In this document: piece by piece, positions 1 to 64,000 of the stretch
How the letters are laid out: every line of letters begins with the position of its first letter
Position numbering within the stretch: the stretch's first letter is position 1
From: Flectonema sp. DT1601
Lineage: Eukaryota
Assembly: GCA_964019425.1 (NCBI GenBank)
Contig: OZ025784.1
Location: forward strand, 1,612,001-1,676,000
DNA length: 64,000 nucleotides
Reading direction: 5' to 3'
Made by a program: the position numbers and the translations under genes
The notes under the pieces: generated by a model
The model's input: only the letters and a program-made list of their open reading frames with translations
Databases searched by the model: none
Told to the model about the DNA's origin: nothing

Positions 1-432
1 TTAATGACCTTTATGTGGAGTTGTATTTGACATTTCCAGTACTCTTTACGTTTTTAGAACCTTGCGAGGCAAGAAGGAATACAAAAAAATAAAAAATAAA
101 AAATAAAAATAAAAATAAAAGAATTTTTAACAATGTTGTATGAATTGGAAGAATATTATTATTTTATACTACGGGTTGCGGGACTAACCCAACGGCGCAA
201 CTGAAAGCCACATTCGTAGACAACAGCCTCTTTGCCCGTACAGCAATTGATCAATGTGGAGTTTCAATATGATTAGGTTCATTCTTGTTGTTATTACCTG
301 ACTTTCAACATGTTCACAAACACAATATGACGGGTCATGAAAGAGAGAAAAACTATCCTTGAAGTGGAACTGACATCTGAAAAGGCTTTACCTCACTAAC
401 TTAATTACAGTCCCAAAGGGAAATAATAAAAA

Positions 433-1286
433 ATGGCACTCAGGGTAACCCCCAGAGCTCTCTCGTTCTACCCGCTGAGATCACCGAACTTCAAACAGCG
501 GGCGGATAAGGTTTTCTTTAGACCATGGGCACTATTTCCATTCTGTATGTTGCCTTGATAATGTGTTTTGTATTTATTGAAGTAAGTTAGTAAGGGATCA
601 TCGGAATTAAAAAACAAACAAACAGTGCATTCGACATTCCCAACTACTGATGCTCTTAAGTCATACAAGAGAAAGCGTGTTGAAGTTGAGCGTCCAGCTG
701 AGGCGTGGAGATGGGATCAGAGAGGTAACATTTGGTTGCCAAACGAGCACGAACAAGAAGAGTTCAACCATCTGTATGCATTTTATTAACGTGTTGTTGT
801 TTTTGTTGTTGTTGTTGTTTTTGTATTGTCTTTTATAATAATATTAAATAAACAGCCCATACGTTGGAGTTGGACACTTGTACGAAGAGCTTGCTGGATC
901 TGAAAAGAACCCAATCGTTCTCACTTTCAGTGGTTCAGAAGATGACGAATTCTTCTTCGCATGCACTGGTGACTGCGCACGTATGTAGATATTATGTTTC
1001 ACTTTATTATGTTCTCTGAATCTATAATGGTAGAGAAAACAAAACAAAAACAGCAAACATGGGTAAAGCCCCACGTTACTTCCAGATCTTTGGTAACACT
1101 ACTATGATGTGCCCAGACTGTGGTCAACACTTCCACGCCAAGGCTGTTGAGGATGTTATTTTAGATCCTGACTGTCCACGTAACTGGCCTGATCACCCAA
1201 GATTCAGACAGCCACTTTTGTACGAGGAGGTTGAAGAACTTATTGAGGAATGGTTAGACCGTGGTGTTGAGATTATGTTGTATTAA
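433..1286 (+). CDS. COX5B: Cytochrome c oxidase subunit Vb (COX5B/Cox4)-like, copy 1, 4 exons, 205 aa
   Basis: Manual splicing of exons 433-544, 626-773, 856-980 and 1054-1286 via GTATG..AG introns gives one ORF. It has an Arg-rich presequence-like N-terminus (MALRVTPRALS) and GSEKNPIVL..FACTGDC..RYFQI..MCPDCGQHF, which matches the COX5B zinc-site pattern. Confidence 0.75.
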
Positions 1287-1684
1287 GGATTCTACTACAG
1301 TGTCCCACTCTGCTTTCAAAAGCAAACCTGAACAAGCACGAGCTATGCTCATTGAGCCTCTGGCTAGCGATACCAGCCTTGGTTGGTTACCAAAAAAGAA
1401 ATAAAAAAACGAGAAAAAAGAAACTAACAAAGTATATATTCGGTAAATATTTGCGATCTCTCTACGAACAAGGATCACAGTGTACCAGTGTTTTTTCAAT
1501 TAGCTAGCGAGTGTTGACGTAGTTATGTTATCTGGCAGTCTGTTGTTGGTTTCGTATTCTAATTATTTCAGGGAAATAATTTAATAAATGAGATTTGAGC
1601 TCGAGATGATTATTCTATTCTGTTATTACGTATTTAGAGTACATTGGTAATCTTAGTTACAGTCCCAAAGGGAAATAATAAAAA

Positions 1685-2046
1685 ATGGCACTCAGGGTAA
1701 CCCCCAGAGCTCTCTCGTTCTACCCGCTGAGATCACCGAACTTCAAACAGCGGGCGGATAAGGTTTTCTTTAGACCATGGGCACTATTTCCATTCTGTAT
1801 GTTGCCTTGATAATGTGTTTTGTATTTATTGAGTTAGTTGAGGGGACGGAACTAATAAATAAAAAAACAAACAAACAGTGCATTCGACATTCCCAACTAC
1901 TGATGCTCTTAAATCATACAAGAGAAAGCGTGTTGAAGTTGAGCGTCCAGCTGAGGCGTGGAGATGGGATCAGAGAGGTAACATCTGGTTGCCAAACGAG
2001 CACGAACAAGAAGAGTTCAACCATCTGTATGCATTTTACTAACATG

Positions 2047-2081
<35 letters not shown>

Positions 2082-2546
2082 TTGTATTGTCTTTTATAAT
2101 AATATTAAATAAACAGCCCATACGTTGGAGTTGGACACTTGTACGAAGAGCTTGCTGGATCTGAAAAGAACCCTATCGTTCTCACTTTCAGTGGTTCAGA
2201 AGATGACGAATTCTTCTTCGCATGCACTGGTGACTGCGCACGTATGTTGATTTTGTTTTCACTTTATTATGTTCTCTGAATCTATAATGGTAGAGAAAAC
2301 AAAACAAAAACAGCAAACATGGGTAAAGCCCCACGTTACTTCCAGATCTTTGGTAACACTACTATGATGTGCCCAGACTGTGGTCAACACTTCCACGCCA
2401 AGGCTGTTGAGGATGTTATTTTAGATCCTGACTGTCCACGTAACTGGCCTGATCACCCAAGATTTAGACAGCCACTTTTGTACGAGGAGGTTGAAGAACT
2501 TATTGAGGAATGGTTAGACCGTGGTGTTGAGATTATGTTGTACTAG
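1685..2546 (+). CDS. COX5B: COX5B-like, tandem copy 2 (same protein)
   Basis: Exons 1685-1796, 1879-2026, 2117-2241, 2314-2546. The coding differences I saw versus copy 1 are synonymous. Confidence 0.75.
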
Positions 2547-3240
2547 AGCTTTGCGCATTTTCGCAATCATTTCTTTTATTTTTATTTGTTTCCCCAGTTT
2601 GAAACACTGCCGTTTGTAAGTACAAACGTCTGTGTGAAAAGCGCCAAAAAACCAATATTCGGCCCTATTAATTCTCTTTTCCCATTCCCCATTTTATCTT
2701 ACGGGAGTCAAAGGAATCTTTATACCATTAGCAAACAACGTTATCTTGGGAAGTAGCAGCTTCTTGTTATCATGCTGCTGAATTCGATGAGGGCTCCATT
2801 GCGAAGGAGGTACGCTATTTTCAAAAAAAAAAAAAAAAAAACAACTCCGAAATTGTATTTGCGTTATAATTACTGTTTTCATGTTTTTTTTTTTTTTTTT
2901 TTTGGTATTTTGTCACGTAGTGAGAGTGTAAGGCGTCTCTTCCTACGAAATTTTATATTTCTTCGGGCAGTGTTCACCTTTTTTTCAATTATTTCTTTTT
3001 ATTTTTTTATTTCTACTACCTCGGTGCCTATGACCGCCGTGCCTGCATCGATCCCAAGCGATTCCTCATTTTTCAGAATTAGTCGGCATGCTGGTTTAGT
3101 GTTGTCATGCTGTCTTGTTAAGTATAGGTTCAGACAATAAGTTTATTACATTATCTAATACAGAGTTAAAAATATGAGAAGGAATAGCCATGTGAATATT
3201 ACTAATGGTAATTATTATTTTGGAAGAGGAGAAAAAAAAA

Positions 3241-3305
3241 AAAGAGTTGTTCAGAACAGCGAAAAAACCTTTTGGGTGCAGGTGACAGGCAACGGAGAAT
3301 TTTCC
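3241..3305. mobile_element. Partial (right-end) copy of the MITE at 25902-26119
   Basis: AAAGAGTTGTTCA..AGCGAAAAA..TTGGGTG..GGCAACGGAGAATTTTCC matches the 3' half and TIR of that element. Confidence 0.55.
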
Positions 3306-3348
3306 TTATTTTTTTTAATATTAACAGGCAGTTGGGTTCCTCAGTACG

Positions 3349-4284
3349 ATGTACTACAATAATAATAATAATGATGATTGGGGACGTCGGAATGATGCGG
3401 ATGTTCCAAAGAGAAAGTGTGCACTTCACGGCAGTATTCGAAGCCAACCGTACATGAGTGATATCGGAGGTGATACTTGGACTTGTAGATCTGATGACGT
3501 ATGCAGGACTAGTGTTAACGACAGATTATCATTCTCAATGAGAGACCCTGAAAACGCTGAGATGCTCAGAAAGATATTAAACAAGTGTGGATCGACTGAA
3601 ACTGGAATCTGTCCAATAAAACTCGGAAAAGTCCTACGAGTCAGAGCAGTAGATCCCCCAGGTAAAGAAAAAGGATGCTACAAACTCTGTTATGATTGGT
3701 TAGCTAAAAGAGATTGTACATATCCCTGTAACTATGCTCACGATCAAAACCAACTCGACTTACCAACGTCACCAGGTCTAACACAATTATTACTCTTACT
3801 CAGACTTCCATTATCTGGAATACCCAACTGGGGTAGATCTGAACCCAGATGTCTATCTCTTGATCATGAAGAAGAGAAGATGATTGTTAAAGCCGTGGAG
3901 TCACTTGATCCAGATAATGAACCCGTCATTGTAAAGGCAGCTACATCACTATTAACACTCGCTAAGAAACCTCACGCTGTTGCTGAGTGTGTTGTAAAAC
4001 AACTGTCACAATGTCCAACTGACTTGGGAAAGTTAATGCAAATTGTTTACTTAATAGCTGTCGCAACAACTAGCCCAAAAGATCCTCAGGCAGCTCAGCG
4101 CGTAGCTGATGGATTCCGACATCATCTTCAGAAGTTGTTTTCCGACGCGAGACGTATCGCAGCAGCTGATGGTTCGTCTGAAGAAGTTGAAGGACATCTT
4201 CAGCAAGTTATCGACTCCTGGAGACGCATTGACGTGTTTGACGTTAGACTGCTACAGTCTCTTCAAATTACTACTTCTACATAA
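3349..4284 (+). CDS. CCCH zinc finger + C-terminal CID/RPR-like domain protein
   Basis: 311-aa ORF. CYDWLAKRDCTYPCNYAH is CCCH-like; KLMQIVYLI...LQQVIDSWRRIDVF resembles the CTD-interacting domain. Confidence 0.65.
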   Translation: MYYNNNNNDDWGRRNDADVPKRKCALHGSIRSQPYMSDIGGDTWTCRSDDVCRTSVNDRLSFSMRDPENAEMLRKILNKCGSTETGICPIKLGKVLRVRAVDPPGKEKGCYKLCYDWLAKRDCTYPCNYAHDQNQLDLPTSPGLTQLLLLLRLPLSGIPNWGRSEPRCLSLDHEEEKMIVKAVESLDPDNEPVIVKAATSLLTLAKKPHAVAECVVKQLSQCPTDLGKLMQIVYLIAVATTSPKDPQAAQRVADGFRHHLQKLFSDARRIAAADGSSEEVEGHLQQVIDSWRRIDVFDVRLLQSLQITTST

Positions 4285-4984
4285 CTGTCAGTTGAGTGGA
4301 GGTCTTATCCAACACGATTTCTATTTACACGAGACATCGTTAATTCTTTTTTAACAATTACTTTTTATTGTCGACCGATATAAGAAAAAAAAAAAAAAAA
4401 AAAAAGAAACTGTCTGTTTTTTTTTGGGATTCTGTTGATTGTTTTGTGCGTTTAAAAAAAAAAAAAAAAATCCGGCTGTTTTTTTTTTCCCCTCTTTTTT
4501 TTTTCTTCATAGTAAAGAGCCGATTCTTTTACTTAAGTAGGGCACACTTTACTCATACACTTCGATTGCAGCCTTTTGTTTTTATTGTTGTTGTGGACTT
4601 GTTCTCTTTTTGAAAGAAGAAAAAGAAGTAAACAGAATGTGCTCGCAACATCATCGTTTTTTCGTCCTAATTTATGGAAAATTTTCACCTATTACACGTG
4701 TATCCTTTAGTTTGCTTTTTCTATATATATATTTTTTTTAGTATTTGTTTGGCGTTGGAACGAAGCTTTTATTAGTCTGGAGGGGGGAGGAGTTTACCCC
4801 TTCGCTACCTGTTTCAAATTATTTGTACGTACCGCGACCGCATTTTTCTTTTTTAATTTCCCGTTGTTCAGTTAACTTAGTAAAGAAGAAAACAAAAAGA
4901 AAACATCGACAGAAACTTAACTATTGAATCGTTTACTATCTGTATAGGTCAGATATATAGAAATCGATTAAGGCAGTTTTATTT

Positions 4985-5130
4985 TATTTTTTTTATTGAT
5001 ACCTAAAAATCTTGCATCGGCGAAAATTACTATTATCAACGAGGGTTACAACGTCCCTTCACTCTTGAAGATAGTCCGTGAGCTTACCAAGATATTTGTG
5101 TGCTGGGATTTATCAAAAAAAAAAAAAAAA
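4985..5130. repeat. Short dispersed repeat (MITE-like), related to 57640-57890
   Basis: Shares GGCGAAAAT..TTATCAAC, CGTCCCTTCAC and TCCGT(G/A)AGCTTACCA..GGATTT blocks; T-rich start and A-rich end. Boundaries approximate. Confidence 0.45.
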
Positions 5131-5312
5131 GACATGGCGTAATCTAACTAAGTAGTCTTTTGTTAGTGTTTTCTTGTTATCTTTTCACACATTGAAATAG
5201 AAATCATCGTTGACAGTCGTGTAGTTTGCGATGTTTGTTTTCATATTATAAGTTGTCGTTTTAACAACAATCATTTTAATACTTCCTCACCAAAGCAGAT
5301 TAATTCATAATT

Positions 5313-7153
5313 ATGATAAGAACCCCTGGAGCAGGTCGTGGATGGAACAATCGCGGACCAACACGACCAATTCCTTCGGCAAATAACTCGATTCCGGTTG
5401 CTACTGCAATTCAACAGAATAAAAAAGAAAGTGATTTTCTGGTACCGATGTTACCATTTGATACAAAGATCAGAAGTGTACAAGAATACAAAGCTAGAAG
5501 TCCTCATAGAAGATTTATCAACGAAAAGATGTTGAGAATACGAGCTGACTGGGTTGATGCAGAGGTAGGAGACCTGGACTTGTACGCAAACACAAATGCG
5601 ATTGAAATTACTGATGACAGCCCTGTTGAAGATACGGAAACAAAACAACCAGAAAGCAGTGATTGTGTCAATGCGAGGGTATTTTTAAACTCTCCACTTC
5701 TATCTGAAGACCAACCAGAGAGACATATCCTCCACAGGATCGACATACTCGGCTCGTCTGTAATAACAACAACCAGACAACTTCGTACTTACGGAGGCAA
5801 TGTTCCAGCTGGGACTAAATCTGAAATAATAAATTCGTTAATCGAAGTTGTGAAATCACAGTGTGGACTTGACCTCTCCTCAGTAAAGAAATGGACTCAG
5901 TTGGGAACCATCGAATACGAGGTCGGAAATCCTCCGACGACATTCTTTTATCCTCACGTTAGTACTTCAGAAAGTAAATTAATTATAAGATCTCTAATTA
6001 AGACTACCACAGAGACATTCGATGAGGAAGTAGAAACTGAAGACCCTGAAACGACAACGATGGTAAAAACAATTGAAACAAGAAAGAAGTCAAACGTTAA
6101 TAGGATTATGACCCCAATTAGAATGTCGTTAGCTACTCTACGTGACTACGCGTTAGCAGCAACAACTCATCACGAGACTTATGAACTTTGTGTGGCTGTC
6201 GATCTATTCGATGAGTGGATTCGCAGAGATTTTGTAACTAAAATCGCCAACACTCTCACAGAACGACTCTCAGCTACCGACTATGAAGTTGAAGCGGAAA
6301 ACAGAATCCGTCTCCGCAAGAAGCGTCTTTCTGAAGAGGAAGTTTCCTGCAAACGCAGAAAAGAATCAAAAATACTAATTCTCAAAAAACAATGGGAACT
6401 TGATGACGTTGGTAAGACTGACGAGGATAAGAAAGACGTATGTGATACTACCTGACTATGATTGGGTGGTTTATATTTATTTTTCAAGAATATTTCAAAA
6501 ACACAATCACAAACAGTCGGAAGCGCAACGAGCAATGCTTCTATGCGATCTCGATAACGAAGAAAAACTTCAAATGGAAAAGTTCACCGGACAGCAACAT
6601 GATGAAGAAACAAAAGAGAAAGCCAAGACACAGACTGTTGCTGTTAGAAATATTAAATCCTTCGACATGTTTCAATTCATTGACAGACCGAAGGGCAATA
6701 GTCTGTTGACTAGCACACATATAAACAGGGATTGGGTATGTGTTATTTCTGTAACAACCGTAGTCAGCAATCGTTCCTTTCCCTACACCCGTATCTTTAC
6801 TGTTTTTTTGACTTCAGAGTCATGAGATAGCGAAACTATTAGTTTCTCAGTAAATAAAAAATAACAAACAGCTTGCGCAACAGCTTCTGTGTCTCAAGGA
6901 AGAACGTACTTTTGGAGAATGTCTTCAGCTAGCAACACAGAATGGTAAATACCAAAAGAATGAACCTGTTGACTACAAACATTTATCTACTGAGAGAAAG
7001 TTAGTATCAGACATCGATACTTCAACTGCAGAACAGATTGATGAACAACAGGAAGATGAAAACATAAATTACATCGCAACGACTGCATCAAACGAAGATG
7101 ACGTCCCCAATGACGATACTCCAATGGACGATGCTCTTGATGCCGATTGTTAA
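5313..7153 (+). CDS. CCAR1/CCAR2(DBC1)-like protein, 3 exons
   Basis: Exons 5313-6437, 6517-6735 and 6872-7153 splice in frame (phase-0 GTATGT..ACAG introns). VKSQCGLDLSSVKKW resembles the DBC1 domain; MSLATLRDY..ETYELCVAVDLFDEWIRRDF resembles the conserved CCAR1 block; a coiled coil and a degenerate EF-hand-like segment follow. Confidence 0.7.
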
Positions 7154-7554
7154 AAGAATTATTTATATTTCTGTAATGTTATTATTACTTTTAGTTAATC
7201 TCTCATTTCGTATATAGATGTGATTTATCATTCATATTGTACTCACAAGTACTCTACTTAAGACTAAAGATGCATTTTGATGAGTTGTTTGTTAATAAAC
7301 TTTAACAAAGACAGCTCTTCATTACTTATTGTTGCATCACAACTGTTGTGGTGTTTCTGATTGATTACATAGTAGTAAAGAGTTTAGATAATATTATTGT
7401 TATTTATTATTTCTTCTCATCATCAGATGCTACCTTCTTAATAGTGCATCAGGTTGTTGTTGTAATCTTGTTTTCAATTAGTAGTTCACATCCTGTCTTT
7501 TGTTCTGGTGGTGGGAAATCTAATTTCTAATTACCTTCTGCAGCACACACTGTG

Positions 7555-9507
7555 ATGAATAAGTTGCTGCGATTTCGAAAACCGTACGTTGGGACCCCGT
7601 CAGCACTGCATGCGAAGATTCTAATTGACGGAAGGTTTGCCTGTTGGGTGTTTTGATTTCTGTATTCGCAATACTTCGTACTTGTGTTCCCTGACAAAGT
7701 TTCTTCTTTAACTTATTTTGTTCCTTTTTCGTCGTGAGGGCATTCGAGTGCTCGTTGTTTTCACTTTGTTGCACATCTTTGAAGAACTCGTGTGTCCTCA
7801 TCAACACACAAACAGTGTTCCTTGTTTGAAGACTATTGAGAAGTTGAATGAAAAAGGTTTTGATGGAAGTTACGACCAGGTGTTGATCTTCTTCTGTTTT
7901 AGTTCTCTTTTCTGTGAATCTCACATTGCAACCTCCGAGTGCAATGCAGCCAACTGAGTGTTGACAACCACTTCAATACCTCACTCAATCAGATTTGTCA
8001 AGCACGTAGTCTACAGCGAGCAAGAGTTGGCAGCGAGACGGCACTCGCTGATTGGAAGGTTGGTAAGTTCCCCATAAGAGATGTTTTGTGTGAGAGGAAA
8101 CCTTACGTTGGGAAGCCATCGAAGGAACATGAAAGGATTCTGATTGACAAAAGGTATTCTTTTGTTTGAATTGAAAGCACTCCTGTTGTGCAACTGGCAA
8201 TCGAATACCACAACTGAATACTAATTACAGCGTTTCGTATGCAGAGACGGGTCGTAGGTTGGATGCCATGGGATATGATGGGAATTTCAATCAGGTGTGT
8301 GTTTGTTGTAACGTGAGAATGTGTTTCTCTCATTACTCGTAGTGCCTAGTATTCGCGTTGTACTGTTGGTGTTGATTTGATGTCACACGTTGAGGAATTG
8401 ATTTGGAGTAGAGTCTGCAATGTTTCTAAATTAGTAAAACTGTTTAGCAATTCATCTTATTGCTTCTCAGCTTTGATCGATTTAAATAACTTTAATCTGA
8501 ATCAGATAACAACTGCGAGACGAAACCAGTTTGCGAGAGTTGGTATGGACGCTGACCAACGTGACAGGGAACACATCACAGTCATCTTATCGAAGAGGAA
8601 ACCTTACGTTGGGAAGCCATCGAAGGAACATGAAAGGATTCTGATTGACAAAAGGTATTCTTTTGTTTGAATTGAAAGCACTCCTGTTGTGCAACTGACA
8701 ATCGAATACCACAACTGAATACTAATTACAGCGTTTCGTATGCAGAGACGGGTCGTAGGTTGGACGCCATGGGATATGATGGGAATTACCATCAGGTGTG
8801 TGTGTGTTGTACCGTGAGTATGTAGTGTCCGCGTCATCTTTCATTACATTACAGTCATTTAAGGTATTAAAAAGACAGATAAAATACTCCCGTTTCAATC
8901 AAAGAGCATCAATCGGTAGGTCTCAGCAAGTGGGGAAGTCTCAACAGACTAATTCCCGTTGGTCTCCTTCCATCAACTTCGTTGGGAAGACGAGGGATGG
9001 CGGGGAGTACCTGGTGGTGGTTGGGACGGGGATCACGGATCTGACGAGCTGCAGGGTGGATGGAAAGACTGATGCGGCTGTGCACGTGACGGTGTGTCAG
9101 AATCTGAAAGGAGAGGACGTGGAGTTGGAGGCGGGGGAGTACACCAACTCGGTATGTGAATCCTCATAATGAATAGCATTGTGTGCACTGTGTGGTGATG
9201 TTGGAGCAGAAATGCCATCCGTGGTGTTTGCCTGAGAATAGAAAGGCAGGGCGGAGAAAACAATTCACAGCGGAGGCTGCCCTCAGGGATATTGCCGGAA
9301 GCAGGTGGGAAGTGCCGAGTGAGGATCGAAGGAGGTGTGGCGATGTTGAGGATCCCCATCGTGAAAGACGTTTTGTCTGTTCCGCAGGTGGTGGAGGTGG
9401 TTGAGGGTGTGAGGAGTTGGGAGGAGTTGCTGGAGGAAGTAGTACCAGAGGTAGTGCTGAAGGAAGAAGTGATGAAAGCATCCGTCCCTGTTGATGAGGA
9501 GTCTTGA
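7555..9507 (+). CDS. HTH-like repeat + alpha-crystallin-like protein, copy 1 (3 repeats, 8 exons, 363 aa)
   Basis: Exons 7555-7634, 7816-7879, 7993-8153, 8231-8294, 8506-8654, 8732-8795, 8879-9151 and 9271-9507 join by GT-AG into one uninterrupted ORF. Helix motifs: YDQ|ICQARS, FNQ|ITTARR, YHQ|IKYSRF. The start codon is less certain. Confidence 0.8.
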
Positions 9508-10193
9508 CAGGACACTCTGATTCCTATTTGATGAACCATCTCTCATAGTTCCCTTGTGTTGAATGTTGACCTCTTTTAGTATTACTTGAATCTTTGTTAT
9601 CAACAGGGAGTACAACATCATAATGTAAATAGTACTTGAGTAGTGAAGTAAAGGATTACAAGAATAATGATTGAGAATAGTTCTGTAGAATAACCAAAAG
9701 GTTTAAAGTCCTTTAATATCAATTTCTTAATAAATAGGAGTTCAAAGTACTTCTCAAGGGAAGAAGATGATGATGATGATGATGTATTATAAAGAAACAA
9801 TAAAATAAAATTCGATTTTGTAATAATCGTAATTGTTAGTAATGAATTGATAAATAATATATTTTTTTCAGTCAAAAAAAAGTAATGTAAATTGTTTACA
9901 GATGGCAGCTGAAGAGTGAGGAACTGATTGTTTGTTTTTTCTTCATATTTGGATTCTCTGAGTTAGTGTTATCGAGTAGCATTCTAACATCTCGTGGAAT
10001 ACAATCAGATTCCTAATTGATCGTCTCACAGCTAATTTAATGAATTGGTTCACAGATGATGACAAAAGAACAAAGCTAATTCAACTCTGTTAGAGAACTG
10101 TTGACCGCAGAGTAAGTAATCGGAGGCATTTTATGATTCTGTTCTGGTGGTGGGAAATCTAATTTCTAATTACCTTCTGCAGCATACACTGTG

Positions 10194-11677
10194 ATGAATA
10201 AGTTGCTGCGATTTCGAAAACCGTACGTTGGGACCCCGTCAGCACTGCATGCGAAGATTCTAATTGACAGAAGGTTTGCCTGTTGGGTGTTTTGATTTCT
10301 GTATTTGGAATACTTCGTACTTGTGTTCCCTGACAAAGTTTCTTCTTTAACTTATTTTGTTCCTTTTTTGTCGTGAGGGCATTCGAGTGTTCGTTGTTTT
10401 CACTTTGTTGCACATCTTTGAAGAACTTGTCTGTCCTCATCAACACACAAACAGTGTTCCTTGTTTGAAGACTATTGAGAAGTTGAATGAAAAAGGTTTT
10501 GATGGAAGTTACGACCAGGTGTTGATCTCTTCTTCTGTTTTAGTTCTCTTTTCTGTTAATCTCACATTGCAACCTCCGAGTGCAATGCAGCCAACTGAGT
10601 GTTGACAACCACTTCAATACCTCACTCAATTAGATTTGTCAAGCACGTAGTCTACAGCGAGCACCAGTTTGCACAGAGAAGACACTCGCTGATTGGAAGG
10701 TTGGTAAGTTCCCCATTGGAGATGTTTTATCTGAGAGGAAACCTTACGTTGGGAAGCCATCGAAGGAACATGAAAGGATTCTGATTGACAAAAGGTATTC
10801 TTTTGTTTGAATTGAAAGCACTCCTGTTGTGCAACTGGCAATCGAATACCACAACTGAATACTAATTACAGCGTTTCGTATGCAGAGACGGGTCGTAGGT
10901 TGGATGCCATGGGATATGATGGGAATTACCATCAGGTGTGTGTTTGTTGTACCGTAAGAATGTAGTATCCGCTTCATCTTTCATTACTCTTCCAAGTTGA
11001 AGTAGAGTTTATATGTCATTTAAGGTTTTAAAACGACAGATAAAATACTCCCGTTTCAATCAAAGAGCTTCAATCGGTATGTCTCAGCAAGTGGGGAAGT
11101 CTCAACAGACTAGTTCCCGTTGGTCTCCTTCCATCAACTTCGTTGGGAAGACGAGGGATGGCGGGGAGTACCTAGTGGTGGTTGGGACGGGGATCACGGA
11201 GCTGACGAGCTGCAGGGTGGATGGAAAGACTGATGCGGCTGTGCACGTGACGGTGTGTCAAAATCTGAAAGGAGAGGACGTGGAGTTGGAGGAGGGGGAG
11301 TACACCAACTCGGTATGTGAATCCTCATAATGAATAGCATTGTGTGCACTGTGTGGTGATGTTGGAGCAGAAATGCCATCCGTGGTGTTTGCCTGAGAAT
11401 AGAAAGGTTGGAAGAAGAAAACAATTCACAGCGGAGGCTGCCCTCAGGGATCTTGCCGGAAGCAGGTGGGAAGTGCCGAGTGAGGATCGAAGGAGGTGTG
11501 GCGATGTTGAGGATCCCCATCGTGAAAGACGTTTTGTCTGTTCCGCAGGTGGTGGAGGTGGTTGAGGGTGGGAAGGGTGTGAGGAGTTGGGAGGAGTTGC
11601 TGGAGGAAGTAGTACCAGAGGTAGTGCTGAAGGAAGAAGTGATGAAAGCATCCGTCCCTGTTGATGAGGAGTCTTGA
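10194..11677 (+). CDS. HTH-like repeat + alpha-crystallin-like protein, copy 2 (2 repeats)
   Basis: Same exon plan; variable exons start at 10634 (YDQ|ICQARS) and 11040 (YHQ|IKYSRF). Confidence 0.8.
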
Positions 11678-11988
11678 CAGGTCACTCTGATTCCTATTTG
11701 ATGAACCATCTCTCATAGTTCCCTTGTGTTGAATGTTGACCTCTTTTAGTATTACTTGAATCTTTGTTATCAACAGGGAGTACAACATCATAATGTAAAT
11801 AGTACTTGAGTAGTGAAGTAAAGGATTACAAGAATAATGATTGAGAATAGTTCTGTAGAATAACCGAAAGGTTTAAAGTTCTTTAATATCAATTTCTTAA
11901 TAAATAAGAGTTCACAGTACTTCTCAAGGGAAGAAGATGATGATGATGATGATGTATTATAAAGAAACAATAAAATAAAACAATAGAT

Positions 11989-13605
11989 ATGCAGCATACT
12001 GATATTAACATCTCTTTAGAACCGTACCGTCAAACTCTGAGTGAATTAACTTCAAGAAGGAACAAAGAGATGAAAGAAGTCATGCGATTTACTGAATACG
12101 AAAGTGAGAATACAACAAACAAAACAAATGGTAAGATGATGAAGAAGTTTAAAAGTGAAGAATGGAATCAAATTGAGAAATACTTGAAAGAGACGATGCT
12201 TCACAATACAACATACGACTATGGAGGGTTATTAAAGAACAAGAACACTAACTCGACTATCACTACCAGTAGTAAGTTAAACAGCATGCATGATAAAAAT
12301 AGACACCATCAGCAATTATCATACTTCGCAACCGGAAATGAAGTTTTTGTTTTTCCAGATAGAATGACGAGAGAAGGAGTGACGAGAGAGATTGTTAATA
12401 GGAGACTGCGATACCTTGCTGAGCAACCAAAGAAACTCTGGCCAAGAGGAAGACCAATGAATCATAAAAGTGATATTTTAGATCGAAACATCAACAAACA
12501 AGTAGCTCCTCTGTCTTCTATTCTACAGCAACGAATTGAAAGATGTAAACAGTCAAAAGATTATCAAAAAGAAGTTAGGAAACGTCATCAACAACAATTA
12601 GAATCCCGTGAGAGGAATCTTATTCAAAAACTATCAGACAAAGCTATGAAGTGTTGTAAAGATGACCTACAGCAGAAGAGATCACGATGTGAAAGCTGGT
12701 TGAAAACAATACAAAGCATCAACTCAATGGCGACCGTAAGGATTATTATCCAGTACAACAGAGCGCTGGTGGGAATCCGAGAACGTGAAGAAAAAACCGT
12801 GAGAAACGCAAGAAAGAGATTGATGGATCCGGTAACAGAAAGACGACGAGTCATGAGCAGGGAATTAATTACGAAATTAACAAGAAAAGTAAAACCAGTT
12901 CTGGGGTTGTTCAGAAATGTTAAACAACTGAATGATAGTATTAATATTGTGAAAGCATCATTTAACAACAGAGGACTATGTAAGTACAGAATTAGATTAT
13001 TTGTAAGACACGTTATATCATTACAAAGGTTCGCAAGGAGGTTACGAAGAACAAACAAAGCCAGACTCGCTCTTTTCATCGTTCAGTTTAACTCATTGGA
13101 AGCAGCAGTTCTAAAGGCTGACTCATCCCCTGGAGGAGGAGGTGGAGGAGGAGTTCTGTCTCCAGGGATACTACATTCGGTGAAAAGGAAAGTTCTTGAA
13201 TCTGAAATCACAGAACTACTGACGGTGTATAAACTTGCTTTGGGAATGTGGAAACAATGTGGTGATGTTGCTCGCAGGAACCTTCAAGAAGTTGAACATT
13301 CACTCAGAGCTCGTTTTTTGTTGGGATCTTCCAACAGCTGTGATGTGAACAACAGTCATCCTGCAATCCCTCACTTGGTCAGAATCTTACCTTCGACTAT
13401 AATGCAAGATATCATTCTTAAAGCAGCCCGAGTACAAAACGAAGTGGAGTCAAACTGGGAAGTTGACCCTCACATTAGCAAACATAACATTATAAAAGAA
13501 AGACAACAATGCATAACAAATATTTACTATTCTGAGAAGAAGAAGGAACAATTATTTCTGGAAAAGGTCGACGTGGGATTAAGGAAATATGGAAGTTCAC
13601 TTTAG
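11989..13605 (+). CDS. Basic coiled-coil protein with IQ-like motif, 538 aa, copy A
   Basis: Long ORF with VISLQRFARRLRR (IQ-like) and a Gly7 tract. An AG immediately upstream means further 5' exons are possible. Confidence 0.75.
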   Translation: MQHTDINISLEPYRQTLSELTSRRNKEMKEVMRFTEYESENTTNKTNGKMMKKFKSEEWNQIEKYLKETMLHNTTYDYGGLLKNKNTNSTITTSSKLNSMHDKNRHHQQLSYFATGNEVFVFPDRMTREGVTREIVNRRLRYLAEQPKKLWPRGRPMNHKSDILDRNINKQVAPLSSILQQRIERCKQSKDYQKEVRKRHQQQLESRERNLIQKLSDKAMKCCKDDLQQKRSRCESWLKTIQSINSMATVRIIIQYNRALVGIREREEKTVRNARKRLMDPVTERRRVMSRELITKLTRKVKPVLGLFRNVKQLNDSINIVKASFNNRGLCKYRIRLFVRHVISLQRFARRLRRTNKARLALFIVQFNSLEAAVLKADSSPGGGGGGGVLSPGILHSVKRKVLESEITELLTVYKLALGMWKQCGDVARRNLQEVEHSLRARFLLGSSNSCDVNNSHPAIPHLVRILPSTIMQDIILKAARVQNEVESNWEVDPHISKHNIIKERQQCITNIYYSEKKKEQLFLEKVDVGLRKYGSSL

Positions 13606-14045
13606 TGAGAACCCACAAAGATGTTTTTATTCTCCTTCTTTCAGACTTTCTTATTTTACACCTATTTTGTAATAATCGTAATTGTTAGTAATGAATTGAT
13701 AAATAATATATATTTTTTTTCAGTCAAAACAAAGTAATGTAAATTGTTTACAGATGGCAGCTGAAGAGTGAGGAACTGATTGTTTGTTTTTTCTTCATAT
13801 TTGGATTCTCTGAGTTAGTGTTATCGAGTAGCATTCTAACATCTCGTGGAATACAATCAGATTCCTAATTGATCGTCTCTCAGCTAATTTAATGAATTGG
13901 TTCACAGATGATGACAAAAGAACAAAGCTAATTTAACTCTGTTGGAGAACTGTTGACCGCAGAGTAAGTAATCGGAGGCATTTTATGATCCTGTTCTGGT
14001 TGTGGGAAATCTAATTTCTAATTACCTTCTGCAGCACACACTGTG

Positions 14046-15943
14046 ATGAATAAGTTGCTGCGATTTCGAAAACCGTACGTTGGGACCCCGTCAGCACTGC
14101 ATGCGAAGATTCTAATTGACGGAAGGTTTGCCTGTTGGGTGTTTTGATTTCTGTATTCGCAATACTTCGTACTTGTGTTCCCTGACAAAGTTTCTTCTTC
14201 AAATTTATTTTGTTCCTTTTTTGTCGTGAGGGCATTCGAGTGTTCGTTGTTTTCACTTTGTTGCACATCTTTGAAGAACTTGTCTGTCCTCATCAACACA
14301 CAAACAGTGTTCCTTATTTGAAGACTATTGAGAAGTTGAATGAAAAAGGTTTTGATGGCAGTTACCACCAGGTGTTGATCTCTTCTTCTGTTTTAGTTCT
14401 CTTTTCTGTTAATCTCACATTGCAACCTCCGAGTGCAATGCAGCCAACTGAGTGTTGACAACCACTTCAATACCTCACTCAATCAGATTCATCATGCACG
14501 TAGTCTACAGCGAGCACAAGTTGGCAGCGAGAAGACACTCGCTGATTGGAAGGTTGGTAAGTTCCCCACGAAAGATGTTTTGTGTGAGAGGAAACCTTAC
14601 GTTGGGAAGCCATCGAAGGAACATGAAAGGATTCTGATTGACAAAAGGTATTCTTTTGTTTGAATTGAAAGCACTCCTGTTGTGCAACTAGCAATCGAAT
14701 ACCACAACTGAATACTAATTACAGCGTTTCGTATGCAGAGACGGGTCGTAGGTTGGATGCCATGGGATATGATGGGAATTACAATCAGGTGTGTGTCTGT
14801 ACTGTTGGTGTTGATTTGCTGTCAAACGTTGAGGAATTGATTTGGAGTAGAGTCTGCAATGTTTCTAAATTAGTAAAACTGTTTAGCAATTCATCTTATT
14901 GCTTCTCAGCTTTGAACGATTTAAATAACTTTAAACTGAATCAGATAACAACTGCGAGACAGAAACAGTTTGCGGGAGTTGGTATGTACGCACAACGAGA
15001 GTCTATCAAAATTGTCTTATCGAAGAGGAAACCTTACGTTGGGAAGCCATCGAAGGAACATGAAAGGATTCTGATTGACAAAAGGTATTCTTTTGTTTGA
15101 ATTGAAAGCACTCCTGTTGTGCAACTAGCAATCGAATACCACAACTGAATACTAATTACAGCGTTTCGTATGCAGAGACGGGTCGTAGGTTGGATGCCAT
15201 GGGATATGATGGGAATTATAATCAGGTGTGTGTTTGCTGTACCGTGGGAATGTGTTTCTTTCATTACTCTTCTTTGTTAAAGGAAACAACAACAGATACG
15301 CAAAGCTCGTTGTAATCATCTAAGAGCTCCAGTCGTTATGTCTCGACAGTCTAGTTCTCGATGTTTAGGAACTGCTGCTCGTAGTTGGTCTCCTTCCATC
15401 AACTTCGTTGGGAAGACGAGGGATGGCGGGGAGTACCTGGTGGTGGTTGGGACGGGGATCACGGAGCTGACGAGCTGCAGGGTGGATGGAAAGACTGATG
15501 CGGCTGTGCACGTGACGGTGTGTCAGAATCTGAAGGGAGAGGACGTGGAGTTGGAGGCGGGGGAGTACACCAACTCGGTATGTGAATCCTCATAATGAAT
15601 AGCATTGTGTGCACTGTGTGGTGATGTTGGAGCAGAAATGCCATCCGTGGGTGTTTGCCTGAGAATAGAAAGGTTGGAAGAAGAAAACAATTCACAGCGG
15701 AGGCTGCCCTCAGGGATCTTGCCGGAAGCAGGTGGGAAGTGCCGAGTGAGGATCGAAGGAGGTGTGGCGATGTTGAGGATCCCCATCGTGAAAGACGTTT
15801 TGTCTGTTCCGCAGGTGGTGGAGGTGGTTGAGGGTAGGAAGGGTGTGAGGAGTTGGGAGGAGTTGCTGGAGGAAGTAGTACCAGAGGTAGTGCTGAAGGA
15901 AGAAGTGATGAAAGCATCCGTCCCTGTTGATGAGGAGTCTTGA
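14046..15943 (+). CDS. HTH-like repeat + alpha-crystallin-like protein, copy 3 (3 repeats)
   Basis: Variable exons start at 14487 (YHQ|IHHARS), 14945 (YNQ|ITTARQ) and 15296 (YNQ|IRKARC); the frame is preserved. Confidence 0.8.
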
Positions 15944-16263
15944 CAGGTCACTCTGATTCCTATTTGATGAACCATCTCTCATAGTTCCCTTGTGTTGAAT
16001 GTTGACCTCTTTTAGTATTACTTGAATCTTTGTTATCAACAGGGAGTACAACATCATAATGTAAATAGTACTTGAGTAGTGAAGTAAAGGATTACAAGAA
16101 TAATGATTGAGAATAGTTCTGTAGAATAACCAAAAGGTTTAAAGTTCTTTAATATCAATTTCTTAATAAATAGGAGTTCACAGTACTTCTCAAGGGAAGA
16201 AGATGATGATGATGATGATGATGATGATGTATTATAAAGAAACAATAAAATAAAACAATAGAT

Positions 16264-17910
16264 ATGCAGCATACTGATATTAACATCTCTTTAGAACCGT
16301 ACCGTCAAACTCTGAGTGAATTAACTTCAAGAAGGAACAAAGAGATGAAAGAAGTCATGCGATTTACTGAATACGAAAGTGAGAATACAACAAACAAAAC
16401 AAATGGTAAGATGATGAAGAAGTTTAAAAGTGAAGAATGGAATCAAATTGAGAAATACTTGAAAGAGACGATGCTTCACAATACAACATACGACTATGGA
16501 GGGTTATTAAAGAACAAGAACACTAACTCGACTATCACTACCAGTAGTAAGTTAAACAGCATGCATGATAAAAATAGACACCATCAGCAATTATCATACT
16601 TCGCAACCGGAAATGAAGTTTTTGTTTTTCCAGATAGAATGACGAGAGAAGGAGTGACGAGAGAGATTGTTAATAGGAGACTGCGATACCTTGCTGAGCA
16701 ACCAAAGAAACTCTGGCCAAGAGGAAGACCAATGAATCATAAAAGTGATATTTTAGATCGAAACATCAACAAACAAGTAGCTCCTCTGTCTTCTATTCTA
16801 CAGCAACGAATTGAAAGATGTAAACAGTCAAAAGATTATCAAAAAGAAGTTAGGAAACGTCATCAACAACAATTAGAATCCCGTGAGAGGAATCTTATTC
16901 AAAAACTATCAGACAAAGTTATGAAGTGTTGTAAAGATGACCTACAGCAGAAGAGATCACGATGTGAAAGCTGGTTGAAAACAATACAAAGCATCAACTC
17001 AATGGCGACAGTAAGGATTATTATCCAGTACAACAGAGCGCTGGTGGGAATCCGAGAACGTGAAGAAAAAACCGTGAGAAACGCAAGAAAGAGATTGATG
17101 GATCCGGTAACAGAAAGACGACGAGTCATGAGCAGGGAATTAATTACGAAATTAACAAGAAAAGTAAAACCAGTTCTGGGGTTGTTCAGAAATGTTAAAC
17201 AACTGAATGATAGTATTAATATTGTGAAAGCATCATTTAACAACAGAGGACTATGTAAGTACAGAATTAGATTATTTGTAAGACACGTTATATCATTACA
17301 AAGGTTCGCAAGGAGGTTACGAAGAACAAACAAAGCCAGACTCGCTCTTTTCATCGTTCAGTTTAACTCATTGGAAGCAGCAGTTCTAAAGGCTGACTCA
17401 TCCCCTGGAGGAGGAGGTGGAGGAGGAGGAGGAGGTGGAGGAGGAGGTGGAGGAGGAGTTCTGTCTCCAGGGATACTACATTCGGTGAAAAGGAAAGTTC
17501 TTGAATCTGAAATCACAGAACTACTGACGGTGTATAAACTTGCTTTGGGAATGTGGAAACAATGTGGTGATGTTGCTCGCAGGAACCTTCAAGAAGTTGA
17601 ACATTCGCTCAGAGCTCGTTTTTTGTTGGGATCTTCCAACAGCTGTGATGTGAACAACAGTCATCCTGCAATCCCTCACTTGGTCAGAATCTTACCTTCG
17701 ACTATAATGCAAGATATCATTCTTAAAGCAGCCCGAGTACAAAACGAAGTGGAGTCAAACTGGGAAGTTGACCCTCACATTAGCAAACATAACATTATAA
17801 AAGAAAGACAACAATGCATAACAAATATTTACTATTCTGAGAAGAAGAAGGAACAATTATTTCTGGAAAAGGTCGACGTGGGATTAAGGAAATATGGAAG
17901 TTCACTTTAG
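16264..17910 (+). CDS. Coiled-coil/IQ-like protein, copy B (548 aa, Gly17)
   Basis: Nearly identical to 11989-13605, with a 10-codon poly-Gly expansion. Confidence 0.75.
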   Translation: MQHTDINISLEPYRQTLSELTSRRNKEMKEVMRFTEYESENTTNKTNGKMMKKFKSEEWNQIEKYLKETMLHNTTYDYGGLLKNKNTNSTITTSSKLNSMHDKNRHHQQLSYFATGNEVFVFPDRMTREGVTREIVNRRLRYLAEQPKKLWPRGRPMNHKSDILDRNINKQVAPLSSILQQRIERCKQSKDYQKEVRKRHQQQLESRERNLIQKLSDKVMKCCKDDLQQKRSRCESWLKTIQSINSMATVRIIIQYNRALVGIREREEKTVRNARKRLMDPVTERRRVMSRELITKLTRKVKPVLGLFRNVKQLNDSINIVKASFNNRGLCKYRIRLFVRHVISLQRFARRLRRTNKARLALFIVQFNSLEAAVLKADSSPGGGGGGGGGGGGGGGGGVLSPGILHSVKRKVLESEITELLTVYKLALGMWKQCGDVARRNLQEVEHSLRARFLLGSSNSCDVNNSHPAIPHLVRILPSTIMQDIILKAARVQNEVESNWEVDPHISKHNIIKERQQCITNIYYSEKKKEQLFLEKVDVGLRKYGSSL

Positions 17911-18347
17911 TGAGAACCCACAAAGATGTTTTTATTCTCCTTCTTTCAGACTTTCTTATTTTACACCTATTTTGTAATAATCGTAATTGTTAGTAATGAA
18001 TTGACAAATAATATATTTTTTTCAGTCAAAACAAAGTAATGTAAATTGTTTACAGATGGCAGCTGAAGAGTGAGGAACTGATTGTTTGTTTTTTCTTCAT
18101 ATTTGGATTCTCTGAGTTAGTGTTATCGAGTAGCATTCTAACATCTCGTGGAATACAATCAGATTCCTAATTGATCCTCTCACAGCTAATTTAATGAATT
18201 GGTTCACAGATGATGACAAAAGAACAAAGCTAATTCAACTCTGTTAGAGAACTGTTGACCGCAGAGTAAGTAATCGGAGGCATTGTATGATTCTGTTCTG
18301 GTGGTGGGAAATCTAATTTCTAATTACCTTCTGCAGCACACACTGTG

Positions 18348-19807
18348 ATGAATAAGTTGCTGCGATTTCGAAAACCGTACGTTGGGACCCCGTCAGCACT
18401 GCATGCGAAGATTCTAATTGACAGAAGGTTTGCCTGTTGGGTGTTTTGATTTCTGTATTTGCAATACTTCGTACTTGTGTTCCCTGACAAAGTTTTTTCT
18501 TCAAATTTATTTTGTTCCTTTTTTGTCGTGAGGGCATTCGAGTGTTGGTTGTTTTCACTTTGTTGCACATCTTTGAAGAACTTGTCTGTCCTCATCAACA
18601 CACAAACAGTGTTCCTTATTTGAAGACTATTGAGAAGTTGGGTGAAAAAGGTTTTGATGGCAGTTACCACCAGGTGTTGATCTCTTCTTCTGTTTTAGTT
18701 CTCTTTTCTGTGAATCTCACATTGCAACCTCCGAGTGCAATGCAGCCAACTGAGTGTTGACAACCACTTCAATACCTCACTCAATCAGATTCTTAAGGCA
18801 CGTAGTCTACAGCGAGCACCAGTTGGCACAGAGAAGGCACTCGCTGATTGGAAGGTTGGTAAGTTCCCCATAAGAGAAGTTTTGTCTGAGAGGAAACCTT
18901 ACGTTGGGAAGCCATCGAAGGAACATGAAAGGATTCTGATTGACAAAAGGTATTCTTTTGATTGAATTGAAAGCACTCCTGTTGTGCAACTGGCAATCGA
19001 ATACCACAACTGAATACTAATTACAGTGTTTCGATTGCAGAGACGGGTCGTAGGTTGGATGCCATGGGATATGATGGGAATTACAATCAGGTGTGTGTTT
19101 GTTGTACCGTGAGAAGGTAGTGTGTGTGTCATGTTTCATTACTCTTCTTTGTTGAGGAAATAACGACAGATAAGAAATTGTCGTTTTAATCAAAGGGTCG
19201 GTATGTCTCGACAGACTAATTCTCGATGTTCAGGAACTGCTACTCGTAGTTGGTCTCCTTCCATCAACTTCGTTGGGAAAACGAGAGATGGCGGGGAGTA
19301 CCTGGTGGTGGTTGGGACGGGGATCACGGATCTGAAGAGCTGCAGGGTGGATGGAAAGACTGATGCGGCTGTGCACGTGACGGTGTGTCAGAATCTGAAG
19401 GGAGAGGACGTGGAGTTGGAGGAGGGGGAGTACACCAACTCGGTATGTGAATCCTCATAATGAATAGCATTGTGTGCACTGCGTGGTGATGTTGGAGCAG
19501 AAATGCCATCCGTGGTGTTTGCCTGAGAATAGAAAGGTAGAATCAAGAAAACAATTCACAGCGGAGGCTGCCCTCAGGGATCTTGCCGGAAGCAGGTGGG
19601 AAGTGCCGAGTGAGGATCGAAGGAGGTGTGGCGATGTTGAGGATCCCCATCGTGAAAGACGTTTTATCTGTTCCGCAGGTGGTGGAGGTGGTTGAGGGTG
19701 GGAAGGGTGTGAGGAGTTGGGAGGAGTTGCTGGAGGAAGTAGTACCAGAGGTAGTGCTGAAGGAAGAAGTGATGAAAGCATCCGTCCCTGTTGATGAGGA
19801 GTCTTGA
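18348..19807 (+). CDS. HTH-like repeat + alpha-crystallin-like protein, copy 4 (2 repeats)
   Basis: Variable exons start at 18789 (YHQ|ILKARS) and 19170 (YNQ|IRNCRF). Confidence 0.8.
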
Positions 19808-20112
19808 CAGGACACTCTGATTCCTATTTGATGAACCATCTCTCATAGTTCCCTTGTGTTGAATGTTGACCTCTTTTAGTATTACTTGAATCTTTGTTAT
19901 CAACAGGGAGTACAACATCATAATGTAAATAGTACTTGAGTAGTGATGTAAAGGATTACAAGAATAATGATTGAGAATAGTTCTGTAGAATAACCAAAAG
20001 GTTTAAAGTTCTTTAATATCAATTTCTTAATAAATAGGAGTTCAAAGTACTTCTCAAGGGAAGATGATAATGATGATGTATTATAAAGAAACAATAAAAT
20101 AAAACAATAGAT

Positions 20113-21729
20113 ATGCAGCATACTGATATTAACATCTCTTTAGAACCGTACCGTCAAACTCTGAGTGAATTAACTTCAAGAAGGAACAAAGAGATGAAAG
20201 AAGTCATGCGATTTACTGAATACGAAAGTGAGAATACAACAAACACAACAAATGGTAAGATGATGAAGAAGTTTAAAAGTGAAGAATGGAATCAAATTGA
20301 GAAATACTTGAAAGAGACGATGCTTCACAATACAACATACGACTATGGAGGGTTATTAAAGAACAAGAACACTAACTCGACTATCACTACCAGTAGTAAG
20401 TTAAACAGCATGCATGATAAAAACAGACACCATCAGCAATTATCATACTTCGCAACCGGAAATGAAGTTTTCGTTTTTCCAGATAGAATGACGAGAGAAG
20501 GAGTGACGAGAGAGATTGTTAATAGGAGACTGCGATACCTTGCTGAGCAACCAAAGAAACTCTGGCCAAGAGGAAGACCAATGAATCATAAAAGTGATAT
20601 TTTAGATCGAAACATCAACAAACAAGTAGCTCCTCTGTCTTCTATTCTACAGCAACGAATTGAAAGATGTAAACAGTCAAAAGATTATCAAAAAGAAGTT
20701 AGGAAACGTCATCAACAACAATTAGAATCCCGTGAGAGGAATCTTATTCAAAAACTATCAGACAAAGTTATGAAGTGTTGTAAAGATGACCTACAGCAGA
20801 AGAGATCACGATGTGAAAGCTGGTTGAAAACAATACAAAGCATCAACTCAATGGCGACAGTAAGGATTATTATCCAGTACAACAGAGCGCTGGTGGGAAT
20901 CCGAGAACGTGAAGAAAAAACCGTGAGAAACGCAAGAAAGAGATTGATGGATCCGGTAACAGAAAGACGACGAGTCATGAGCAGGGAATTAATTACGAAA
21001 TTAACAAGAAAAGTAAAACCAGTTCTGGGGTTGTTCAGAAATGTTAAACAACTGAATGATAGTATTAATATTGTGAAAGCATCATTTAACAACAGAGGAC
21101 TATGTAAGTACAGAATTAGATTATTTGTAAGACACGTTATATCATTACAAAGGTTCGCAAGGAGGTTACGAAGAACAAACAAAGCCAGACTCGCTCTTTT
21201 CATCGTTCAGTTTAACTCATTGGAAGCAGCAGTTCTAAAGGCTGACTCATCCCCTGGAGGAGGAGGTGGAGGAGGAGTTCTGTCTCCAGGGATACTACAT
21301 TCGGTGAAAAGGAAAGTTCTTGAATCTGAAATCACAGAACTACTGACGGTGTATAAACTTGCTTTGGGAATGTGGAAACAATGTGGTGATGTTGCTCGCA
21401 GGAACCTTCAAGAAGTTGAACATTCACTCAGAGCTCGTTTTTTGTTGGGATCTTCCAACAGCTGTGATGTGAACAACAGTCATCCTGCAATCCCTCACTT
21501 GGTCAGAATCTTACCTTCGACTATAATGCAAGATATCATTCTTAAAGCAGCCCGAGTACAAAACGAAGTGGAGTCAAACTGGGAAGTTGACCCTCACATT
21601 AGCAAACATAACATTATAAAAGAAAGACAACAATGCATAACAAATATTTACTATTCTGAGAAGAAGAAGGAACAATTATTTCTGGAAAAGGTCGACGTGG
21701 GATTAAGGAAATATGGAAGTTCACTTTAG
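20113..21729 (+). CDS. Coiled-coil/IQ-like protein, copy C (538 aa)
   Basis: About two amino-acid differences from copy A. Confidence 0.75.
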   Translation: MQHTDINISLEPYRQTLSELTSRRNKEMKEVMRFTEYESENTTNTTNGKMMKKFKSEEWNQIEKYLKETMLHNTTYDYGGLLKNKNTNSTITTSSKLNSMHDKNRHHQQLSYFATGNEVFVFPDRMTREGVTREIVNRRLRYLAEQPKKLWPRGRPMNHKSDILDRNINKQVAPLSSILQQRIERCKQSKDYQKEVRKRHQQQLESRERNLIQKLSDKVMKCCKDDLQQKRSRCESWLKTIQSINSMATVRIIIQYNRALVGIREREEKTVRNARKRLMDPVTERRRVMSRELITKLTRKVKPVLGLFRNVKQLNDSINIVKASFNNRGLCKYRIRLFVRHVISLQRFARRLRRTNKARLALFIVQFNSLEAAVLKADSSPGGGGGGGVLSPGILHSVKRKVLESEITELLTVYKLALGMWKQCGDVARRNLQEVEHSLRARFLLGSSNSCDVNNSHPAIPHLVRILPSTIMQDIILKAARVQNEVESNWEVDPHISKHNIIKERQQCITNIYYSEKKKEQLFLEKVDVGLRKYGSSL

Positions 21730-22165
21730 TGAGAACCCACAAAGATGTTTTTATTCTCCTTCTTTCAGACTTTCTTATTTACACCTATTTTGTAATAATC
21801 GTAATTGTTAGTAATGAATTGACAAATAATAATATTTTTTCAGTCAAAAAAAAGTAATGTAAATTGTTTACAGATGGCAGCTGAAGAGTGAGGAACTGAT
21901 TGTTTGTTTTTTCTTCATATTTGGATTCTCTGAGTTAGTGTTATCGAGTAGCATTCTAACATCTCGTGGAATACAATCAGATTCCTAATTGATCCTCTCA
22001 CAGCTCATTTAGTGAATTGGTTCACAGATGATGACAAAAGAACAAAGCTAATTCAACTCTGTTGGAGAACTGTTGACCGCAGAGTAAGTAATCGGAGGCA
22101 TTTTATGATTCTGTTCTGGTTGTGGGAAATCTAATTTCTAATTACCTTCTGCAGCACACACTGTG

Positions 22166-23621
22166 ATGAATAAGTTGCTGCGATTTAGAAAACCGTACGT
22201 TGGGACCCCGTCAGCACTGCATGCGAAAATTCTAATTGACAGAAGGTTTGCCTGTTGGGTGTTTTGATTTCTGTATTTGCAATACTTCGTACTTGTGTTC
22301 CCTGACAAAGTTTCTTCTTTAACTTTTTTTGTTCCCTTTTTTGTCGTGAGGGCATTCGAGTGTTGGTTGTTTTCACTTTGTTGCACATCTTTGAAGAACT
22401 TATCTGTCCTCATCAACACACAAACAGTGTTCCTTATTTGAAGACTATTGAGAAGTTGAATGAAAAAGGTTTTGATGGCAGTTACGACCAGGTGTTGATC
22501 TCTTCTTCTGTTTTAGTTCTCTTTTCTGTGAATCTCACATTGCAACCTCCGAGTGCAATGCAGCCAACTGAGTGTTGACAACCACTTCAATACCTCACTC
22601 AATTAGATTCAACAAGCACGTAGGCTGCAGCGAGCAGTAGTTGGCACAGAGAAAACAGTCGCTGATTGGAAGGTTGGTAAGTTCCATGCAAGAGATGTTT
22701 TGTTTGAGAGGAAAGGTTACGTTGGGAAGCCATCGAAGGAACATGAAAGGATTCTGATTGACAAAAGGTATTCTTTTGTTTGAATTGAAAGCACTCCTGT
22801 TGTGCAACTGGCAATCGAATACCACAACTGAATACTAATTACAGCGTTTCGATTGCAGAGACGGGTCGTAGGTTGGATGCCATGGGATATGATGGGAATT
22901 ACCATCAGGTTTGTGTTTGCTGTAGTGAGAATGTGTTGTCAGTTTCATCTTTCATCAGTGTGGTAATTAATCACAGATTCACAAAGCTCGTTGTAATCAA
23001 AGAGCTCCAGTCGGTATGTCCCAACAGACTAATACTCGATGTTCAGGAACTGCTACTCGTAGTTGGTCTCCTTCCATCAACTTCGTTGGGAAGACGAGGG
23101 ATGGCGGGGAGTACCTGGTGGTAGTTGGAACGGGGAACACGGATCTGACGAGCTGCAGGGTGGATGGAAAGACTGATGCGGCTGTGCACGTGACGGTGTG
23201 TCAGAATCTGAAGGGAGAGGACGTGGAGTTGGAGGCGGGGGAGTACACCAACTCGGTATGTGAATCCTCATAATGAATAGCATTGTGTGCACTGTGTGGT
23301 GATGTTGGCGCAGAAATGCCATCCGTGGGTGTTTGCCTGAGAATAGAAAGGCAGGAAGAAGAAAACAATTCACAGCGGAGGCTGCCCTCAGGGATCTTGC
23401 CGGTAGCAGGTGGGAAGTGCCGAGTGAGGATCGAAGGAGGTGTGGCGATGTTGAGGATTCCCATCGTGAAAGACGTTTTGTCTGTTCCGCAGGTGGTGGA
23501 GGTGGTTGAGGGTGGGAAGGGTGTGAGGAGTTGGGAGGAGTTGCTGGAAGAAGTAGTACCAGAGGTAGTGCTGAAGGAAGAAGTGATGAAAGCATCCGTC
23601 CCTGTTAATGAGGAGTCTTGA
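22166..23621 (+). CDS. HTH-like repeat + alpha-crystallin-like protein, copy 5 (2 repeats)
   Basis: Variable exons start at 22607 (YDQ|IQQARR) and 22977 (YHQ|IHKARC). Confidence 0.8.
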
Positions 23622-24576
23622 CAGGACACTCTGATTCCTATTTGATGAACCATCTCTCATAGTTCCCTTGTGTTGAATGTTGACCTCTTTTAGTATTACT
23701 TGAATCTTTGTTATCAACAGGGAGTACAACATCATAATGTAAATAGTACTTGAGTAGTGAAGTAAAGGATTACAGAGGGTGTTGAAACTTTTCTAATTTA
23801 AGATTTTCGAATTGTTATTTAATTCTTATTTTCTTCAACAAGATTTGTAATCTGAAGATTTCAATGGATGAAATTAAAATCTTTCAGTGAGTATCAATTG
23901 GTGGACGAGTCTGGTCATCACCCCGCTCTTTGGTGATGTTCTTAGCAAGAAAGTTAAGAATATTTAGCAGAAAGAAGTTTTTCTAATTCATGAGATTGTG
24001 TTTTTTGTGTAGCTCACTTAAATTGAGCATTATTCTGTCGAGAACTTTGTGTTCGCTTATGTCGTCTTTGTCTAGAAAGTAATTCTACGGATTAAGAATG
24101 ATGACCAATACTTGTAATTGAGGTTTACGATGAGAAGAGTGAAGACTTCCACTTTGAAGTAGTATCTGTTACGGAAAGTATTCTTAAAGTTCTCACTCCT
24201 CATCTTTAACATGAACTGGATTTCATTTTCTTTTTTCAGAACTTCTCTCTTTTCCTAAATAACATTACAACCTGAGAGTGAATGTACGAAGATGATTAAA
24301 TTAGAAGAGAGTTGTGAACTATCAAAGTATTCTAAACCTGTTCATTGACTTCATCATAGCAGTGATCAATTGTACTCTGAACACTACACTATCAAAGAAG
24401 GAAAGGTTTGAAAGTTCTTTAAATAACATTTACCTCACTTCAGGTGTGAAAAGGTCATGTTGTGTGTAACATTATCGTAGCTGCTTGCTGACTTCCATTT
24501 AGTTATGAAGTTGAGAATTGAGAGAAGTGTTTTGTACATAATTCCACATCAGCTGCTTTGGTTATATAAAGTGGAA

Positions 24577-27140
24577 ATGAATAAATTATTAAGATTTCGA
24601 AAACCGTACGTTGGGACCCCGTCAGCACTGCATGCGAAGATTCTAATTGACAGAAGGTTTGCCTGTTGGGTGTTTTGATTTCTGTATTTGGAATACTTCG
24701 TACTTGTGTTCTCTGACAAAGTTTCTTCTTTAACTTATTTTATTTCCTTTTTTGTCGTGAGGGCATTCGAGTGTTCGTTGTTTTCACTTTGTTGCACATC
24801 TTTGAAGAACTTGTCTGTCCCCATCAACACACAAACAGTGTTCCTTATTTGAAGACTATTGAGAAGTTGAATGAAAAAGGTTTTGATGGCAGTTACAACC
24901 AGGTGTTGATCTCTTCTTCTGTTTTAGTTCTCTTTTCTGTGAATCTCACATTGCAACCTCCGAGTGCAATGCAGCCAACTGAGTGTTGACAACCACTTCA
25001 ATACCTCACTCAATCAGATTTGTCAAGCACGTAGTCTACAGCGAACACCGGTTGGCACAGAGAAGACACTCGCTGATTGGAAGGTTGGTAAGTTCCCCAC
25101 AAAAGATGTTTTATCTGAGAGGAAACCTTACGTTGGGAAGCCATCGAAGGAACATGAAAGGATTCTGATTGACAAAAGGTATTTTGTTTGAATTGAAAGC
25201 ACTCCTGTTGTGCAACTGGCAATCGAATACCACAACTGAATACTAATTACAGCGTTTCGATTGCAGAGACGGGTCGTAGGTTGGATGCCATGGGATATGA
25301 TGGGAATTACAATCAGGTGTGTGTCTGTACTGTTGGTGTTGATTTGATGTCACACGTTGAGGAATTGATTTGGAGTAGAGTCTGCAATGTTTCTAAATTA
25401 GTAAAACTGTTTAGCAATTCATCTTATTGCTTCTCAGCTTTGATCGATTTAAATAACTTTAAACTGAAGCAGATAATGACTGCGAGAGAAAACCAGTTTG
25501 CGGGAGTTGGTATGGACGCTGATCAACGTGACAGGGAACCCATCACAGTCATCTTATCGAAGAGGAAACCTTACGTTGGGAAGCCATCGAAGGAACATGA
25601 AAGGATTCTGATTGACAAAAGGTATTCTTTTGATTGAATTGAAAGCACTCCTGTTGTGCAACTGGCAATCGAATACCACAACTGAATACTAATTACAGCG
25701 TTTCGTATGCAGAAACGGGTCGTAGGTTGGATGCCATGGGATATGATGGGAATTACAATCAGGTGTGTGTCTGTACTGTTGGTGTTGAGTTGATGTCACA
25801 CGTTGAGGAATTGATTTGGAGTAGAGTCTGCAATGTTTCTAAATTAGTAAAACTGTTTAGCAATTCATCTTATTGCTTCTCAGCTTTGATCGATTTAAAT
25901 AGGAAATTTCCCCGTTGCTACTCCAAAACTTTATTTTTCTCCGTTGTAGTCCACCTATAAGGATTTTTCTCCGTTGTGTTTTCTTTTCTTTTCTTTTTTT
26001 GCTGTTGTGTGCACAACAGCGAGAAAACTAAAAGAGTTGTTCACAATAGCGAAAAATCTTCTTGGGTGTAGGCAACGGAGAAAAAGCTTTTTTTTAATGT
26101 AGGCAACTGAGAATTCTCCATCTAAATAACTTTGAACTGAATCAGATAACAACTGCGAGACAAAACAAGTTTGCGCGAGTTGGTATGGATGCACAACGAG
26201 AATCTATCAAAGTTGTGTTATCGAAGAGGAAACCTTACGTTGGGAAGCCATCGAAGGAACATGAAAGGATTCTGATTGACAAAAGGTATTCTTTTGATTG
26301 AATTGAAAGCACTCCAGTTGTGCAACTGGCAATCGAATACCACAACTGAATACTAATTACAGCGTTTCGTATGCAGAGACGGGTCGTAGGTTGGATGCCA
26401 TGGGATATGATGGGAATTACCATCAGGTGTGTGTTTGCTGTACCGTGGGAATGTGTTTCTTTCATTACTCTCCTTAGTTGAGGAAACAACGACAGATACA
26501 CAAAGCTCGTTCTAATCAAAGGGCACTTGTCGGTATGTCTCGACAGTCTAGTTGTCGATGTTCAGGAACTGCTACTCGTAGTTGGTCTCCTTCCATCAAC
26601 TTCGTTGGGAAGACGAGGGATGGCGGGGAGTACCTGGTGGTGGTTGGGACGGGGATCACGGATCTGACGAGCTGCAGGGTGGATGGAAAGACTGATGCGG
26701 CTGTGCACGTGACGGTGTGTCAGAATCTGAAGGGAGAGGACGTGGAGTTGGAGGCGGGGGAGTACACCAACTCGGTATGTGAATCCTCATAATGAATAGC
26801 ATTGTGTGCACTGTGTGGTGATGTTGGCGCAGAAATGCCATCCGTGGGTGTTTGCCTGAGAATAGAAAGGTTGGAAGAAGAAAACAATTCACAGCGGAGG
26901 CTGCCCTCAGGGATCTTGCCGGAAGCAGGTGGGAAGTGCCGAGTGAGGATCGAAGGAGGTGTGGCGATGTTGAGGATCCCCATCGTGAAAGACGTTTTGT
27001 CTGTTCCGCAGGTGGTGGAGGTGGTTGAGGGTGGGAAGGGTGTGAGGAGTTGGGAGGAGTTGCTGGAGGAAGTAGTACCAGAGGTAGTGCTGAAGGAAGA
27101 AGTGATGAAAGCATCCGTCCCTGTTGATGAGGAGTCTTGA
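24577..27140 (+). CDS. HTH-like repeat + alpha-crystallin-like protein, copy 6 (4 repeats)
   Basis: Variable exons start at 25018 (YNQ|ICQARS), 25473 (YNQ|IMTARE), 26146 (YNQ|ITTARQ) and 26496 (YHQ|IHKARS). A MITE lies in one intron. Confidence 0.8.
25902..26119. mobile_element. 218-bp MITE with ~17-bp TIRs and 9-bp TSD (Mutator-like)
   Basis: Absent from the paralogous introns (near 8480, 14920, 25450). Ends GGAAATTTCCCCGTTGC / GCAACTGAGAATTCTCC; flanks ATTTAAATA / ATCTAAATA. Confidence 0.8.
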
Positions 27141-27454
27141 CAGGACACTCTGATTCCTATTTGATGAACCATCTCTCATAGTTCCCTTGTGTTGAATGTT
27201 GACCTCTTTTAGTATTACTTGAATCTTTGTTATCAACAGGGAGTACAACATCATAATGTAAATAGTACTTGAGTAGTGAAGTAAAGGATTACAAGAATAA
27301 TGATTGAGAATAGTTCTGTAGAATAACCAAAAGGTTTAAAGTTCTTTAATATCAATTTCTTAATAAATAGGAGTTCAAAGTACTTCTCAAGGGAAGAAGA
27401 TGATGATGATGATGATGATGTATTATAAAGAAACAATAAAATAAAACAATAGAT

Positions 27455-28874
27455 ATGCAGCATACTGATATTAACATCTCTTTAGAACCGTACCGTCAAA
27501 CTCTGAGTGAAGAACACCAACTCGACTATCACTACCAGTAGTAAGTTAAACAGCATGCATGATAAAAACAGACACCATCAGCAATTATCATACTTCGCAA
27601 CCGGAAATGAAGTTTTCGTTTTTCCAGATAGAATGACGAGAGAAGGAGTGACGAGAGAGATTGTTAATAGGAGACTACGATACCTTGCTGAGCAACCAAA
27701 GAAACTCTGGCCAAGAGGAAGACCAATGAATCATAAAAGTGATATTTTAGATCGAAACATCAACAAACAAGTAGCTCCTCTGTCTTCTATTCTACAGCAA
27801 CGAATTGAAAGATGTAAACAGTCAAAAGATTATCAAAAAGAAGTTAGGAAACGTCATCAACAACAATTAGAATCCCGTGAGAGGAATCTTATTCAAAAAC
27901 TATCAGACAAAGCTATGAAGTGTTGTAAAGATGACCTACAGCAGAAGAGATCACGATGTGAAAGCTGGTTGAAAACAATACAAAGCATCAACTCAATGGC
28001 GACCGTAAGGATTATTATCCAGTACAACAGAGCGCTGGTGGGAATCCGAGAACGTGAAGAAAAAACTGTGAGAAACGCAAGAAAGAGATTGATGGATCCG
28101 GTAACAGAAAGACGACGAGTCATGAGCAGGGAATTAATTACGAAGTTAACAAGAAAAGTAAAACCAGTTCTAGGGTTGTTCAGAAATGTTAAACAACTGA
28201 ATGATAGTATTAATATTGTGAAAGCATCATTTAACAACAGAGGACTATGTAAGTACAGAATTAGATTATTTGTAAGACACGTTATATCATTACAAAGGTT
28301 CGCAAGGAGGTTACGAAGAACAAACAAAGCCAGACTCGCTCTTTTCATCGTTCAGTTTAACTCATTGGAAGCAGCAGTTCTAAAGGCTGACTCATCCCCT
28401 GGAGGAGGAGGTGGAGGAGGAGTTCTGTCTCCAGGGATACTACATTCGGTGAAAAGGAAAGTTCTTGAATCTGAAATCACAGAACTACTGACGGTGTATA
28501 AACTTGCTTTGGGAATGTGGAAACAATGTGGTGATGTTGCTCGCAGGAACCTTCAAGAAGTTGAACATTCACTCAGAGCTCGTTTTTTGTTGGGATCTTC
28601 CAACAGCTGTGATGTGAACAACAGTCATCCTGCAATCCCTCACTTGGTCAGAATCTTACCTTCGACTATAATGCAAGATATCATTCTTAAAGCAGCCCGA
28701 GTACAAAACGAAGTGGAGTCAAACTGGGAAGTTGACCCTCACATTAGCAAACATAACATTATAAAAGAAAGACAACAATGCATAACAAATATTTACTATT
28801 CTGAGAAGAAGAAGGAACAATTATTTCTGGAAAAGGTCGACGTGGGATTAAGGAAATATGGAAGTTCACTTTAG
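27455..28874 (+). pseudogene. Coiled-coil/IQ-like gene copy D with a 197-bp frameshifting 5' deletion
   Basis: The ATG at 27455 reads MQHTDINISLEPYRQTLSE, then shifts frame and stops early. The span is 1420 bp versus 1617 bp; the rest of the ORF is intact. Confidence 0.7.
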
Positions 28875-29311
28875 TGAGAACCCACAAAGATGTTTTTATT
28901 CTCCTTCTTTCAGACTTTCTTATTTACACCTATTTTGTAATAATCGTAATTGTTAGTAATGAATTGATAAATAATATATTTTTTTTTCAGTCAGAAAAAG
29001 TAATGTAAATTGTTTACAGATGGCAGCTGAAGAGTGAGGAACTGATTGTTTGTTTTTTCTTCATATTTGGATTCTCTGAGTTAGTGTTATCGAGTAGCAT
29101 TCTAACATCTCGTGGAATACAATCAGATTCCTAATTGATCGTCTCACAGCTAATTTAATGAATTGGTTCACAGATGATGACAAAAGAACAAAGCTAATTT
29201 AACTCTGTTAGAGAACTGTTGACCGCAGAGTAAGTAATCGGAGGCATTTTATGATTCTGTTCTGGTTGTGGGAAATCTAATTTCTAATTACCTTCTGCAG
29301 CACACACTGTG

Positions 29312-30773
29312 ATGAATAAGTTGCTGCGATTTCGAAAACCGTACGTTGGGACCCCGTCAGCACTGCATGCGAAGATTCTAATTGACAGAAGGTTTGCCTG
29401 TTGGGTGTTTTGATTTCTGTATTTGGAATACTTCGTACTTGTGTTCCCTGACAAAGTTTCTTCTTTAACTTTATTTGTTCCCTTTTTCTTGTGAGGGCAT
29501 TCGAGTGTTCGTTGTTTTCACTTTGTTGCACATCTTTGAAGAACTTGTCTGTCCTCATCAACACACAAACAGTGTTCCTTGTTTGAAGACTATTGAGAAG
29601 TTGAATGAAAAAGGTTTTGATGGCAGTTGCGACCAGGTGTTGATCTCTTCTTCTGTTTTAGTTCTCTTTTCTGTGAATCTCACTTTACAACCTCCGAGTG
29701 CAATGCAGCCACTGAGTGTTGACAACCACTTCAATACCTCACTCAATTAGATTCGTCACGCACGTAGTCTACAGCGAGCACCAGTTGGCAAAAAGAAGAC
29801 ACTCGCTGATTGGAAGGTTGGTAAGTTCCCCATAAGAGATGTTTTATCTGAGAGGAAACGTTACGTTGGGAAGCCATCGAAGGAACATGAAAGGATTCTG
29901 ATTGACAAAAGGTATTCTTTTGTTTGAATTGAAAGCACTCCTGTTGTGCAACTGGCAATCGAATACCACAACTGAATACTAATTACAGCGTTTCGTATGC
30001 AGAGACGGGTCGTAGGTTGGATGCCATGGGATATGATGGGAATTACCATCAGGTGTGTATTTGCTGTAGTGAGAATGTAGTGTCTGTGTCTTGTTTCACT
30101 ACTCTTCTTAGTTGAAGGAAATAACGACAGATAAGAAATTGTCGTTTCGATCAAAGAGCTGCTATCAGTTTGTCTCGACAGTCTAGTTCTCGATGTTCAG
30201 GAACTGCTACTCGTAGTTGGTCTCCTTCCATCAGCTTCGTTGGGAAGACGAGGGATGGCGGGGAGTACCTGGTGGTGGTTGGGACGGGGATCACGGATCT
30301 GAAGAGCTGCAGGGTGGATGGAAAGACTGATGCGGCTGTGCACGTGACGGTGTGTCAGAATCTGAAGGGAGAGGACGTGGAGTTGGAGGAGGGGGAGTAC
30401 ACCAACTCGGTATGTGAATCCTCATAATGAATAGCATTGTGTGCACTTGGTGGTGATGTTGGAGCAGAAATGCCATCCGTGGTGTTGCTTGAGGAAAGAA
30501 AGGTAGGAAGAAGAAAACAATTCACAGCGGAGGCTGCCCTCAGGGATCTTGCCGGAAGCAGGTGGGAAGTGCCGAGTGAGGATCGAAGGAGGTGTGGTGA
30601 TGTTGAGGATCCCCATCGTGAAAGACGTTTTGTCTGTTCCGCAGGTGGTGGAGGTGGTTGAGGGTGCGAAGGGTGTGAGGAGTTGGGAGGAGTTGCTGGA
30701 GGAAGTAGTACCAGAGGTAGTGCTGAAGGAAGAAGTGATGAAAGCATCCGTCCCTGTTGATGAGGAGTCTTGA
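29312..30773 (+). CDS. HTH-like repeat + alpha-crystallin-like protein, copy 7 (2 repeats)
   Basis: Variable exons start at 29751 (CDQ|IRHARS) and 30131 (YHQ|IRNCRF). Confidence 0.8.
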
Positions 30774-31148
30774 CAGGACACTCTGATTCCTATTTGATGA
30801 ACCATCTCTCATAGTTCCCTTGTGTTGAATGTTGACCTCTTTTAGTATTACTTGAATCTTTGTTATCAACAGGGAGTACAACATCATAATGTAAATAGTA
30901 CTTGAGTAGTGAAGTAAAGGATTACACAGCGTGTTGAACCTTTTCTCATTCATTGTTGTTTTATTTAATTCTTATTTACTTCAACAGGTAGTTCTGTATT
31001 CTGAAGATTACAATGGATGATATTAAAATCTTTCAGTGAGTATCAATTGGTGGACAAGTAGTTTACTGTATGCGGGTGATTCGTTGTCGTAGTTTTCCTT
31101 TTTTAAAATAAACAATTATTCTTCATTCCCCTTCAGGAATTATATAAC

Positions 31149-33401
31149 ATGGCGTTGCAGACCCACTGTCGATACACCAACCTCCCTTACCTCACCGAGC
31201 AGCAGGTCCACAGATCTCTGAGTAGTATTTTACAAAGAAATCCTCCGATTGTATACGCTCGTTATGTTGATAAGATGAGTAGTAGGGAAGACCGTCAACG
31301 AAGGGCAATTATTGTGAGTTTTGGTAGGCTGATATTACTGCAGGTGATGTCGTCTGGGGTGAAGATGAAAAGATACATCCCTACCTCAGCAATTAGTAAA
31401 TTAATGTTTTCTCGTACTGTTTATAAAGGAAAGGAAGTTGATCAGGTTTTGATTAAGATTCCTTCTGAGTACGATTTGTTAATAGAATTTTGTGAAGACC
31501 AAAAGAACACACGAAATACCAACAAAGGAAAACCTGCTTTGCAATTCGTTGAATTGATAACAAAAATAAGAATGGCGCAGAATACGGAACCTGCTTGGCT
31601 TGGTTGCGATAAGTTTGAACCGTCAGCTGCTCGTCCTCCTCTCAGATCGTATGCACAACTTCTAAAGAAGGCTGCCAGAGATTACAAATCACCTTCACAA
31701 ACACTTAAAGAACATCAAAAACTACTCGACTCAGGAACTCTTCATACTAAAAAGAGGATTACTGCACTAGGAGACGAGCCCCCATCCGTAGTAAAGCCTC
31801 AGAGACAACCCACAAATCATAATCGACAACAACCAGCTAGTGTGCCTGTCAAAAGGATTCTTCTTCCACAAGAGAAAAGTGATCAAATAAAACAGTGGAG
31901 TAAAGACACAGCTGATAACTCGTACACACTTCCGTTACCCAGCATTACTGAGCCAGTAGATGTTCGAGGTACTGGTAGTGGTAGTGGTGGTGGTGGTAGT
32001 GGTGGTAATAAGAATTTACTGTTAGTTCCTCAGGAGAGTGCTCTCACAGTGGCTAGCTTTTCAAGTGACGGATCGAATGTACACAACAAAACAATACCAG
32101 CGATTGGTACCAACCTGCCTGAGAAGAAGAGTGATATCCCAGTTATAATCCCTGTTGTGATTAACAATCCAGCGACTGTAAGCAAACCAAAACCTCCATC
32201 AGAAGAACCTCCAGTTGTGAACCCAACCACCGACAGCAAACTCAGTAGCGACGTATCTCCCGTTAAGGAAATGGAAAGTAATTCACATCTTAAAGCCGAG
32301 ACCAAATCTACTGAACCGTCAGCTGTAAAACCTCAACTAGCGTCTTTAATACCTGATCAGAAACCACCACCTATTCCTGTGAAGGATGTTCCGAAAAGTA
32401 AAACTTTTCAAACTCATTCAACAACAGCAGCAGACCTTAAAGAAGACAGCTCATCAGAGGCATCAACTATTGAGATAGGAAGTGATTATGGTTTACAGAT
32501 TAATGTTATTAGTAATCAAAAGGAATCTATACCAACACCAGAGAAGAGTAAAAAGAAATCACACAAACAACAACACAGCAGCTCTTCTAGTAGTTCATCA
32601 TCCAACAGAGAGAGTAAAGGAAAGAATACTTCTAAAGAAATCACTGCTATTGAAAAGCCACAACCCACAAAGACTTCTACTAAAGTAGAGGAGAGTGACA
32701 AAGAAGAAACCACTTCTGAGAAACCTAAATTAGTGAGTCAGCCAAATGACACACCCAAAAGCCACAGTAAAGAGAAACAATCTGAACCACACGACGTTAT
32801 AGTTGAAAGGCAGATTGTGGAAGAAGAGGAACCAAAGCAAAAGGTAAAGAAAGAATCAAAGACCAAGAAACCCAAAAACATACCAGATACGATTGGATAT
32901 CATATCGAAGAGAGTTCTTCATCATCGAGTAGCTCTTCTGAGAAAAAGAAAAAGAAAAAGAAGAAAACCAAAAGTAAGGAATATTCTATTAACACCACTC
33001 CCATTGATCCCCGTAGACGTACAGAAGCTTGGTCGAAGACTGTTGAGGTTCCTAAGAGGGAGTGGGGGAGTCCTCCCCGACCAACGTGGTGTCATATTGA
33101 GGCCGTCGGTAAAAAGGGTCAGGTGTTGTATAAGAAGCGACTCATCAAGCTGGATGAAAATAGTCTGCAGTTGTTCTCATCATCAGCAGTGAATGAAGGA
33201 ACACCAACTAATAAGATATTATTGACTGATGTCATTACTGTCACTGATGCCTCCCTTCTGGATAGCGACATGGAGTCTCTACGAATCGCATTCAGTGTTA
33301 AGACGAGAGTAGAGTCGTTTACTTGTATCACTCTGACTACGGGTGATAAAGATGCCTGGGTGTTTTATTTTAATAAACGCTATCCAGAGACCAGAGGATA
33401 A
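31149..33401 (+). CDS. Protein with N-terminal myosin TH1-like (PH-fold) domain, disordered linker and C-terminal PH domain
   Basis: 750-aa ORF. VDKMSSREDRQRRAIIVS..KRYIPTSAI..IKIPSEYDLL is TH1-like; YKKRLIKL..FSVKT..DKDAWV is PH-like. Confidence 0.7.
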   Translation: MALQTHCRYTNLPYLTEQQVHRSLSSILQRNPPIVYARYVDKMSSREDRQRRAIIVSFGRLILLQVMSSGVKMKRYIPTSAISKLMFSRTVYKGKEVDQVLIKIPSEYDLLIEFCEDQKNTRNTNKGKPALQFVELITKIRMAQNTEPAWLGCDKFEPSAARPPLRSYAQLLKKAARDYKSPSQTLKEHQKLLDSGTLHTKKRITALGDEPPSVVKPQRQPTNHNRQQPASVPVKRILLPQEKSDQIKQWSKDTADNSYTLPLPSITEPVDVRGTGSGSGGGGSGGNKNLLLVPQESALTVASFSSDGSNVHNKTIPAIGTNLPEKKSDIPVIIPVVINNPATVSKPKPPSEEPPVVNPTTDSKLSSDVSPVKEMESNSHLKAETKSTEPSAVKPQLASLIPDQKPPPIPVKDVPKSKTFQTHSTTAADLKEDSSSEASTIEIGSDYGLQINVISNQKESIPTPEKSKKKSHKQQHSSSSSSSSSNRESKGKNTSKEITAIEKPQPTKTSTKVEESDKEETTSEKPKLVSQPNDTPKSHSKEKQSEPHDVIVERQIVEEEEPKQKVKKESKTKKPKNIPDTIGYHIEESSSSSSSSSEKKKKKKKKTKSKEYSINTTPIDPRRRTEAWSKTVEVPKREWGSPPRPTWCHIEAVGKKGQVLYKKRLIKLDENSLQLFSSSAVNEGTPTNKILLTDVITVTDASLLDSDMESLRIAFSVKTRVESFTCITLTTGDKDAWVFYFNKRYPETRG

Positions 33402-34123
33402 AAGTAATAATATGATAGTTAGATCGTCTCACTCACAAGTATCCGTCAGGTTCATCTACACGTGACAGCCAGTAGTAAACAAATTAAGTAACCTTCTGTC
33501 GCATTATTGAGACTGAAGAATACTTGTTGTTCGCACGCACTCATATCATTTTATTATGTTCTCTGAAATGTGAGGTTTTTCCCCCTCAAGGGTAATCTGA
33601 GATATTTGGAGTTACGTGTTTTCTTACTGAGTTATAAAAGTAATTTGAAATGAGAAATCGTACAAAACCTTACACCTCAACCTCCCAGACTCCCCCCCAC
33701 CTAAACTAAACCTGTATCTGTTTTTTCTAATTCAAATTTGTTTGTATTTCTTTTTCGTTTGTTTGTTTATGTTGTTGCTCTCTCTGAAGCTACTGTAGCT
33801 GACACGGTAAGTGACTTGTTCTGGGTGACTAATACTGAATCAGGGACCCTCCCTGCACTAACACAATAATACTTTTATTGTTTGTCTTTGTGGCAATGCT
33901 CTCTGTTCATAATGTACTTTTGATCTATTTTATTTTTTTCAGTTACTTTCTTTTTTTCCTCCTTTAAAAAAAAAAAAAAAAAAAAAAGAACAGTTGTTAC
34001 ATTTAGAATAGCCTAGGCCAACTTTGCGTGCATGAAAAAATAAACATCATTTGTAAACCGTCTTTTTTGTGTCAATTTTATCTTATCTTTTCTTAAGGTA
34101 AAAAATAAAATAAATAAGATAAA

Positions 34124-34813
34124 ATGCACGACGACCACCAACTTGCTAGAGTAAAAGGCCTTCCATCAGACATGACGGCATCAATGCTGAAACAGTGTCG
34201 ATGGTGTGATGAGAGGGACCTTCACTTATCAGAAGAAGGTTTCGTAAGATGTATGACCTGCATAGCTGTCTGTTCATGCGTAAAGTGTTATGAAGGGGTG
34301 AGAGACAAGTTAGACGAAGCTAGTAAAAAGTTCGAGCAACAAACAGAAGAGAGTCAAAGTCCGACTGAAGAAGACAGCGAATTGTTGAGAGAGGAAAGTG
34401 CGTCGCCTTTAATGTCGCCATCGTCAGTTCTCAAATCGATTAGAAAGAATGAAAATCAAATATTACAATCTACTATACCACAAAAACCAACATCAACATG
34501 GATATATTTAGAATGCCCTCAGAAAGGATGTTCATATAAACGTCGCTTTCTATCTGCTACTGAAGACAAACAGTCGATTCAATTTCGATCTTCATCAAAT
34601 ATAAAACAAGACACACTCGGTTCTGTTATTCTTCTTCGTCATATTATCGATGTTAGTGATTGCGTACCTTCTTCACAACGACTTGCGAAACTTGGTGTTT
34701 GCTTTTCCATTAAAACCATAAATAAACTTTACACAATAATAATACCAACTGGTTACAGTAGTTGGAGAGCTTGGCTCTCCACGAAGATAAACAACAAGTC
34801 TGTCGAGTTATAA
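34124..34813 (+). CDS. Cys-rich N-terminus + PH-like domain protein
   Basis: 229 aa with several CxxC pairs; YKRRFL..FSIKT..WRAWL is PH-like and similar to the PH domain of the upstream gene. Confidence 0.6.
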   Translation: MHDDHQLARVKGLPSDMTASMLKQCRWCDERDLHLSEEGFVRCMTCIAVCSCVKCYEGVRDKLDEASKKFEQQTEESQSPTEEDSELLREESASPLMSPSSVLKSIRKNENQILQSTIPQKPTSTWIYLECPQKGCSYKRRFLSATEDKQSIQFRSSSNIKQDTLGSVILLRHIIDVSDCVPSSQRLAKLGVCFSIKTINKLYTIIIPTGYSSWRAWLSTKINNKSVEL

Positions 34814-35329
34814 CTTACAATTAGATTGTTGAAACTTATTAACTTGTCATCGACCCCGCTGATGACTCACCTGATGGAGGTCGTCTTGTCGTTTGTAACT
34901 CATTTCGTATAAATAAGTAAAAAAAAAAAAAAAAATAAATAAATAAAGTCGTACTTGATGCATAAGTATTGGTATTGACTTCTTCTTATGATTTGTGACT
35001 GCAGGTTCTTTTTGTTTTTGTTTGTTTTTATTTCGATGGGGATAATTCTTCACCATAGGGAAGTTAACTCCGCCACCATCCTTGGAGTGTTTCATTACAC
35101 CCGGCCTTGTGCTAGTGCATTAGAACCATCGAGGACAAATCTCTTTACGGATTCGTCGAAACCATCACAAGTTCTATAGAGAAGCTGCTGCTGACCGAAA
35201 GGTTTGGTGGTGACTGCCTCTATCAGAACTGCGAAATAAAAGAGACAACTAACGTCTTGATGCTTTCAACTGTTTATCGTGTTAGTATTTTAGACAAGTC
35301 GTTTTTTTTATTTTTATTTTTATTTTTTT

Positions 35330-35400
35330 GGAGGAAATCTCCCTAATTCCGCAAAAAAAAAAAAATAGTTTCGAAAATCGGCAAACTCATCCCGAAAATA
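35330..35400. mobile_element. Degenerate solo TIR of the 46422-47445 element family
   Basis: GGAAATCTCCCTAATTCCGCAAAA..ATAGTTTCGAAAATCGGCAAACTCATC matches that TIR. Confidence 0.55.
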
Positions 35401-35649
35401 TGTAACCAGAGGCAGAAAAAAAAAAATAAATTCTTATTTTTTTTTTGATATAGTATTGTACTGTAATAATATAGTAAAAAAAGGTTCGTGGGGTGAAAGG
35501 CCTCAGGAAAAGTGATATTTTATTTAGTCTTCGCCTCTCTCTTTTCTTGGACAGCTGAGAGTCAATCCTTCAGCCGAAGCACAATCTCCATAATTGGACC
35601 CTCCACTGATGCGGGTTGAGACCCATTTCTGGAAGGGCAAATATGATGA

Positions 35650-35760
35650 TCGTCTTCTCTGAAGAGGACTTGGGGTAAGGGTATGGTCCGAAGGATTTTT
35701 TTTTTTTATAGCCCGAAACCAACTATAATTTGTTTGATGTCCCTACGATTTATTGATTAT
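35650..35760 (+). repeat. Short dispersed repeat (other copies near 38205-38276 and 51578-51705)
   Basis: Shared pattern: CTGAAGAGG-stem-CCGAAG, a T-run, then TAGC(C/T)C(G/A)AA..ATTAT..TGTT. Confidence 0.5.
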
Positions 35761-36105
35761 TTATTCGCACGTCAATTTTTGAATTTCGACTTTTCTTTTG
35801 TTCTTTTTCCCAGACGAAGATTTTTTTTTTTTTTTTTGTAGTCGTTTTTTTTTTTTGTGGCGGTTTTGTCTTGAAGCCTTAGTAGGGGATTTCTTTTTAT
35901 CCTTTACTAAGATGATTTTACTGTGTTCTTTTTGTTAATTATTTTCTTCACTTATTCGATCCTAACTCGATGAAAAATATTGTGTTCGAGACCCGCAAGT
36001 CCATCAGACTCTAATTTATTATAGTTATATCAAAATAACAGTTTCACAATATGTGAGTCAGGAAAGGTTTTGGAAAAAAAAAAAAATAAAAAATAAAAAT
36101 AAGGA

Positions 36106-36948
36106 ATGCCAGAGATGGATAAAGAAGTCCAACGAATACTCTCCGGGAGTAGTAATTGTTTTGAAATACTTCGGATTCCTGTCGAGCCTTCTGTAAAGTC
36201 TTCAGCAGTCAGACAATCATACAAATCTGTTTCATTATTAGTACATCCTGATAAGTATGTTTGTTATGTATTGTAATATTAGTCTCACTCGGAAGACTGC
36301 CTTATTATTAATGCACAAAACAGAAACAAAGACCCACGTTCAAAAGAAGCTTTCCAAGCAGTCCAAGCAGCGAAGGAACTTCTTCTTGACGATGAGGAAT
36401 GTAAGAAACACTTTGACAGTGTAAAGAAGACGGCAGCCAAGGAAACCGCAAGACAGAATCATCGAAACTGGATGCAGGAAGCTTTCAATAAAGATGCAGA
36501 GAAGTATTATCGAGAAAAGGAACAAAAGAGGAAAGCGAAGAAAGAGGCCGACCGATTAGCTCAAAAGAGACAATGGAGTGAAATAAACAGATTGAGAGAC
36601 GAGGAAGAAGCGAGACACGCACGAATGAAACTCGCAGCGGATAAGCGACAAAAGTCATTTCTCGATCCTTTACAAAAAACAACACCAACACCAACTCCAA
36701 CAGAAGCACCAATAAGCACCTACTCATTAAATAATAAAATTTCTGAATTATCTCGTCAGGTTCAAGGTGCTGAAAACAGCAGCAGTGACGACAGCAGCAC
36801 TCACAACAAAAAGAGGAAGAAGAAGAAGAAAGACAAGAAGGAGAAAAAGGAAAAGAAGAGCAACAAAAAGGACAAACTACAAGCACTTCGAATGGAGAGA
36901 TACCTTCGAGAAGCGAGGGAGAGCATTAGAGAGAAACGGATTACGTGA
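36106..36948 (+). CDS. DnaJ (J-domain) protein, DNAJC8-like, 2 exons
   Basis: Exons 36106-36254 and 36324-36948 give FEILRIP..RQSYKSVSLLVHPDK|NKDPRSKEAFQAV (HPD motif), followed by a coiled-coil/Lys-rich tail. Confidence 0.85.
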
Positions 36949-37174
36949 CACCTCAATCAACAATTGGAGTCAACGGTAGCGACAGTTGATATGCGCTCAG
37001 AGCCATTACCCGCAAGATCGCGGTGTCGATTATATTTATGTTACCTCTCATGGCTCAAAGTGTTGACGTATTTAACTTTTAACAGATTATCACAAAAGGA
37101 ATGAATTACCCAACAGAGATGAATATTATTAATTATTTTATTTATCAAAACTCTAACAGGACTGATACCATACG

Positions 37175-37723
37175 ATGCCTCCTAAGAAAGAAGAACCAAC
37201 AGCAGTAGATCCACTTGTTGACTCAAATAATGAACAAGCTGAGGAAAAACGCGCAGAGCTATTAAGAGCGATGGTTGCAAAGGTCGAAGAAGTTCAGTTT
37301 GGTGAAGCGAGTGCCAGGAGACTCGTGCAAGAGATGGAGGCAGTGGGTTGGAGATTTATTTCAAGTGACTCCACCAACCATGAGAAACCTGAACAGTCAG
37401 GTAGTAAGTACCGAGTTCACGTTAAACTGTTAAGTAGAAATAGAGCTTACAAAACAACTCTTTATACTTTATTATGTTCTCCAAGTGATGATGATGTGGA
37501 TTCTTTGAAAGCACAGATTGCTTCTTATAATTATTCAACACCTCATCCACCAGTTGAGAATCAAGTTCTATCGTATCTTGATAAACCTTTACAAACAGGA
37601 ACAGTAGAAGTTAATGAAATACCTCCAGAGGCAACACTTCACTTGACTATTGTTGGAACTCCGCCGAGTAGCTTTCCAGTTCCTCCAATCAGATTTCGTG
37701 ATTTCTGCTCTGCTGAAGCGTGA
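37175..37723 (+). CDS. Hypothetical protein with C-terminal ubiquitin-like domain
   Basis: DVDSLKAQIA..PPVENQVLSYLDKPL..IPPEATLHL follows a Ubl pattern. Confidence 0.6.
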   Translation: MPPKKEEPTAVDPLVDSNNEQAEEKRAELLRAMVAKVEEVQFGEASARRLVQEMEAVGWRFISSDSTNHEKPEQSGSKYRVHVKLLSRNRAYKTTLYTLLCSPSDDDVDSLKAQIASYNYSTPHPPVENQVLSYLDKPLQTGTVEVNEIPPEATLHLTIVGTPPSSFPVPPIRFRDFCSAEA

Positions 37724-38342
37724 GACCATTTTTCTTTGTTCTGAAGAGTTTTTGTATTGCAATCATCTTCTTCTACTTCTTCACTTGTTGGTAGTCAAGT
37801 AGTACTTTGTTTATATCAGAGGAGCCGTATTAGTTCTTCTGCTTCTGTTCTCATGACCTTCAGCACGATTTGACTATCGAGGCTTTCAACTTTAGTAAAA
37901 AAAAAAAAAAAAAATTATAAATTCACGTGCGGAACATGTAATTTCCGCGAAAGGCTAATGGCAGAAAGTGCTTTTGGCAGAACACCTTGCAGAAGATGAG
38001 GGAAGGCTTTTTGTTTTTATTTTCTTTTGATACATTGCACCCTTCTGGGTGTGAGTGCCTTTTGCTCGTCCTGTACAAATACCTTCCAACTGTATTCCAA
38101 TTCTAAGGTCTTGTTACTGTTTCTTTTTGTACAGGTTTATTATTACTACCCCTCTACACGAAATTATGCACTTGTGGAGGTTACTCATAAGCTTAGAGAA
38201 AGGCAAACTCGATGAGAGCAACGTCTCCGAAGAAATCTTTTTTTAATTTTAGCCCAAACCCCAACCATTATTTGTTAATTAACTTGATAACTATTAATAC
38301 TAACTTAAAAACTTGTTTAATTTCACTCTCCTCAGCAGCACG

Positions 38343-39167
38343 ATGGATGACATATTCGCTGCTTTCAAGAAGAAGCGTAAGGAAGGGGTAGGTGCAGGCA
38401 AGGCACCAAAGAAGAAGCAAGAACCTGAGAAAGAAACAGTTAAGGAACCTGTTGAAGTGAAAGACACGTTTTTCGACCTCAGAGGAGAGGAAAAAGAAAC
38501 TGAAATCACAAAACTGTTGGAAGCAGAAGACTTAAAACCGAAGAGATTCGTTGCAATTGGAAACCTTCAGCCGGCAGTTGGAGAAATTTATGGAGAAGTG
38601 TTTCGTAAGAAACTTGAGGGATTAAAAATTAAAAACATGGAAGCAGATTGGGTCTCTCACGTGTTTCGAATTAACTTCGCAACTCCACATGATGCGATAG
38701 CAGCAACGAGTATGCTCGACCGACAGAAAGTCTTCTCAACTAAAATTAGAGCTGGTCTCACAGCTACTCGAGATGGTGAAATCCTAATTCGTAACCTTCT
38801 CGGTCATGTTACTGAAGAGGTCATCACTCAATTCGTTTCTAGTTTTGGAACAGTACTCTCAACTAAAGTGTTATCACATCACGTAGTCTACAAGAAAGCT
38901 TATGTAACCTTCTCAGACTCTTCTCATGCTCTGAAGTGTTGTCAGAAACTTCACGGAGCTAGAAATACATTTCAGGATCTTCCCATCTTCGTCTCCATGA
39001 CATCGAACAATGACAACCCAAGACAGAAACCTATTAAAGAAAAACGTAAAAAGTCTGAAAAGAGTACCGAAGGACGCAAAGAACCCAAACCTGAACCGAG
39101 TGAGGAGGATGAAAACGAAGAGAAGGAGGAGGCCTATGTATATGATCACGCGATGGAGATGATGTGA
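38343..39167 (+). CDS. Two-RRM RNA-binding protein
   Basis: RNP-like segments VAIGNL, ILIRNL and KAYVTF. First ATG at 38343. Confidence 0.75.
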   Translation: MDDIFAAFKKKRKEGVGAGKAPKKKQEPEKETVKEPVEVKDTFFDLRGEEKETEITKLLEAEDLKPKRFVAIGNLQPAVGEIYGEVFRKKLEGLKIKNMEADWVSHVFRINFATPHDAIAATSMLDRQKVFSTKIRAGLTATRDGEILIRNLLGHVTEEVITQFVSSFGTVLSTKVLSHHVVYKKAYVTFSDSSHALKCCQKLHGARNTFQDLPIFVSMTSNNDNPRQKPIKEKRKKSEKSTEGRKEPKPEPSEEDENEEKEEAYVYDHAMEMM

Positions 39168-39832
39168 TTGTTAAATAACAGTTTCAGATCACGACACTTT
39201 CTTTATTATAAAGCTCTCTACTTGTGTAAGGGTTGCGAATAACACAAACTCATTTACGATACCAACCCAAAGTCATGCTGTGATGTTTCTTATCAGGTCG
39301 ACTACCTCTGACAGTTGTTGAGGTAGCCATAGTTTTATTATTCCTCTCAATTCTAGTAATACTTTACCTGTTGCATCCCCACAGCTATTTACACAAACAA
39401 ATGGGAGCAACTGAGGAATCGAACTGGGTGTTTAAACCAAAAAAAGTTCCGACAGACGTCACGGGATTTGACAGTATGTTTGAATTATTATTTAAACTAA
39501 TTGAATGTAATAAAATACTTTTAAAAAAAACAGAGAAGGCAGTGTCTGCTATAAATAATAATTTCTCTGAATTACGTGATGGGATAAGGTCATTACAAAA
39601 GTCAATAAATTCTCATTCGGGAGGGACAGCTTCAGCTCCTGTTCCGCCTGTTGCGCCAGCTCACATCTATTCACTACACTTGTCGCATCATTAAAAGTTC
39701 GTTAGAATTGTTTTGTGAGTTTTTTTTGTGTCTAAAACTGTATTCTATTTCTACCAACAGGAGGGGGTCAGGGGCGAAAAGGAACAGGTGAGAGGTAATA
39801 GTTTCATCTAATTACCCTGTTCTTATATTTAT

Positions 39833-41515
39833 ATGACGATAACTGATACTCGTTTAGGGAATGGAGTGTTGAGTGGTAATGGTTATTTATTCGCAACGGG
39901 ACTACTGAGTGAACCGGAACCATCTAAGCCGGTTGTATCAGAATTGAGAAGTAAAAGTGAAGTACTTGAGGATAGGAAGAAGAGCGCGTCGTTGAAATTC
40001 CCAACCTTCTCGAAACCTTCGAGTGGTGGGAAGAGTGAGAATTGTGGAGCAGTTCGTTCAGGGAAGGGTCGATCAAAGAAGATGATCGTAACTTCAGTAA
40101 AAAGGACTTCTTCACATCCAGATACTGTAAAGTCACAACCTTCATTTAGAAGGAAAACAGGGAGTCCTGGAGCTGGAGTCGAACCCAAAGAACATCCGAA
40201 TAGTCATACCTATAAACCTCCAGAAGAACCTTGTGATAGTAATCACAGCAACTCTAGCACCTTTCAACGTCTCCACAACGAACACTTCGAACGACTGAGT
40301 AGACAAGAAGACAGATATCAAGAAATTGTAATGAAGAGAATGGGTGAGGAAGAAGATGTTCTCAAGGAATGTACATTCGCTCCCAACGCGTCTCGTCGTA
40401 CTTCTCAACAATCAGTTCTGACAGGTAATAAAACGTGGGAACGACTCTACAGCACGGAAACGATGTCTACAAAACACTTCCACAAATCAAAAGAAGAACC
40501 TCTTCCTGGTCCAGGAAGCTACGGCGATATGGTTGACGTAACTTCTGGTGGTGTTCCAATACCCAGTCTTAATCAGGCTCGTACTTCAGAACGCAGTTCA
40601 CAAGCTAGCAGCTCTCATTCAGTAAACGGGAAAGTGTGCGCATCTCATGGAAGTACACCATCCTCAGTAACTAGTAATGAAGGAAGAGAGAGGAGGAGTA
40701 TTGGTCACAGGGGTTACCAGAACACGTGGAGTAAGCTTGCTTCTGGAATTCCTACCGGAAAGGCTGCAGAAAAGCCGCCGATGAATCACGACACCTCAAG
40801 ACTAGCTTCAATGGGTTCCAGTTGTTTGCGATCTCCAAGAAAGAGAGGAGTGTCACCGAGAGCTACAAAGCCACGGCTGTCACCGAGATCACAAAGTGTA
40901 CCAACACCTGTTGCAGCTGAAGGTCCAGTCAGATCATCTCGAGGGGTGTACGCTGATGTTATCGTTTCTTCTCCTTCTCCTGTTCTGCCTCAACAGAAAG
41001 TTTCTAAACCGCGAGTAACGATTGATAGTTCTTCACCACTTGTTCATTGTACCTCAAGTAGATCATGGGATAAAGAATCAGGTGTTGGTTCACTTTCTGT
41101 TAGCTCTCACGCTGATTCTGGATCTGAATTCAGAGTTGACAACTCCCCTGCTGCTGGAAAATGTATTGACTGCGGACAAGCAATTCCTTCAGAACTTCCG
41201 TACTGTCCAGCAACTGGTAATAAACATAATGGTAGTGATACTCGTATTGTTAGATTAGAAGCTCCTGAGGCTGAGTTAGCAAACAAATTTGCACTTCGGA
41301 AAGGATCAGTAGCATCAGCTTCTCAATCATGTGATGATACAGACTTACCAACAGCTATTGATAGAGGTTCTGTACCAGATACTGATGATGCTTCAACTGT
41401 TCGTTTATCTTATAGTTTAGCAATCAGATCTGTGAAGAATTCTGGTATTGGGAAGTCAACGAGGGAACTCCTTCGAACTATTCACATACCCGACGATGAA
41501 CTTTCACTTGCTTGA
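39833..41515 (+). CDS. Hypothetical Ser-rich disordered protein (probably has upstream exons from about 39401)
   Basis: 560-aa ORF with ECTFAPN and PGPGSY motifs and a CxxC..CPATGxxH zinc-ribbon-like segment. GT/AG signals occur at 39474-39860, but I could not resolve a full model. Confidence 0.65.
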   Translation: MTITDTRLGNGVLSGNGYLFATGLLSEPEPSKPVVSELRSKSEVLEDRKKSASLKFPTFSKPSSGGKSENCGAVRSGKGRSKKMIVTSVKRTSSHPDTVKSQPSFRRKTGSPGAGVEPKEHPNSHTYKPPEEPCDSNHSNSSTFQRLHNEHFERLSRQEDRYQEIVMKRMGEEEDVLKECTFAPNASRRTSQQSVLTGNKTWERLYSTETMSTKHFHKSKEEPLPGPGSYGDMVDVTSGGVPIPSLNQARTSERSSQASSSHSVNGKVCASHGSTPSSVTSNEGRERRSIGHRGYQNTWSKLASGIPTGKAAEKPPMNHDTSRLASMGSSCLRSPRKRGVSPRATKPRLSPRSQSVPTPVAAEGPVRSSRGVYADVIVSSPSPVLPQQKVSKPRVTIDSSSPLVHCTSSRSWDKESGVGSLSVSSHADSGSEFRVDNSPAAGKCIDCGQAIPSELPYCPATGNKHNGSDTRIVRLEAPEAELANKFALRKGSVASASQSCDDTDLPTAIDRGSVPDTDDASTVRLSYSLAIRSVKNSGIGKSTRELLRTIHIPDDELSLA

Positions 41516-42643
41516 GGAGTTGCTCAAGAAATATCAATTGGAGGATTTATTTGTTGGCAATTCATATGCCCAGTAGCGAGACGAACCAAGAGTCAGTTAC
41601 TGACGACTGTGTTTTCGTTTGATCCAACCCGACAGCCTTCTGTATAAGATTTATGGCAACCAAAGACATCATTAAGAGATTTCGTGTGTGAAACAGTTGC
41701 CGGTTGAATTACAAGTTGTGTTTCTTCCTTTTTTTTAGTGAAAGCTTTTTGTCAATGCTGCAACATTGACCTGCAGACTTTAAAGAGTCTCGCAGCATCT
41801 CAATCGGATATCTTTTCGTCTTTGTCAGGGTTCTATTATTATTATTTTTTTTTTTTAAATGTAGAGAAGTGGCTAACCACATTCTACTTACAGCGTGTTC
41901 CACCATATAGCAACGGCTATACGGTTTCTCTTTGTTAACTTTTTATTCGTACCCCTGAGGAATATATATTTTTTTTTTTTTTTTTTTTTTTTTCAGTGGT
42001 TCGTGCGAACTTTATAATAAAATATAAAATAAAAATTTAGAAAAATTTTTAAAAAAAAAAAAAAAAAAAAAAGAACAGAACAGAATTAAATGAACTAATT
42101 TAGTTTAGGAAAAAAAAATGAAACAAAAAGAAGGCATGTGTTTCGCGGAAATATTCCCACCAAAACACGTGGCCAACTTAGTGGCGTTCGTTACTATTGA
42201 GTGACAGGAATGCATAAAAAAAACTTGATAATTTTTAATTTTCCCTTTTTAAAAAAAAAAAAAAAAAGTTATACGTAGATTGTTTCGACTTTTTTTTTAC
42301 CCAAAAAAAATTCACCCAATCCAAATAATACTTTTTAGGAAAAAAAAAAAAAAAAAAAAAAAAAAGGAAAGGAAAAATCCTTTTTTTTTTTTGAGGTGAG
42401 AGAAAAAATAAGAGAGAAATAAAACAAATACGATATAAACGTGGTTTTTACGACAATAAATTCACATGTCTCTTTAGGTCACATGCAGATGACCTTTAAA
42501 AAAAAATAAAAATAATAATATCTGACTGATATCGTGAACAAAAGTAATTTAAAAAAAAAAAAAAAAAATGTGCAATATAACGTATCAGTAGCTGCAAAAA
42601 AAAAAAACGATTCACTGCCCCCCTCCATCCCCTTGTGCTGCAA

Positions 42644-42675
<32 letters not shown>

Positions 42676-45600
42676 TTGAACGAATGTGTTATGACTACAT
42701 GAACAAATAAAAAAAAAAGTAAAAAGTGAAAGAAAAATAAAAAAGAACATCGTTACTGCGAGCAAAAAAAAATCGTCGATTTTTTTTTTCCTATTTTTTT
42801 TTAAGAAAAAGAAAACCTTTTTTTTTTGTTTGTTTATGAATGAGATTAACTTAATTCTTATCATTCTGTAGCTAGTCAATTCGGTTTTGTGCTATGTGCG
42901 CGGTTAACTTGAAACTAAAAAAACTAAAATAGGGTTTGGTGGCAAACATGGTTGCCGTGTATAAAAAAAGGGGGGTAGTCGGCATCAAAATGAATTTTTT
43001 TTTATTTTTTTTATTTACTCAAATATTTGTTTGAGTCGAATGATACAAAAAAAAAAAAAAAAAAAGCTAAAGTTGATTTTTTTAAAATTTTTTTTTAATT
43101 TTTTTTATCTATGAATGAAATGGAATACTCGCAGTGTTCTCGCAATAGAGACGAGAGTACAGAAAAAATGTTGTTTTTTTCTTTTTTTTTCTTTTTTTCT
43201 CCTCACTTTTTTTTTCGCCCCTAAATCCTATTTTTCGGTTTGGTTCATAATATGCGTTTGGGAAAAAGAACAAATTTAAAAAAAAAAAAAACGGAATGAG
43301 GAACAAGTAAAAGAATAAGAATACAACAACCACCGTGTCAGATATTTGGGTAAGCAACATTAATTACAAAAAAACATTAATGTCAAAGTAAACCTAATTT
43401 CTAGTAGACGAAAAGCGGAGAGGGGAGGGAAAAAATAGGCATCGACAGGAAGCAACATTTGTTCTTAATCTGTCGTAGAGCCTTTGTCAGGAACGAAACT
43501 TGCGAATATAAATTCATCGTTGGAACAAACACAACGCGTCTTATTTTGTCCGTTTTTTTTTTATTTTTTTTTTAATATTCCGTGACATTTGTGCGTGGGC
43601 TCTGCGGCGGGGAAATATTCTACGACCGTCTGGTAGGCGTGTTTCAGTGATAAAGACGACGTAGTTGAACGTAACATCCGGGACCGATGTACGCTACTAG
43701 TCTACAATTATACATTACGACCAGGAACTCCTTAAAGGAGGGCCTTTCTTTTTTTAGTTTCGGTTTGCAAACAAAAAAAATGACGACGTTCATTCTTCGA
43801 GAGGACAACGCAAACAGGTACCCCTGCAGAAAAAATCTGGATAGCTTTTTATTCCTCTGCTTCCCCAGTGGTTTACTATGGTCCTGTTTATCACGTCTAC
43901 CCTTTCCCCACTCGTTTTTCTTTTTTTTCTCTTGTTTTTACGTTTTGTGTCAGTATGGCGAGTCAACGTTGCTTATTTTCCCCCCTCCAATTTTCTTTTT
44001 TTCTTCCTCATAGCATCTCTTTTATTTTTCCCCTTTTTTTTTTATTACTCTGATATTTGATCATTATTTTAGGTCTCTCCCTTTCCATCTTCTATACTTC
44101 TTACGGCTGTTATGTGGAGCAGGCAGAGGAGGCTCAACCTCGTTTGTCAGTACCTTATTCGGATATTGACGGCAGCTACAATAGTTTTATAAGGCTTATA
44201 TTACTTCCGAGTTTTCTATTTTTTTTTAAATTTTTTTTTATTTTATTTTTTTTTTTGTTTTGAACGCCTTACCCTGTCCACATTTACTCAGGTGTTGTAG
44301 GTGCTGTTGTGAGAATGACAGTCTCACGTGGAGTTGGAGAAGAAGAAAAAAAAAAAAAAAAAAAAAAGAGAGAGAGAGAGATGTCTCAGCTTGTACATTG
44401 ATCTGAGTTTTGGTTTCTTTCAGTTTTGTATCAAAAAGAAAAAAAAATAAAAAAAAAATTTATCCTTCAGACGTTGATGTTGTAAAAAAAAAAAAAAAAA
44501 AGGAAGGAGACGTAGACGGACAACCTTTCGGTACTCAAAGTACGTTAAATGATGTGAAGCTTTTTTTAGTGAGAAAGTAAACTCGTCTTAATTCGTTTCT
44601 GGCTATCTTATCCTCGTATACTTGTCTGTCTGTGCGGATAAATCTTTCCTGACGCAAAAATAGATTTCCCTGCCCCGTTCAGGGAATCACTTGCAGTCCT
44701 CGTATTGTTGTTTTTTTTTTTTTTTTGTTTCTTTGCGATATTTTCGTTTGGTTATAACTTTGAACACTTGCTCTTGAGAACCAGTTATCTGTCGGTTGCA
44801 AAATTATTATTTTTTTTTTTTTAATGGTTTTTTTTTTTTTTTTTATCTAAATAATATTATTTTTTTTTTTTTTGATTGTTTTTTTTTGCATTCTCAGCTT
44901 CCCGCTATCTACTTCAGCTCAAGAACTTCTCAAGTCAATTCCTGTCCATACATGTGTGAGATAGTTATGTTTGTTGTTTTAATTACGGTGTTCTCACTGT
45001 GAGAAATCAGCAGTATTTAAAAAAAAAAAAACGAAAAATTAAACGTCAAGAAAATAGTATTCCGTTCTTAGGAGTTGCTTCCACATCAAAAAAAAAAAAA
45101 TGTAAAGTTGTTGCTGCTTGAGAAGATGAAAGAAGAGGGGAGAGGGGAGAATGACGAGGAGGTCCAAAAAAAAAAAAAAAAAAAAAAAAAGCGAGCGAGT
45201 AAAAAGAAAATTTTCCCCTCTGCTTCCAAATTGTGGGGAAAAATAATAATATAAAAAAACAGTATTTAAGTTATGAGAAGAAGTATCCAAAAAAAAAAAA
45301 AAAACATCAGAAAAAAAAAAAAAAAAAAAAAAAAAATTGAAAATCTCCGCAGCCCCATGCAATCACCAATTGATATGAAATACTCGTACCCCCTTCTTAC
45401 AATTATAATTAATAATGCAATGTCCCTTAATAAGTTTATATTAGTTCCCTTTTGACATTTATTTTTCTGGCATCACAAGCCTTTGTTTTTTTCGTTTCTT
45501 TTTCCGCCCTTGAAAAAAAAAAAAAAAAAAAAAAAAAAAGGGAAAACCGACAAGTCACAAGGCCGTGACCGTAGTATACGTTTCTCCAATTTTTTGGATG

Positions 45601-45984
45601 GACTTGTGTGGGTTTTCCCAAAAAAAAAAAGTTGAAGTTATACATAAAGCGGGGGAAAATAATAAACATCGAAACTTGATAAATGAAAAAAAAAAAAAAA
45701 AAAAAAGTAAAGTAAAGTAAAAGAGGTTCCTACTTATATAATGGAGATGTATTTCTCTTGTTTTTGTTTTTGTTTCTATTTTTTTTTTTTTTTTTCTCGT
45801 TCTACTACTGCACAGGAAGGGTTGTGTACATTGTGCCGACTAACATCCAAATCATCTCCTCCGCGGAACGACAGTAAAGATTTTCTGCCGTAAACAGACA
45901 GACATGGTTATCTTTCTTTTTTAGGGTGTTATGCTTACGGTGCAAGGAATTCGTTTGACCACTGTAAGTATTTGTTCTGTACTG

Positions 45985-46023
<39 letters not shown>

Positions 46024-46421
46024 CCGAAAATAATTTTTCCCCTTACGTTAACGAATTTTACGCAAGAGCTTCTCCCAACTCCGAGCCAAAGCCAAGGTTT
46101 GCAGCACAGAAATTGAATTTTTTTAATTCTTTTTCTTGGTGCTCTGGTATACATGAGATCTATGACAGAAAGGTGCCATTCACCCTCCGCAAAGAGCTAT
46201 CAGTAACGACAACCTTATTGCTAGCTACACGGTAACCAAGTTTATTATATCCTGCAGTGCACTACTGCCAGGGATTGCTTGTGTTGGAAGGAACACTTCT
46301 AGATGAGAGGTGTCTCTGATTGTTTGTTTACGCGAAACGAGTTTAATTTTTTTTTTTTTTTTTTTTTGTGGAGACTCGACAATAAATGATAATTGAATAA
46401 TACGGTTTTTAAAAAAAATAA

Positions 46422-47445
46422 GGGAAAACCCCTAATTCCACAAAAATAGTTTGCGAAATCGCCAACTCATCACAAAAATTTTAACCACTCAAAACAAACC
46501 AACATGACGGGAAAAATTTCAGAATTTCACGTAGCGGCCTTCGATCTGCTTACGCGTCTAGGCTTTATCAAGCTGACTGCAGCTATAGGACTGAATAACA
46601 TGCTCTGAAGAACGCGGTTAGACATCTGAAAACAGTGTTTAGCAACTACAATGAGATCTGTAAGGATATTCACGGACTCAAAATCCCTTCTGGATGAACT
46701 GCTGGGTGGAAGGTGCAGGCAGAGGAATACCGAGTCCCTCAAGATACTGGAATACCTGCGCATGTGTGAAATGAAAGTGCATTTGCAATTCATCCCCTCG
46801 CACATTGGAATCGAGTTTCACGATGAAGTTGACCCGCTTGCAAAGGCAGCAGCGCACAACAAGAACATCCGACCTGTACTAGTCAGAGGCACGTACTTCT
46901 CGCTCATCACATGTTAAGCGCTGCATCAAGAAGGATCTGCTTAACGTGAGTGGCTACACTTGCTATAAACACCTCATCGGAGGCCGTTCCGTTAAATACC
47001 CTCCTGGGATGGAAAGAGTCGACGAGATACGGATAGCGAACTTCCGGACAGGATGTCACCCGCTAATTCAGAACTGGCGCAAGATGATCAACTGCCCATT
47101 TTGTGGCGAACCGTCCTCACAGGTCACCTGCTGCAGGGATGTCAATCTCCTAAACTCGACTCGGCCAGGTTCAAAATCCTGGGCTTCTCAACACTGACCG
47201 GCAAGTGGGATCGCGATCGGGAACTTATTATTGCCAACGAAATTCCTAACCTTGAAGCTCTCTTCACTTTGGCGTGGCTTTTATTAGGGGCTCCCCCCCC
47301 TTGCACTCTTCCCAGCTAGGCCCACAAACAAAAAACCCGCCGCAAGCCAAAATTTTGGGTCAAGTTCGAGTCCTGGTGGACAACTTTTTTTTTGTAGGGA
47401 GTTGGCGATTTCGCAAACTATTTTTGTTGAATTAGAGGTTTTCCC
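46422..47445. mobile_element. ~1-kb non-autonomous TIR element (TIR ~55 bp)
   Basis: Left end GGGAAAACCCCTAATTCCACAAAAATAGTTTGCGAAATCGCCAACTC; the right end is its near-perfect reverse complement; poly-A flanks. Confidence 0.85.
46530..47335 (+). pseudogene. 3' fragment of a non-LTR retrotransposon (RNase H + CCHC-like), degenerate
   Basis: CSYRTE*HAL, VRIFTDSKSLL and LQFIPSHIGIEFHDEVDPLAK are LINE RNase H motifs; FRTGCH..CPFCGEP..HLLQGC follows. Contains stops and frameshifts and ends in a short A-rich tail. Confidence 0.8.
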
Positions 47446-47918
47446 AAAAAAAAAAAAAAAAGAAAACTACTAAAAAAAGAAAATTGCTTTTTCTATGTTA
47501 CGCAATCCGTCAACCATATACCTCATTTTTCGCTAATAATGCTCCCGCCCCCCGCCTGCATTTTTTTCACGCGAGAAGAGGGATTCACGGGGCAACATAC
47601 TCGTATAGTGAATGCTACACTCCCGTCCCGCACACAGACATCATGTCACGGCAGTTCGAAAGGGCTAAACGTTTTTTTCCCACTCATACCCCCCTGTCAC
47701 TATTTGATTTCCTTGAGCAGCTTCGGAAAGAACTATTTTGTTCAAATTTTTTTTTTTTGGTTTTTTTTTGATTTAATCAGCACCTTCCGTTTTACTTACA
47801 GAAAACAAAGAAAAGATTCAAGTGATGTGTTGAGAGTGATGTGTTGAGGAACATTATTTTACTTAAAAAGATAGTGATGACGTCAATTGTATTCTCACAG
47901 AAAAAGTTATAAAAGAAA

Positions 47919-49364
47919 ATGGCAGAACTTCGCAGACGGAGACCGGCAGCTCCGACTGATGACGACGACGACGACTTAGCAGACCTGATGTCCAAACAGC
48001 AAACACCAAAACCACAAAAACGAGGAAAGTGGAACAAATATCTTCTTCTGTTGGTAGTAATAATCGGAATAGTTATCATCGGATTAAACAGAACTGACCA
48101 CCATCCGAGTAAATTAAAACTAAAATATGGAAAACACGGCTGCAACCTATTTATGGGAGGTGGTGGTTCCTACAGCCTAACAAATCAAATAATAAAATAC
48201 ACTCAGGGATGGGGGTGTTCTATCTTCCTTGGAGAGCCGTGGTCGGAAGGTGATGTTTTACGTGATTTGATTATTAAAACGATGCCGAAAAACGCAGCCA
48301 CGACATACAAACCTGTTGATGAGGTTTCGTATGAAGACTTTGAAACAAACGACGATTTTAAAAATGAATATGCGAACCCGCGTGTGCCGATGGTGGCGAA
48401 GGATGCGGCGGACTTTTTAGGACTTTCGGATCTCATGAGTGAAGGTCACCTAACTGATGTGTGTAGCAGTTCAAACGTTGATTTAATTGAGTACAACAGC
48501 AGCACTACTGAAGTCTGGGGTGGAATGTTAGAACATGCTGATGGAGCTGTTCCTCTTTCTCAATTCTTATCTGCGCTTCATAATGACGCAACTCACAGTG
48601 GATATGTTCACGATTGGTCAATACCAACTCATTGTCCTTCGTTGTTAGAAACCATTTCGATACCAAAACAATTCTCGTTGGACTACTTAAGGATTACTGG
48701 TCATTCTTGTAGATATCAAATGGCCTGGCCGAGTTTATTTATTGGAAATGCCAACAGGAGAACAACTCCACAGACTGCTTCCCTGTCAACTCACAGTTGG
48801 TTTGTGCAGTTAGAAGGACATCGAAAGTGGAGAATTGTAAGCGCCAATGAGACGTTGTTGATGTACCCAAATCCTTACAGCTACGGAGTGGATCTTTTTG
48901 AACCAGATTTTGAGAAGTTTCCGTTAGCGAAGCTCCTCACTGTACACGAAGTCATTACTTCTCCAGGTGATTTGATATTTATTCCGTCGGAAGCTGTTTA
49001 TCAGTCGGAAGGAATCCTTGGTCAGAATCCATCCCAGCGAAGTGTGTCGTTCAGTAACACTTTTATGGACCAAACCTGTTTCTCAGAAGCTCTAAAGTCT
49101 ACTCAAGAAGCAGGCACTGTTGATGAAATGGTTCACGATCTTGCTCGTCAACTCCTCGCTTTGAATGAAAGCGGACTGCTGCCACATAATGAGGCTGACC
49201 ATTCGTTTAGTTGGGAGGAATACAAATCACAAACACTCCCTCGATTGGCGAAGCCTGAAGAGAAGGAGATGAATTCTACTGAAAAGATTGTAATTTATGG
49301 ATTGGGAGGACTGACAGTAGTGTTTTCGATACTTGCATATTTGATTTATAAAGACCTCGTTTAG
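47919..49364 (+). CDS. Membrane-anchored JmjC/cupin-like protein
   Basis: WPSLFIG..W..QLEGHRKWRIV and PGDLIFIPS motifs; hydrophobic segments near both termini. Confidence 0.75.
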   Translation: MAELRRRRPAAPTDDDDDDLADLMSKQQTPKPQKRGKWNKYLLLLVVIIGIVIIGLNRTDHHPSKLKLKYGKHGCNLFMGGGGSYSLTNQIIKYTQGWGCSIFLGEPWSEGDVLRDLIIKTMPKNAATTYKPVDEVSYEDFETNDDFKNEYANPRVPMVAKDAADFLGLSDLMSEGHLTDVCSSSNVDLIEYNSSTTEVWGGMLEHADGAVPLSQFLSALHNDATHSGYVHDWSIPTHCPSLLETISIPKQFSLDYLRITGHSCRYQMAWPSLFIGNANRRTTPQTASLSTHSWFVQLEGHRKWRIVSANETLLMYPNPYSYGVDLFEPDFEKFPLAKLLTVHEVITSPGDLIFIPSEAVYQSEGILGQNPSQRSVSFSNTFMDQTCFSEALKSTQEAGTVDEMVHDLARQLLALNESGLLPHNEADHSFSWEEYKSQTLPRLAKPEEKEMNSTEKIVIYGLGGLTVVFSILAYLIYKDLV

Positions 49365-49522
49365 TCTCAACGGGGAAGTACTTCTCACCCTCACAAGCAG
49401 GGAGAAACTTGTTTTAAAGTTGTTCACTTAGGATCCGTCTTGCTTTAGAGCTTGACTGGGTGATGAGAGGGAATACCTATTATATTTAATTCTTCTTTAA
49501 TACTTATCAGGCACACAAAAAA

Positions 49523-50725
49523 ATGTGTACCCCAACCCCAACACATGCCCCAGGTATGTGGGGATGGATCAGGCATGCTCTCTTCGTTACATGGTTACTG
49601 GCTAAGTGGGCACTCCAACTAATATACGTGGCAGGTCCAGTTGGAATAGGAAAATGGTTGCTGTTATTAGCGAGGTTAGTGTTGTTTGTTTTGTTTTTAA
49701 TACCTCAAGTATTCCTACCTGAGGCCTGGAAGTACTGTACTTCTGGTAGTATTCTTAGAGATGTACCATACGGAGATAACTCTGTGACGTCAGGAAGAAG
49801 TGTGTTAGATATTTATTTACCGACACCAGCATATTGGTGGATTCAGTCTCTGCATACAAGAGAACCACAAAAGAAGAGACCTGTTGTAATATTCGTAGTT
49901 GGTGGTGCTTGGATTGTTGGTTATAAAGGATGGGGTGCTCTCATCGCTAGAGTCCTATCTGCTGCTGGTATCATTTGTTTCCTTCCAGACTATCGGAATT
50001 ACCCACAAGCAACCCTATCTGATATGGTTGCTGATTGTGGGGATGCTATTTCTTGGATTCAAAGTAATTTAGAAGCCTACGGAGGAGATCCTGAAAACGT
50101 TGTTTTAGTCGGTCAGTCAGCAGGTGCGCATCTTTCGCTGCTTTCGTTAGTTCTGCCAAACAGGATTTTTGATGCCTCAAAAATCCAGGCTTTTGTAGGG
50201 ATTTCAGGTCCGTACTGCATTCCGTCTTTGTATGATTTCTTTCAATCGAGAGGATTGTATAAGTCTGCGTTGGATTTGATTTTCGAATCTGACCCAAAGA
50301 AACATTCACCAACAACTTATTTAACATCAGAAGAACGTCGAAACCCCCGTAGTGACCTTCCTCCAATATATCTGTTTCATGGAACGAATGACAACTCTGT
50401 TCCGATGTGTTCTTCAACTTTATTAAGAGATCATTTACAGTCACTTGGTCATCCTGTTGCTTGTAAACTATTTGAAGGTCACACTCATACGGCTCCGATT
50501 ATTGAAGCACCAGTTGGGGGAGATGATCCTTTGATTACTGACCTTCTACATCTCTTTACATCAAGGCAGTGGGGCAAGTTACCTCCAACTGGAGGGTTCA
50601 CTGGAAACATGAAAGAAATCGTTGAGAATTCAAACTGTGAGAGTGTATTGAAAGACATCGCTCCGATGGTACCGAGAGCTAACCCGACGGTGCTGAAAAT
50701 CGCTGGTTGGTTGAATCCGTTTTAA
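49523..50725 (+). CDS. Alpha/beta hydrolase, isoprenylcysteine methylesterase (ICME)-like
   Basis: GGAWIVGYKGWG, DYRNYPQ, GQSAG nucleophile, FHGTND and HT; N-terminal TM segments. Confidence 0.85.
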   Translation: MCTPTPTHAPGMWGWIRHALFVTWLLAKWALQLIYVAGPVGIGKWLLLLARLVLFVLFLIPQVFLPEAWKYCTSGSILRDVPYGDNSVTSGRSVLDIYLPTPAYWWIQSLHTREPQKKRPVVIFVVGGAWIVGYKGWGALIARVLSAAGIICFLPDYRNYPQATLSDMVADCGDAISWIQSNLEAYGGDPENVVLVGQSAGAHLSLLSLVLPNRIFDASKIQAFVGISGPYCIPSLYDFFQSRGLYKSALDLIFESDPKKHSPTTYLTSEERRNPRSDLPPIYLFHGTNDNSVPMCSSTLLRDHLQSLGHPVACKLFEGHTHTAPIIEAPVGGDDPLITDLLHLFTSRQWGKLPPTGGFTGNMKEIVENSNCESVLKDIAPMVPRANPTVLKIAGWLNPF

Positions 50726-51617
50726 AAAAAAAAAAAATAAAATAAAATAATAAAATCTTTTTTATCTACTCGAGGAGCTGATTTCCCTGACGCAACTGAA
50801 ATAGGAAGCACTGAGAGAGTGCTTAGCCTGCAGTCTTTTAATCAAGTCAACTCGTGATTACTTATAAAGGTATTAAAGTACATCAGTCTCTTACTGTTTA
50901 TGTTAGTCATCTGATACTTTGAATGCCGTTTAAATATGTTTTACGTAATTAGTTTGTCAAATTATTAAGCTTCCCCCATTCCCTTCTATGCGAGTGCCGC
51001 TTTTTGTCTACTGTCGTTTTTTTGTCTATCGCCCTGCCTTTGTAAGAACTTCCCCCTTTTTTTCTTCTTTCTTGTTTTTCTTAATTCGGTTTCGTCGACT
51101 GCATAGCACTTTTGTTACATTGTTGATGTCTTTTCTGTATGTTTTTTTCGATTTCTTCGTCTGCTTTCCTTTTCTTTTGTGCACGTTGACCAATAAAGCG
51201 ACTCGAAGGAACTCTATCAGCACTAAGTGAACATACAACTGGCTATAGCCAAATTGTGTTGAAATAGTAGGTCTGCCAACTGGCAATTGATGTTGGAAAC
51301 TCATTTATTGTTGTTCTCCTTCGCGAGTCTGATCACTGATGATCCGTTTGGTCTGCTACGGATGGACTTTTTACTCAAATGATTATTGTCTTATTCTCTT
51401 TTTTTTTTTTTTTTTTTTTTTTTGATTTAAATAATGACATGATTACCAACTGCTATACTAAAGCAAGTCCTTTGTATCACATTACTGTTCTAAATAAATA
51501 ACGTACCCTTGTTTATTAATAATAATATAAAGAGACTGTGTAAAGTGGTTAAGACTGATAACCGCAGGATCCCTTACTTTCTTCACTGAAGAGGACCAGG
51601 AATGGTACCGAAGAAAA

Positions 51618-51660
<43 letters not shown>

Positions 51661-52200
51661 GCTCGAAAAACCATCCATTATGTGTTTGGTTGTCCTACGA
51701 ATCATTTAATTTATTTTTATGATAATTTTTTTTCTAATTATTTTTTGCTACACCACTCTTGGGCATGTATCCTCGTCAGCTTGTATATTAAGGTAGACAG
51801 TTTCGCTTTGTTCTGAGTTTAAAAAGAAAACCAATAAATATAAACAGAAACCTTTCCTTCTTTAACTTTATATAATAATAATTAAATAGTAATTCTTAGT
51901 GCGACAAATAACATTAAAAAAAAAAAAAAAAAACACACACACGTAACTGGTTTAGATTGTTTTTGTTATAATTTAGTGGGGAGGTTCGACTTGATTACTT
52001 GCTGTACTCAAAATTCTTATATATTTTAAAAAGTTATTATTCTCAATGATAAGATTAATGATTATTTGTGTTATGTTCACATAATTATTATTATCTTTTC
52101 AACAGGATTAACAGGATCGGTAGTCTCGTCATTCAGAAATCATTAAAATAGTAATAATCTGATATCCCTATTTCCTAATTAGACTCAACTACATCTAAAG

Positions 52201-53370
52201 ATGTCTGTCCAACTTCTGTTCGCAGCGGCCACCGCAACTGTCGGTAAGAACTTAGCACCAACGCCACCGATGGGATGGATGAACTGGGAAATATTCAGAT
52301 GTAACGTCGACTGCGCAAAGTACAACGAGAGCTGTGTCAACGAGTACTTGTTCACTACGATGACTGACAGGTTAGTATCAGATGGGTACCTTGCTGCTGG
52401 TTACAATGGTATTCACATTGATGACTGTTGGATGAGAAAGAACCCTGAGAGAGATCAGAATGGGAAACTGTTCCCTGACCCTGAAAGATTCCCTCACGGA
52501 TTTAAGTGGTTGGGTGACTACATGCACAACAAGAGTGTGAAGTTCGCCATCTACACTGCTGAGTCACCACACACTTGTGCTGGATACCCGGCATCAGCAA
52601 ACCACGAAGTGACTGACGCCGATACATTTGCTGAATGGGGAGTTGACTACATGAAGGTCGATGGATGTGGAGATGCTGGTTACTACCCAAAGGGATACCC
52701 AGCCATGGGTAACGCTCTTGTGAACAGTGGACGGGACATCGTGTACTCCTGCTCTTGGCCTGCCTACCTCGGCAGCAACGAGTCCAGCAAGCCTTACACA
52801 GCTATGGCTGCTGCCCACTGCAACCTTTGGAGAAACTGGGCTGACATTCAGTGCAACTGGGGCTCCCTCGCTTCGATCATTGAGCACTGGGGACAATGGG
52901 GAACCGTCCTCCGTAACGCCGCCAAGACCGGAGCTTGGAACGACCCTGACATGCTTTTGATTGGAAACAAGTGTATCACTGTTGAAGAAGCAAAGACCCA
53001 GATGGCCCTCTGGTCCATCTCTGCCGCTCCGCTCATTATGGGTAACGACCTCAGAATTGTACCAGATACTCACAAGGCTGTCCTCCTCAACAAGGAGGCG
53101 ATTGCCATCGACCAGGACTCATTGGGTGTTCAGGGAATTCGTGTTCACAACGAGACCACCTTCCAGATTTGGACTCGTCCTCTCGCCAATGGAGATGTTG
53201 CGTACGGTCTTTACAACCCAACCATCACTTCCCAGACTGCTCGTGTCACTTTCGACAGCAAGTCTAACGTCAGGGACATCTGGGAGCAGAAGGACCTTGG
53301 GGCATTCACTACATACGTCACTCAAGTTCCATCCCACGGAACAGCCTTTCTCCGTGTGAGCAAGCAGTAA
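52201..53370 (+). CDS. GH27 alpha-N-acetylgalactosaminidase/alpha-galactosidase, copy 1
   Basis: TPPMGWMNW, IDDCW, YMKVDGC, YSCSWPAY and WNDPDML motifs; short signal-like N-terminus. Confidence 0.95.
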   Translation: MSVQLLFAAATATVGKNLAPTPPMGWMNWEIFRCNVDCAKYNESCVNEYLFTTMTDRLVSDGYLAAGYNGIHIDDCWMRKNPERDQNGKLFPDPERFPHGFKWLGDYMHNKSVKFAIYTAESPHTCAGYPASANHEVTDADTFAEWGVDYMKVDGCGDAGYYPKGYPAMGNALVNSGRDIVYSCSWPAYLGSNESSKPYTAMAAAHCNLWRNWADIQCNWGSLASIIEHWGQWGTVLRNAAKTGAWNDPDMLLIGNKCITVEEAKTQMALWSISAAPLIMGNDLRIVPDTHKAVLLNKEAIAIDQDSLGVQGIRVHNETTFQIWTRPLANGDVAYGLYNPTITSQTARVTFDSKSNVRDIWEQKDLGAFTTYVTQVPSHGTAFLRVSKQ

Positions 53371-55243
53371 GTCCTCTCGTCTTTAATTTCATTACATTGT
53401 AGAACTCGTGTTTATCGCAAAGCCAAATGAGTCGAAATTGTGATTGCAACTTCCGAACTTCTGTTGAAACAAGAGCGGAAACGGTAATTCGATTCAGCGA
53501 ATAAAATTAAAAATTGAATATAAAATAGTACAGTGGATGAGGTGAAGAAAAGAAAAAAACGTTATTTTATTTTATTTTATTTTTTTAATCTCATATAAGG
53601 AATGATTGTATACGCCACATGTAACGTTTCTTAAGAAATAAATAAATAAAACGATCTTCGCACGTTACTGACTACCAAGAAGTAATGGCAACTCAAGGTT
53701 GTTGAATGAATGGAATAATAAAAAGAAAAGTCACATGTAATCAGTGTGAGCGTTGTTCATTTTGCTTGTTCGCCTTTAACGGTACCACCTGCAGATCCAG
53801 CTCTGTGGCGTTTTCCTGCGTGTCTCGATTTGGTTTATTGCAATTCAATTGGTGGAAATATAATTATCTCTCACAGGCAGATGAATGATGTTCGTATCGT
53901 ACTACTCGGAGGGAGATGTTTTAAAAGTACTCCACATGCTCATTACCTTGATTGGTATTATCGTTTTCCTCCTTTTCTAAATAAACATAGAAATAGTTAT
54001 TTAGTGAGCTCTAATAGTCTGATGTTCTCTTTCCCAATCAGACTCATCTCCCTCAACTACGTTAGTAGTGTGCTACGAATCAGCTTTTATAAGAACTGTT
54101 TTGTTCTTTTAACTTTCGTGTTAAGTTGTAACGGACTACAGGGCATGAGACGCTCAACTTGATACTACGTGGTCCCCGAATGACCAACGTCTTCTGGTCA
54201 ATAAAACAAAATATATTTTTCTTTTTTTTTCGTTTTCTCTTTTCTAAAATTCTTTTCGCTTCTCGGTGGATCTTCGCAGTCCAAGAATTAGAGAACATGA
54301 ACATATGTTTGTAGATTCCGAAACCAACAGTGAAATAGCTATCGACGAACTCAAGCAGGCAAGCAAGCTGGCGGCAACCAACGAAAGGTCTTTTTCTAAC
54401 AATGGTGACGGTTACGCATTCATTCTAAAAAACCCAACCATTCAGAGAAGTGTAAAAAATCCCCTAAAAAAAGTCAAACGACAGCATTACCAGCACGGGT
54501 TAACGCTCACAGCAATGCGGCGTGATGTTTCTTGGTATTGTTGTTCTTTTTGCTAGTGAAAAAAAAAAGAGAAACAGCAAATGGGGTACTGGAAGTGGCG
54601 ATGCCACCGACAATAGTGTTAAAGGTTGAGTCGTGAAGTTCAGAAAATTTCCCTTTAATATTTATTTGATTGAAGTATAAAGAAAAACTAATTTTAAACT
54701 GCAACGGGCTACAGGGCATCATGGGGGCTCTCTATTTTGACAGCACATATGGGGATTTATCGATACTAACTGTTGGTCTCTCGAACCCTATATTCGTTTT
54801 AGCCAGTTTCAAGTTGCTTTATATTTAATCATAGTATCAAGTTCCCCACTTGTCTTCCTGCAACTATTACTTTAAAAGATGCCTTTTGAAATGGCAATTG
54901 TTTTTGAGTTCCCAGAAGCATTAACCTTGCAGTGGTTGAAAAAGATGTACCTAGCAATTCCCGGAAAAGCAGAAGTTGGATCTCTGGTCGATAGTGACAG
55001 AAATTTCGATACCAATTAATTTGGAAAGACTGCATTCAGTTCACTTATCACTTTTTATTTTAACAGCGAAGATGATATTAAAAGAATCCCCAGTGGCGTT
55101 AATCTTAATAGGTTTGGACTAAAATTGTGCCACAAAAAAAAAAAGAGGGTTTGTTTGAAGAAATGTGTTTCGTGCATTTGTTAATCTCATCATACTCCAA
55201 GCCATTCATCATCACATTTCGTAGGTTACTCAGTCGAGTTAAA

Positions 55244-56644
55244 ATGCAACTCTCGGTTACGTTCCCGGACGCCGGATTTCCTGACGTTGTTTTCACAGCT
55301 TCTGGAGAGTCGCTCGTGAAGGATGCATTGCAGGTTGCAGCTGACGAGTGGGGTACCGATGCTGACTTTCTTGAGCTTTCTCTCGCAGGATCGCTGCTTC
55401 GAGCAGGTAATCGACTGGTTTCGTATGGAGTGGAAGACGGCTCGCTGTTGGATGCATCGGTGGTGCGCTTGTTTGGATTGGGATTTTTGACAGATTCTGC
55501 AAAGAGAGCGAAGGCATTCCTACGAGGAGAACGGGATCAGGACGGGTTTTTCTGCCTTGATACTCCCACATTCGCTGTGGATGGCTGTCTTCAGTTTGAC
55601 AACGATGATGAGTGGTTCTCGAATGATGTTACGAACATCTCATTCTGCAACTCTGAACCCTCAGTCACGACCGTTTCAGATTATTTCTTAATTCAATTAA
55701 ATGAGGTTACAAAAGTCAGTCTGCCTGGTCTTCAATACGTCACGGTTGTTGGTTGTTATTTCCTCCAAGAATGCGAGTCACTGACATCCGTAGACTTATC
55801 AAGTCTCAGCAATGTTTCAGTTGTTGGAGATGGTTTTCTATTTGGTTGTTCATCCCTCACATCTGTTGACTTATCAAGTCTAAGCAATATTTCAGTTGTT
55901 GGAAACTTTTTTCTAAGTTATTGTTCATCCCTCACATCTCTGGACTTATCAAGTCTAAGCAATATTTCAGTTGTTGGAGGGTGTTTTTTATATGGTTGTT
56001 CATCCCTCACATCTGTTGACTTATCAAGTCTAAGCAATATTTCAGTTTTTGGAGAGTGTTTTCTAAGTAATTGTTCATCCCTCACATCTGTGGACTTATC
56101 AAGTCTAAGCAATATTTCAGTTGTTGGAGAGGATTTTCTAAGTTATTGTTCATCCCTCACATCTCTGGACTTATCAAGTCTCAGCAATATTTCAGTTGTT
56201 GGAGAGGCTTTTCTAAATAATTGTTCATCCCTCACATCTGTTGACTTATCAAGTCTAAGCAATATTTCAGCTGTTGGAAACTATTTTCTAAATGATTGTT
56301 CATCCCTCACATCTCTGGACTTATCAAGTCTCAGCAATATTTCAGCTGTTGGAGACAGTTTTCTAAGTGATTGTTCATCCCTCACATCTGTGGACTTATC
56401 AAGTCTAAGCAATATTTCAGCTGTTGGAGACGATTTTCTAAGTAATTGTTCATCCCTCACATCTCTGGACTTATCAAGTCTCAGCAAAGTCTCAGTTGTT
56501 GGAAACAATTTTCTAAGTAATTGTTCATCACTTACTTCCTTGGATTTTTCCCTCATGAATGTGGAATCCGTTGGAAGTAAGTTCCTAAATAATTGTTCAT
56601 CCATTAACAGAGACCAACTGCATACGAGCATAAGGAATTTGTAA
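55244..56644 (+). CDS. Ubiquitin-like domain + BspA/TpLRR-type leucine-rich repeat protein
   Basis: Likely ATG at 55244. The N-terminal region is Ubl-like (LRAGNRLVSYGVEDGSLL), followed by about 12 25-aa repeats SLTSxDLSSLSNISVVGxxFLxxC. Confidence 0.85.
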   Translation: MQLSVTFPDAGFPDVVFTASGESLVKDALQVAADEWGTDADFLELSLAGSLLRAGNRLVSYGVEDGSLLDASVVRLFGLGFLTDSAKRAKAFLRGERDQDGFFCLDTPTFAVDGCLQFDNDDEWFSNDVTNISFCNSEPSVTTVSDYFLIQLNEVTKVSLPGLQYVTVVGCYFLQECESLTSVDLSSLSNVSVVGDGFLFGCSSLTSVDLSSLSNISVVGNFFLSYCSSLTSLDLSSLSNISVVGGCFLYGCSSLTSVDLSSLSNISVFGECFLSNCSSLTSVDLSSLSNISVVGEDFLSYCSSLTSLDLSSLSNISVVGEAFLNNCSSLTSVDLSSLSNISAVGNYFLNDCSSLTSLDLSSLSNISAVGDSFLSDCSSLTSVDLSSLSNISAVGDDFLSNCSSLTSLDLSSLSKVSVVGNNFLSNCSSLTSLDFSLMNVESVGSKFLNNCSSINRDQLHTSIRNL

Positions 56645-56776
56645 TGACGGAAATCACAAGTGTTGTTTCCAATGTGTGTGCGTTATTCCCTTTTGTTTTA
56701 TTTCGAAGTATTTAATATATCTTTTATTCAAGTTTCTCATTACTGGGTTCTGATGTGAAGAAACATGTTATGAAAT

Positions 56777-57573
56777 TTATTGATAATGCTAATTAAACTA
56801 CCTATTTAAAGATTATTAATGACGAGCTTTCTGTAGTAGATGCGGTGACTGGTCAGGGATTCAAGTTTTCTAATTTTCCTTCCCGCGGTTAAGTTGCCTC
56901 CTGCGACGAAATCCCCTGGGTAGATGAAGAACGTTTCTTTCCTCCAGGGTTGTTGTCTTATTTTATTTTATTAGTATCAATTTTTTTTCTTATCATTACT
57001 TTATGTCTTATTTTCTGATCTAATGTGGCGTGTTCTCCCTCTCTTTCACGAAAATAGGCGCTGTCAGCCGTCTCTAACATTGTCTGCTCACGCGGGCGGT
57101 GGGTTTAAGTGGTCATTTGTTCCAGGTTATTCTATGTCTCTTATCGTCTGTGAGAGTGTCGCGGTTGCTGGTAGCGATATAATTGTTACCCTGTGAGCTT
57201 TTCTTGGTTTTTGGTTCCTAGGCTTAAATAAATAAATACTTGAAAGTGTTTTCAGAAAAAAGGATGTGTGTTCGCTCACACACTCTTAACAAGTGTTTGT
57301 TAGTTGGAATTTAATATTTGATTGAATTGCAGTGTTCTTATTCCCTTGACTGGGTCATATTCTATCAGACAAATCCCTTTTCCATTTCGCAGTATTACGG
57401 CATGACTGTTGGACTCCTCCCCATAGGGAAGTATCAGTGCTCGGTAAGAAATCTTCATTATGTTTTTACCGGATCGTCTCGTTATGTGGCATATCTTGTT
57501 GAGTCAAGGTTCAAGGTACCTTTTAACACGTGCTTTGTTTCTCCAAATGGCAGTCACTCATTTTGTCGTTTAC
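56777..57573. repeat. ~800-bp non-coding direct repeat, copy 1
   Basis: Highly similar to 57958-58746. Confidence 0.9.
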
Positions 57574-57639
57574 GGTGAAGTGTTCCTTGAACAAATAAAA
57601 GAAAGTTCAAACTCGCATCCCTCCCCCCGCAAAAATTTC

Positions 57640-57890
57640 TGTTTTATTTTATTATTTAGTATCCCCCCCCTGTGGCATGCGCCTCCTCTCTTGGCGAAAA
57701 TAAGTGTTATCAACAATCCTTAACACTTGCTCTTATGTCAAGTGGGTCTTAACACGAATACTGATGGTCACACCGTCCCTTCACGCCTGAGGGATTCTTT
57801 ACGGTTGTGTGGTATCGAATGACTGATACTCCGTAAGCTTACCATGATGTACAAGTGTTAGGATTTTCTAAATAAATAAAAATAAAAAAT
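57640..57890. repeat. MITE-like repeat related to 4985-5130
   Basis: Imperfect inverted ends TTTATTATTTAGTATCC / GGATTTTCTAAATAAATAAA and shared internal blocks. Confidence 0.45.
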
Positions 57891-57957
57891 ATTCCCTTGA
57901 CTGGGTCACGTTCTATCAGACCCCCATCCCCGTTTGGAATTCCCCACCCGCCCAAAC

Positions 57958-58746
57958 TTATTGATAATGCTAATTAAACTACCGATTTAAAGATTATTAA
58001 TGACGAGCTTTCTGTAGTAGATGCGGTGACTGGTCAGGGATTCAAGTTTTCTAATTTTCCTTCCCGCGGTTAAGTTGCCTCCTGCGACGAAATCCCCTGG
58101 GTAGATGAAGAACGTTTCTTTCCTCCAGGGTTGTTGTCTTGTTTTATTTTATTAGTATCAATTTTTTTACTTATCATTACTTTATGTGTTATTTTCTGAT
58201 CTAATGTGGCGTGTTCTCCCTCTCTTTCACGAAAATAGGCGCTGTCAGCCGTCTCTAACATTGTCTGCTCACGCGGGCGGTGGGTTTAAGTGGTCATTTG
58301 TTCCAGGTTATTCTATGTCTCTTATCGTCTGTGAGAGTGTCGCGGTTGGTGGTAGCGATATAATTGTTACCCTGTGAGCTTTTCTTGGTTTTTGGTTCCT
58401 AGGCTTCTTAAATAAATAAATACTTGATGGTGTTTTCAGAAAAGAAGATGTGTGTTCGCTCACAAGTGTTTGTTAGTTGGAATTTAATATTTGATTGAAT
58501 TGCGGTGTTCTTATTCCCTTGACTGGGTCATATTCTATCAGACAAATCCCTTTTCCATTTCGCAGTATTACGGCATGACTGTTGGACTCCTCCTCATAGG
58601 GAAGTATCAGTGCTCGGTAAGAAATCTTCATTATGTTTTTACCGGATCGTCTCGTTATGTGGCATATCTTGTTGAGTCAAGGTTCAAGGTACCTTTTAAC
58701 ACGTGCTTTGTTTCTCCAAATGGCAGTCACTCATTTTGTCGTTTAC
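57958..58746. repeat. ~800-bp direct repeat, copy 2, flanked by a 25-bp direct repeat
   Basis: CCCCGTTTGGAATTCCCCACCCGCC occurs at 57928-57952 and 58746-58770. Confidence 0.9.
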
Positions 58747-59877
58747 CCCGTTTGGAATTCCCCACCCGCCTTTCCCCCGCCAGTGTCCGGTCGAATCGAT
58801 ACGGGCCTGGCACAATCCCTGCGCGGAAGTAATCTGCACCCATCCACGGTGACTGAGATATCCCAGAAAATAAATATTCTCCCAACTAACTTTGAACAAC
58901 AAAAAGAAGTTCAAACCTCTAATTGATGTCAACTACTAACTCTCTGTGGTGGGGGGGCTACTGCTACGGTAGTATCTGTTCTGTAAATACTATTATCCTT
59001 CGTAATGATACTTTCATCCATTAAAACAGTCACAATATGTAGTTTAGTATCATACTTACGGAATGAATGATATCCATTTATTATATTTATTCGCAAGTAG
59101 GTAAGAAACTACTTAACTCCAACAACATGTCGACTCTTTTAGCAGATACTTCGTTGTGTTGATGTCAGCTTGTTTAGGTAATGCCTTATTCTCTTATCAT
59201 ATTTCCTTCTCAGGTGCAAACAGTGATGGAAAGCGAATCACCGAAATGTTCTCTTTTGTAGACATTTTTTAGATTGAGGTTTCTGAATGCCTTTCCCGCT
59301 GCTGTGATTCTCCAGTGCCGTACTGCACTGAATGACAACACGGACAAAGAGACATGTATGCAGACACGTTAGAAACATTGATTGTGATGTAGAATACGTA
59401 CGTCATCTGCAGAGTGTTAGCCTATATTAGCATTATTAGTCACTGTGTCGTGAGTTTTTTAATTTCATTATTTAGCTTTGATGCAACACAGAGATTGATA
59501 TTCGTATAAACCTAATCAAACAGTTTACCCCTCACAGTAGTGTTTTCGTGTACCTGTTAGTCACTTTATTATAACTAATGTTTATTATAGTTAACTCTGG
59601 TGTAATACAGATGTTTATTTCTTCATAGATATAATGAAACATTTCATCCCTAAAGTCATTTTAATAATGAAAGAAAAGAAGCAATGAGGTATATGGATTA
59701 CTCTCGAAGCCTGAATAGTTAAATATCCCCATAGTTCACTGAACACTTAGCAGATTGTTAAATTTTCTTTTGTGTTATTGTGATGCAGTGGAGTTGGTGC
59801 TTTTATGAATTCAAATATTCGACCCCGGTCTTATCTATTCGGGAAGAAATGATCAACTGCCCTTTGCATTTTTCAGT

Positions 59878-61714
59878 ATGACGGTGGAGAAAAAGTTGTG
59901 GCGTGTATGCGCCTTGGGGGTTCTTGTTATGCAGTTTTGCAGTTCAATTATAGTGTCGATGCTTCCTGAATTGTATAGCAGATTAGTAACAGGCGTGGCT
60001 CTATCTGTAGTGTGTATGTTGGTGACGGCGTGGTTATCAAGAATTTTTGTAATCCTTTGGAAGCATCAGCTATGTTTGCAATGTCGAATGCGAATGGAAA
60101 ACTTCAAATTGTAGGAGAACCGCCAACAACGACCTTAATTGAATTTAAAATAATAATCCCAACTATATTAGAATGTGTCAAAAAACCTGAAGAATAATTC
60201 AAAATGCTCCTCCACCATCACCTGAGGACCTTGATAAATGCGTATCAATGAGGAATTCCCCTAAGGTCCAATTCAATCCCTTGGTACCTGCTGGTCTTAT
60301 TGAAAATGGTGATCGTCGTACAGAAACAGAAAAAGCAGCTCCTGCTGGAACTCCTGCCTGCTTTAATCAATGTCAGATAACAACGTGTTTCAAAATATCG
60401 TAACTGGTCATCGGAAGAAGAGACTTGAAACAGGTTGGAATGTTGTTCGAGACTTCTATCTTAACAATTGGCAAACAGAACCCATGATATTTGTAGCATT
60501 TCGGATGGAATATTCATCTGCAGCAAGCAAGTCATGTTGTACAGACATCGCAAGAATTCACGCAACGATATTTGAAAGAATTAAAGCAGCAAGCGCTCAG
60601 TACAACACTTTCTGGGAATGGTCAGGGAACTCCGAGCACTCGGTATTTGTGTGTTGGATGTGACTATTACGCTTTGAAATCTCGAAGTCAGACACGTGTC
60701 GTCATTCAAATGGTCAGTAGCTATTACAGAAGGAGAAGCCCGATGTGGAAAAATCAAATCCCTCAATATACTGTACGATGTAGTATTTTCCGAAGCTAGA
60801 GATCGAGCATTAGCTACGGCTCAGTTCTGTCTTAGCGTCCAGTCGAAAATTCTTTGAAGAAACAGTGCAACTCGACACTGGGGATGTTCAATCACAATAT
60901 ATAAAAATGCTGCCTTGTTGGAGTGTCTCATTGAGGTCAACTACATCAGCGAAAAAACCTCAGGAACAATGTCGGAGTGGAAGTTTCTCGTATGAGTTTC
61001 GAAACTTCTTCAACAACAGTATCACCCAGACATTCTCGGAGAAGAAACGATTTCGATGACGATGAGGACGAAAAAGTTATCAGTTACTGTCAACTACGAT
61101 GCTCTCAGATGTCAGGCTATGGTACAATTTGGAAAACAAGACTGGAAACAAGCTGCGTGTGATTTAGCTTCTCTTGTTAAACGAAACAAAGAAGACAAAC
61201 ACCTCAGAAATATTTATAACCACGTCTCTGGTGTGTGGAAACGGAGTAGACTATTCTCATTGTCATTTGATAGACAGCTTGTTAATATAAAAGACCAACG
61301 AAACAGGATTAGAGGCGACATTAGATTTTCAACCAGCGATTCTCAGTCTTGTTGAAGATAACAACAACAATGAACAATCGATGATGACTTCTGTTGAGAT
61401 TGATTTTCAGCTAACGGAGCATCAATTAGCATCAGAGTTAGCTATTTACGTATCACACGCAACGAAAACACGTTGGATCAATGACCATCGGACGCACTAT
61501 TTATGAAAATTGCTTCTCCGCTGAAAACGCTGTCACCTGGATGTGTGAACGCTTTGAGATAACAGTATCAGAAGCTGTCCAGCTCGGCGAGCTACTGCGT
61601 ATAAGAGGAATTATTTCACATCCAAAGAGAACTGATCATACTTTTAAGCTTGGTAAGATCGTCTTTAAGTTTAAAGATGACTCTCCGTGTATGTGTCCAG
61701 AAGATGTCTTGTGA
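59878..61714 (+). pseudogene. Fragmented gene: TM segments ... C-terminal DEP domain
   Basis: A chain of short + strand ORFs in shifting frames without clear introns. YENCFSAENAVTWM..EAVQLGELLRIRGIISH..HTFK is DEP-like. The 5' boundary is uncertain. Confidence 0.55.
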
Positions 61715-61831
61715 TTAGCGACTACAAATATTCTTTTCAGTCATGTACTTGATATTAGTTTTATATTTATACGTAAAGTTGTTACTGTTTTTATATTGTC
61801 CCAGTTACACCCCCCTCAACTACATCTAAAG

Positions 61832-63001
61832 ATGTCTGTCCAACTTCTGTTCGCAGCGGCCACCGCAACTGTCGGTAAGAACTTAGCACCAACGCCACCG
61901 ATGGGATGGATGAACTGGGAAATATTCAGATGTAACGTCGACTGCGCAAAGTACAACGAGAGCTGTGTCAACGAGTACTTGTTCACTACGATGACTGACA
62001 GGTTAGTATCAGATGGGTACCTTGCTGCTGGTTACAATGGTATTCACATTGATGACTGTTGGATGAGAAAGAACCCTGAGAGAGATCAGAATGGGAAACT
62101 GTTCCCTGACCCTGAAAGATTCCCTCACGGATTTAAGTGGTTGGGTGACTACATGCACAACAAGAGTGTGAAGTTCGCCATCTACACTGCTGAGTCACCA
62201 CACACTTGTGCTGGATACCCGGCATCAGCAAACCACGAAGTGACTGACGCCGATACATTTGCTGAATGGGGAGTTGACTACATGAAGGTCGATGGATGTG
62301 GAGATGCTGGTTACTACCCAAAGGGATACCCAGCCATGGGTAACGCTCTTGTGAACAGTGGACGGGACATCGTGTACTCCTGCTCTTGGCCTGCCTACCT
62401 CGGCAGCAACGAGTCCAGCAAGCCTTACACAGCTATGGCTGCTGCCCACTGCAACCTTTGGAGAAACTGGGCTGACATTCAGTGCAACTGGGGCTCCCTC
62501 GCTTCGATCATTGAGCACTGGGGACAATGGGGAACCGTCCTCCGTAACGCCGCCAAGACCGGAGCTTGGAACGACCCTGACATGCTTTTGATTGGAAACA
62601 AGTGTATCACTGTTGAAGAAGCAAAGACCCAGATGGCCCTCTGGTCCATCTCTGCCGCTCCGCTCATTATGGGTAACGACCTCAGAATTGTACCAGATAC
62701 TCACAAGGCTGTCCTCCTCAACAAGGAGGCGATTGCCATCGACCAGGACTCATTGGGTGTTCAGGGAATTCGTGTTCACAACGAGACCACCTTCCAGATT
62801 TGGACTCGTCCTCTCGCCAATGGAGATGTTGCGTACGGTCTTTACAACCCAACCATCACTTCCCAGACTGCTCGTGTCACTTTCGACAGCAAGTCTAACG
62901 TCAGGGACATCTGGGAGCAGAAGGACCTTGGGGCATTCACTACATACGTCACTCAAGTTCCATCCCACGGAACAGCCTTTCTCCGTGTGAGCAAGCAGTA
63001 A
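61832..63001 (+). CDS. GH27 glycosidase, copy 2 (identical protein)
   Basis: Same translation as 52201-53370. Confidence 0.95.
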   Translation: MSVQLLFAAATATVGKNLAPTPPMGWMNWEIFRCNVDCAKYNESCVNEYLFTTMTDRLVSDGYLAAGYNGIHIDDCWMRKNPERDQNGKLFPDPERFPHGFKWLGDYMHNKSVKFAIYTAESPHTCAGYPASANHEVTDADTFAEWGVDYMKVDGCGDAGYYPKGYPAMGNALVNSGRDIVYSCSWPAYLGSNESSKPYTAMAAAHCNLWRNWADIQCNWGSLASIIEHWGQWGTVLRNAAKTGAWNDPDMLLIGNKCITVEEAKTQMALWSISAAPLIMGNDLRIVPDTHKAVLLNKEAIAIDQDSLGVQGIRVHNETTFQIWTRPLANGDVAYGLYNPTITSQTARVTFDSKSNVRDIWEQKDLGAFTTYVTQVPSHGTAFLRVSKQ

Positions 63002-63493
63002 GTCCTCGCGTCTTTAATTTCATTACATTGTAGAACTCGTGTTTGTCGCAAAGCCAAATGAGTCGAAATTGTGATTGCAACTTCTGAACTTCTGTTGAAA
63101 CAAGAGCGGAATTAGTAGTTCGATTCAGCGAATACGACCAAAAACTCTTTTTATCTTAAACGATCTTCGCACGTTACTGACTGCCAGCGATGGCACTCGT
63201 TGCATGAGCGATGAGTCTGCTGTGTATTTTAAAGCTCTGAGTTAACCAGCGTGTATTGTTCAATTAACGTAACCTTCTATTCGTATTATGTTTATTCACC
63301 CTAACGGTGCCACCCGCAGATTCCAGCTCTGTGGCGTTCGTGTTTCTTTTATTTGTAATTCTCGTACGTGGATATTACTTCCTATTTTGTCAAGGAAGAT
63401 TATCTTAATATTTCTACAGTGAAATCTAGTAGGCAATACTTCTGTGTTGTTATTGTTGTTGTTGTTGTTTATGTTATTTGCTTGCAGGATTCA

Positions 63494-64000
63494 ATGGCAA
63501 GGCGATTCGTTCCTCTACCAAAACCTGCACATGGAAGGCTGCGAGTCTATTGTGACTTAGACGGCGTCTTGGCCGATTTCGATAGAGGAATGCGGGAAGT
63601 CGGAGTCTCGTTAGCAGAACTGAAATCAAATCCGCAAAAGTCGTGGGCGACACTTGCGAATACGAAAGGAGGATTCTATAGAAACCTTCACTGGATGGAA
63701 GACGGGAAGAAATTATGGGAAGAAATAAGAAGCTACAGGCCAATCATCTTAACTGGCCTACCGAGAGGTAAATGGGCTGAACCACAAAAGCGTCTCTGGT
63801 GTGAAAAGCATCTCGGCAGGGATGTAGTTGTCATCACTTGCATGGCAACAGAGAAAATGCAACTCTCTGCTGAAGGTAACGTTCTCATTGACGATACGGT
63901 GAAGAACTGTAGACAGTGGACACTAAGAGGAGGGAATTCAATTATTCACACTTCAGCTTCTGATTCAAGTTCAAAGCTAAAAGAATTATATGATAAAGCT
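63494..64000 (+). CDS. HAD-superfamily 5'(3')-deoxyribonucleotidase (NT5C-like), runs off the window end
   Basis: My translation: MARRF..VYCDLDGVLADFD..ILTGLP..QKRLWCEKHL..VLIDD (HAD motifs I-IV). Missing from the ORF track because there is no stop inside the window. Confidence 0.85.
   Translation, partial: MARRFVPLPKPAHGRLRVYCDLDGVLADFDRGMREVGVSLAELKSNPQKSWATLANTKGGFYRNLHWMEDGKKLWEEIRSYRPIILTGLPRGKWAEPQKRLWCEKHLGRDVVVITCMATEKMQLSAEGNVLIDDTVKNCRQWTLRGGNSIIHTSASDSSSKLKELYDKA

Follow-up and report, generated by a model that had tools for sequence, protein, structure and literature searches.

What do seven tandem, intron-split genes in the genome of Flectonema sp. DT1601, a diplonemid and marine single-celled eukaryote, encode? 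Each gene codes for 2–4 repeat units N-terminal to a C-terminal domain, and the proteins consist of repeats, a putative beta domain of 100 residues and a tail. We favor, with moderate confidence, a diplonemid family with 2–4 predicted three-helix helix-turn-helix (HTH) repeats and a likely alpha-crystallin domain (ACD), whose members are likely sequence-specific DNA binders that likely differ in specificity from copy to copy. The family was probably not described before, and its members are likely lineage-specific, fast-diversifying DNA-recognition proteins, because differences between copies are greatest at those helix positions expected to read bases.

Gene models and relatives

The genes were modeled in a window of 64,000 nt, which is the whole stretch of DNA analyzed (Table 1). 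After each phase-0 donor, the acceptor chosen was the sole in-frame YAG preceding Ile, one among 4–11 in-frame AG candidates in the 18 cases. A preliminary description of this DNA had proposed seven intact spliced ORFs with 3, 2, 3, 2, 2, 4, and 2 repeats, respectively. All seven were open, with 18 repeats in total, and the exon list proposed for copy 1 yielded an open frame of 363 residues with 7 GT-AG introns. Internal stops were absent from the models, stops or frameshifts were found in 0/7 copies, and the introns were GT..YAG in 43/43 cases over all seven models. Each repeat contained one phase-2 and one phase-0 intron. The length differences between homologous exons were all multiples of 3 (gap runs of 9; 3, 6, and 6; and 9), and the gaps between homologous introns were mostly not (1, 2, 1, 55, 227, 1, 1, and others; one was 3). 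Some introns stay in frame in copies 3 and 6; they were rejected as coding, given that the homologous introns elsewhere were out of frame or contained stops. The DNA upstream of copy 6 was not homologous to that upstream of the other six copies. A six-frame HMM scan of the window found no further repeat copies. The long genuine ORFs of the window were all on one strand.

Table 1. Features of the array (positions within the window).
Feature	Position	Strand	Description
Gene copy 1	7555..9507	+	363 aa, 3 repeats; exons 7555-7634, 7816-7879, 7993-8153, 8231-8294, 8506-8654, 8732-8795, 8879-9151, 9271-9507
Divergence island, copy 1	7993..8103	+	Helix 3 of repeat 1, linker, beginning of following arm
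Repeat 2 of copy 1, one full repeat	8093..8530	+	End of exon 3: basic arm, helix 1; exon 4: helix 2, G-Y-x-G turn; start of exon 5: helix 3
Likely alpha-crystallin (HSP20-like) domain, copy 1	8960..9151 joined to 9271..9366	+	Common to all seven copies
Acidic C-terminal tail, copy 1	9367..9507	+	Net charge -7 to -9 over the copies
Gene copy 2	10194..11677	+	295 aa, 2 repeats; exons 10194-10273, 10455-10518, 10634-10794, 10872-10935, 11040-11312, 11432-11677
Co-duplicated ORF, first copy	11989..13605	+	538 aa, intronless
Gene copy 3	14046..15943	+	366 aa, 3 repeats; exons 14046-14125, 14308-14371, 14487-14647, 14725-14788, 14945-15084, 15162-15225, 15296-15577, 15698-15943
Co-duplicated ORF, second copy	16264..17910	+	548 aa, longer Gly run
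Gene copy 4	18348..19807	+	295 aa, 2 repeats; exons 18348-18427, 18610-18673, 18789-18949, 19027-19090, 19170-19442, 19562-19807
Co-duplicated ORF, third copy	20113..21729	+	538 aa
Gene copy 5	22166..23621	+	297 aa, 2 repeats; exons 22166-22245, 22428-22491, 22607-22767, 22845-22908, 22977-23255, 23376-23621
Gene copy 6	24577..27140	+	436 aa, 4 repeats; exons 24577-24656, 24839-24902, 25018-25178, 25253-25316, 25473-25621, 25699-25762, 26146-26285, 26363-26426, 26496-26774, 26895-27140
Co-duplicated ORF, fourth copy	27507..28874	+	Internal deletion close to 5' end
Gene copy 7	29312..30773	+	297 aa, 2 repeats; exons 29312-29391, 29573-29636, 29751-29911, 29989-30052, 30131-30409, 30528-30773

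An intronless ORF, absent from the preliminary description, was co-duplicated with the repeat genes and lies between four of them and their neighbors. Its copies were 99.3–99.8% identical, and the 538-residue product had no match in Pfam, NCBIfam, or PDB. This ORF is probably a passenger of the duplications. It was rejected as a functional partner, as it was missing between copies 1 and 2 and between copies 5 and 6, was damaged before copy 7, and had no family match.

A search of 1.84 billion proteins returned 7 matches, of which P0019 and P0021, low-complexity repeats aligned over 24–27 positions, were removed and 5 were kept. These ORFs of Flectonema neradi were the sole real relatives, and a word-index search with P0015 as the query also retrieved F. 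neradi ORFs only. They are transcript-derived Trinity ORFs that carry the same repeat, with identities to the window repeats of 50–60%. In P0015 and P0017, IDK-S/R-VS and Q-I were continuous over both repeat junctions, which were thus spliced. P0016 and P0018 retained an intron at the site of the window's first repeat intron (LIDK followed by RY), and P0018 also retained the second repeat intron (Q followed by VC). Given that both repeat junctions are joined in F. neradi transcript ORFs, the splicing and coding of the window repeats are supported. For the preliminary description, an absence of spliced transcripts would have counted as refutation; they were present in this close relative, for the repeat junctions only. 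The C-terminal domain was found in 0/5 F. neradi ORFs, and the putative exon 7/8 junction has a colinear alignment with HSP20 as its sole backing.

No match rose above noise in sequence searches of Pfam, NCBIfam, PHROGs, and PDB, and the earlier statement that the family was unrecognized held, as no characterized family in these collections matched. Pfam matches were found neither for Myb/SANT on the 5 spliced F. neradi relatives, nor for the homeodomain on the F. neradi relatives, nor for ARID and MBD. Clr5 was absent from the Pfam scan listings, and the scan filters discard weak matches. Transposase profiles did not match the proteins of the array. For exon 7, no match was found among longer proteins by word-index search (117 candidates) and no alignment match among proteins of 50–165 residues (3250 candidates). 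Moreover, ESM Atlas gave no usable match for the repeat, plasmid tblastn gave 3 chance-level matches, 0 of 97 pattern matches in metagenome contigs were confirmed, and the 5 matches in 151 proteobacterial genomes were all weak and unconvincing (best E 0.02). Since the exons are 64–280 nt long and the full-length product was not found in the protein collections searched, the array genes are easy to overlook.

Predicted folds of the repeat and the C-terminal domain

The repeat unit is ~70 residues long with a long variable linker and contains a predicted three-helix unit of 48 residues. The AlphaFold2 model, made for the F. neradi relative P0015 and not for a window protein, had three helices per repeat at repeat positions 10–17, 23–33, and 39–48. 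The pLDDT of its ten-residue blocks was 74–88 across both units, and the pTM was 0.36. All fold matches were weak, as Foldseek E was never <0.001 and VIA-align Z never ≥5 (maximum 4.2), and the VIA tool cautions that a Z this low can reflect merely a common helical arrangement. The top VIA-align row for the repeat was the GT-1 trihelix (Z 4.2, rmsd 2.8, 52 aligned), followed by SNAPc, Cdc5, Reb1, TRF1, and R2R3-MYB. By manual count, the titles of 30 of the 50 VIA-align rows named Myb/SANT, homeodomain, transposase, or another DNA-binding domain. The first ten Foldseek rows included Tc3, Pax8, Mos1, TnsB, Pax5, ArdK, and IstA, and the viral fold library gave no match with E <0.001. The repeats are thus predicted, from this model, to have the three helices of the tri-helical HTH (homeodomain-like) superfamily, arranged as helix 2-turn-helix 3. 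This agrees with the tri-helical HTH resemblance proposed in the preliminary description, for which a fold other than a three-helix bundle would have been fatal; the nearest folds were HTH domains, although as weak matches.

Myb/SANT and GT-1 trihelix domains are recognized by regularly spaced Trp/aromatic core residues, and Trp was absent from repeat positions 1–48 in 18/18 window repeats. Helix 3 of the repeats is Y-x-Q-I-x-x-A-R, not the WFxNRR-type motif of homeodomains. Neither Cys2His2 ligands nor the 34-residue TALE repeat was found in the repeat alignment. With a net charge of +12 to +22, the repeat region is basic, and its arm may resemble the Pax linker.

The IstA family of IS21 was selected for comparison on account of the turn motif itself. 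The repeat and IstA HTH-2 have the G-Y-x-G turn and its register in common. The repeat scored a z of 9.2 against 14 IstA HTH-2 segments and 0.4 with the six-residue turn masked; thus, the likeness rests wholly on this turn. Against IstA HTH-1, 12 IS3, 2 IS630, and 12 GerE domains, z was ≤1.2, and hhalign gave the repeat and IstA HTH-2 a probability of 13%. Repeat positions 40 and 43 fall opposite T92 and K95 in the IstA alignment; these two residues are described as major-groove contacts, in an arrangement of tri-helical HTH units linked by a basic minor-groove linker (PMC10122671). An active transposon was rejected, as the array proteins have no DDE catalytic domain.

The C-terminal domain is likely an alpha-crystallin (HSP20-like) domain, judging from its sequence. 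The motifs W-x-P, G-x-F/Y-x-R/N-S-x-x-L-P, and G-V-x-x-x-x-x-P occur in order and spacing in a domain of ~95 residues. In targeted global alignment with 30 proteobacterial HSP20 domains, the mean score had a z of 5.25 and was reached by 0/1000 shuffles, 0/1000 block shuffles, and 0/258 control windows. Both exon halves added to the score (z 3.5 and 2.25), and the reversed exon order scored at noise level. Against a 30-sequence HSP20 HMM, the spliced domain scored −1.0 bits, and 286/2000 shuffles were equally high. The hhalign probability with HSP20 was 0.7% (0.2% in global mode), and PF00011 did not match single exons. With half of the domain, ESM Atlas returned only weak unnamed or TIG-type rows (0.80–0.84), and the model of exon 7, the domain's first exon only, had three strands but a pLDDT of 41, which made it unusable. 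The alpha-crystallin-like domain of the preliminary description was therefore borne out by the targeted global alignment but not by the local HMM.

Divergence, gene conversion and selection

The array is almost homogenized, and helix 3 and the linker remain as divergence islands. Within-type entropy was highest at repeat positions 43, 44, 47, and 40, which have i, i+3, i+4, i+7 spacing and lie on one helix face, ~190 degrees from the hydrophobic face (helical-face test, p 0.08). Q41, I42, and R46 were invariant in 18/18 repeats, the exposed faces of helix 1 and helix 2 were almost invariant, and the linker was as variable as helix 3. Within the 5' part of the gene, changes were most densely clustered at codons 50–51 of copy 1 (7996–8001), which correspond to repeat positions 43–44; this 6-nt peak was unexceptional inside the island (797/5000 permutations).

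For repeat 1, the preceding intron had only 4 changes in 112 sites, and variation began with codon 2 of the exon; for the last helix 3, the preceding intron was as divergent as the exon (0.195). Sites with at least three bases numbered 7/111 in the island vs. 2/632 elsewhere. Segregating sites made up 21/78 of the island 0-fold sites vs. 43/485 of the intron sites (p 2.6e-5). They made up 4/18 of the island 4-fold sites, which were also raised and did not differ from the 0-fold sites (p 0.77).

Model M2a was preferred over M1a for all 265 codons (p 2e-14) and also when the island was analyzed by itself with a separate tree (p 1.6e-7, omega 1.87). For the background codons, the test still gave p 0.011, with an omega of 0.36 outside the island. 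The last-repeat helix 3 gave no sign of selection (omega 0.39, p 1), and pN/pS was 0.21–0.30 in the N-terminus, C-domain, and tail. Given that 78/136 informative site pairs were incompatible, the codon-model tests are inflated. The codon models favor positive selection on these aligned copies, amid heavy gene conversion.

Proposed function and comparison with known systems

Under the favored reading, the genes are spliced and open with a variable repeat number, and F. neradi transcribes and splices the same repeat. Each repeat is predicted to fold as arm, helix 1, helix 2, G-Y-x-G turn, and helix 3. As in known HTH domains, helix 3 would enter the major groove, where positions 40, 43, 44, and 47 would read bases, and the basic arm/linker would lie in the minor groove, as in the tandems of IstA, Tc3, Mos1, and CENP-B. 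Tandem repeats would read a composite site. The C-terminal domain may dimerize or multimerize, concentrating the protein on repeated sites or recruiting chromatin partners, similar to plant ARID-ACD and MBD-ACD complexes. Gene conversion homogenized most of the array, leaving helix 3 and the linker divergent, and selection for differing targets may maintain this divergence; the likeliest targets would be mobile elements or repeats that change. We infer that the repeats may follow a zinc-finger/TALE-like recognition logic, which gains support because of where the variation sits. Because diplonemids likely co-transcribe their genes and do not use initiation as the main level of control (PMC10161547), a classical promoter-binding role is unlikely. 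A more specific proposal, which we put forward only tentatively, is a new modular scaffold, in which transposase-derived HTH repeats would serve as zinc-finger-like units with a four-position helix-3 code (40/43/44/47), exon-module duplication would change the repeat number and the ACD would multimerize readers on their targets. Such proteins could play in diplonemids the part of KRAB-zinc-finger or PRDM9 arrays and pursue repeats, mobile elements, or centromeric DNA as targets.

The same folds could also belong to one shared or low-specificity nucleic-acid or chromatin binder. Helix 3 and the linker would then differ for no other reason than exposure, weak constraint, and escape from gene conversion. 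Variation on exposed helix faces is general among protein families. Island silent sites were also raised, with 0-fold equal to 4-fold sites within error, the intron before the last helix 3 diverged like its exon and recombination was heavy, all of which fit such a binder. It is nevertheless rather unlikely in view of the nearly invariant intron of repeat 1 with variation starting at the second codon, the sites with at least three bases in the island, the almost invariant exposed faces of helices 1 and 2, and the island-only codon test. If the repeats read RNA instead of DNA, the proteins would act as modular factors that regulate a polycistronic genome post-transcriptionally, and the ACD would be an assembly domain. 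The single strand of the window's long ORFs, diplonemid expression probably not controlled at initiation (PMC10161547), and the presence among the fold rows of Cdc5, a Myb-like protein with two nucleic-acid surfaces, are in line with this; however, the nearest folds and the turn motif are those of double-stranded DNA readers, which makes RNA reading improbable.

Slightly less probable still is a protein-interaction or chaperone family, with the ACD doing the work and the repeats serving as binding sites for diverse protein clients, or a mitochondrial role on many small chromosomes. SANT-type three-helix units of chromatin complexes were among the fold rows, and many SANT-type units bind protein; the N-terminus is short and basic, as a euglenozoan presequence would be. 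However, the repeats are strongly basic, the N-terminal stretch has its homolog in the helix ahead of each arm and is longer in F. neradi P0016, and variation is confined to helix 3. Finally, most copies could be silent, decaying duplicates, or the copy number could be inflated by the assembly. An untranscribed tandem ORF array is reported for D. papillatum (PMC10161547), and the co-duplicated ORF copies are nearly identical. This is very improbable, however, given the intact frames, in-frame exon indels and intact splice sites, the many clustered codon changes that separate the copies, and the transcription of the relatives in F. neradi.

Preferring sequence-specific DNA binding, we note that diplonemids are thought to lack gene-specific transcription control, which is the setting for the proposed scaffold. 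Known transcription-factor domains are described as depleted along the trypanosomatid line, and lineage-specific ones would escape Pfam counts (10.64898/2026.07.29.740908); diplonemid kinetochore proteins are described as largely unidentified (10.1101/2024.08.06.606595). In Euglenozoa, where co-transcription of genes is likely (PMC10161547), a hidden family of sequence-specific readers would, if true, be a concrete entry point.

Similar to the array proteins, in which the ACD is likely, plant ARID-ACD (Arabidopsis ARID2/3/4, PEAT complex), MBD5/6-ACD15/21, and MBD7-IDM2/3 couple a DNA-binding module to an ACD, which the sources consider to oligomerize or multimerize on chromatin (PMC12071340, PMC12632923). 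Different from the array with its variable-number HTH repeats and no ARID/MBD match in Pfam, they have a single ARID or MBD reader, belong to the plant lineage, and have no reported tandem diversification. If true, the array would mean that a DNA reader was joined to an ACD twice independently, the second time outside plants. DDE transposases and forms domesticated from them (IS21 IstA, Tc3, Mos1, TnsB, CENP-B, and Pax) also have tandem tri-helical HTH domains and gave weak top Foldseek rows for the repeat. The array genes, however, are without a DDE domain or flanking terminal repeats, their units are 2–4 copies of one repeat, and they likely end in an ACD. Myb/SANT and GT-1 trihelix proteins share repeated three-helix units with the array, GT-1 being the best VIA-align row, but the array has no spaced Trp, no Pfam Myb match, a ~70-residue unit, and a long variable linker. 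Mammalian tandem homeobox arrays include DUX. Further lineage-specific tandem arrays of tri-helical DNA-binding genes in mammals, ETCHbox/LEUTX, are reported to have undergone gene conversion and positive selection (PMC8208926). Different from the array, ETCHbox/LEUTX and DUX have canonical homeodomains, one or two per protein, and no ACD.

Few natural scaffolds, such as zinc fingers and TALEs, read DNA unit by unit, and an HTH array with four variable helix positions would, if true, add one, whose code could be read by SELEX straight from the 18 natural repeats. TALEs possess near-identical units of variable number with focused variation. Different from C2H2 zinc fingers and TALEs, the array has another fold, no metal ligands, 2–4 units, two introns per unit, a variable linker, and no effector enzyme domain, and its recognition code is only a candidate. 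Similar to PRDM9 and C2H2 arrays, however, it has near-identical units in variable number, and its variation is centered on a few positions of one helix, as described for PRDM9 (PMC3890296).

Seven tandem spliced genes and their surroundings

The gene family in the window is real and coding, with one gene present in seven tandem copies. The exons given for copy 1 in the preliminary description joined into an open frame of 363 amino acid residues. All seven models, with 3, 2, 3, 2, 2, 4 and 2 repeats, were open, and 43 of 43 introns were GT..YAG. Donors were set by homology, and the acceptor after a phase-0 donor was the sole in-frame YAG preceding Ile; in all 18 cases it was a single choice from 4–11 AG candidates in frame. 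Indels in exons were all multiples of three, while those in introns mostly were not. Two exon parts, delimited by a phase-2 and a phase-0 intron, make up the module that encodes one repeat. Thus, repeat number shifts by duplication of whole exon modules.

A profile from the window reading frames matched 7 of 1.84 billion proteins, of which five were Trinity ORFs of the diplonemid Flectonema neradi, 50–60% identical to the window repeat; the other two were dropped as low-complexity chance matches. Both junctions were joined in the two complete repeats of P0015 and in the one complete repeat of P0017. P0016 and P0018 read through into introns at the same positions as the window introns. Thus, a close relative transcribes this repeat and splices it in the modeled way. 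This transcript support covers the repeat junctions, but none of the five ORFs reaches the C-terminal domain, and two protein searches found no relative of exon 7, the first of the two exons carrying that domain. Thus far, the family is restricted to a single diplonemid lineage.

Retention of either in-frame 156-nt intron would add 52 residues ahead of helix 3; P0016 and P0018 likewise retain introns. The DNA ahead of copy 6 is not homologous to the upstream DNA of the other copies and may stem from another locus of the same family, although the ATG and exon 1 are retained, with four silent changes in codons 3–6. The insertion in intron 6 of copy 6 looks like a MITE.

An intronless ORF of 538 residues was co-duplicated four times with the array (99.3–99.8% identity). 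A family match was looked for and none was found; by eye it has an IQ-like stretch, and its Gly run ranges from 7 to 17. All long family-matching or gene-like ORFs of the window were on the + strand, a layout similar to the unidirectional clusters described for Diplonema papillatum, which also has GT-AG introns (PMC10161547). Two of 10 neighboring proteins fell in 90% clusters with transcriptome proteins of F. neradi.

Features of the window, in window coordinates
Feature	Position	Strand	Remarks
Seven tandem gene copies	7555-30773	+	
Candidate spliced-leader acceptor	7515-7554 and homologous sites		Pyrimidine-rich tract, AG 12 nt upstream of ATG; 6 of 7 copies
156-nt introns	14789-14944 (copy 3), 25317-25472 (copy 6)		In frame, stop-free
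Copy 6 upstream DNA	23911-24576		
Copy 6 intron-6 insertion	25901-26122		~227 nt, imperfect terminal inverted repeats, TAAATA at each end
Piece like the intron-6 insertion	3231-3299		77% alike
Co-duplicated ORF, four copies	11989-13605, 16264-17910, 20113-21729, 27507-28874	+	
Probable remnant of decayed retroelement	46422-47445		57-nt inverted arms (91%) around broken frames; by eye, RNase H-like stretch 46630-46914; CxxC motif
Alpha-galactosidase gene, two copies	52184-53503, 61815-63134	+	Melibiase_2, E 1.5e-103; 99.5% identity between them
BspA-type leucine-rich repeat gene	55112-56644	+	At least 11 tandem units of 75 nt
Neighbors with Pfam matches	3325-6455, 38304-39167, 47913-50725, 63359-64000	+	CID-like (below cut-off), DBC1/LAIKA-like (weak), RRM, Cupin_8/JmjC, BD-FAE esterase, NT5C

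Repeat fold and C-terminal domain

AlphaFold2 was run on P0015, the relative's protein, with a 7-row alignment. The model predicted helices at repeat positions 10–17, 23–33, and 39–48 and disordered linkers; taken in ten-residue blocks, pLDDT was 74–88 across the two units, and the model had mean pLDDT 66.8 and pTM 0.36. Foldseek gave no match at E 0.001; its leading rows, all short of that threshold, were RecQ C-terminus, Tc3, Pax8, Mos1, TnsB, Pax5, ArdK, and IstA, with CENP-B and Reb1 further down. Among 48,161 chains compared by VIA-align, none reached a Z of 5. Its best rows, GT-1 trihelix and terminase small subunit, had Z of 4.2 each, and by title 30 of the 50 listed rows name Myb/SANT, homeodomain, transposase or other DNA-binding domains. 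With three predicted helices per unit and mostly DNA-binding fold rows, all weak, the repeat is likely tri-helical HTH, as first suggested. Hallmark tryptophans and a helix-3 motif are criteria for the Myb and homeodomain families, respectively; both were absent from the repeat alignment.

The G-Y/F-x-G turn of the repeat resembles that of IS21 IstA. Against 14 IstA HTH-2 segments the repeats scored z 9.2, which fell to 0.4 with six turn residues masked; against IstA HTH-1, IS3, IS630, and GerE domains z was at most 1.2. On these alignments a transposase origin is a lead, short of proof. With the turn aligned on solved IstA, T92 and K95, described as major-groove contacts (PMC10122671), correspond to repeat positions 40 and 43.

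For the C-terminal domain, the proposed alpha-crystallin identity held in global alignment but not in local searches. Pfam recognized neither exon, and neither a local search with an HMM built on 30 HSP20 domains from proteobacteria (286 of 2000 shuffles as high) nor hhalign (probability 0.7%) was significant. In global alignment, however, the mean score was 6.3, whereas shuffles averaged −19.4 ± 4.9 (z 5.25). None of 1000 shuffles, none of 1000 block shuffles and none of 258 segments from other proteins of the window scored as high. The signal came from both exon halves (0 of 500 and 9 of 500 shuffles) in true exon order only, which also supports the last junction (exon 7/8). A structure model of the first C-domain exon alone gave no usable result. 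Judged by sequence comparison, the domain is likely an alpha-crystallin domain (ACD).

Divergence across the array and rival explanations

The array is mostly homogenized (C-domain pN 0.011 and pS 0.036; intron 2, 1.4%; co-duplicated ORF, 3–10 differences per 1.4–1.6 kb), and 78 of 136 informative site pairs were incompatible. Against this background, divergence is high in helix 3 and the linker, at 0.10–0.33. Within a repeat type the most variable positions were 43, 44, 47, and 40, an i, i+3, i+4, i+7 stripe facing away from the hydrophobic face (helical-face test, p 0.08), while Q41, I42, and R46 were invariant.

Codon models with positive selection fitted better, both across 265 codons (p 2e-14) and when restricted to the repeat-1 island, the divergent stretch of helix 3, linker and start of the next arm (p 1.6e-7); selected codons were 47, 50, 51, 59, 62, 76, 77, 85, and a few more. 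However, recombination is described as inflating such tests (PMC8208926), the background also gave p 0.011, and helix 3 of the last repeat gave no signal. Alleles per site, a count that recombination cannot inflate, showed 21 of 78 island 0-fold sites segregating vs. 43 of 485 intron sites (p 2.6e-5); within the island, however, 0-fold sites did not exceed 4-fold ones (4 of 18, p 0.77). An 8-change window at codons 50–51 was rare when changes were permuted over the whole 5′ part (12 of 5000), though not when they were permuted inside the island (797 of 5000). Taken together, selection for divergence, linker included, is likely, short of proof.

From the observed splicing, repeat variation and divergence pattern and the predicted fold, we slightly favor the reading that the seven genes encode sequence-specific DNA readers, multimerized by the ACD, whose specificities selection keeps apart. 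A single shared binder whose surfaces drift neutrally would accord with the 0-fold and 4-fold comparison, but the codon test on the island alone points the other way, and we regard this reading as unlikely. RNA readers are improbable given the DNA-binding domains among the fold rows, and a protein-binding or mitochondrial role is slightly more so. Dead or mis-assembled copies, set against seven open frames and in-frame exon indels, are very improbable.

Proposed action and comparison with known systems

If the array does consist of repeat-array DNA readers, which is somewhat favored, tandem HTH units would read a composite DNA site through helix 3, the basic arm would sit in the minor groove, and the ACD would multimerize the proteins. 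Selection would hold specificities apart by working against gene conversion. A helix-3 recognition code is a tentative and rather doubtful extension. Control at initiation is described as improbable for diplonemid genes (PMC10161547). Thus, any of repeats, mobile elements, centromeres and the boundaries of gene clusters would be a likelier target than single promoters.

The family is apparently undescribed so far: no description of an HTH-repeat/ACD family was found in the literature searched, mostly open-access main texts. A survey of ACD proteins in kinetoplastids, which lists nine of them, lacks the terms DNA-binding, helix-turn-helix, and diplonem (PMC6197667). The array would work similarly to plant ARID-ACD proteins and MBD-ACD complexes, as these are described (PMC12071340, PMC12632923), and to tandem transposase HTHs, yet it falls outside each by their membership tests. 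It likewise falls outside PRDM9 and LEUTX, yet its evolution is similar to that described for PRDM9 (PMC3890296) and for LEUTX arrays (PMC8208926).

Follow-up and report, generated by a model that had tools for sequence, protein, structure and literature searches.

A tandem array of Flectonema genes with near-identical three-helix modules and divergent, putatively DNA-reading third helices

Gene array and module architecture

Seven intact tandem genes lie on the + strand of the window, the whole 64-kb stretch of DNA that was analysed, and carry 18 motifs of the form x-Q-I-x-x-[A/S/C]-R-x (Table 1). Their predicted proteins are 295-436 aa long and consist of two to four modules each. One exon model with GT-AG introns gives an open frame from ATG to stop in all seven genes; in the model of gene 1, the last intron was placed by means of frame-shifting indels between the copies. 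The motif is read across a splice junction, the 64-nt exon ending with [D/N/H]-Q (CAG/GT) and the I-x-x-[A/S/C]-R part following after the AG. When GT-AG splicing is applied, 18 of 18 motifs match the letters that had been listed in an earlier, sequence-only reading of this DNA. In transcript-derived relatives from Flectonema neradi, the three exon parts are joined unbroken, which confirms the junctions.

Within the array, Q, I, and R are unchanged in all 18 motifs, and the central di-residue takes 11 states (CQ, TT, KY, HH, RK, LK, RN, QQ, HK, MT, and RH). The proposal that it differs even between positionally equivalent repeats was borne out in each module class, with five states among seven first modules, two among four internal modules, and four among seven last modules. 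A search of all six frames of the 64-kb window with the pattern.QI..[ASC]R returned 15 occurrences on the + strand within the array and three elsewhere. The 18 repeats are paralogous copies rather than a chance pattern. The array contains 18 exons of 64 nt, and for 17 of them the next exon lies at most 260 nt away; the eighteenth downstream exon (start 26146) sits behind a 383-nt intron. The earlier reading also described the 64-nt exon, with the ~77-nt intron before it, as almost unchanged. This is correct for the 11 non-first modules, in which the intron measures 77 nt in ten cases and 74 nt in one, but not for the seven first modules, which have an intron of 181-182 nt and a different, homologous 64-nt exon.

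Each module, approximately 70 aa long, is built of a basic RKPYVG arm, helices 1, 2, and 3, and a linker; the linkers between modules are long (15-21 aa). In the spliced gene models, the module region is basic (pI 9.8-10.3, net charge +12 to +22), and the conserved C-terminal part that follows, about 145 aa long, is acidic (pI 4.6-4.8). All 18 third helices carry, among positions 2 to 13, one or more Arg or Lys in addition to the invariant Arg.

Table 1. Positions of genes and features of the array within the window
Feature	Position	Strand	Exons	Description
Gene 1	7555..9507	+	7555-7634, 7816-7879, 7993-8153, 8231-8294, 8506-8654, 8732-8795, 8879-9151, 9271-9507	3 modules, 363 aa; exon model, open frame
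Gene 2	10194..11677	+	10194-10273, 10455-10518, 10634-10794, 10872-10935, 11040-11312, 11432-11677	2 modules, 295 aa; exon model, open frame
Gene 3	14046..15943	+	14046-14125, 14308-14371, 14487-14647, 14725-14788, 14945-15084, 15162-15225, 15296-15577, 15698-15943	3 modules, 366 aa; exon model, open frame
Gene 4	18348..19807	+	18348-18427, 18610-18673, 18789-18949, 19027-19090, 19170-19442, 19562-19807	2 modules, 295 aa; exon model, open frame
Gene 5	22166..23621	+	22166-22245, 22428-22491, 22607-22767, 22845-22908, 22977-23255, 23376-23621	2 modules, 297 aa; exon model, open frame
Gene 6	24577..27140	+	24577-24656, 24839-24902, 25018-25178, 25253-25316, 25473-25621, 25699-25762, 26146-26285, 26363-26426, 26496-26774, 26895-27140	4 modules, 436 aa; exon model, open frame
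Gene 7	29312..30773	+	29312-29391, 29573-29636, 29751-29911, 29989-30052, 30131-30409, 30528-30773	2 modules, 297 aa; exon model, open frame
Homogenised scaffold unit	8095..8294	+		helix-1 exon part (59 nt), 77-nt intron, 64-nt helix-2 exon; 11 near-identical copies
64-nt exon starts of the 11 scaffold copies	8231, 8732, 10872, 14725, 15162, 19027, 22845, 25253, 25699, 26363, 29989	+		
First-module island, gene 1	7993..8094	+		helix 3 and linker, 34 codons; raised pi and pairwise divergence
First-module island starts, genes 2-7	10634, 14487, 18789, 22607, 25018, 29751	+		
Internal-module helix 3, gene 1	8506..8546	+		other internal helix-3 starts 14945, 25473, 26146
Last-module island, gene 1	8796..8960	+		intron before helix 3, helix 3, and linker; pairwise divergence
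Last-module helix-3 starts, genes 2-7	11040, 15296, 19170, 22977, 26496, 30131	+		

Relatives and predicted fold

Relatives were found only in the diplonemid Flectonema neradi, as four transcript-derived proteins (P0004, P0005, P0007, and P0008), which were accepted from six matches of the representative protein search. The other two (P0006 and P0009) were rejected: they are unrelated repeat proteins without the family motifs, and most of their similarity falls on the part of the query translated from an intron. A metagenome locus obtained in an exon-alignment scan (L001) was discarded as well, being a bacterial iron-sulfur protein with a chance YVGKPSKE word. The F. neradi helices keep Q, I, and R and add five further di-residues, and the multi-module layout is already present in transcript P0004. 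Pfam searches at E up to 10 with the exon translations, the read-through ORFs, and the four relatives gave no relevant family, and a PDB profile search at the same limit gave no matches; the lone PDB phmmer match, a DyP peroxidase at E 0.65, was taken as chance. No match was obtained in a word-index protein search with the last exon, and no usable match in the ESM Atlas for one module. Identity with the SHAQKYF-type single Myb repeat was considered and dropped for want of profile support. The family is not described in the listed titles and abstract beginnings of the diplonemid and Flectonema literature searched, which, together with the absent Pfam family, suggests that it is undescribed.

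Structural analysis was based on an AlphaFold2 model of the relative P0004, built from a 17-row alignment, and not of the array’s own proteins; a single-sequence model (pLDDT 49) was set aside before the fold search. The P0004 model has a mean pLDDT of 70, with block means of 80-90 over the modules (approximately residues 31 to 80 and 101 to 150), and shows helices at residues 45-52, 58-67, and 74-89. The last of these is helix 3 of a three-helix module and contains the motif, in agreement with the earlier assignment of the motif to a predicted recognition helix. A structural search with this model listed 50 matches, dominated by members of the homeodomain-like fold (43-56 residues, rmsd 1.7-3.5) and covering residues 39-91 or 110-162, all of them weak (Z 3.5-4.7) and short of what the search tool treats as decisive; at such scores, as the tool itself cautions, they may reflect no more than a common small helical arrangement. 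Among the matches listed, most are Myb, SANT, homeodomain, telomere-Myb, GARP, trihelix, and Tc3 DNA-binding domains, and most are DNA-bound. A Foldseek search against the PDB returned nothing at E 0.001 or better; its top match was the Tc3 transposase DNA-binding domain (1u78_A, E 0.21), and Pax6 and Mos1 were also listed. The likeness to C2H2 fingers that had been proposed for the variable positions does not extend to the domain, which has no Cys2His2 pattern and no Pfam zinc-finger match. The 18 motifs are best explained as the beginnings of third helices, one in each of 18 three-helix modules. The modules are predicted to bind DNA as Myb/homeodomain-like units with helix 3 reading DNA, and this assignment is judged somewhat probable.

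In the match to c-Myb (1h89_C), residues 143-191 of the latter pair with residues 39-87 of the P0004 model, two spans of equal length that are 22% identical; the residue equivalence is taken from the ends of the alignment range and not from a residue-by-residue alignment. By this range, the variable sites -2, 2, 3, and 6, counted relative to the invariant Ile, fall on c-Myb residues 179, 182, 183, and 186. Lys182, Asn183, and Asn186 are given as base contacts in an excerpt of PMC2673439, and Asn179 in an excerpt of PMC4613820. The suggestion that the variable residues lie on a base-reading face is thus consistent with the model as far as the alignment range goes, but variability extends beyond this face to position 11 and into the linker. 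The same holds for the proposed placement of the variable sites on one side of the helix. The four sites lie within a 100-degree arc, and the invariant Q, I, A, R, and Q occupy the opposite side; the face is not exclusive, however, as position 11 and linker positions 14, 28, and 29 are as variable as the helix-face sites. The helical periodicity of variability was not significant (permutation p 0.13-0.17).

Conserved scaffold, variable islands, and selection

The alignment of the 11 scaffold copies (215 columns) contains 24 variable columns, six of which are indel columns, and the copies differ pairwise by 0.5-3.5%. Within one gene, the modules are about 99% identical in scaffold and intron. 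Divergence between genes is only 1-4% in helices 1 and 2, the introns, the C-terminal part, and the 3' ends, whereas two short islands per gene, comprising helix 3 and the linker, reach 7-37% and are 5-20 times as divergent as their flanks. In the first-module island, pairs of genes differ by 7-18%, compared with 1-4% in the flanks, and pi reaches 0.136 for helix 3 and 0.110 for the linker, as opposed to 0.014 and 0.007 in the flanking introns. The switch is sharp: pi rises from 0.014 in the 113-115-nt intron to 0.136 in the first 12 codons past the splice site. The last-module island diverges by 9-37%, whereas the C-terminal and 3' part diverges by only 0.6-2.7%; the island begins inside the intron, which is as variable as the exon. 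Two deep lineages of the last cassette, 29-37% apart, separate genes 1-2 from genes 3-7. Between species, the scaffold is 73-88% identical and helix 3 only 34-45% on average. The best reading of the array is concerted evolution with retained divergent recognition-helix cassettes.

Diversifying selection on a specificity code had been proposed for the variable residues, and the codon-based evidence for it is mixed. In the first-module island, the site-model test was positive (M0 omega 1.48; M2a versus M1a LRT 16.5, p 0.00026), sites 2, 3, 11, 14, 28, and 29 had a posterior >0.95 under M2a, and the observed LRT was reached in none of 16 null simulations. Pairwise dN/dS is 1.03 in this island, in which synonymous sites are also highly variable. 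Recombination is heavy there; ten of 15 informative site pairs failed the four-gamete test, so the site-model test may yield false positives. In the last-module island, positive selection was rejected on an omega of 0.51 and an LRT of 0.02, with the positive class absent from the site models; 62% of its sites are near omega 1. Since synonymous sites of the first island and the intron of the last one are variable too, the islands look old or unhomogenised rather than simply shaped by selection on amino acids. The analysis gave no support to an arms race with mobile DNA.

Proposed mechanism and alternative explanations

It is proposed that the array is kept uniform by gene conversion and unequal crossing-over, which act within the near-identical scaffold and introns and also alter the number of modules per gene (2, 3, or 4). 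The helix-3/linker cassettes would stay divergent, most likely since different cassettes give different binding specificities, with the most variable helix positions (-2, 2, 3, and 6) matching those that contact bases in c-Myb repeat 3. The divergent third helix and linker likely give each copy its own DNA target, and the proteins would then represent a small family of sequence-specific DNA binders that is lineage-specific and evolves fast. It may be guessed from the acidic tails that they could be transcription-factor-like. A bolder version, a modular DNA-reading code on a Myb/homeodomain-like scaffold, assumes that each ~70-aa module reads a short DNA word via helix-3 positions -2, 2, 3, and 6 and that recombination in the scaffold exons and introns shuffles cassettes and module number; it is regarded as quite unlikely.

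The persistence of the islands could also be explained by relaxed constraint, if helix 3 and the linker were the least constrained parts and escaped conversion once diverged, with no specificity code involved. This explanation is rather unlikely. It agrees with a dN/dS of about 1 in the first island and with the omega of 0.51 and the 62% of near-neutral sites in the last one; island introns and synonymous sites vary as much as replacement sites, linker positions as much as helix positions, and no significant periodicity was found. Yet Q, I, R, and the A/S/C at position 4 are fixed in the 18 copies and in the other species, which indicates that the helix is under constraint and that the changes fall between the fixed sites. 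Relaxed constraint also has to face the intact frames in seven of seven genes, the positive M2a test in the first island, and the coincidence, by alignment range, of the most variable sites with the c-Myb R3 base contacts. If the modules were instead SANT-like or other three-helix units binding protein or RNA, then the variable face would recognise one of these and not DNA. SANT and spliceosomal Cdc5-type Myb-like domains are indeed among the listed matches (2m2e, 6tuy, 3jb9, 6jui), sequence searches place the family in no DNA-binding family, and gene control in this lineage is thought, according to an excerpt of a preprint, to rely little on transcription factors (10.64898/2026.07.29.740908). 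Nevertheless, the strongly basic module part (pI ~10, +12 to +22), the extra Arg or Lys at positions 2 to 13 of every third helix in the array, and the predominance of DNA-bound domains among the listed structural matches make binding of protein or RNA improbable.

A local mutational process, either targeted hypermutation or templated diversification acting on helix 3 and the linker, would produce the sharp change in pi at the first-module splice site (0.014 to 0.136) and the raised synonymous variability. However, no donor cassettes, template repeats, or enzyme genes were seen within the 64-kb window, the last-module island starts inside an intron and not at an exon edge, and the two deep lineages of the last cassette look like old alleles rather than fresh mutations; such a process is very improbable. 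Equally hard to accept is a false mosaic created by collapsed or chimeric assembly, although long stretches of the array are 96-100% identical and hard to assemble. Open frames and splice sites are kept in seven of seven copies, the differences fall repeatedly on the same codons, as they also do in the independent transcriptome of another species, and Q, I, and R would not have escaped errors of assembly.

Comparison with known systems and significance

The predicted modules resemble Myb/SANT proteins (c-Myb R2R3, plant R2R3-MYB) in their tandem three-helix arrangement with a core of about 50 aa and a recognition helix 3, and 1h89_C, 1mbg, 6kks (R2R3-MYB), RAD, TRF1, Tbf1, Reb1, and tvMyb3 are among the listed matches (Z 3.5-4.1). 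Myb repeats are defined by a triad of spaced Trp or aromatic residues, one per helix. Trp is absent from all 11 non-first modules of the array, which therefore lack this defining triad, and the invariant Arg stands, by the c-Myb range, at the helix-3 Trp position. The array also differs from Myb proteins in its long linkers (15-21 aa) and in modules that are near-identical in DNA, introns included, and neither the array nor its relatives have a Pfam Myb or SANT match at E up to 10. With homeodomains, the modules share a predicted three-helix fold and an N-terminal basic arm; MATalpha2, engrailed, HOX, HNF1, and DUX4 were listed at Z 3.5-4.2, and we take the i, i+3, i+4, i+7 pattern to resemble homeodomain helix-3 positions 47, 50, 51, and 54. 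The homeodomain signature is a conserved Trp-Phe-x-Asn. The array has neither a counterpart of it nor a Pfam homeobox match, its helix 3 reads Q-I-x-x-[ASC]-R, and each of its proteins carries several modules.

At least two small HTH units with a basic linker between them, as predicted for the array proteins, are also found in the bipartite HTH domains of Tc1/mariner and Pax proteins, and Tc3 (1u78_A) appeared in both fold searches with scores that are not significant (Foldseek E 0.21, structural-search Z 4.0). The array proteins differ in that they lack a transposase catalytic domain and match no HTH family in Pfam. Clusters of KRAB zinc-finger genes are similar as tandem paralogues in which DNA-contacting residues, predicted ones in the case of the array, vary on a conserved scaffold; the modules described here lack Cys2His2 zinc ligands, and transposon targets are unsupported. 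As a working analogy only, TALE repeats, with their repeat-variable di-residues, likewise form tandem series of near-identical modules whose main difference is a pair of neighbouring residues, but the fold and repeat length of the array are different, only two to four modules are present, and other helix and linker positions vary as well.

Diplonemids rank among the most abundant marine heterotrophic protists. In diplonemid relatives, gene regulation is thought to be mostly post-transcriptional, with few transcription factors; as far as the excerpt of the preprint goes, only DNA-binding domains known to Pfam were counted, and lineage-specific factors would escape such a count (10.64898/2026.07.29.740908). 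A family of likely DNA binders that evolves fast, is restricted to one lineage, and has no match in Pfam would fit this missed class. If the variable residues set specificity, then the near-identical scaffold would offer a compact platform to study or engineer helix-turn-helix recognition. If the modular code were true, then a diplonemid lineage would gain a set of DNA binders that can be re-programmed rapidly, and TALE-like repeat codes would have a counterpart in eukaryotes. The array itself is a clear natural case of concerted evolution sparing a short functional cassette.

Organisation and splicing of the gene array

The array consists of seven tandem genes, numbered 1–7 by position, with unit spacings of ~2.2–4.7 kb, and direct-repeat analysis showed many 300-nt stretches that are 90–100% identical. 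All seven have a complete open reading frame (295–436 aa) when spliced by a single exon model that uses GT-AG introns. The model assumes a first exon of 80 nt and, for each module (a three-helix unit of ~70 aa, 18 in total), one phase-1 exon of 64 nt ending in CAG/GT. The exon following each 64-nt exon starts with I-x-x-[A/S/C]-R and continues unbroken into the next module's RKPYVGKPSKEHERILIDK. After the last exon of this kind comes the C-terminal part, ending in TCG/GTATGT, then a last intron of 118–120 nt and a final exon ending in a conserved stop. The last intron was placed by indels between copies, since 1-nt indels lie within the intron and a 9-nt indel within the exon. All seven proteins combine a basic module part (pI 9.8–10.3, net charge +12 to +22) with an acidic C-terminal part (pI 4.6–4.8).

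Coordinates of the array and of other features in the window
Feature	Position	Strand	Description
Gene array	7555–30773	+	seven tandem genes
Gene 1	7555 (ATG)	+	3 modules
Gene 2	10194 (ATG)	+	2 modules
Gene 3	14046 (ATG)	+	3 modules
Gene 4	18348 (ATG)	+	2 modules
Gene 5	22166 (ATG)	+	2 modules
Gene 6	24577 (ATG)	+	4 modules
Gene 7	29312 (ATG)	+	2 modules
Pyrimidine-rich stretch	7525–7554		equivalents at other genes
Intron, gene 3	14789–14944		156 nt, precedes internal helix 3
Intron, gene 6	25317–25472		156 nt, precedes internal helix 3
Intronless ORF	11974–13605	+	between genes 2 and 3
Intronless ORF	16249–17910	+	between genes 3 and 4
Intronless ORF	20098–21729	+	between genes 4 and 5
Intronless ORF	27507–28874	+	between genes 6 and 7
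Positive GC skew	8001–32000		0.10–0.27
764-aa open frame	31107–33401	+	directly 3' of array
Pure A or T runs	41969–46018		intergenic
Pure A or T runs	51399–51657		intergenic
Alpha-galactosidase ORF	52183–53370	+	Melibiase_2
BspA-type leucine-rich-repeat ORF	55112–56644	+
Tandem repeat in this ORF	55784–56529		9.9 copies of 75 nt
Alpha-galactosidase ORF	61715–63001	+	Melibiase_2

To find relatives, HMMER was run in full over 1.84 billion representative proteins, with a read-through ORF of the window as the query. Four of the six matches are real relatives (P0004, P0005, P0007, and P0008), all of them ORFs of Trinity transcripts from the diplonemid Flectonema neradi (EukProt). P0006 and P0009, which matched mainly the intron-translated part of the query, were rejected as unrelated repeat proteins. 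Each module's three exon parts are joined unbroken in P0004, P0007, and P0008, exactly at the predicted junctions; introns are retained in P0005 and at the end of P0008. The F. neradi transcripts thus confirm the splicing predicted by the exon model, and they show that the module family is expressed in a relative. The family appears lineage-restricted, since the scan found no relative in the other diplonemid transcriptomes of the searched set.

Genes 3 and 6 each have a 156-nt intron that is open in frame and divisible by three, so that reading through it gives ORFs of 143 and 146 aa. In six of the seven genes a common pyrimidine-rich stretch ends in CTGCAG ~12 nt 5' of the ATG, and as a candidate spliced-leader acceptor it would suit a euglenozoan. 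The upstream sequence of gene 6 is unlike that of the other six, and its first codons carry several synonymous changes.

Variation of the motif between modules

The 18 eight-residue motifs that open helix 3, previously listed in the sequence-only reading, were recovered identically under the GT-AG exon model, with Q, I, and R invariant in all 18. Counting from the invariant Ile as position 1, the di-residue (positions 2 and 3) indeed takes 11 combinations, with eight residues at position 2 and six at position 3. The helices sort into three classes by position in the protein: first modules (n = 7; CQ, CQ, HH, LK, QQ, CQ, RH), internal modules (n = 4; TT, TT, MT, TT), and last modules (n = 7; KY, KY, RK, RN, HK, HK, RN). 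The di-residue differs within each class; therefore, as had been claimed, the variation also exists between positionally equivalent repeats. The proposed near-constancy of the 64-nt exon and the ~77-nt intron holds for the 11 non-first modules, but the seven first modules have their own intron (181–182 nt) and a different, homologous 64-nt exon. The intron of the non-first modules is 77 nt long (one copy has 74 nt), and their scaffold unit (helix-1 exon part, intron, and 64-nt exon) varies in 24 of 215 columns, six of which are indel columns.

Fold of the modules and location of the variable sites

No Pfam family was found at E up to 10 for the window exons or their relatives, and sequence searches of the PDB gave no match. 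The structure was predicted for P0004 as a stand-in for the spliced window proteins. Predicted alone, it reached a pLDDT of 49; with a shallow alignment of 17 rows (relatives and window exons) the mean was 70, with block means of 80–90 across the modules (~residues 31–80 and 101–150). Helices are predicted at 45–52, 58–67, and 74–89, an arrangement repeated in the second module, and helix 3 starts three residues ahead of the invariant Ile and contains the whole motif. No Foldseek match reached E 0.001; the list was headed by Tc3 transposase, through its bipartite DNA-binding domain (E 0.21), with Pax6, Mos1, and sigma factors lower down. In a wide structural search the best Z was 4.7 and none was at least 5, values that may reflect merely a common small helical arrangement according to the search tool. 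Most of the 50 structural matches listed, which cover 43–56 residues of one module, are DNA-binding domains of the homeodomain-like fold (GT-1, SNAPc4, MATalpha2, engrailed, HOX, TRF1, Tbf1, Reb1, Tc3, c-Myb, R2R3-MYB, RAD, ARR1, and Zeste), and SANT domains are also among them. The matches are weak but consistent, and membership of the modules in this fold is likely but not proven, because such Z values can arise from the helical arrangement only.

It was also proposed that the variable sites occupy one helical face. A helical wheel does place positions -2, 2, 3, and 6 within 100 degrees, opposite Q-1, I1, A4, R5, and Q8. However, the variability moment of 0.36–0.43 over 12 positions is not significant (permutation p 0.13–0.17), and variation reaches the helix end and the linker. 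Residues 143–191 of c-Myb (chain 1h89_C) align with model residues 39–87 over equal spans with 22% identity. Read off the range ends rather than a printed alignment, and if there are no internal shifts, the counterparts would be 181 for the Ile, 179 for position -2, 182 and 183 for the di-residue, and 186 for position 6. PMC2673439 describes Lys182 and Asn183 as key base contacts of c-Myb and Asn186 as hydrogen-bonding to thymines; Asn179 and Asn183 are counted among base-contacting residues in a legend of PMC4613820.

Probable concerted evolution and tests of selection

Across the aligned first-module regions of the seven genes, pi (nucleotide diversity) is 0.136 in helix 3 (12 codons) and 0.110 in the linker, and 0.014 in the intron before helix 3, 0.013 in the helix-1 part after the linker, and 0.007 in the next intron. 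Between genes, pairwise difference is 1.6–4.6% in the 5' flank, 6.9–17.6% in the first island (helix 3 and linker of first modules, 34 codons), 0.5–3.5% in scaffold units, 8.9–37.3% in the last island, and 0.6–2.7% in the C-terminal part and 3' end. The last island, that of last modules, takes in the intron before helix 3 along with helix 3 and the linker. Between species, non-first-type scaffolds are 73–88% identical and helix 3 just 34–45% on average; in the Flectonema helices Q, I, and R are conserved and five other di-residues occur. Scaffold and intron are ~99% identical among modules of the same gene, and the multi-module layout is already present in P0004, which together argue for homogenisation, presumably by gene conversion or unequal crossing-over, rather than a very recent origin. 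The varying module number (2–4) fits unequal exchange.

In the best-supported interpretation, homeodomain/Myb-like proteins with several modules, which likely bind DNA, form a lineage-specific family in concerted evolution, and their helix-3/linker cassettes would be held apart from homogenisation. The cassettes may set different DNA specificities, as suggested by the structural matches, by the charge, and by the variable sites falling on Myb base-contact positions; a rival view is that the ligand is protein or RNA. Further rivals are relaxed constraint in an unhomogenised segment, a local mutational process, and an assembly artefact.

By the counting method, helix 3 of the first island has a dN/dS of 1.46 and the linker 0.84, with 1.03 overall, and synonymous divergence in the island (0.127) is ~10 times the intron diversity. 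Codon models were run in our own implementation, checked with 16 simulations, on the seven 34-codon sequences of this island. M0 gave an omega of 1.48, and M2a was preferred to M1a (LRT 16.5, p 0.00026; omega 6.9 in 29% of sites), with posterior >0.95 at codons 2, 3, 11, 14, 28, and 29. With proportional branch lengths the LRT was 16.4, and none of the 16 null simulations was that high (maximum 9.5). This test is known to give false positives under recombination and under unmodelled synonymous-rate variation, and in the first island the four-gamete test failed for 10 of the 15 informative pairs of sites. The last island gave an M0 omega of 0.51 and an LRT of 0.02. Thus, the diversifying selection claimed for the di-residue is suggested by the first island but not demonstrated, because that island has recombined and the last one is negative. 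The arms race with mobile DNA that had been offered as an example finds no support in these results.

Other features of the window

The duplicated unit includes the intronless ORF found between genes (455–553 aa), whose copies are 99–100% identical across 300-nt stretches. Pfam gave no family for this ORF, and the leads from ESM Atlas, to IQ-motif proteins, were weak (best score 0.93, unnamed cluster). GC skew is strongly positive across the whole array and ~0 elsewhere in the window; it probably reflects purine-rich coding on the plus strand, which would explain many long antisense open frames. The 764-aa frame next to the array has no Pfam family either. Every window ORF with a Pfam match at least at the family's curated cut-off is on the plus strand, in line with a preprint (10.64898/2026.07.29.740908) that describes clusters of co-directional genes in this group. 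The A or T runs are 25–48 nt long and lie in stretches of ~30% G+C. The upstream alpha-galactosidase ORF is 90% identical to a F. neradi protein and 64–69% identical to the Diplonema japonicum, D. ambulator, and Rhynchopus humris proteins, which places the source of the window among diplonemids, near Flectonema. Both alpha-galactosidase ORFs match Melibiase_2 at E about 1e-103.

What the first reader, a model, noticed from the sequence alone, without database searches (positions are those of the whole stretch)
7879..8879. Each repeat is a symmetric exon-pair cassette with a phase-0 intron splitting the variable helix
Seen: the module is a phase-0 intron, a 140-161 nt exon (3n+2), a phase-2 intron, a 64-nt exon and another phase-0 intron. 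Gain or loss of a cassette keeps the frame, which explains the 2-4 repeat variation. The phase-0 intron falls between xQ and IxxARx, so one variable residue is in one exon and the others are in the next. Inference: intronic recombination or exon skipping, possibly across neighbouring copies on a long co-directional pre-mRNA, could reshuffle specificities combinatorially.
Basis: partly seen in the sequence, partly recalled or inferred. Interest (0 to 1): 0.72.

Follow-up and report, generated by a model that had tools for sequence, protein, structure and literature searches.

The report
Shuffled DNA-reader repeats in a protist
Seven side-by-side gene copies, likely from a marine diplonemid protist, each carry two to four repeats of a predicted DNA-binding helix-turn-helix domain whose likely base-reading helix is split by an intron and varies fast; the copies likely trade pieces by DNA recombination, while reshuffling by splicing is untested.

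Summary
Seven tandem genes (7555-30773) have 2-4 repeats, each built from a 140/149/161-nt exon, a phase-2 intron, a 64-nt exon and a phase-0 intron between xQ and IxxARx. All 43 introns are GT-AG and 7 of 7 frames are open. Transcript-derived proteins of the diplonemid Flectonema neradi, the only credible relatives found, cross or retain introns at these same positions. A spliced relative folds as a three-helix helix-turn-helix. The intron splits helix 3, and the variable residues sit at i, i+3, i+4, i+7, the spacing of TRF1's base contacts.

The copies look mosaic, and one intron is a fossil intron-to-intron junction. But exchanges fall in exons as often as in introns. Repeat number is most simply changed by crossover in a 236-nt shared block, which mostly keeps helix 3 intact, and the upstream residue has only two states in later repeats. 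Exon skipping is untested; splicing between copies is unlikely. Best reading: a fast-evolving, zinc-finger-array-like DNA-reader family built from HTH repeats. DNA binding and positive selection are inferred, not shown.

The parts
7555..9507 (+). Gene copy 1: 3 repeats plus C-terminal beta-rich domain, 363 aa model
7555..7634 (+). Exon A0 (80 nt): start, basic arm and helix 1 of repeat 1; ends phase 2. True start codon not confirmed
7816..7879 (+). Exon B0 (64 nt): helix 2, turn and first turn of helix 3 of repeat 1, with variable residue -2
7880..7992 (+). Phase-0 intron, first class (113-115 nt), splits helix 3; nearly invariant among copies (pi 0.015)
7993..8153 (+). Exon A1 (161 nt): rest of helix 3 (variable +2, +3, +6), variable linker, arm and helix 1 of repeat 2
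8154..8230 (+). Phase-2 intron (77 nt), part of the homogenised shared block
8231..8294 (+). Exon B (64 nt) of repeat 2
8295..8505 (+). Phase-0 intron (211 nt), chimeric: terminal-type 44-nt head, about 20 unique nt, internal-type body
8506..8654 (+). Exon A2 (149 nt; 140 nt in two other cassettes): the optional internal cassette
8655..8731 (+). Phase-2 intron (77 nt)
8732..8795 (+). Exon B (64 nt) of repeat 3
8796..8878 (+). Phase-0 intron, terminal class (68-104 nt), the most variable intron (pi about 0.2, gap-rich alignment)
8879..9151 (+). Exon C (273 nt, phase 0-0): end of last helix 3, variable linker, first half of conserved beta-rich domain
9271..9507 (+). Exon D: second half of C-terminal domain and acidic tail, stop
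10194..11677 (+). Gene copy 2, 2 repeats
14046..15943 (+). Gene copy 3, 3 repeats
18348..19807 (+). Gene copy 4, 2 repeats
22166..23621 (+). Gene copy 5, 2 repeats
24577..27140 (+). Gene copy 6, 4 repeats
25902..26119 (.). 218-nt MITE-like insertion with long imperfect inverted repeats and a 9-bp flanking repeat (8/9), inside a phase-0 intron of copy 6
29312..30773 (+). Gene copy 7, 2 repeats
11992..13605 (+). Unrelated 537-aa single-ORF spacer gene, co-duplicated in the array (also 16267-17910, 20116-21729, 5'-truncated 27507-28874)

Best explanation
This is a tandem array of seven intact genes, likely from a diplonemid, each encoding two to four predicted helix-turn-helix repeats that would likely read DNA sequence, and the array likely diversifies by DNA-level unequal crossing-over and gene conversion plus fast change of the predicted recognition-helix residues, rather than mainly by splicing. 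Shown: the exon-pair anatomy, the open frames, the position of the phase-0 intron, the concentration of amino-acid change just around and after it, and non-tree-like site patterns. Predicted: three-helix fold with the intron in the first turn of helix 3. Inferred: a non-homologous join inside a phase-0 intron founded the optional internal cassette (the one step where phase symmetry was needed). Later gains and losses ran through the near-identical 236-nt block (exon tail, phase-2 intron, 64-nt exon), which usually moves helix 3 as a unit. Shorter conversions, in exons and introns alike, occasionally re-pair residue -2 with a different +2/+3/+6 set. Diversifying selection on binding specificity is likely, as in an arms race with mobile or repeated DNA; the target is not known.
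For: Anatomy and frames. Junctions confirmed in F. neradi transcript-derived relatives. AlphaFold model of P0001: helices 45-52, 58-67, 74-85 and again 115-121, 128-137, 144-159, block pLDDT about 83-92 in both domains. The structural neighbour lists are dominated by HTH DNA binders (Tc3 bipartite domain first in Foldseek, E 0.22; terminase HTH, GT-1, SANT, Myb, homeodomains, TRF1 at Z 3.3-4.8). Variable positions -2,+2,+3,+6 = i,i+3,i+4,i+7, the spacing of TRF1 V418/K421/D422/R425 (PMC5737604 passages); the end-point offset of the TRF1 row puts them in that register. The same positions vary in first and terminal repeats (overlap p 0.0005) and in the F. neradi proteins, with Q and R constant and I kept in spliced junctions. 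11 changes in the 12 nt of these codons against 42 in 469 intron nt. pN 0.30 and 0.36 at these codons against 0.02 in domain cores and 0.011 in the C-terminal domain. Mosaicism and intron junction. 15 distinct four-residue codes among 18 repeats.
Against: No fold match is significant (0 Foldseek hits at E<=0.001; best Z 4.8, below the level the tool calls informative; pTM 0.41) and no Pfam or PDB sequence match names the repeat. DNA binding is untested. Within the four codons the N:S count is 16:6, about neutral, and does not differ significantly from the conserved parts (19:18, p 0.10), so dN/dS>1 is not shown. The linker after helix 3 is as variable (two other i,i+3,i+4,i+7 windows also reach 11 changes). 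The neighbour-compatibility test for recombination is significant only for the terminal part (p 0.03; first cassette p 0.10), and recurrent mutation can mimic it. One haplotype of one array; assembly not checked against reads.
Confidence: 0.6

Rival explanations
1. One reading: the symmetric cassettes are used at RNA level. Skipping of exon pairs, possibly across neighbouring copies on a polycistronic pre-mRNA, joins any upstream half-helix to any downstream half-helix and makes a combinatorial repertoire.
For: Every phase-0 donor is frame-compatible with every downstream phase-0 acceptor, including exons C and D. All listed long gene-like ORFs of the array are on the + strand. Exon skipping occurs in Diplonema (PMC10161547 section 7), and repeat exons of brown algal ROCO genes are alternatively spliced (PMC11378527 abstract). 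Within-gene skipping would add 8 codes to 15.
Against: The gain is small because the 11 later 64-nt exons give only 5 peptides and two states at -2. The four F. neradi fragments show intron retention, not recognisable skipping, although without their genome skipping could not be seen. Copies are 1.8-3.6 kb apart from last donor to next acceptor, with stops and in 4 of 6 intervals another gene. Alternative splicing is estimated at 5% of multi-exon genes in D. papillatum. Repeat-number variation is already present in the DNA.
Confidence: 0.12
2. Neutral birth-and-death array: a young, weakly expressed family in which crossing-over and conversion from more diverged paralogues elsewhere import blocks of differences; the variable head of each exon marks relaxed constraint or conversion tracts, not selected specificity.
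For: N:S in the variable codons is about neutral. The linker is equally variable. Exon heads move as blocks, for example the head shared by copies 1 and 2. The relatives' transcripts are often incompletely spliced.
Against: Variation far exceeds the adjacent introns (first-class phase-0 intron: 4 changes in 108 nt). Q and R in the same helix are invariant in 18 of 18 repeats, as is I. 7 of 7 frames are intact, with in-frame indels only. Cores and C-terminal domain are under purifying selection.
Confidence: 0.18
3. The repeats are three-helix modules that bind RNA or protein (SANT-like), or act in the mitochondrion on its many small DNA circles, rather than reading nuclear DNA.
For: SANT domains are among the structural neighbours. 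Gene control in Diplonema is thought to be mostly post-transcriptional. The short basic N-terminus could be a targeting signal (my impression, untested).
Against: A basic N-terminal arm and an invariant Arg in helix 3 fit DNA-binding HTH domains (established knowledge, recalled). Most neighbours are DNA-bound HTH structures. The diplonemid mitochondrial proteome paper has no occurrence of 'helix-turn-helix', 'HTH' or 'DNA-binding' in its main text (supplements not read).
Confidence: 0.1

Closest known systems
PRDM9 and other C2H2 zinc-finger arrays
   Same: Tandem DNA-reading modules with a homogenised backbone, variable contact residues on one helix, and repeat number changed by unequal crossover and conversion (PMC6116924 passages). 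This is what it most likely works like.
   Different: Different fold (three-helix HTH of 65-75 aa with linker, no C2H2). The PRDM9 array is a single exon, whereas here two introns interrupt every repeat and one splits the variable helix. Only 2-4 repeats, but many gene copies. No SET domain found; no function shown.
Brown algal ROCO LRR and NB-ARC-TPR exon-shuffled repeats
   Same: Exon-encoded repeats, shuffling and diversification proposed to change ligand specificity (abstracts of PMC3341825 and PMC11378527).
   Different: There one exon encodes one repeat, and alternative splicing is reported. Here two exons encode a repeat out of register with the domain, the module is a predicted nucleic-acid binder, and splicing variation is untested.
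Myb/SANT, TRF1 telobox, trihelix GT-1 and homeodomain HTH domains
   Same: Three-helix fold, basic N-terminal arm, variable residues at i,i+3,i+4,i+7 of helix 3.
   Different: No Pfam match, identity 4-23% in the structural rows, no regularly spaced tryptophans, Z below 5.
Bipartite HTH domains of Tc3/mariner transposases and Pax paired domains
   Same: Two HTH units joined by a linker; Tc3 is the first Foldseek row and Pax6, Pax5, Mos1 and SETMAR appear.
   Different: All E>0.2. No transposase family matched any exon tested or the spacer gene.

Membership tests
Helix-turn-helix superfamily (three-helix type) | Three-helix bundle with helix 2-turn-helix 3 | tested here: met
   AlphaFold model of the spliced relative P0001, block pLDDT about 83-92 in both repeats; the window's own spliced repeat was not folded
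Helix-turn-helix superfamily (three-helix type) | Significant structural or profile match to a known HTH family | tested here: inconclusive
   Rows are mostly HTH but Foldseek E>=0.22 and VIA Z<=4.8; Atlas lead 0.76 to an HTH cluster, under the tool's 0.9 level
Helix-turn-helix superfamily (three-helix type) | Sequence-specific DNA binding through helix 3 | not testable with these tools
   needs a binding assay
Myb/SANT | Regularly spaced Trp core (feature recalled) and Pfam Myb match | tested here: not met
   No Trp in the repeat core of 18 window repeats; no Myb family at E<=10 for the four relatives
Myb/SANT | Base-contact register i,i+3,i+4,i+7 in helix 3 | tested here: met
   register taken from range end-points, not from a residue-level alignment
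PRDM9 / C2H2 zinc-finger arrays | C2H2 fingers in a single-exon array | tested here: not met
PRDM9 / C2H2 zinc-finger arrays | Homogenised backbone with variable contact residues and copy-number change | tested here: met
PRDM9 / C2H2 zinc-finger arrays | Positive selection (omega>1) at contact residues | tested here: inconclusive
   about 10-fold excess over introns, but N:S 16:6 and p 0.10 against conserved parts
Exon-shuffled repeat receptors (algal ROCO/NB-ARC-TPR) | One repeat per exon | tested here: not met
   two exons per repeat
Exon-shuffled repeat receptors (algal ROCO/NB-ARC-TPR) | Mosaic exchange of repeat exons between paralogues | tested here: met
   with the caveat of recurrent mutation
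Exon-shuffled repeat receptors (algal ROCO/NB-ARC-TPR) | Alternative splicing of repeat exons | not testable with these tools
   no RNA of this genome could be laid on the window
DNA transposase (Tc1/mariner, MULE) | Catalytic domain within the duplicated unit | tested here: inconclusive
   no transposase Pfam family on single exons or the spacer ORF; the spliced protein could not be scanned against Pfam
HSP20 / alpha-crystallin (C-terminal domain) | Profile match to alpha-crystallin domain | tested here: inconclusive
   A profile of 30 IbpA-like Hsp20s scored the spliced domain -1.4 bits, 684 of 2000 shuffles as high; hhalign probability 0.2%. The profile is narrow; the half-domain model had pLDDT 45

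The most novel reading that the evidence does not exclude
Diplonemids have evolved their own programmable DNA readers: a zinc-finger-array equivalent made of helix-turn-helix repeats, in which the recognition helix is assembled from two exons, so that both recombination in the intron and exon-pair skipping mix half-helices into new specificities, used in an arms race with transposons or to mark chromosomal sites in a lineage thought to have little transcription-factor control.
Probability: 0.15. Interest if true: 0.88.

Novelty: new variant of a known kind. Interest (0 to 1): 0.6.

Why it matters
Euglenozoans transcribe genes polycistronically and are thought to regulate little at transcription initiation, so an expanding, fast-changing family of predicted sequence readers is unexpected there. 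It offers candidates for open questions: what targets 5mC, base J or RNAi to diplonemid repeats, and what marks their centromeres (the putative CENP-A is not on metaphase rings). If the four-residue code sets specificity, it would be a natural modular HTH code beside zinc fingers and TALEs. The exon-phase symmetry by itself is the ordinary signature of an internally duplicated gene; the interest lies in the family.

Tried and rejected
No whole genome is held for the window, so family size elsewhere is unknown. Sequencing-run search: none was listed, so no reads were laid; this says nothing about expression. Word-indexed homologue searches: exon C, longer proteins, none; P0001, near length, 3 F. 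neradi proteins only; alignment A4, longer proteins, none. Whole-library HMMER gave 6 hits; I kept 4 (F. neradi) and dropped 2 (P0004, P0006: long repetitive ENA proteins whose best stretches lie mainly on the intron-derived profile positions). Metagenome scan: 45 pattern matches, none confirmed. Pfam, PHROGs and PDB sequence searches named neither the repeat nor the C-terminal domain. Atlas: no usable hit for the intron read-through ORF, a 0.76 HTH lead for P0001. Viral fold library: nothing at E<=0.001. My early idea that the C-terminal domain is HSP20-like came from an eyeball motif; the test gave no support, and no sHSP was listed for a low-confidence half-domain model. A TAR=Gln code was considered for a decayed upstream segment and not needed: the long ORFs and gene models are open under the standard code. 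Earlier scan notes: none by place, sequence or words. Literature searches that did not show this family in the listings: (listings only; the library lacks most subscription papers; supplements of the Diplonema papers were not read and could list such proteins).

Full report
Setting. The window is eukaryotic. Bases 7500-30900 hold seven tandem copies of one gene. A 537-aa single-ORF gene lies between copies in 4 of 6 intervals, once 5'-truncated. No genome is held. The only credible relatives among 1.84 billion representatives are four transcript-derived proteins labelled Flectonema neradi (4 of 6 hits kept), a diplonemid genus. They are only 46-61% identical to the window proteins, so I infer a diplonemid but not the species.

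Observation. The gene model is A0(80)-B0(64)-A1(161)-B(64)-[A2(140/149)-B(64)]n-C-D with n = 0-2. All A exons end in phase 2 and all B exons end in phase 0; 7 of 7 frames are open. 43 of 43 introns are GT-AG, and exon length differences are all multiples of three while intron lengths are not. The finding's coordinates run exactly from the end of B0 to the start of C. The relatives confirm the junctions independently: P0003 is ungapped over 99 aa across two introns; P0001 crosses both junction types twice; P0002 carries a 20-aa insert at the phase-2 site and runs into intron-like sequence at the phase-0 site. All four look incompletely spliced at an end or inside, which I infer from the protein sequences alone.

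What the repeat is. AlphaFold on P0001 gives two confident three-helix domains, each preceded by a basic RKPYVG arm. The Q|I junction (residues 76|77) is in the first turn of helix 3 (74-85). Structure searches return mostly HTH DNA binders (Tc3, Pax, Myb, SANT, GT-1, TRF1, homeodomains), none significant. Among 18 window repeats, Q, I and R of xQIxxARx are invariant, while -2, +2, +3 and +6 vary, giving 15 different four-residue codes. This i,i+3,i+4,i+7 spacing equals that of TRF1's base-facing V418, K421, D422, R425 (PMC5737604, passages), and the end-point offset of the TRF1 row places the variable residues on them; I had no residue-level alignment. The C-terminal domain is conserved (pN 0.011, pS 0.037), beta-rich in a poor half-domain model, and unnamed; my HSP20 guess got no support.

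Selection. In the seven orthologous first repeats the four codons hold 11 changes in 12 nt, against 42 in 469 intron nt (Poisson p 2e-8). The positions variable in first repeats are also variable in terminal repeats (p 0.0005) and in the relatives. Against this: the sites were first seen in these data; two windows of the same spacing in the linker reach the same count; and N:S within the codons is 16:6, not significantly different from 19:18 in conserved parts (p 0.10). Diversifying selection on the helix and following linker is likely, not proven.

How the array changes. The copies are mosaic: 206 of 378 informative pairs in the first cassette and 498 of 1770 in the terminal part are incompatible, with minimum 12 and 17 exchange intervals. 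A neighbour test gives p 0.10 and 0.03. Of 105 triplets, the 14 printed all reach the permutation floor of 0.0005, uncorrected. Recurrent mutation and a gap-rich terminal intron inflate these counts. By my count, 14 intervals are wholly exonic, 7 wholly intronic and 8 mixed; 9 of 29 lie between codons -2 and +2. All four combinations of -2 with codon +4 occur in terminal repeats. Copy 7 shares an intron-head deletion with copy 5 but its helix head with copy 4. The intron 8295-8505 has a terminal-type head joined to an internal-type body; I cannot tell whether it is the founding junction or a fresh recombinant. Three facts limit the idea. The phase-0 intron classes are unrelated in sequence (copy 3). 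The homology shared by all 11 later repeats is a 236-nt block at 90-98%, of which about 23 nt (a boundary I set) lie past codon -2. Residue -2 tends to follow the class of the downstream head (N in 4 of 4 internal, H in 5 of 7 terminal; p 0.06). So crossover in the block explains the 2-4 variation, keeps the frame through homology, and mostly moves helix 3 whole. Phase symmetry matters for rare non-homologous joins in the intron.

RNA-level shuffling. Any A+B or B+A pair, or exon C, could be skipped in frame. The gain would be modest: 8 codes added to 15, since the 11 later B exons encode 5 peptides with two states at -2. It could not be tested here. Splicing between copies must cross 1.8-3.6 kb. 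In D. papillatum essentially all mRNAs carry a spliced leader, taken to mean processing into monocistronic units, and alternative splicing is put at 5% of multi-exon genes, though exon skipping is reported (PMC10161547, passages and sections 7 and 9). These are facts of a relative, not of this organism.

Comparison and novelty. It works most like PRDM9-type zinc-finger arrays (PMC6116924, passages) but is not a member: different fold and intron-split repeats. The exon logic resembles brown algal ROCO and TPR repeats (abstracts only), which have one exon per repeat. It is not a canonical Myb. Listings from seven literature searches showed no description of this family; passages of PMC12699882, PMC8061765 and bioRxiv 2025.03.21.644664 did not mention it for the terms I searched. 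I rate it a new variant of a known kind.

Verdict. Observation confirmed; interpretation partly supported. Best explanation: a fast-evolving HTH-array reader family diversified in DNA (0.6). Splicing-level combinatorics 0.12, neutral drift with conversion 0.18, non-DNA or mitochondrial role 0.10. Interest 0.6.

Noticed in passing
window 25902-26119: 218-nt insertion with long imperfect terminal inverted repeats and a 9-bp flanking repeat (8/9 match) inside a phase-0 intron of copy 6; MITE-like, and a 9-bp duplication suggests the Mutator type (recalled). A weak 77% match lies at 3231-3299.
   Followed up: partly
window 11992-13605, 16267-17910, 20116-21729, 27507-28874: The co-duplicated 537-aa spacer gene is almost invariant (pi 0.004), far less than even most introns of the repeat genes (0.008-0.045). 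Only its poly-Gly tract changes length. No Pfam match; an IQ-like motif by eye.
   Followed up: partly
window 14789-14944 and 25317-25472: The 156-nt phase-0 introns have no stop and are a multiple of three, so retention would insert 52 aa into helix 3 in frame.
   Followed up: no
P0001, P0002, P0003, P0005: All four F. neradi proteins have intron-like ends or inserts, hinting at inefficient splicing or low expression. P0001 has heads in the order X-Y-X, which could be real or an assembly loop.
   Followed up: partly
window 9900-10185 and copies before genes 3, 4, 5, 7: A spliced-looking upstream segment (ATG, two intron-like stretches) with stops that differ between copies; probably a decayed gene fragment or an intron-containing 5' region carried along in the unit.
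   Followed up: no
window 24520-24600: Copy 6 has an unrelated upstream region, and its first codons differ synonymously while keeping the same peptide, which supports the ATG at 24577 as a real start.
   Followed up: partly
window 52184-53503 and 61815-63134: A 1.32-kb segment with a 395-aa ORF that looks like an alpha-galactosidase (by eye) is duplicated at 99.5% identity.
   Followed up: no
window 55241-56644: BspA-type leucine-rich-repeat gene with a 75-nt tandem repeat.
   Followed up: no
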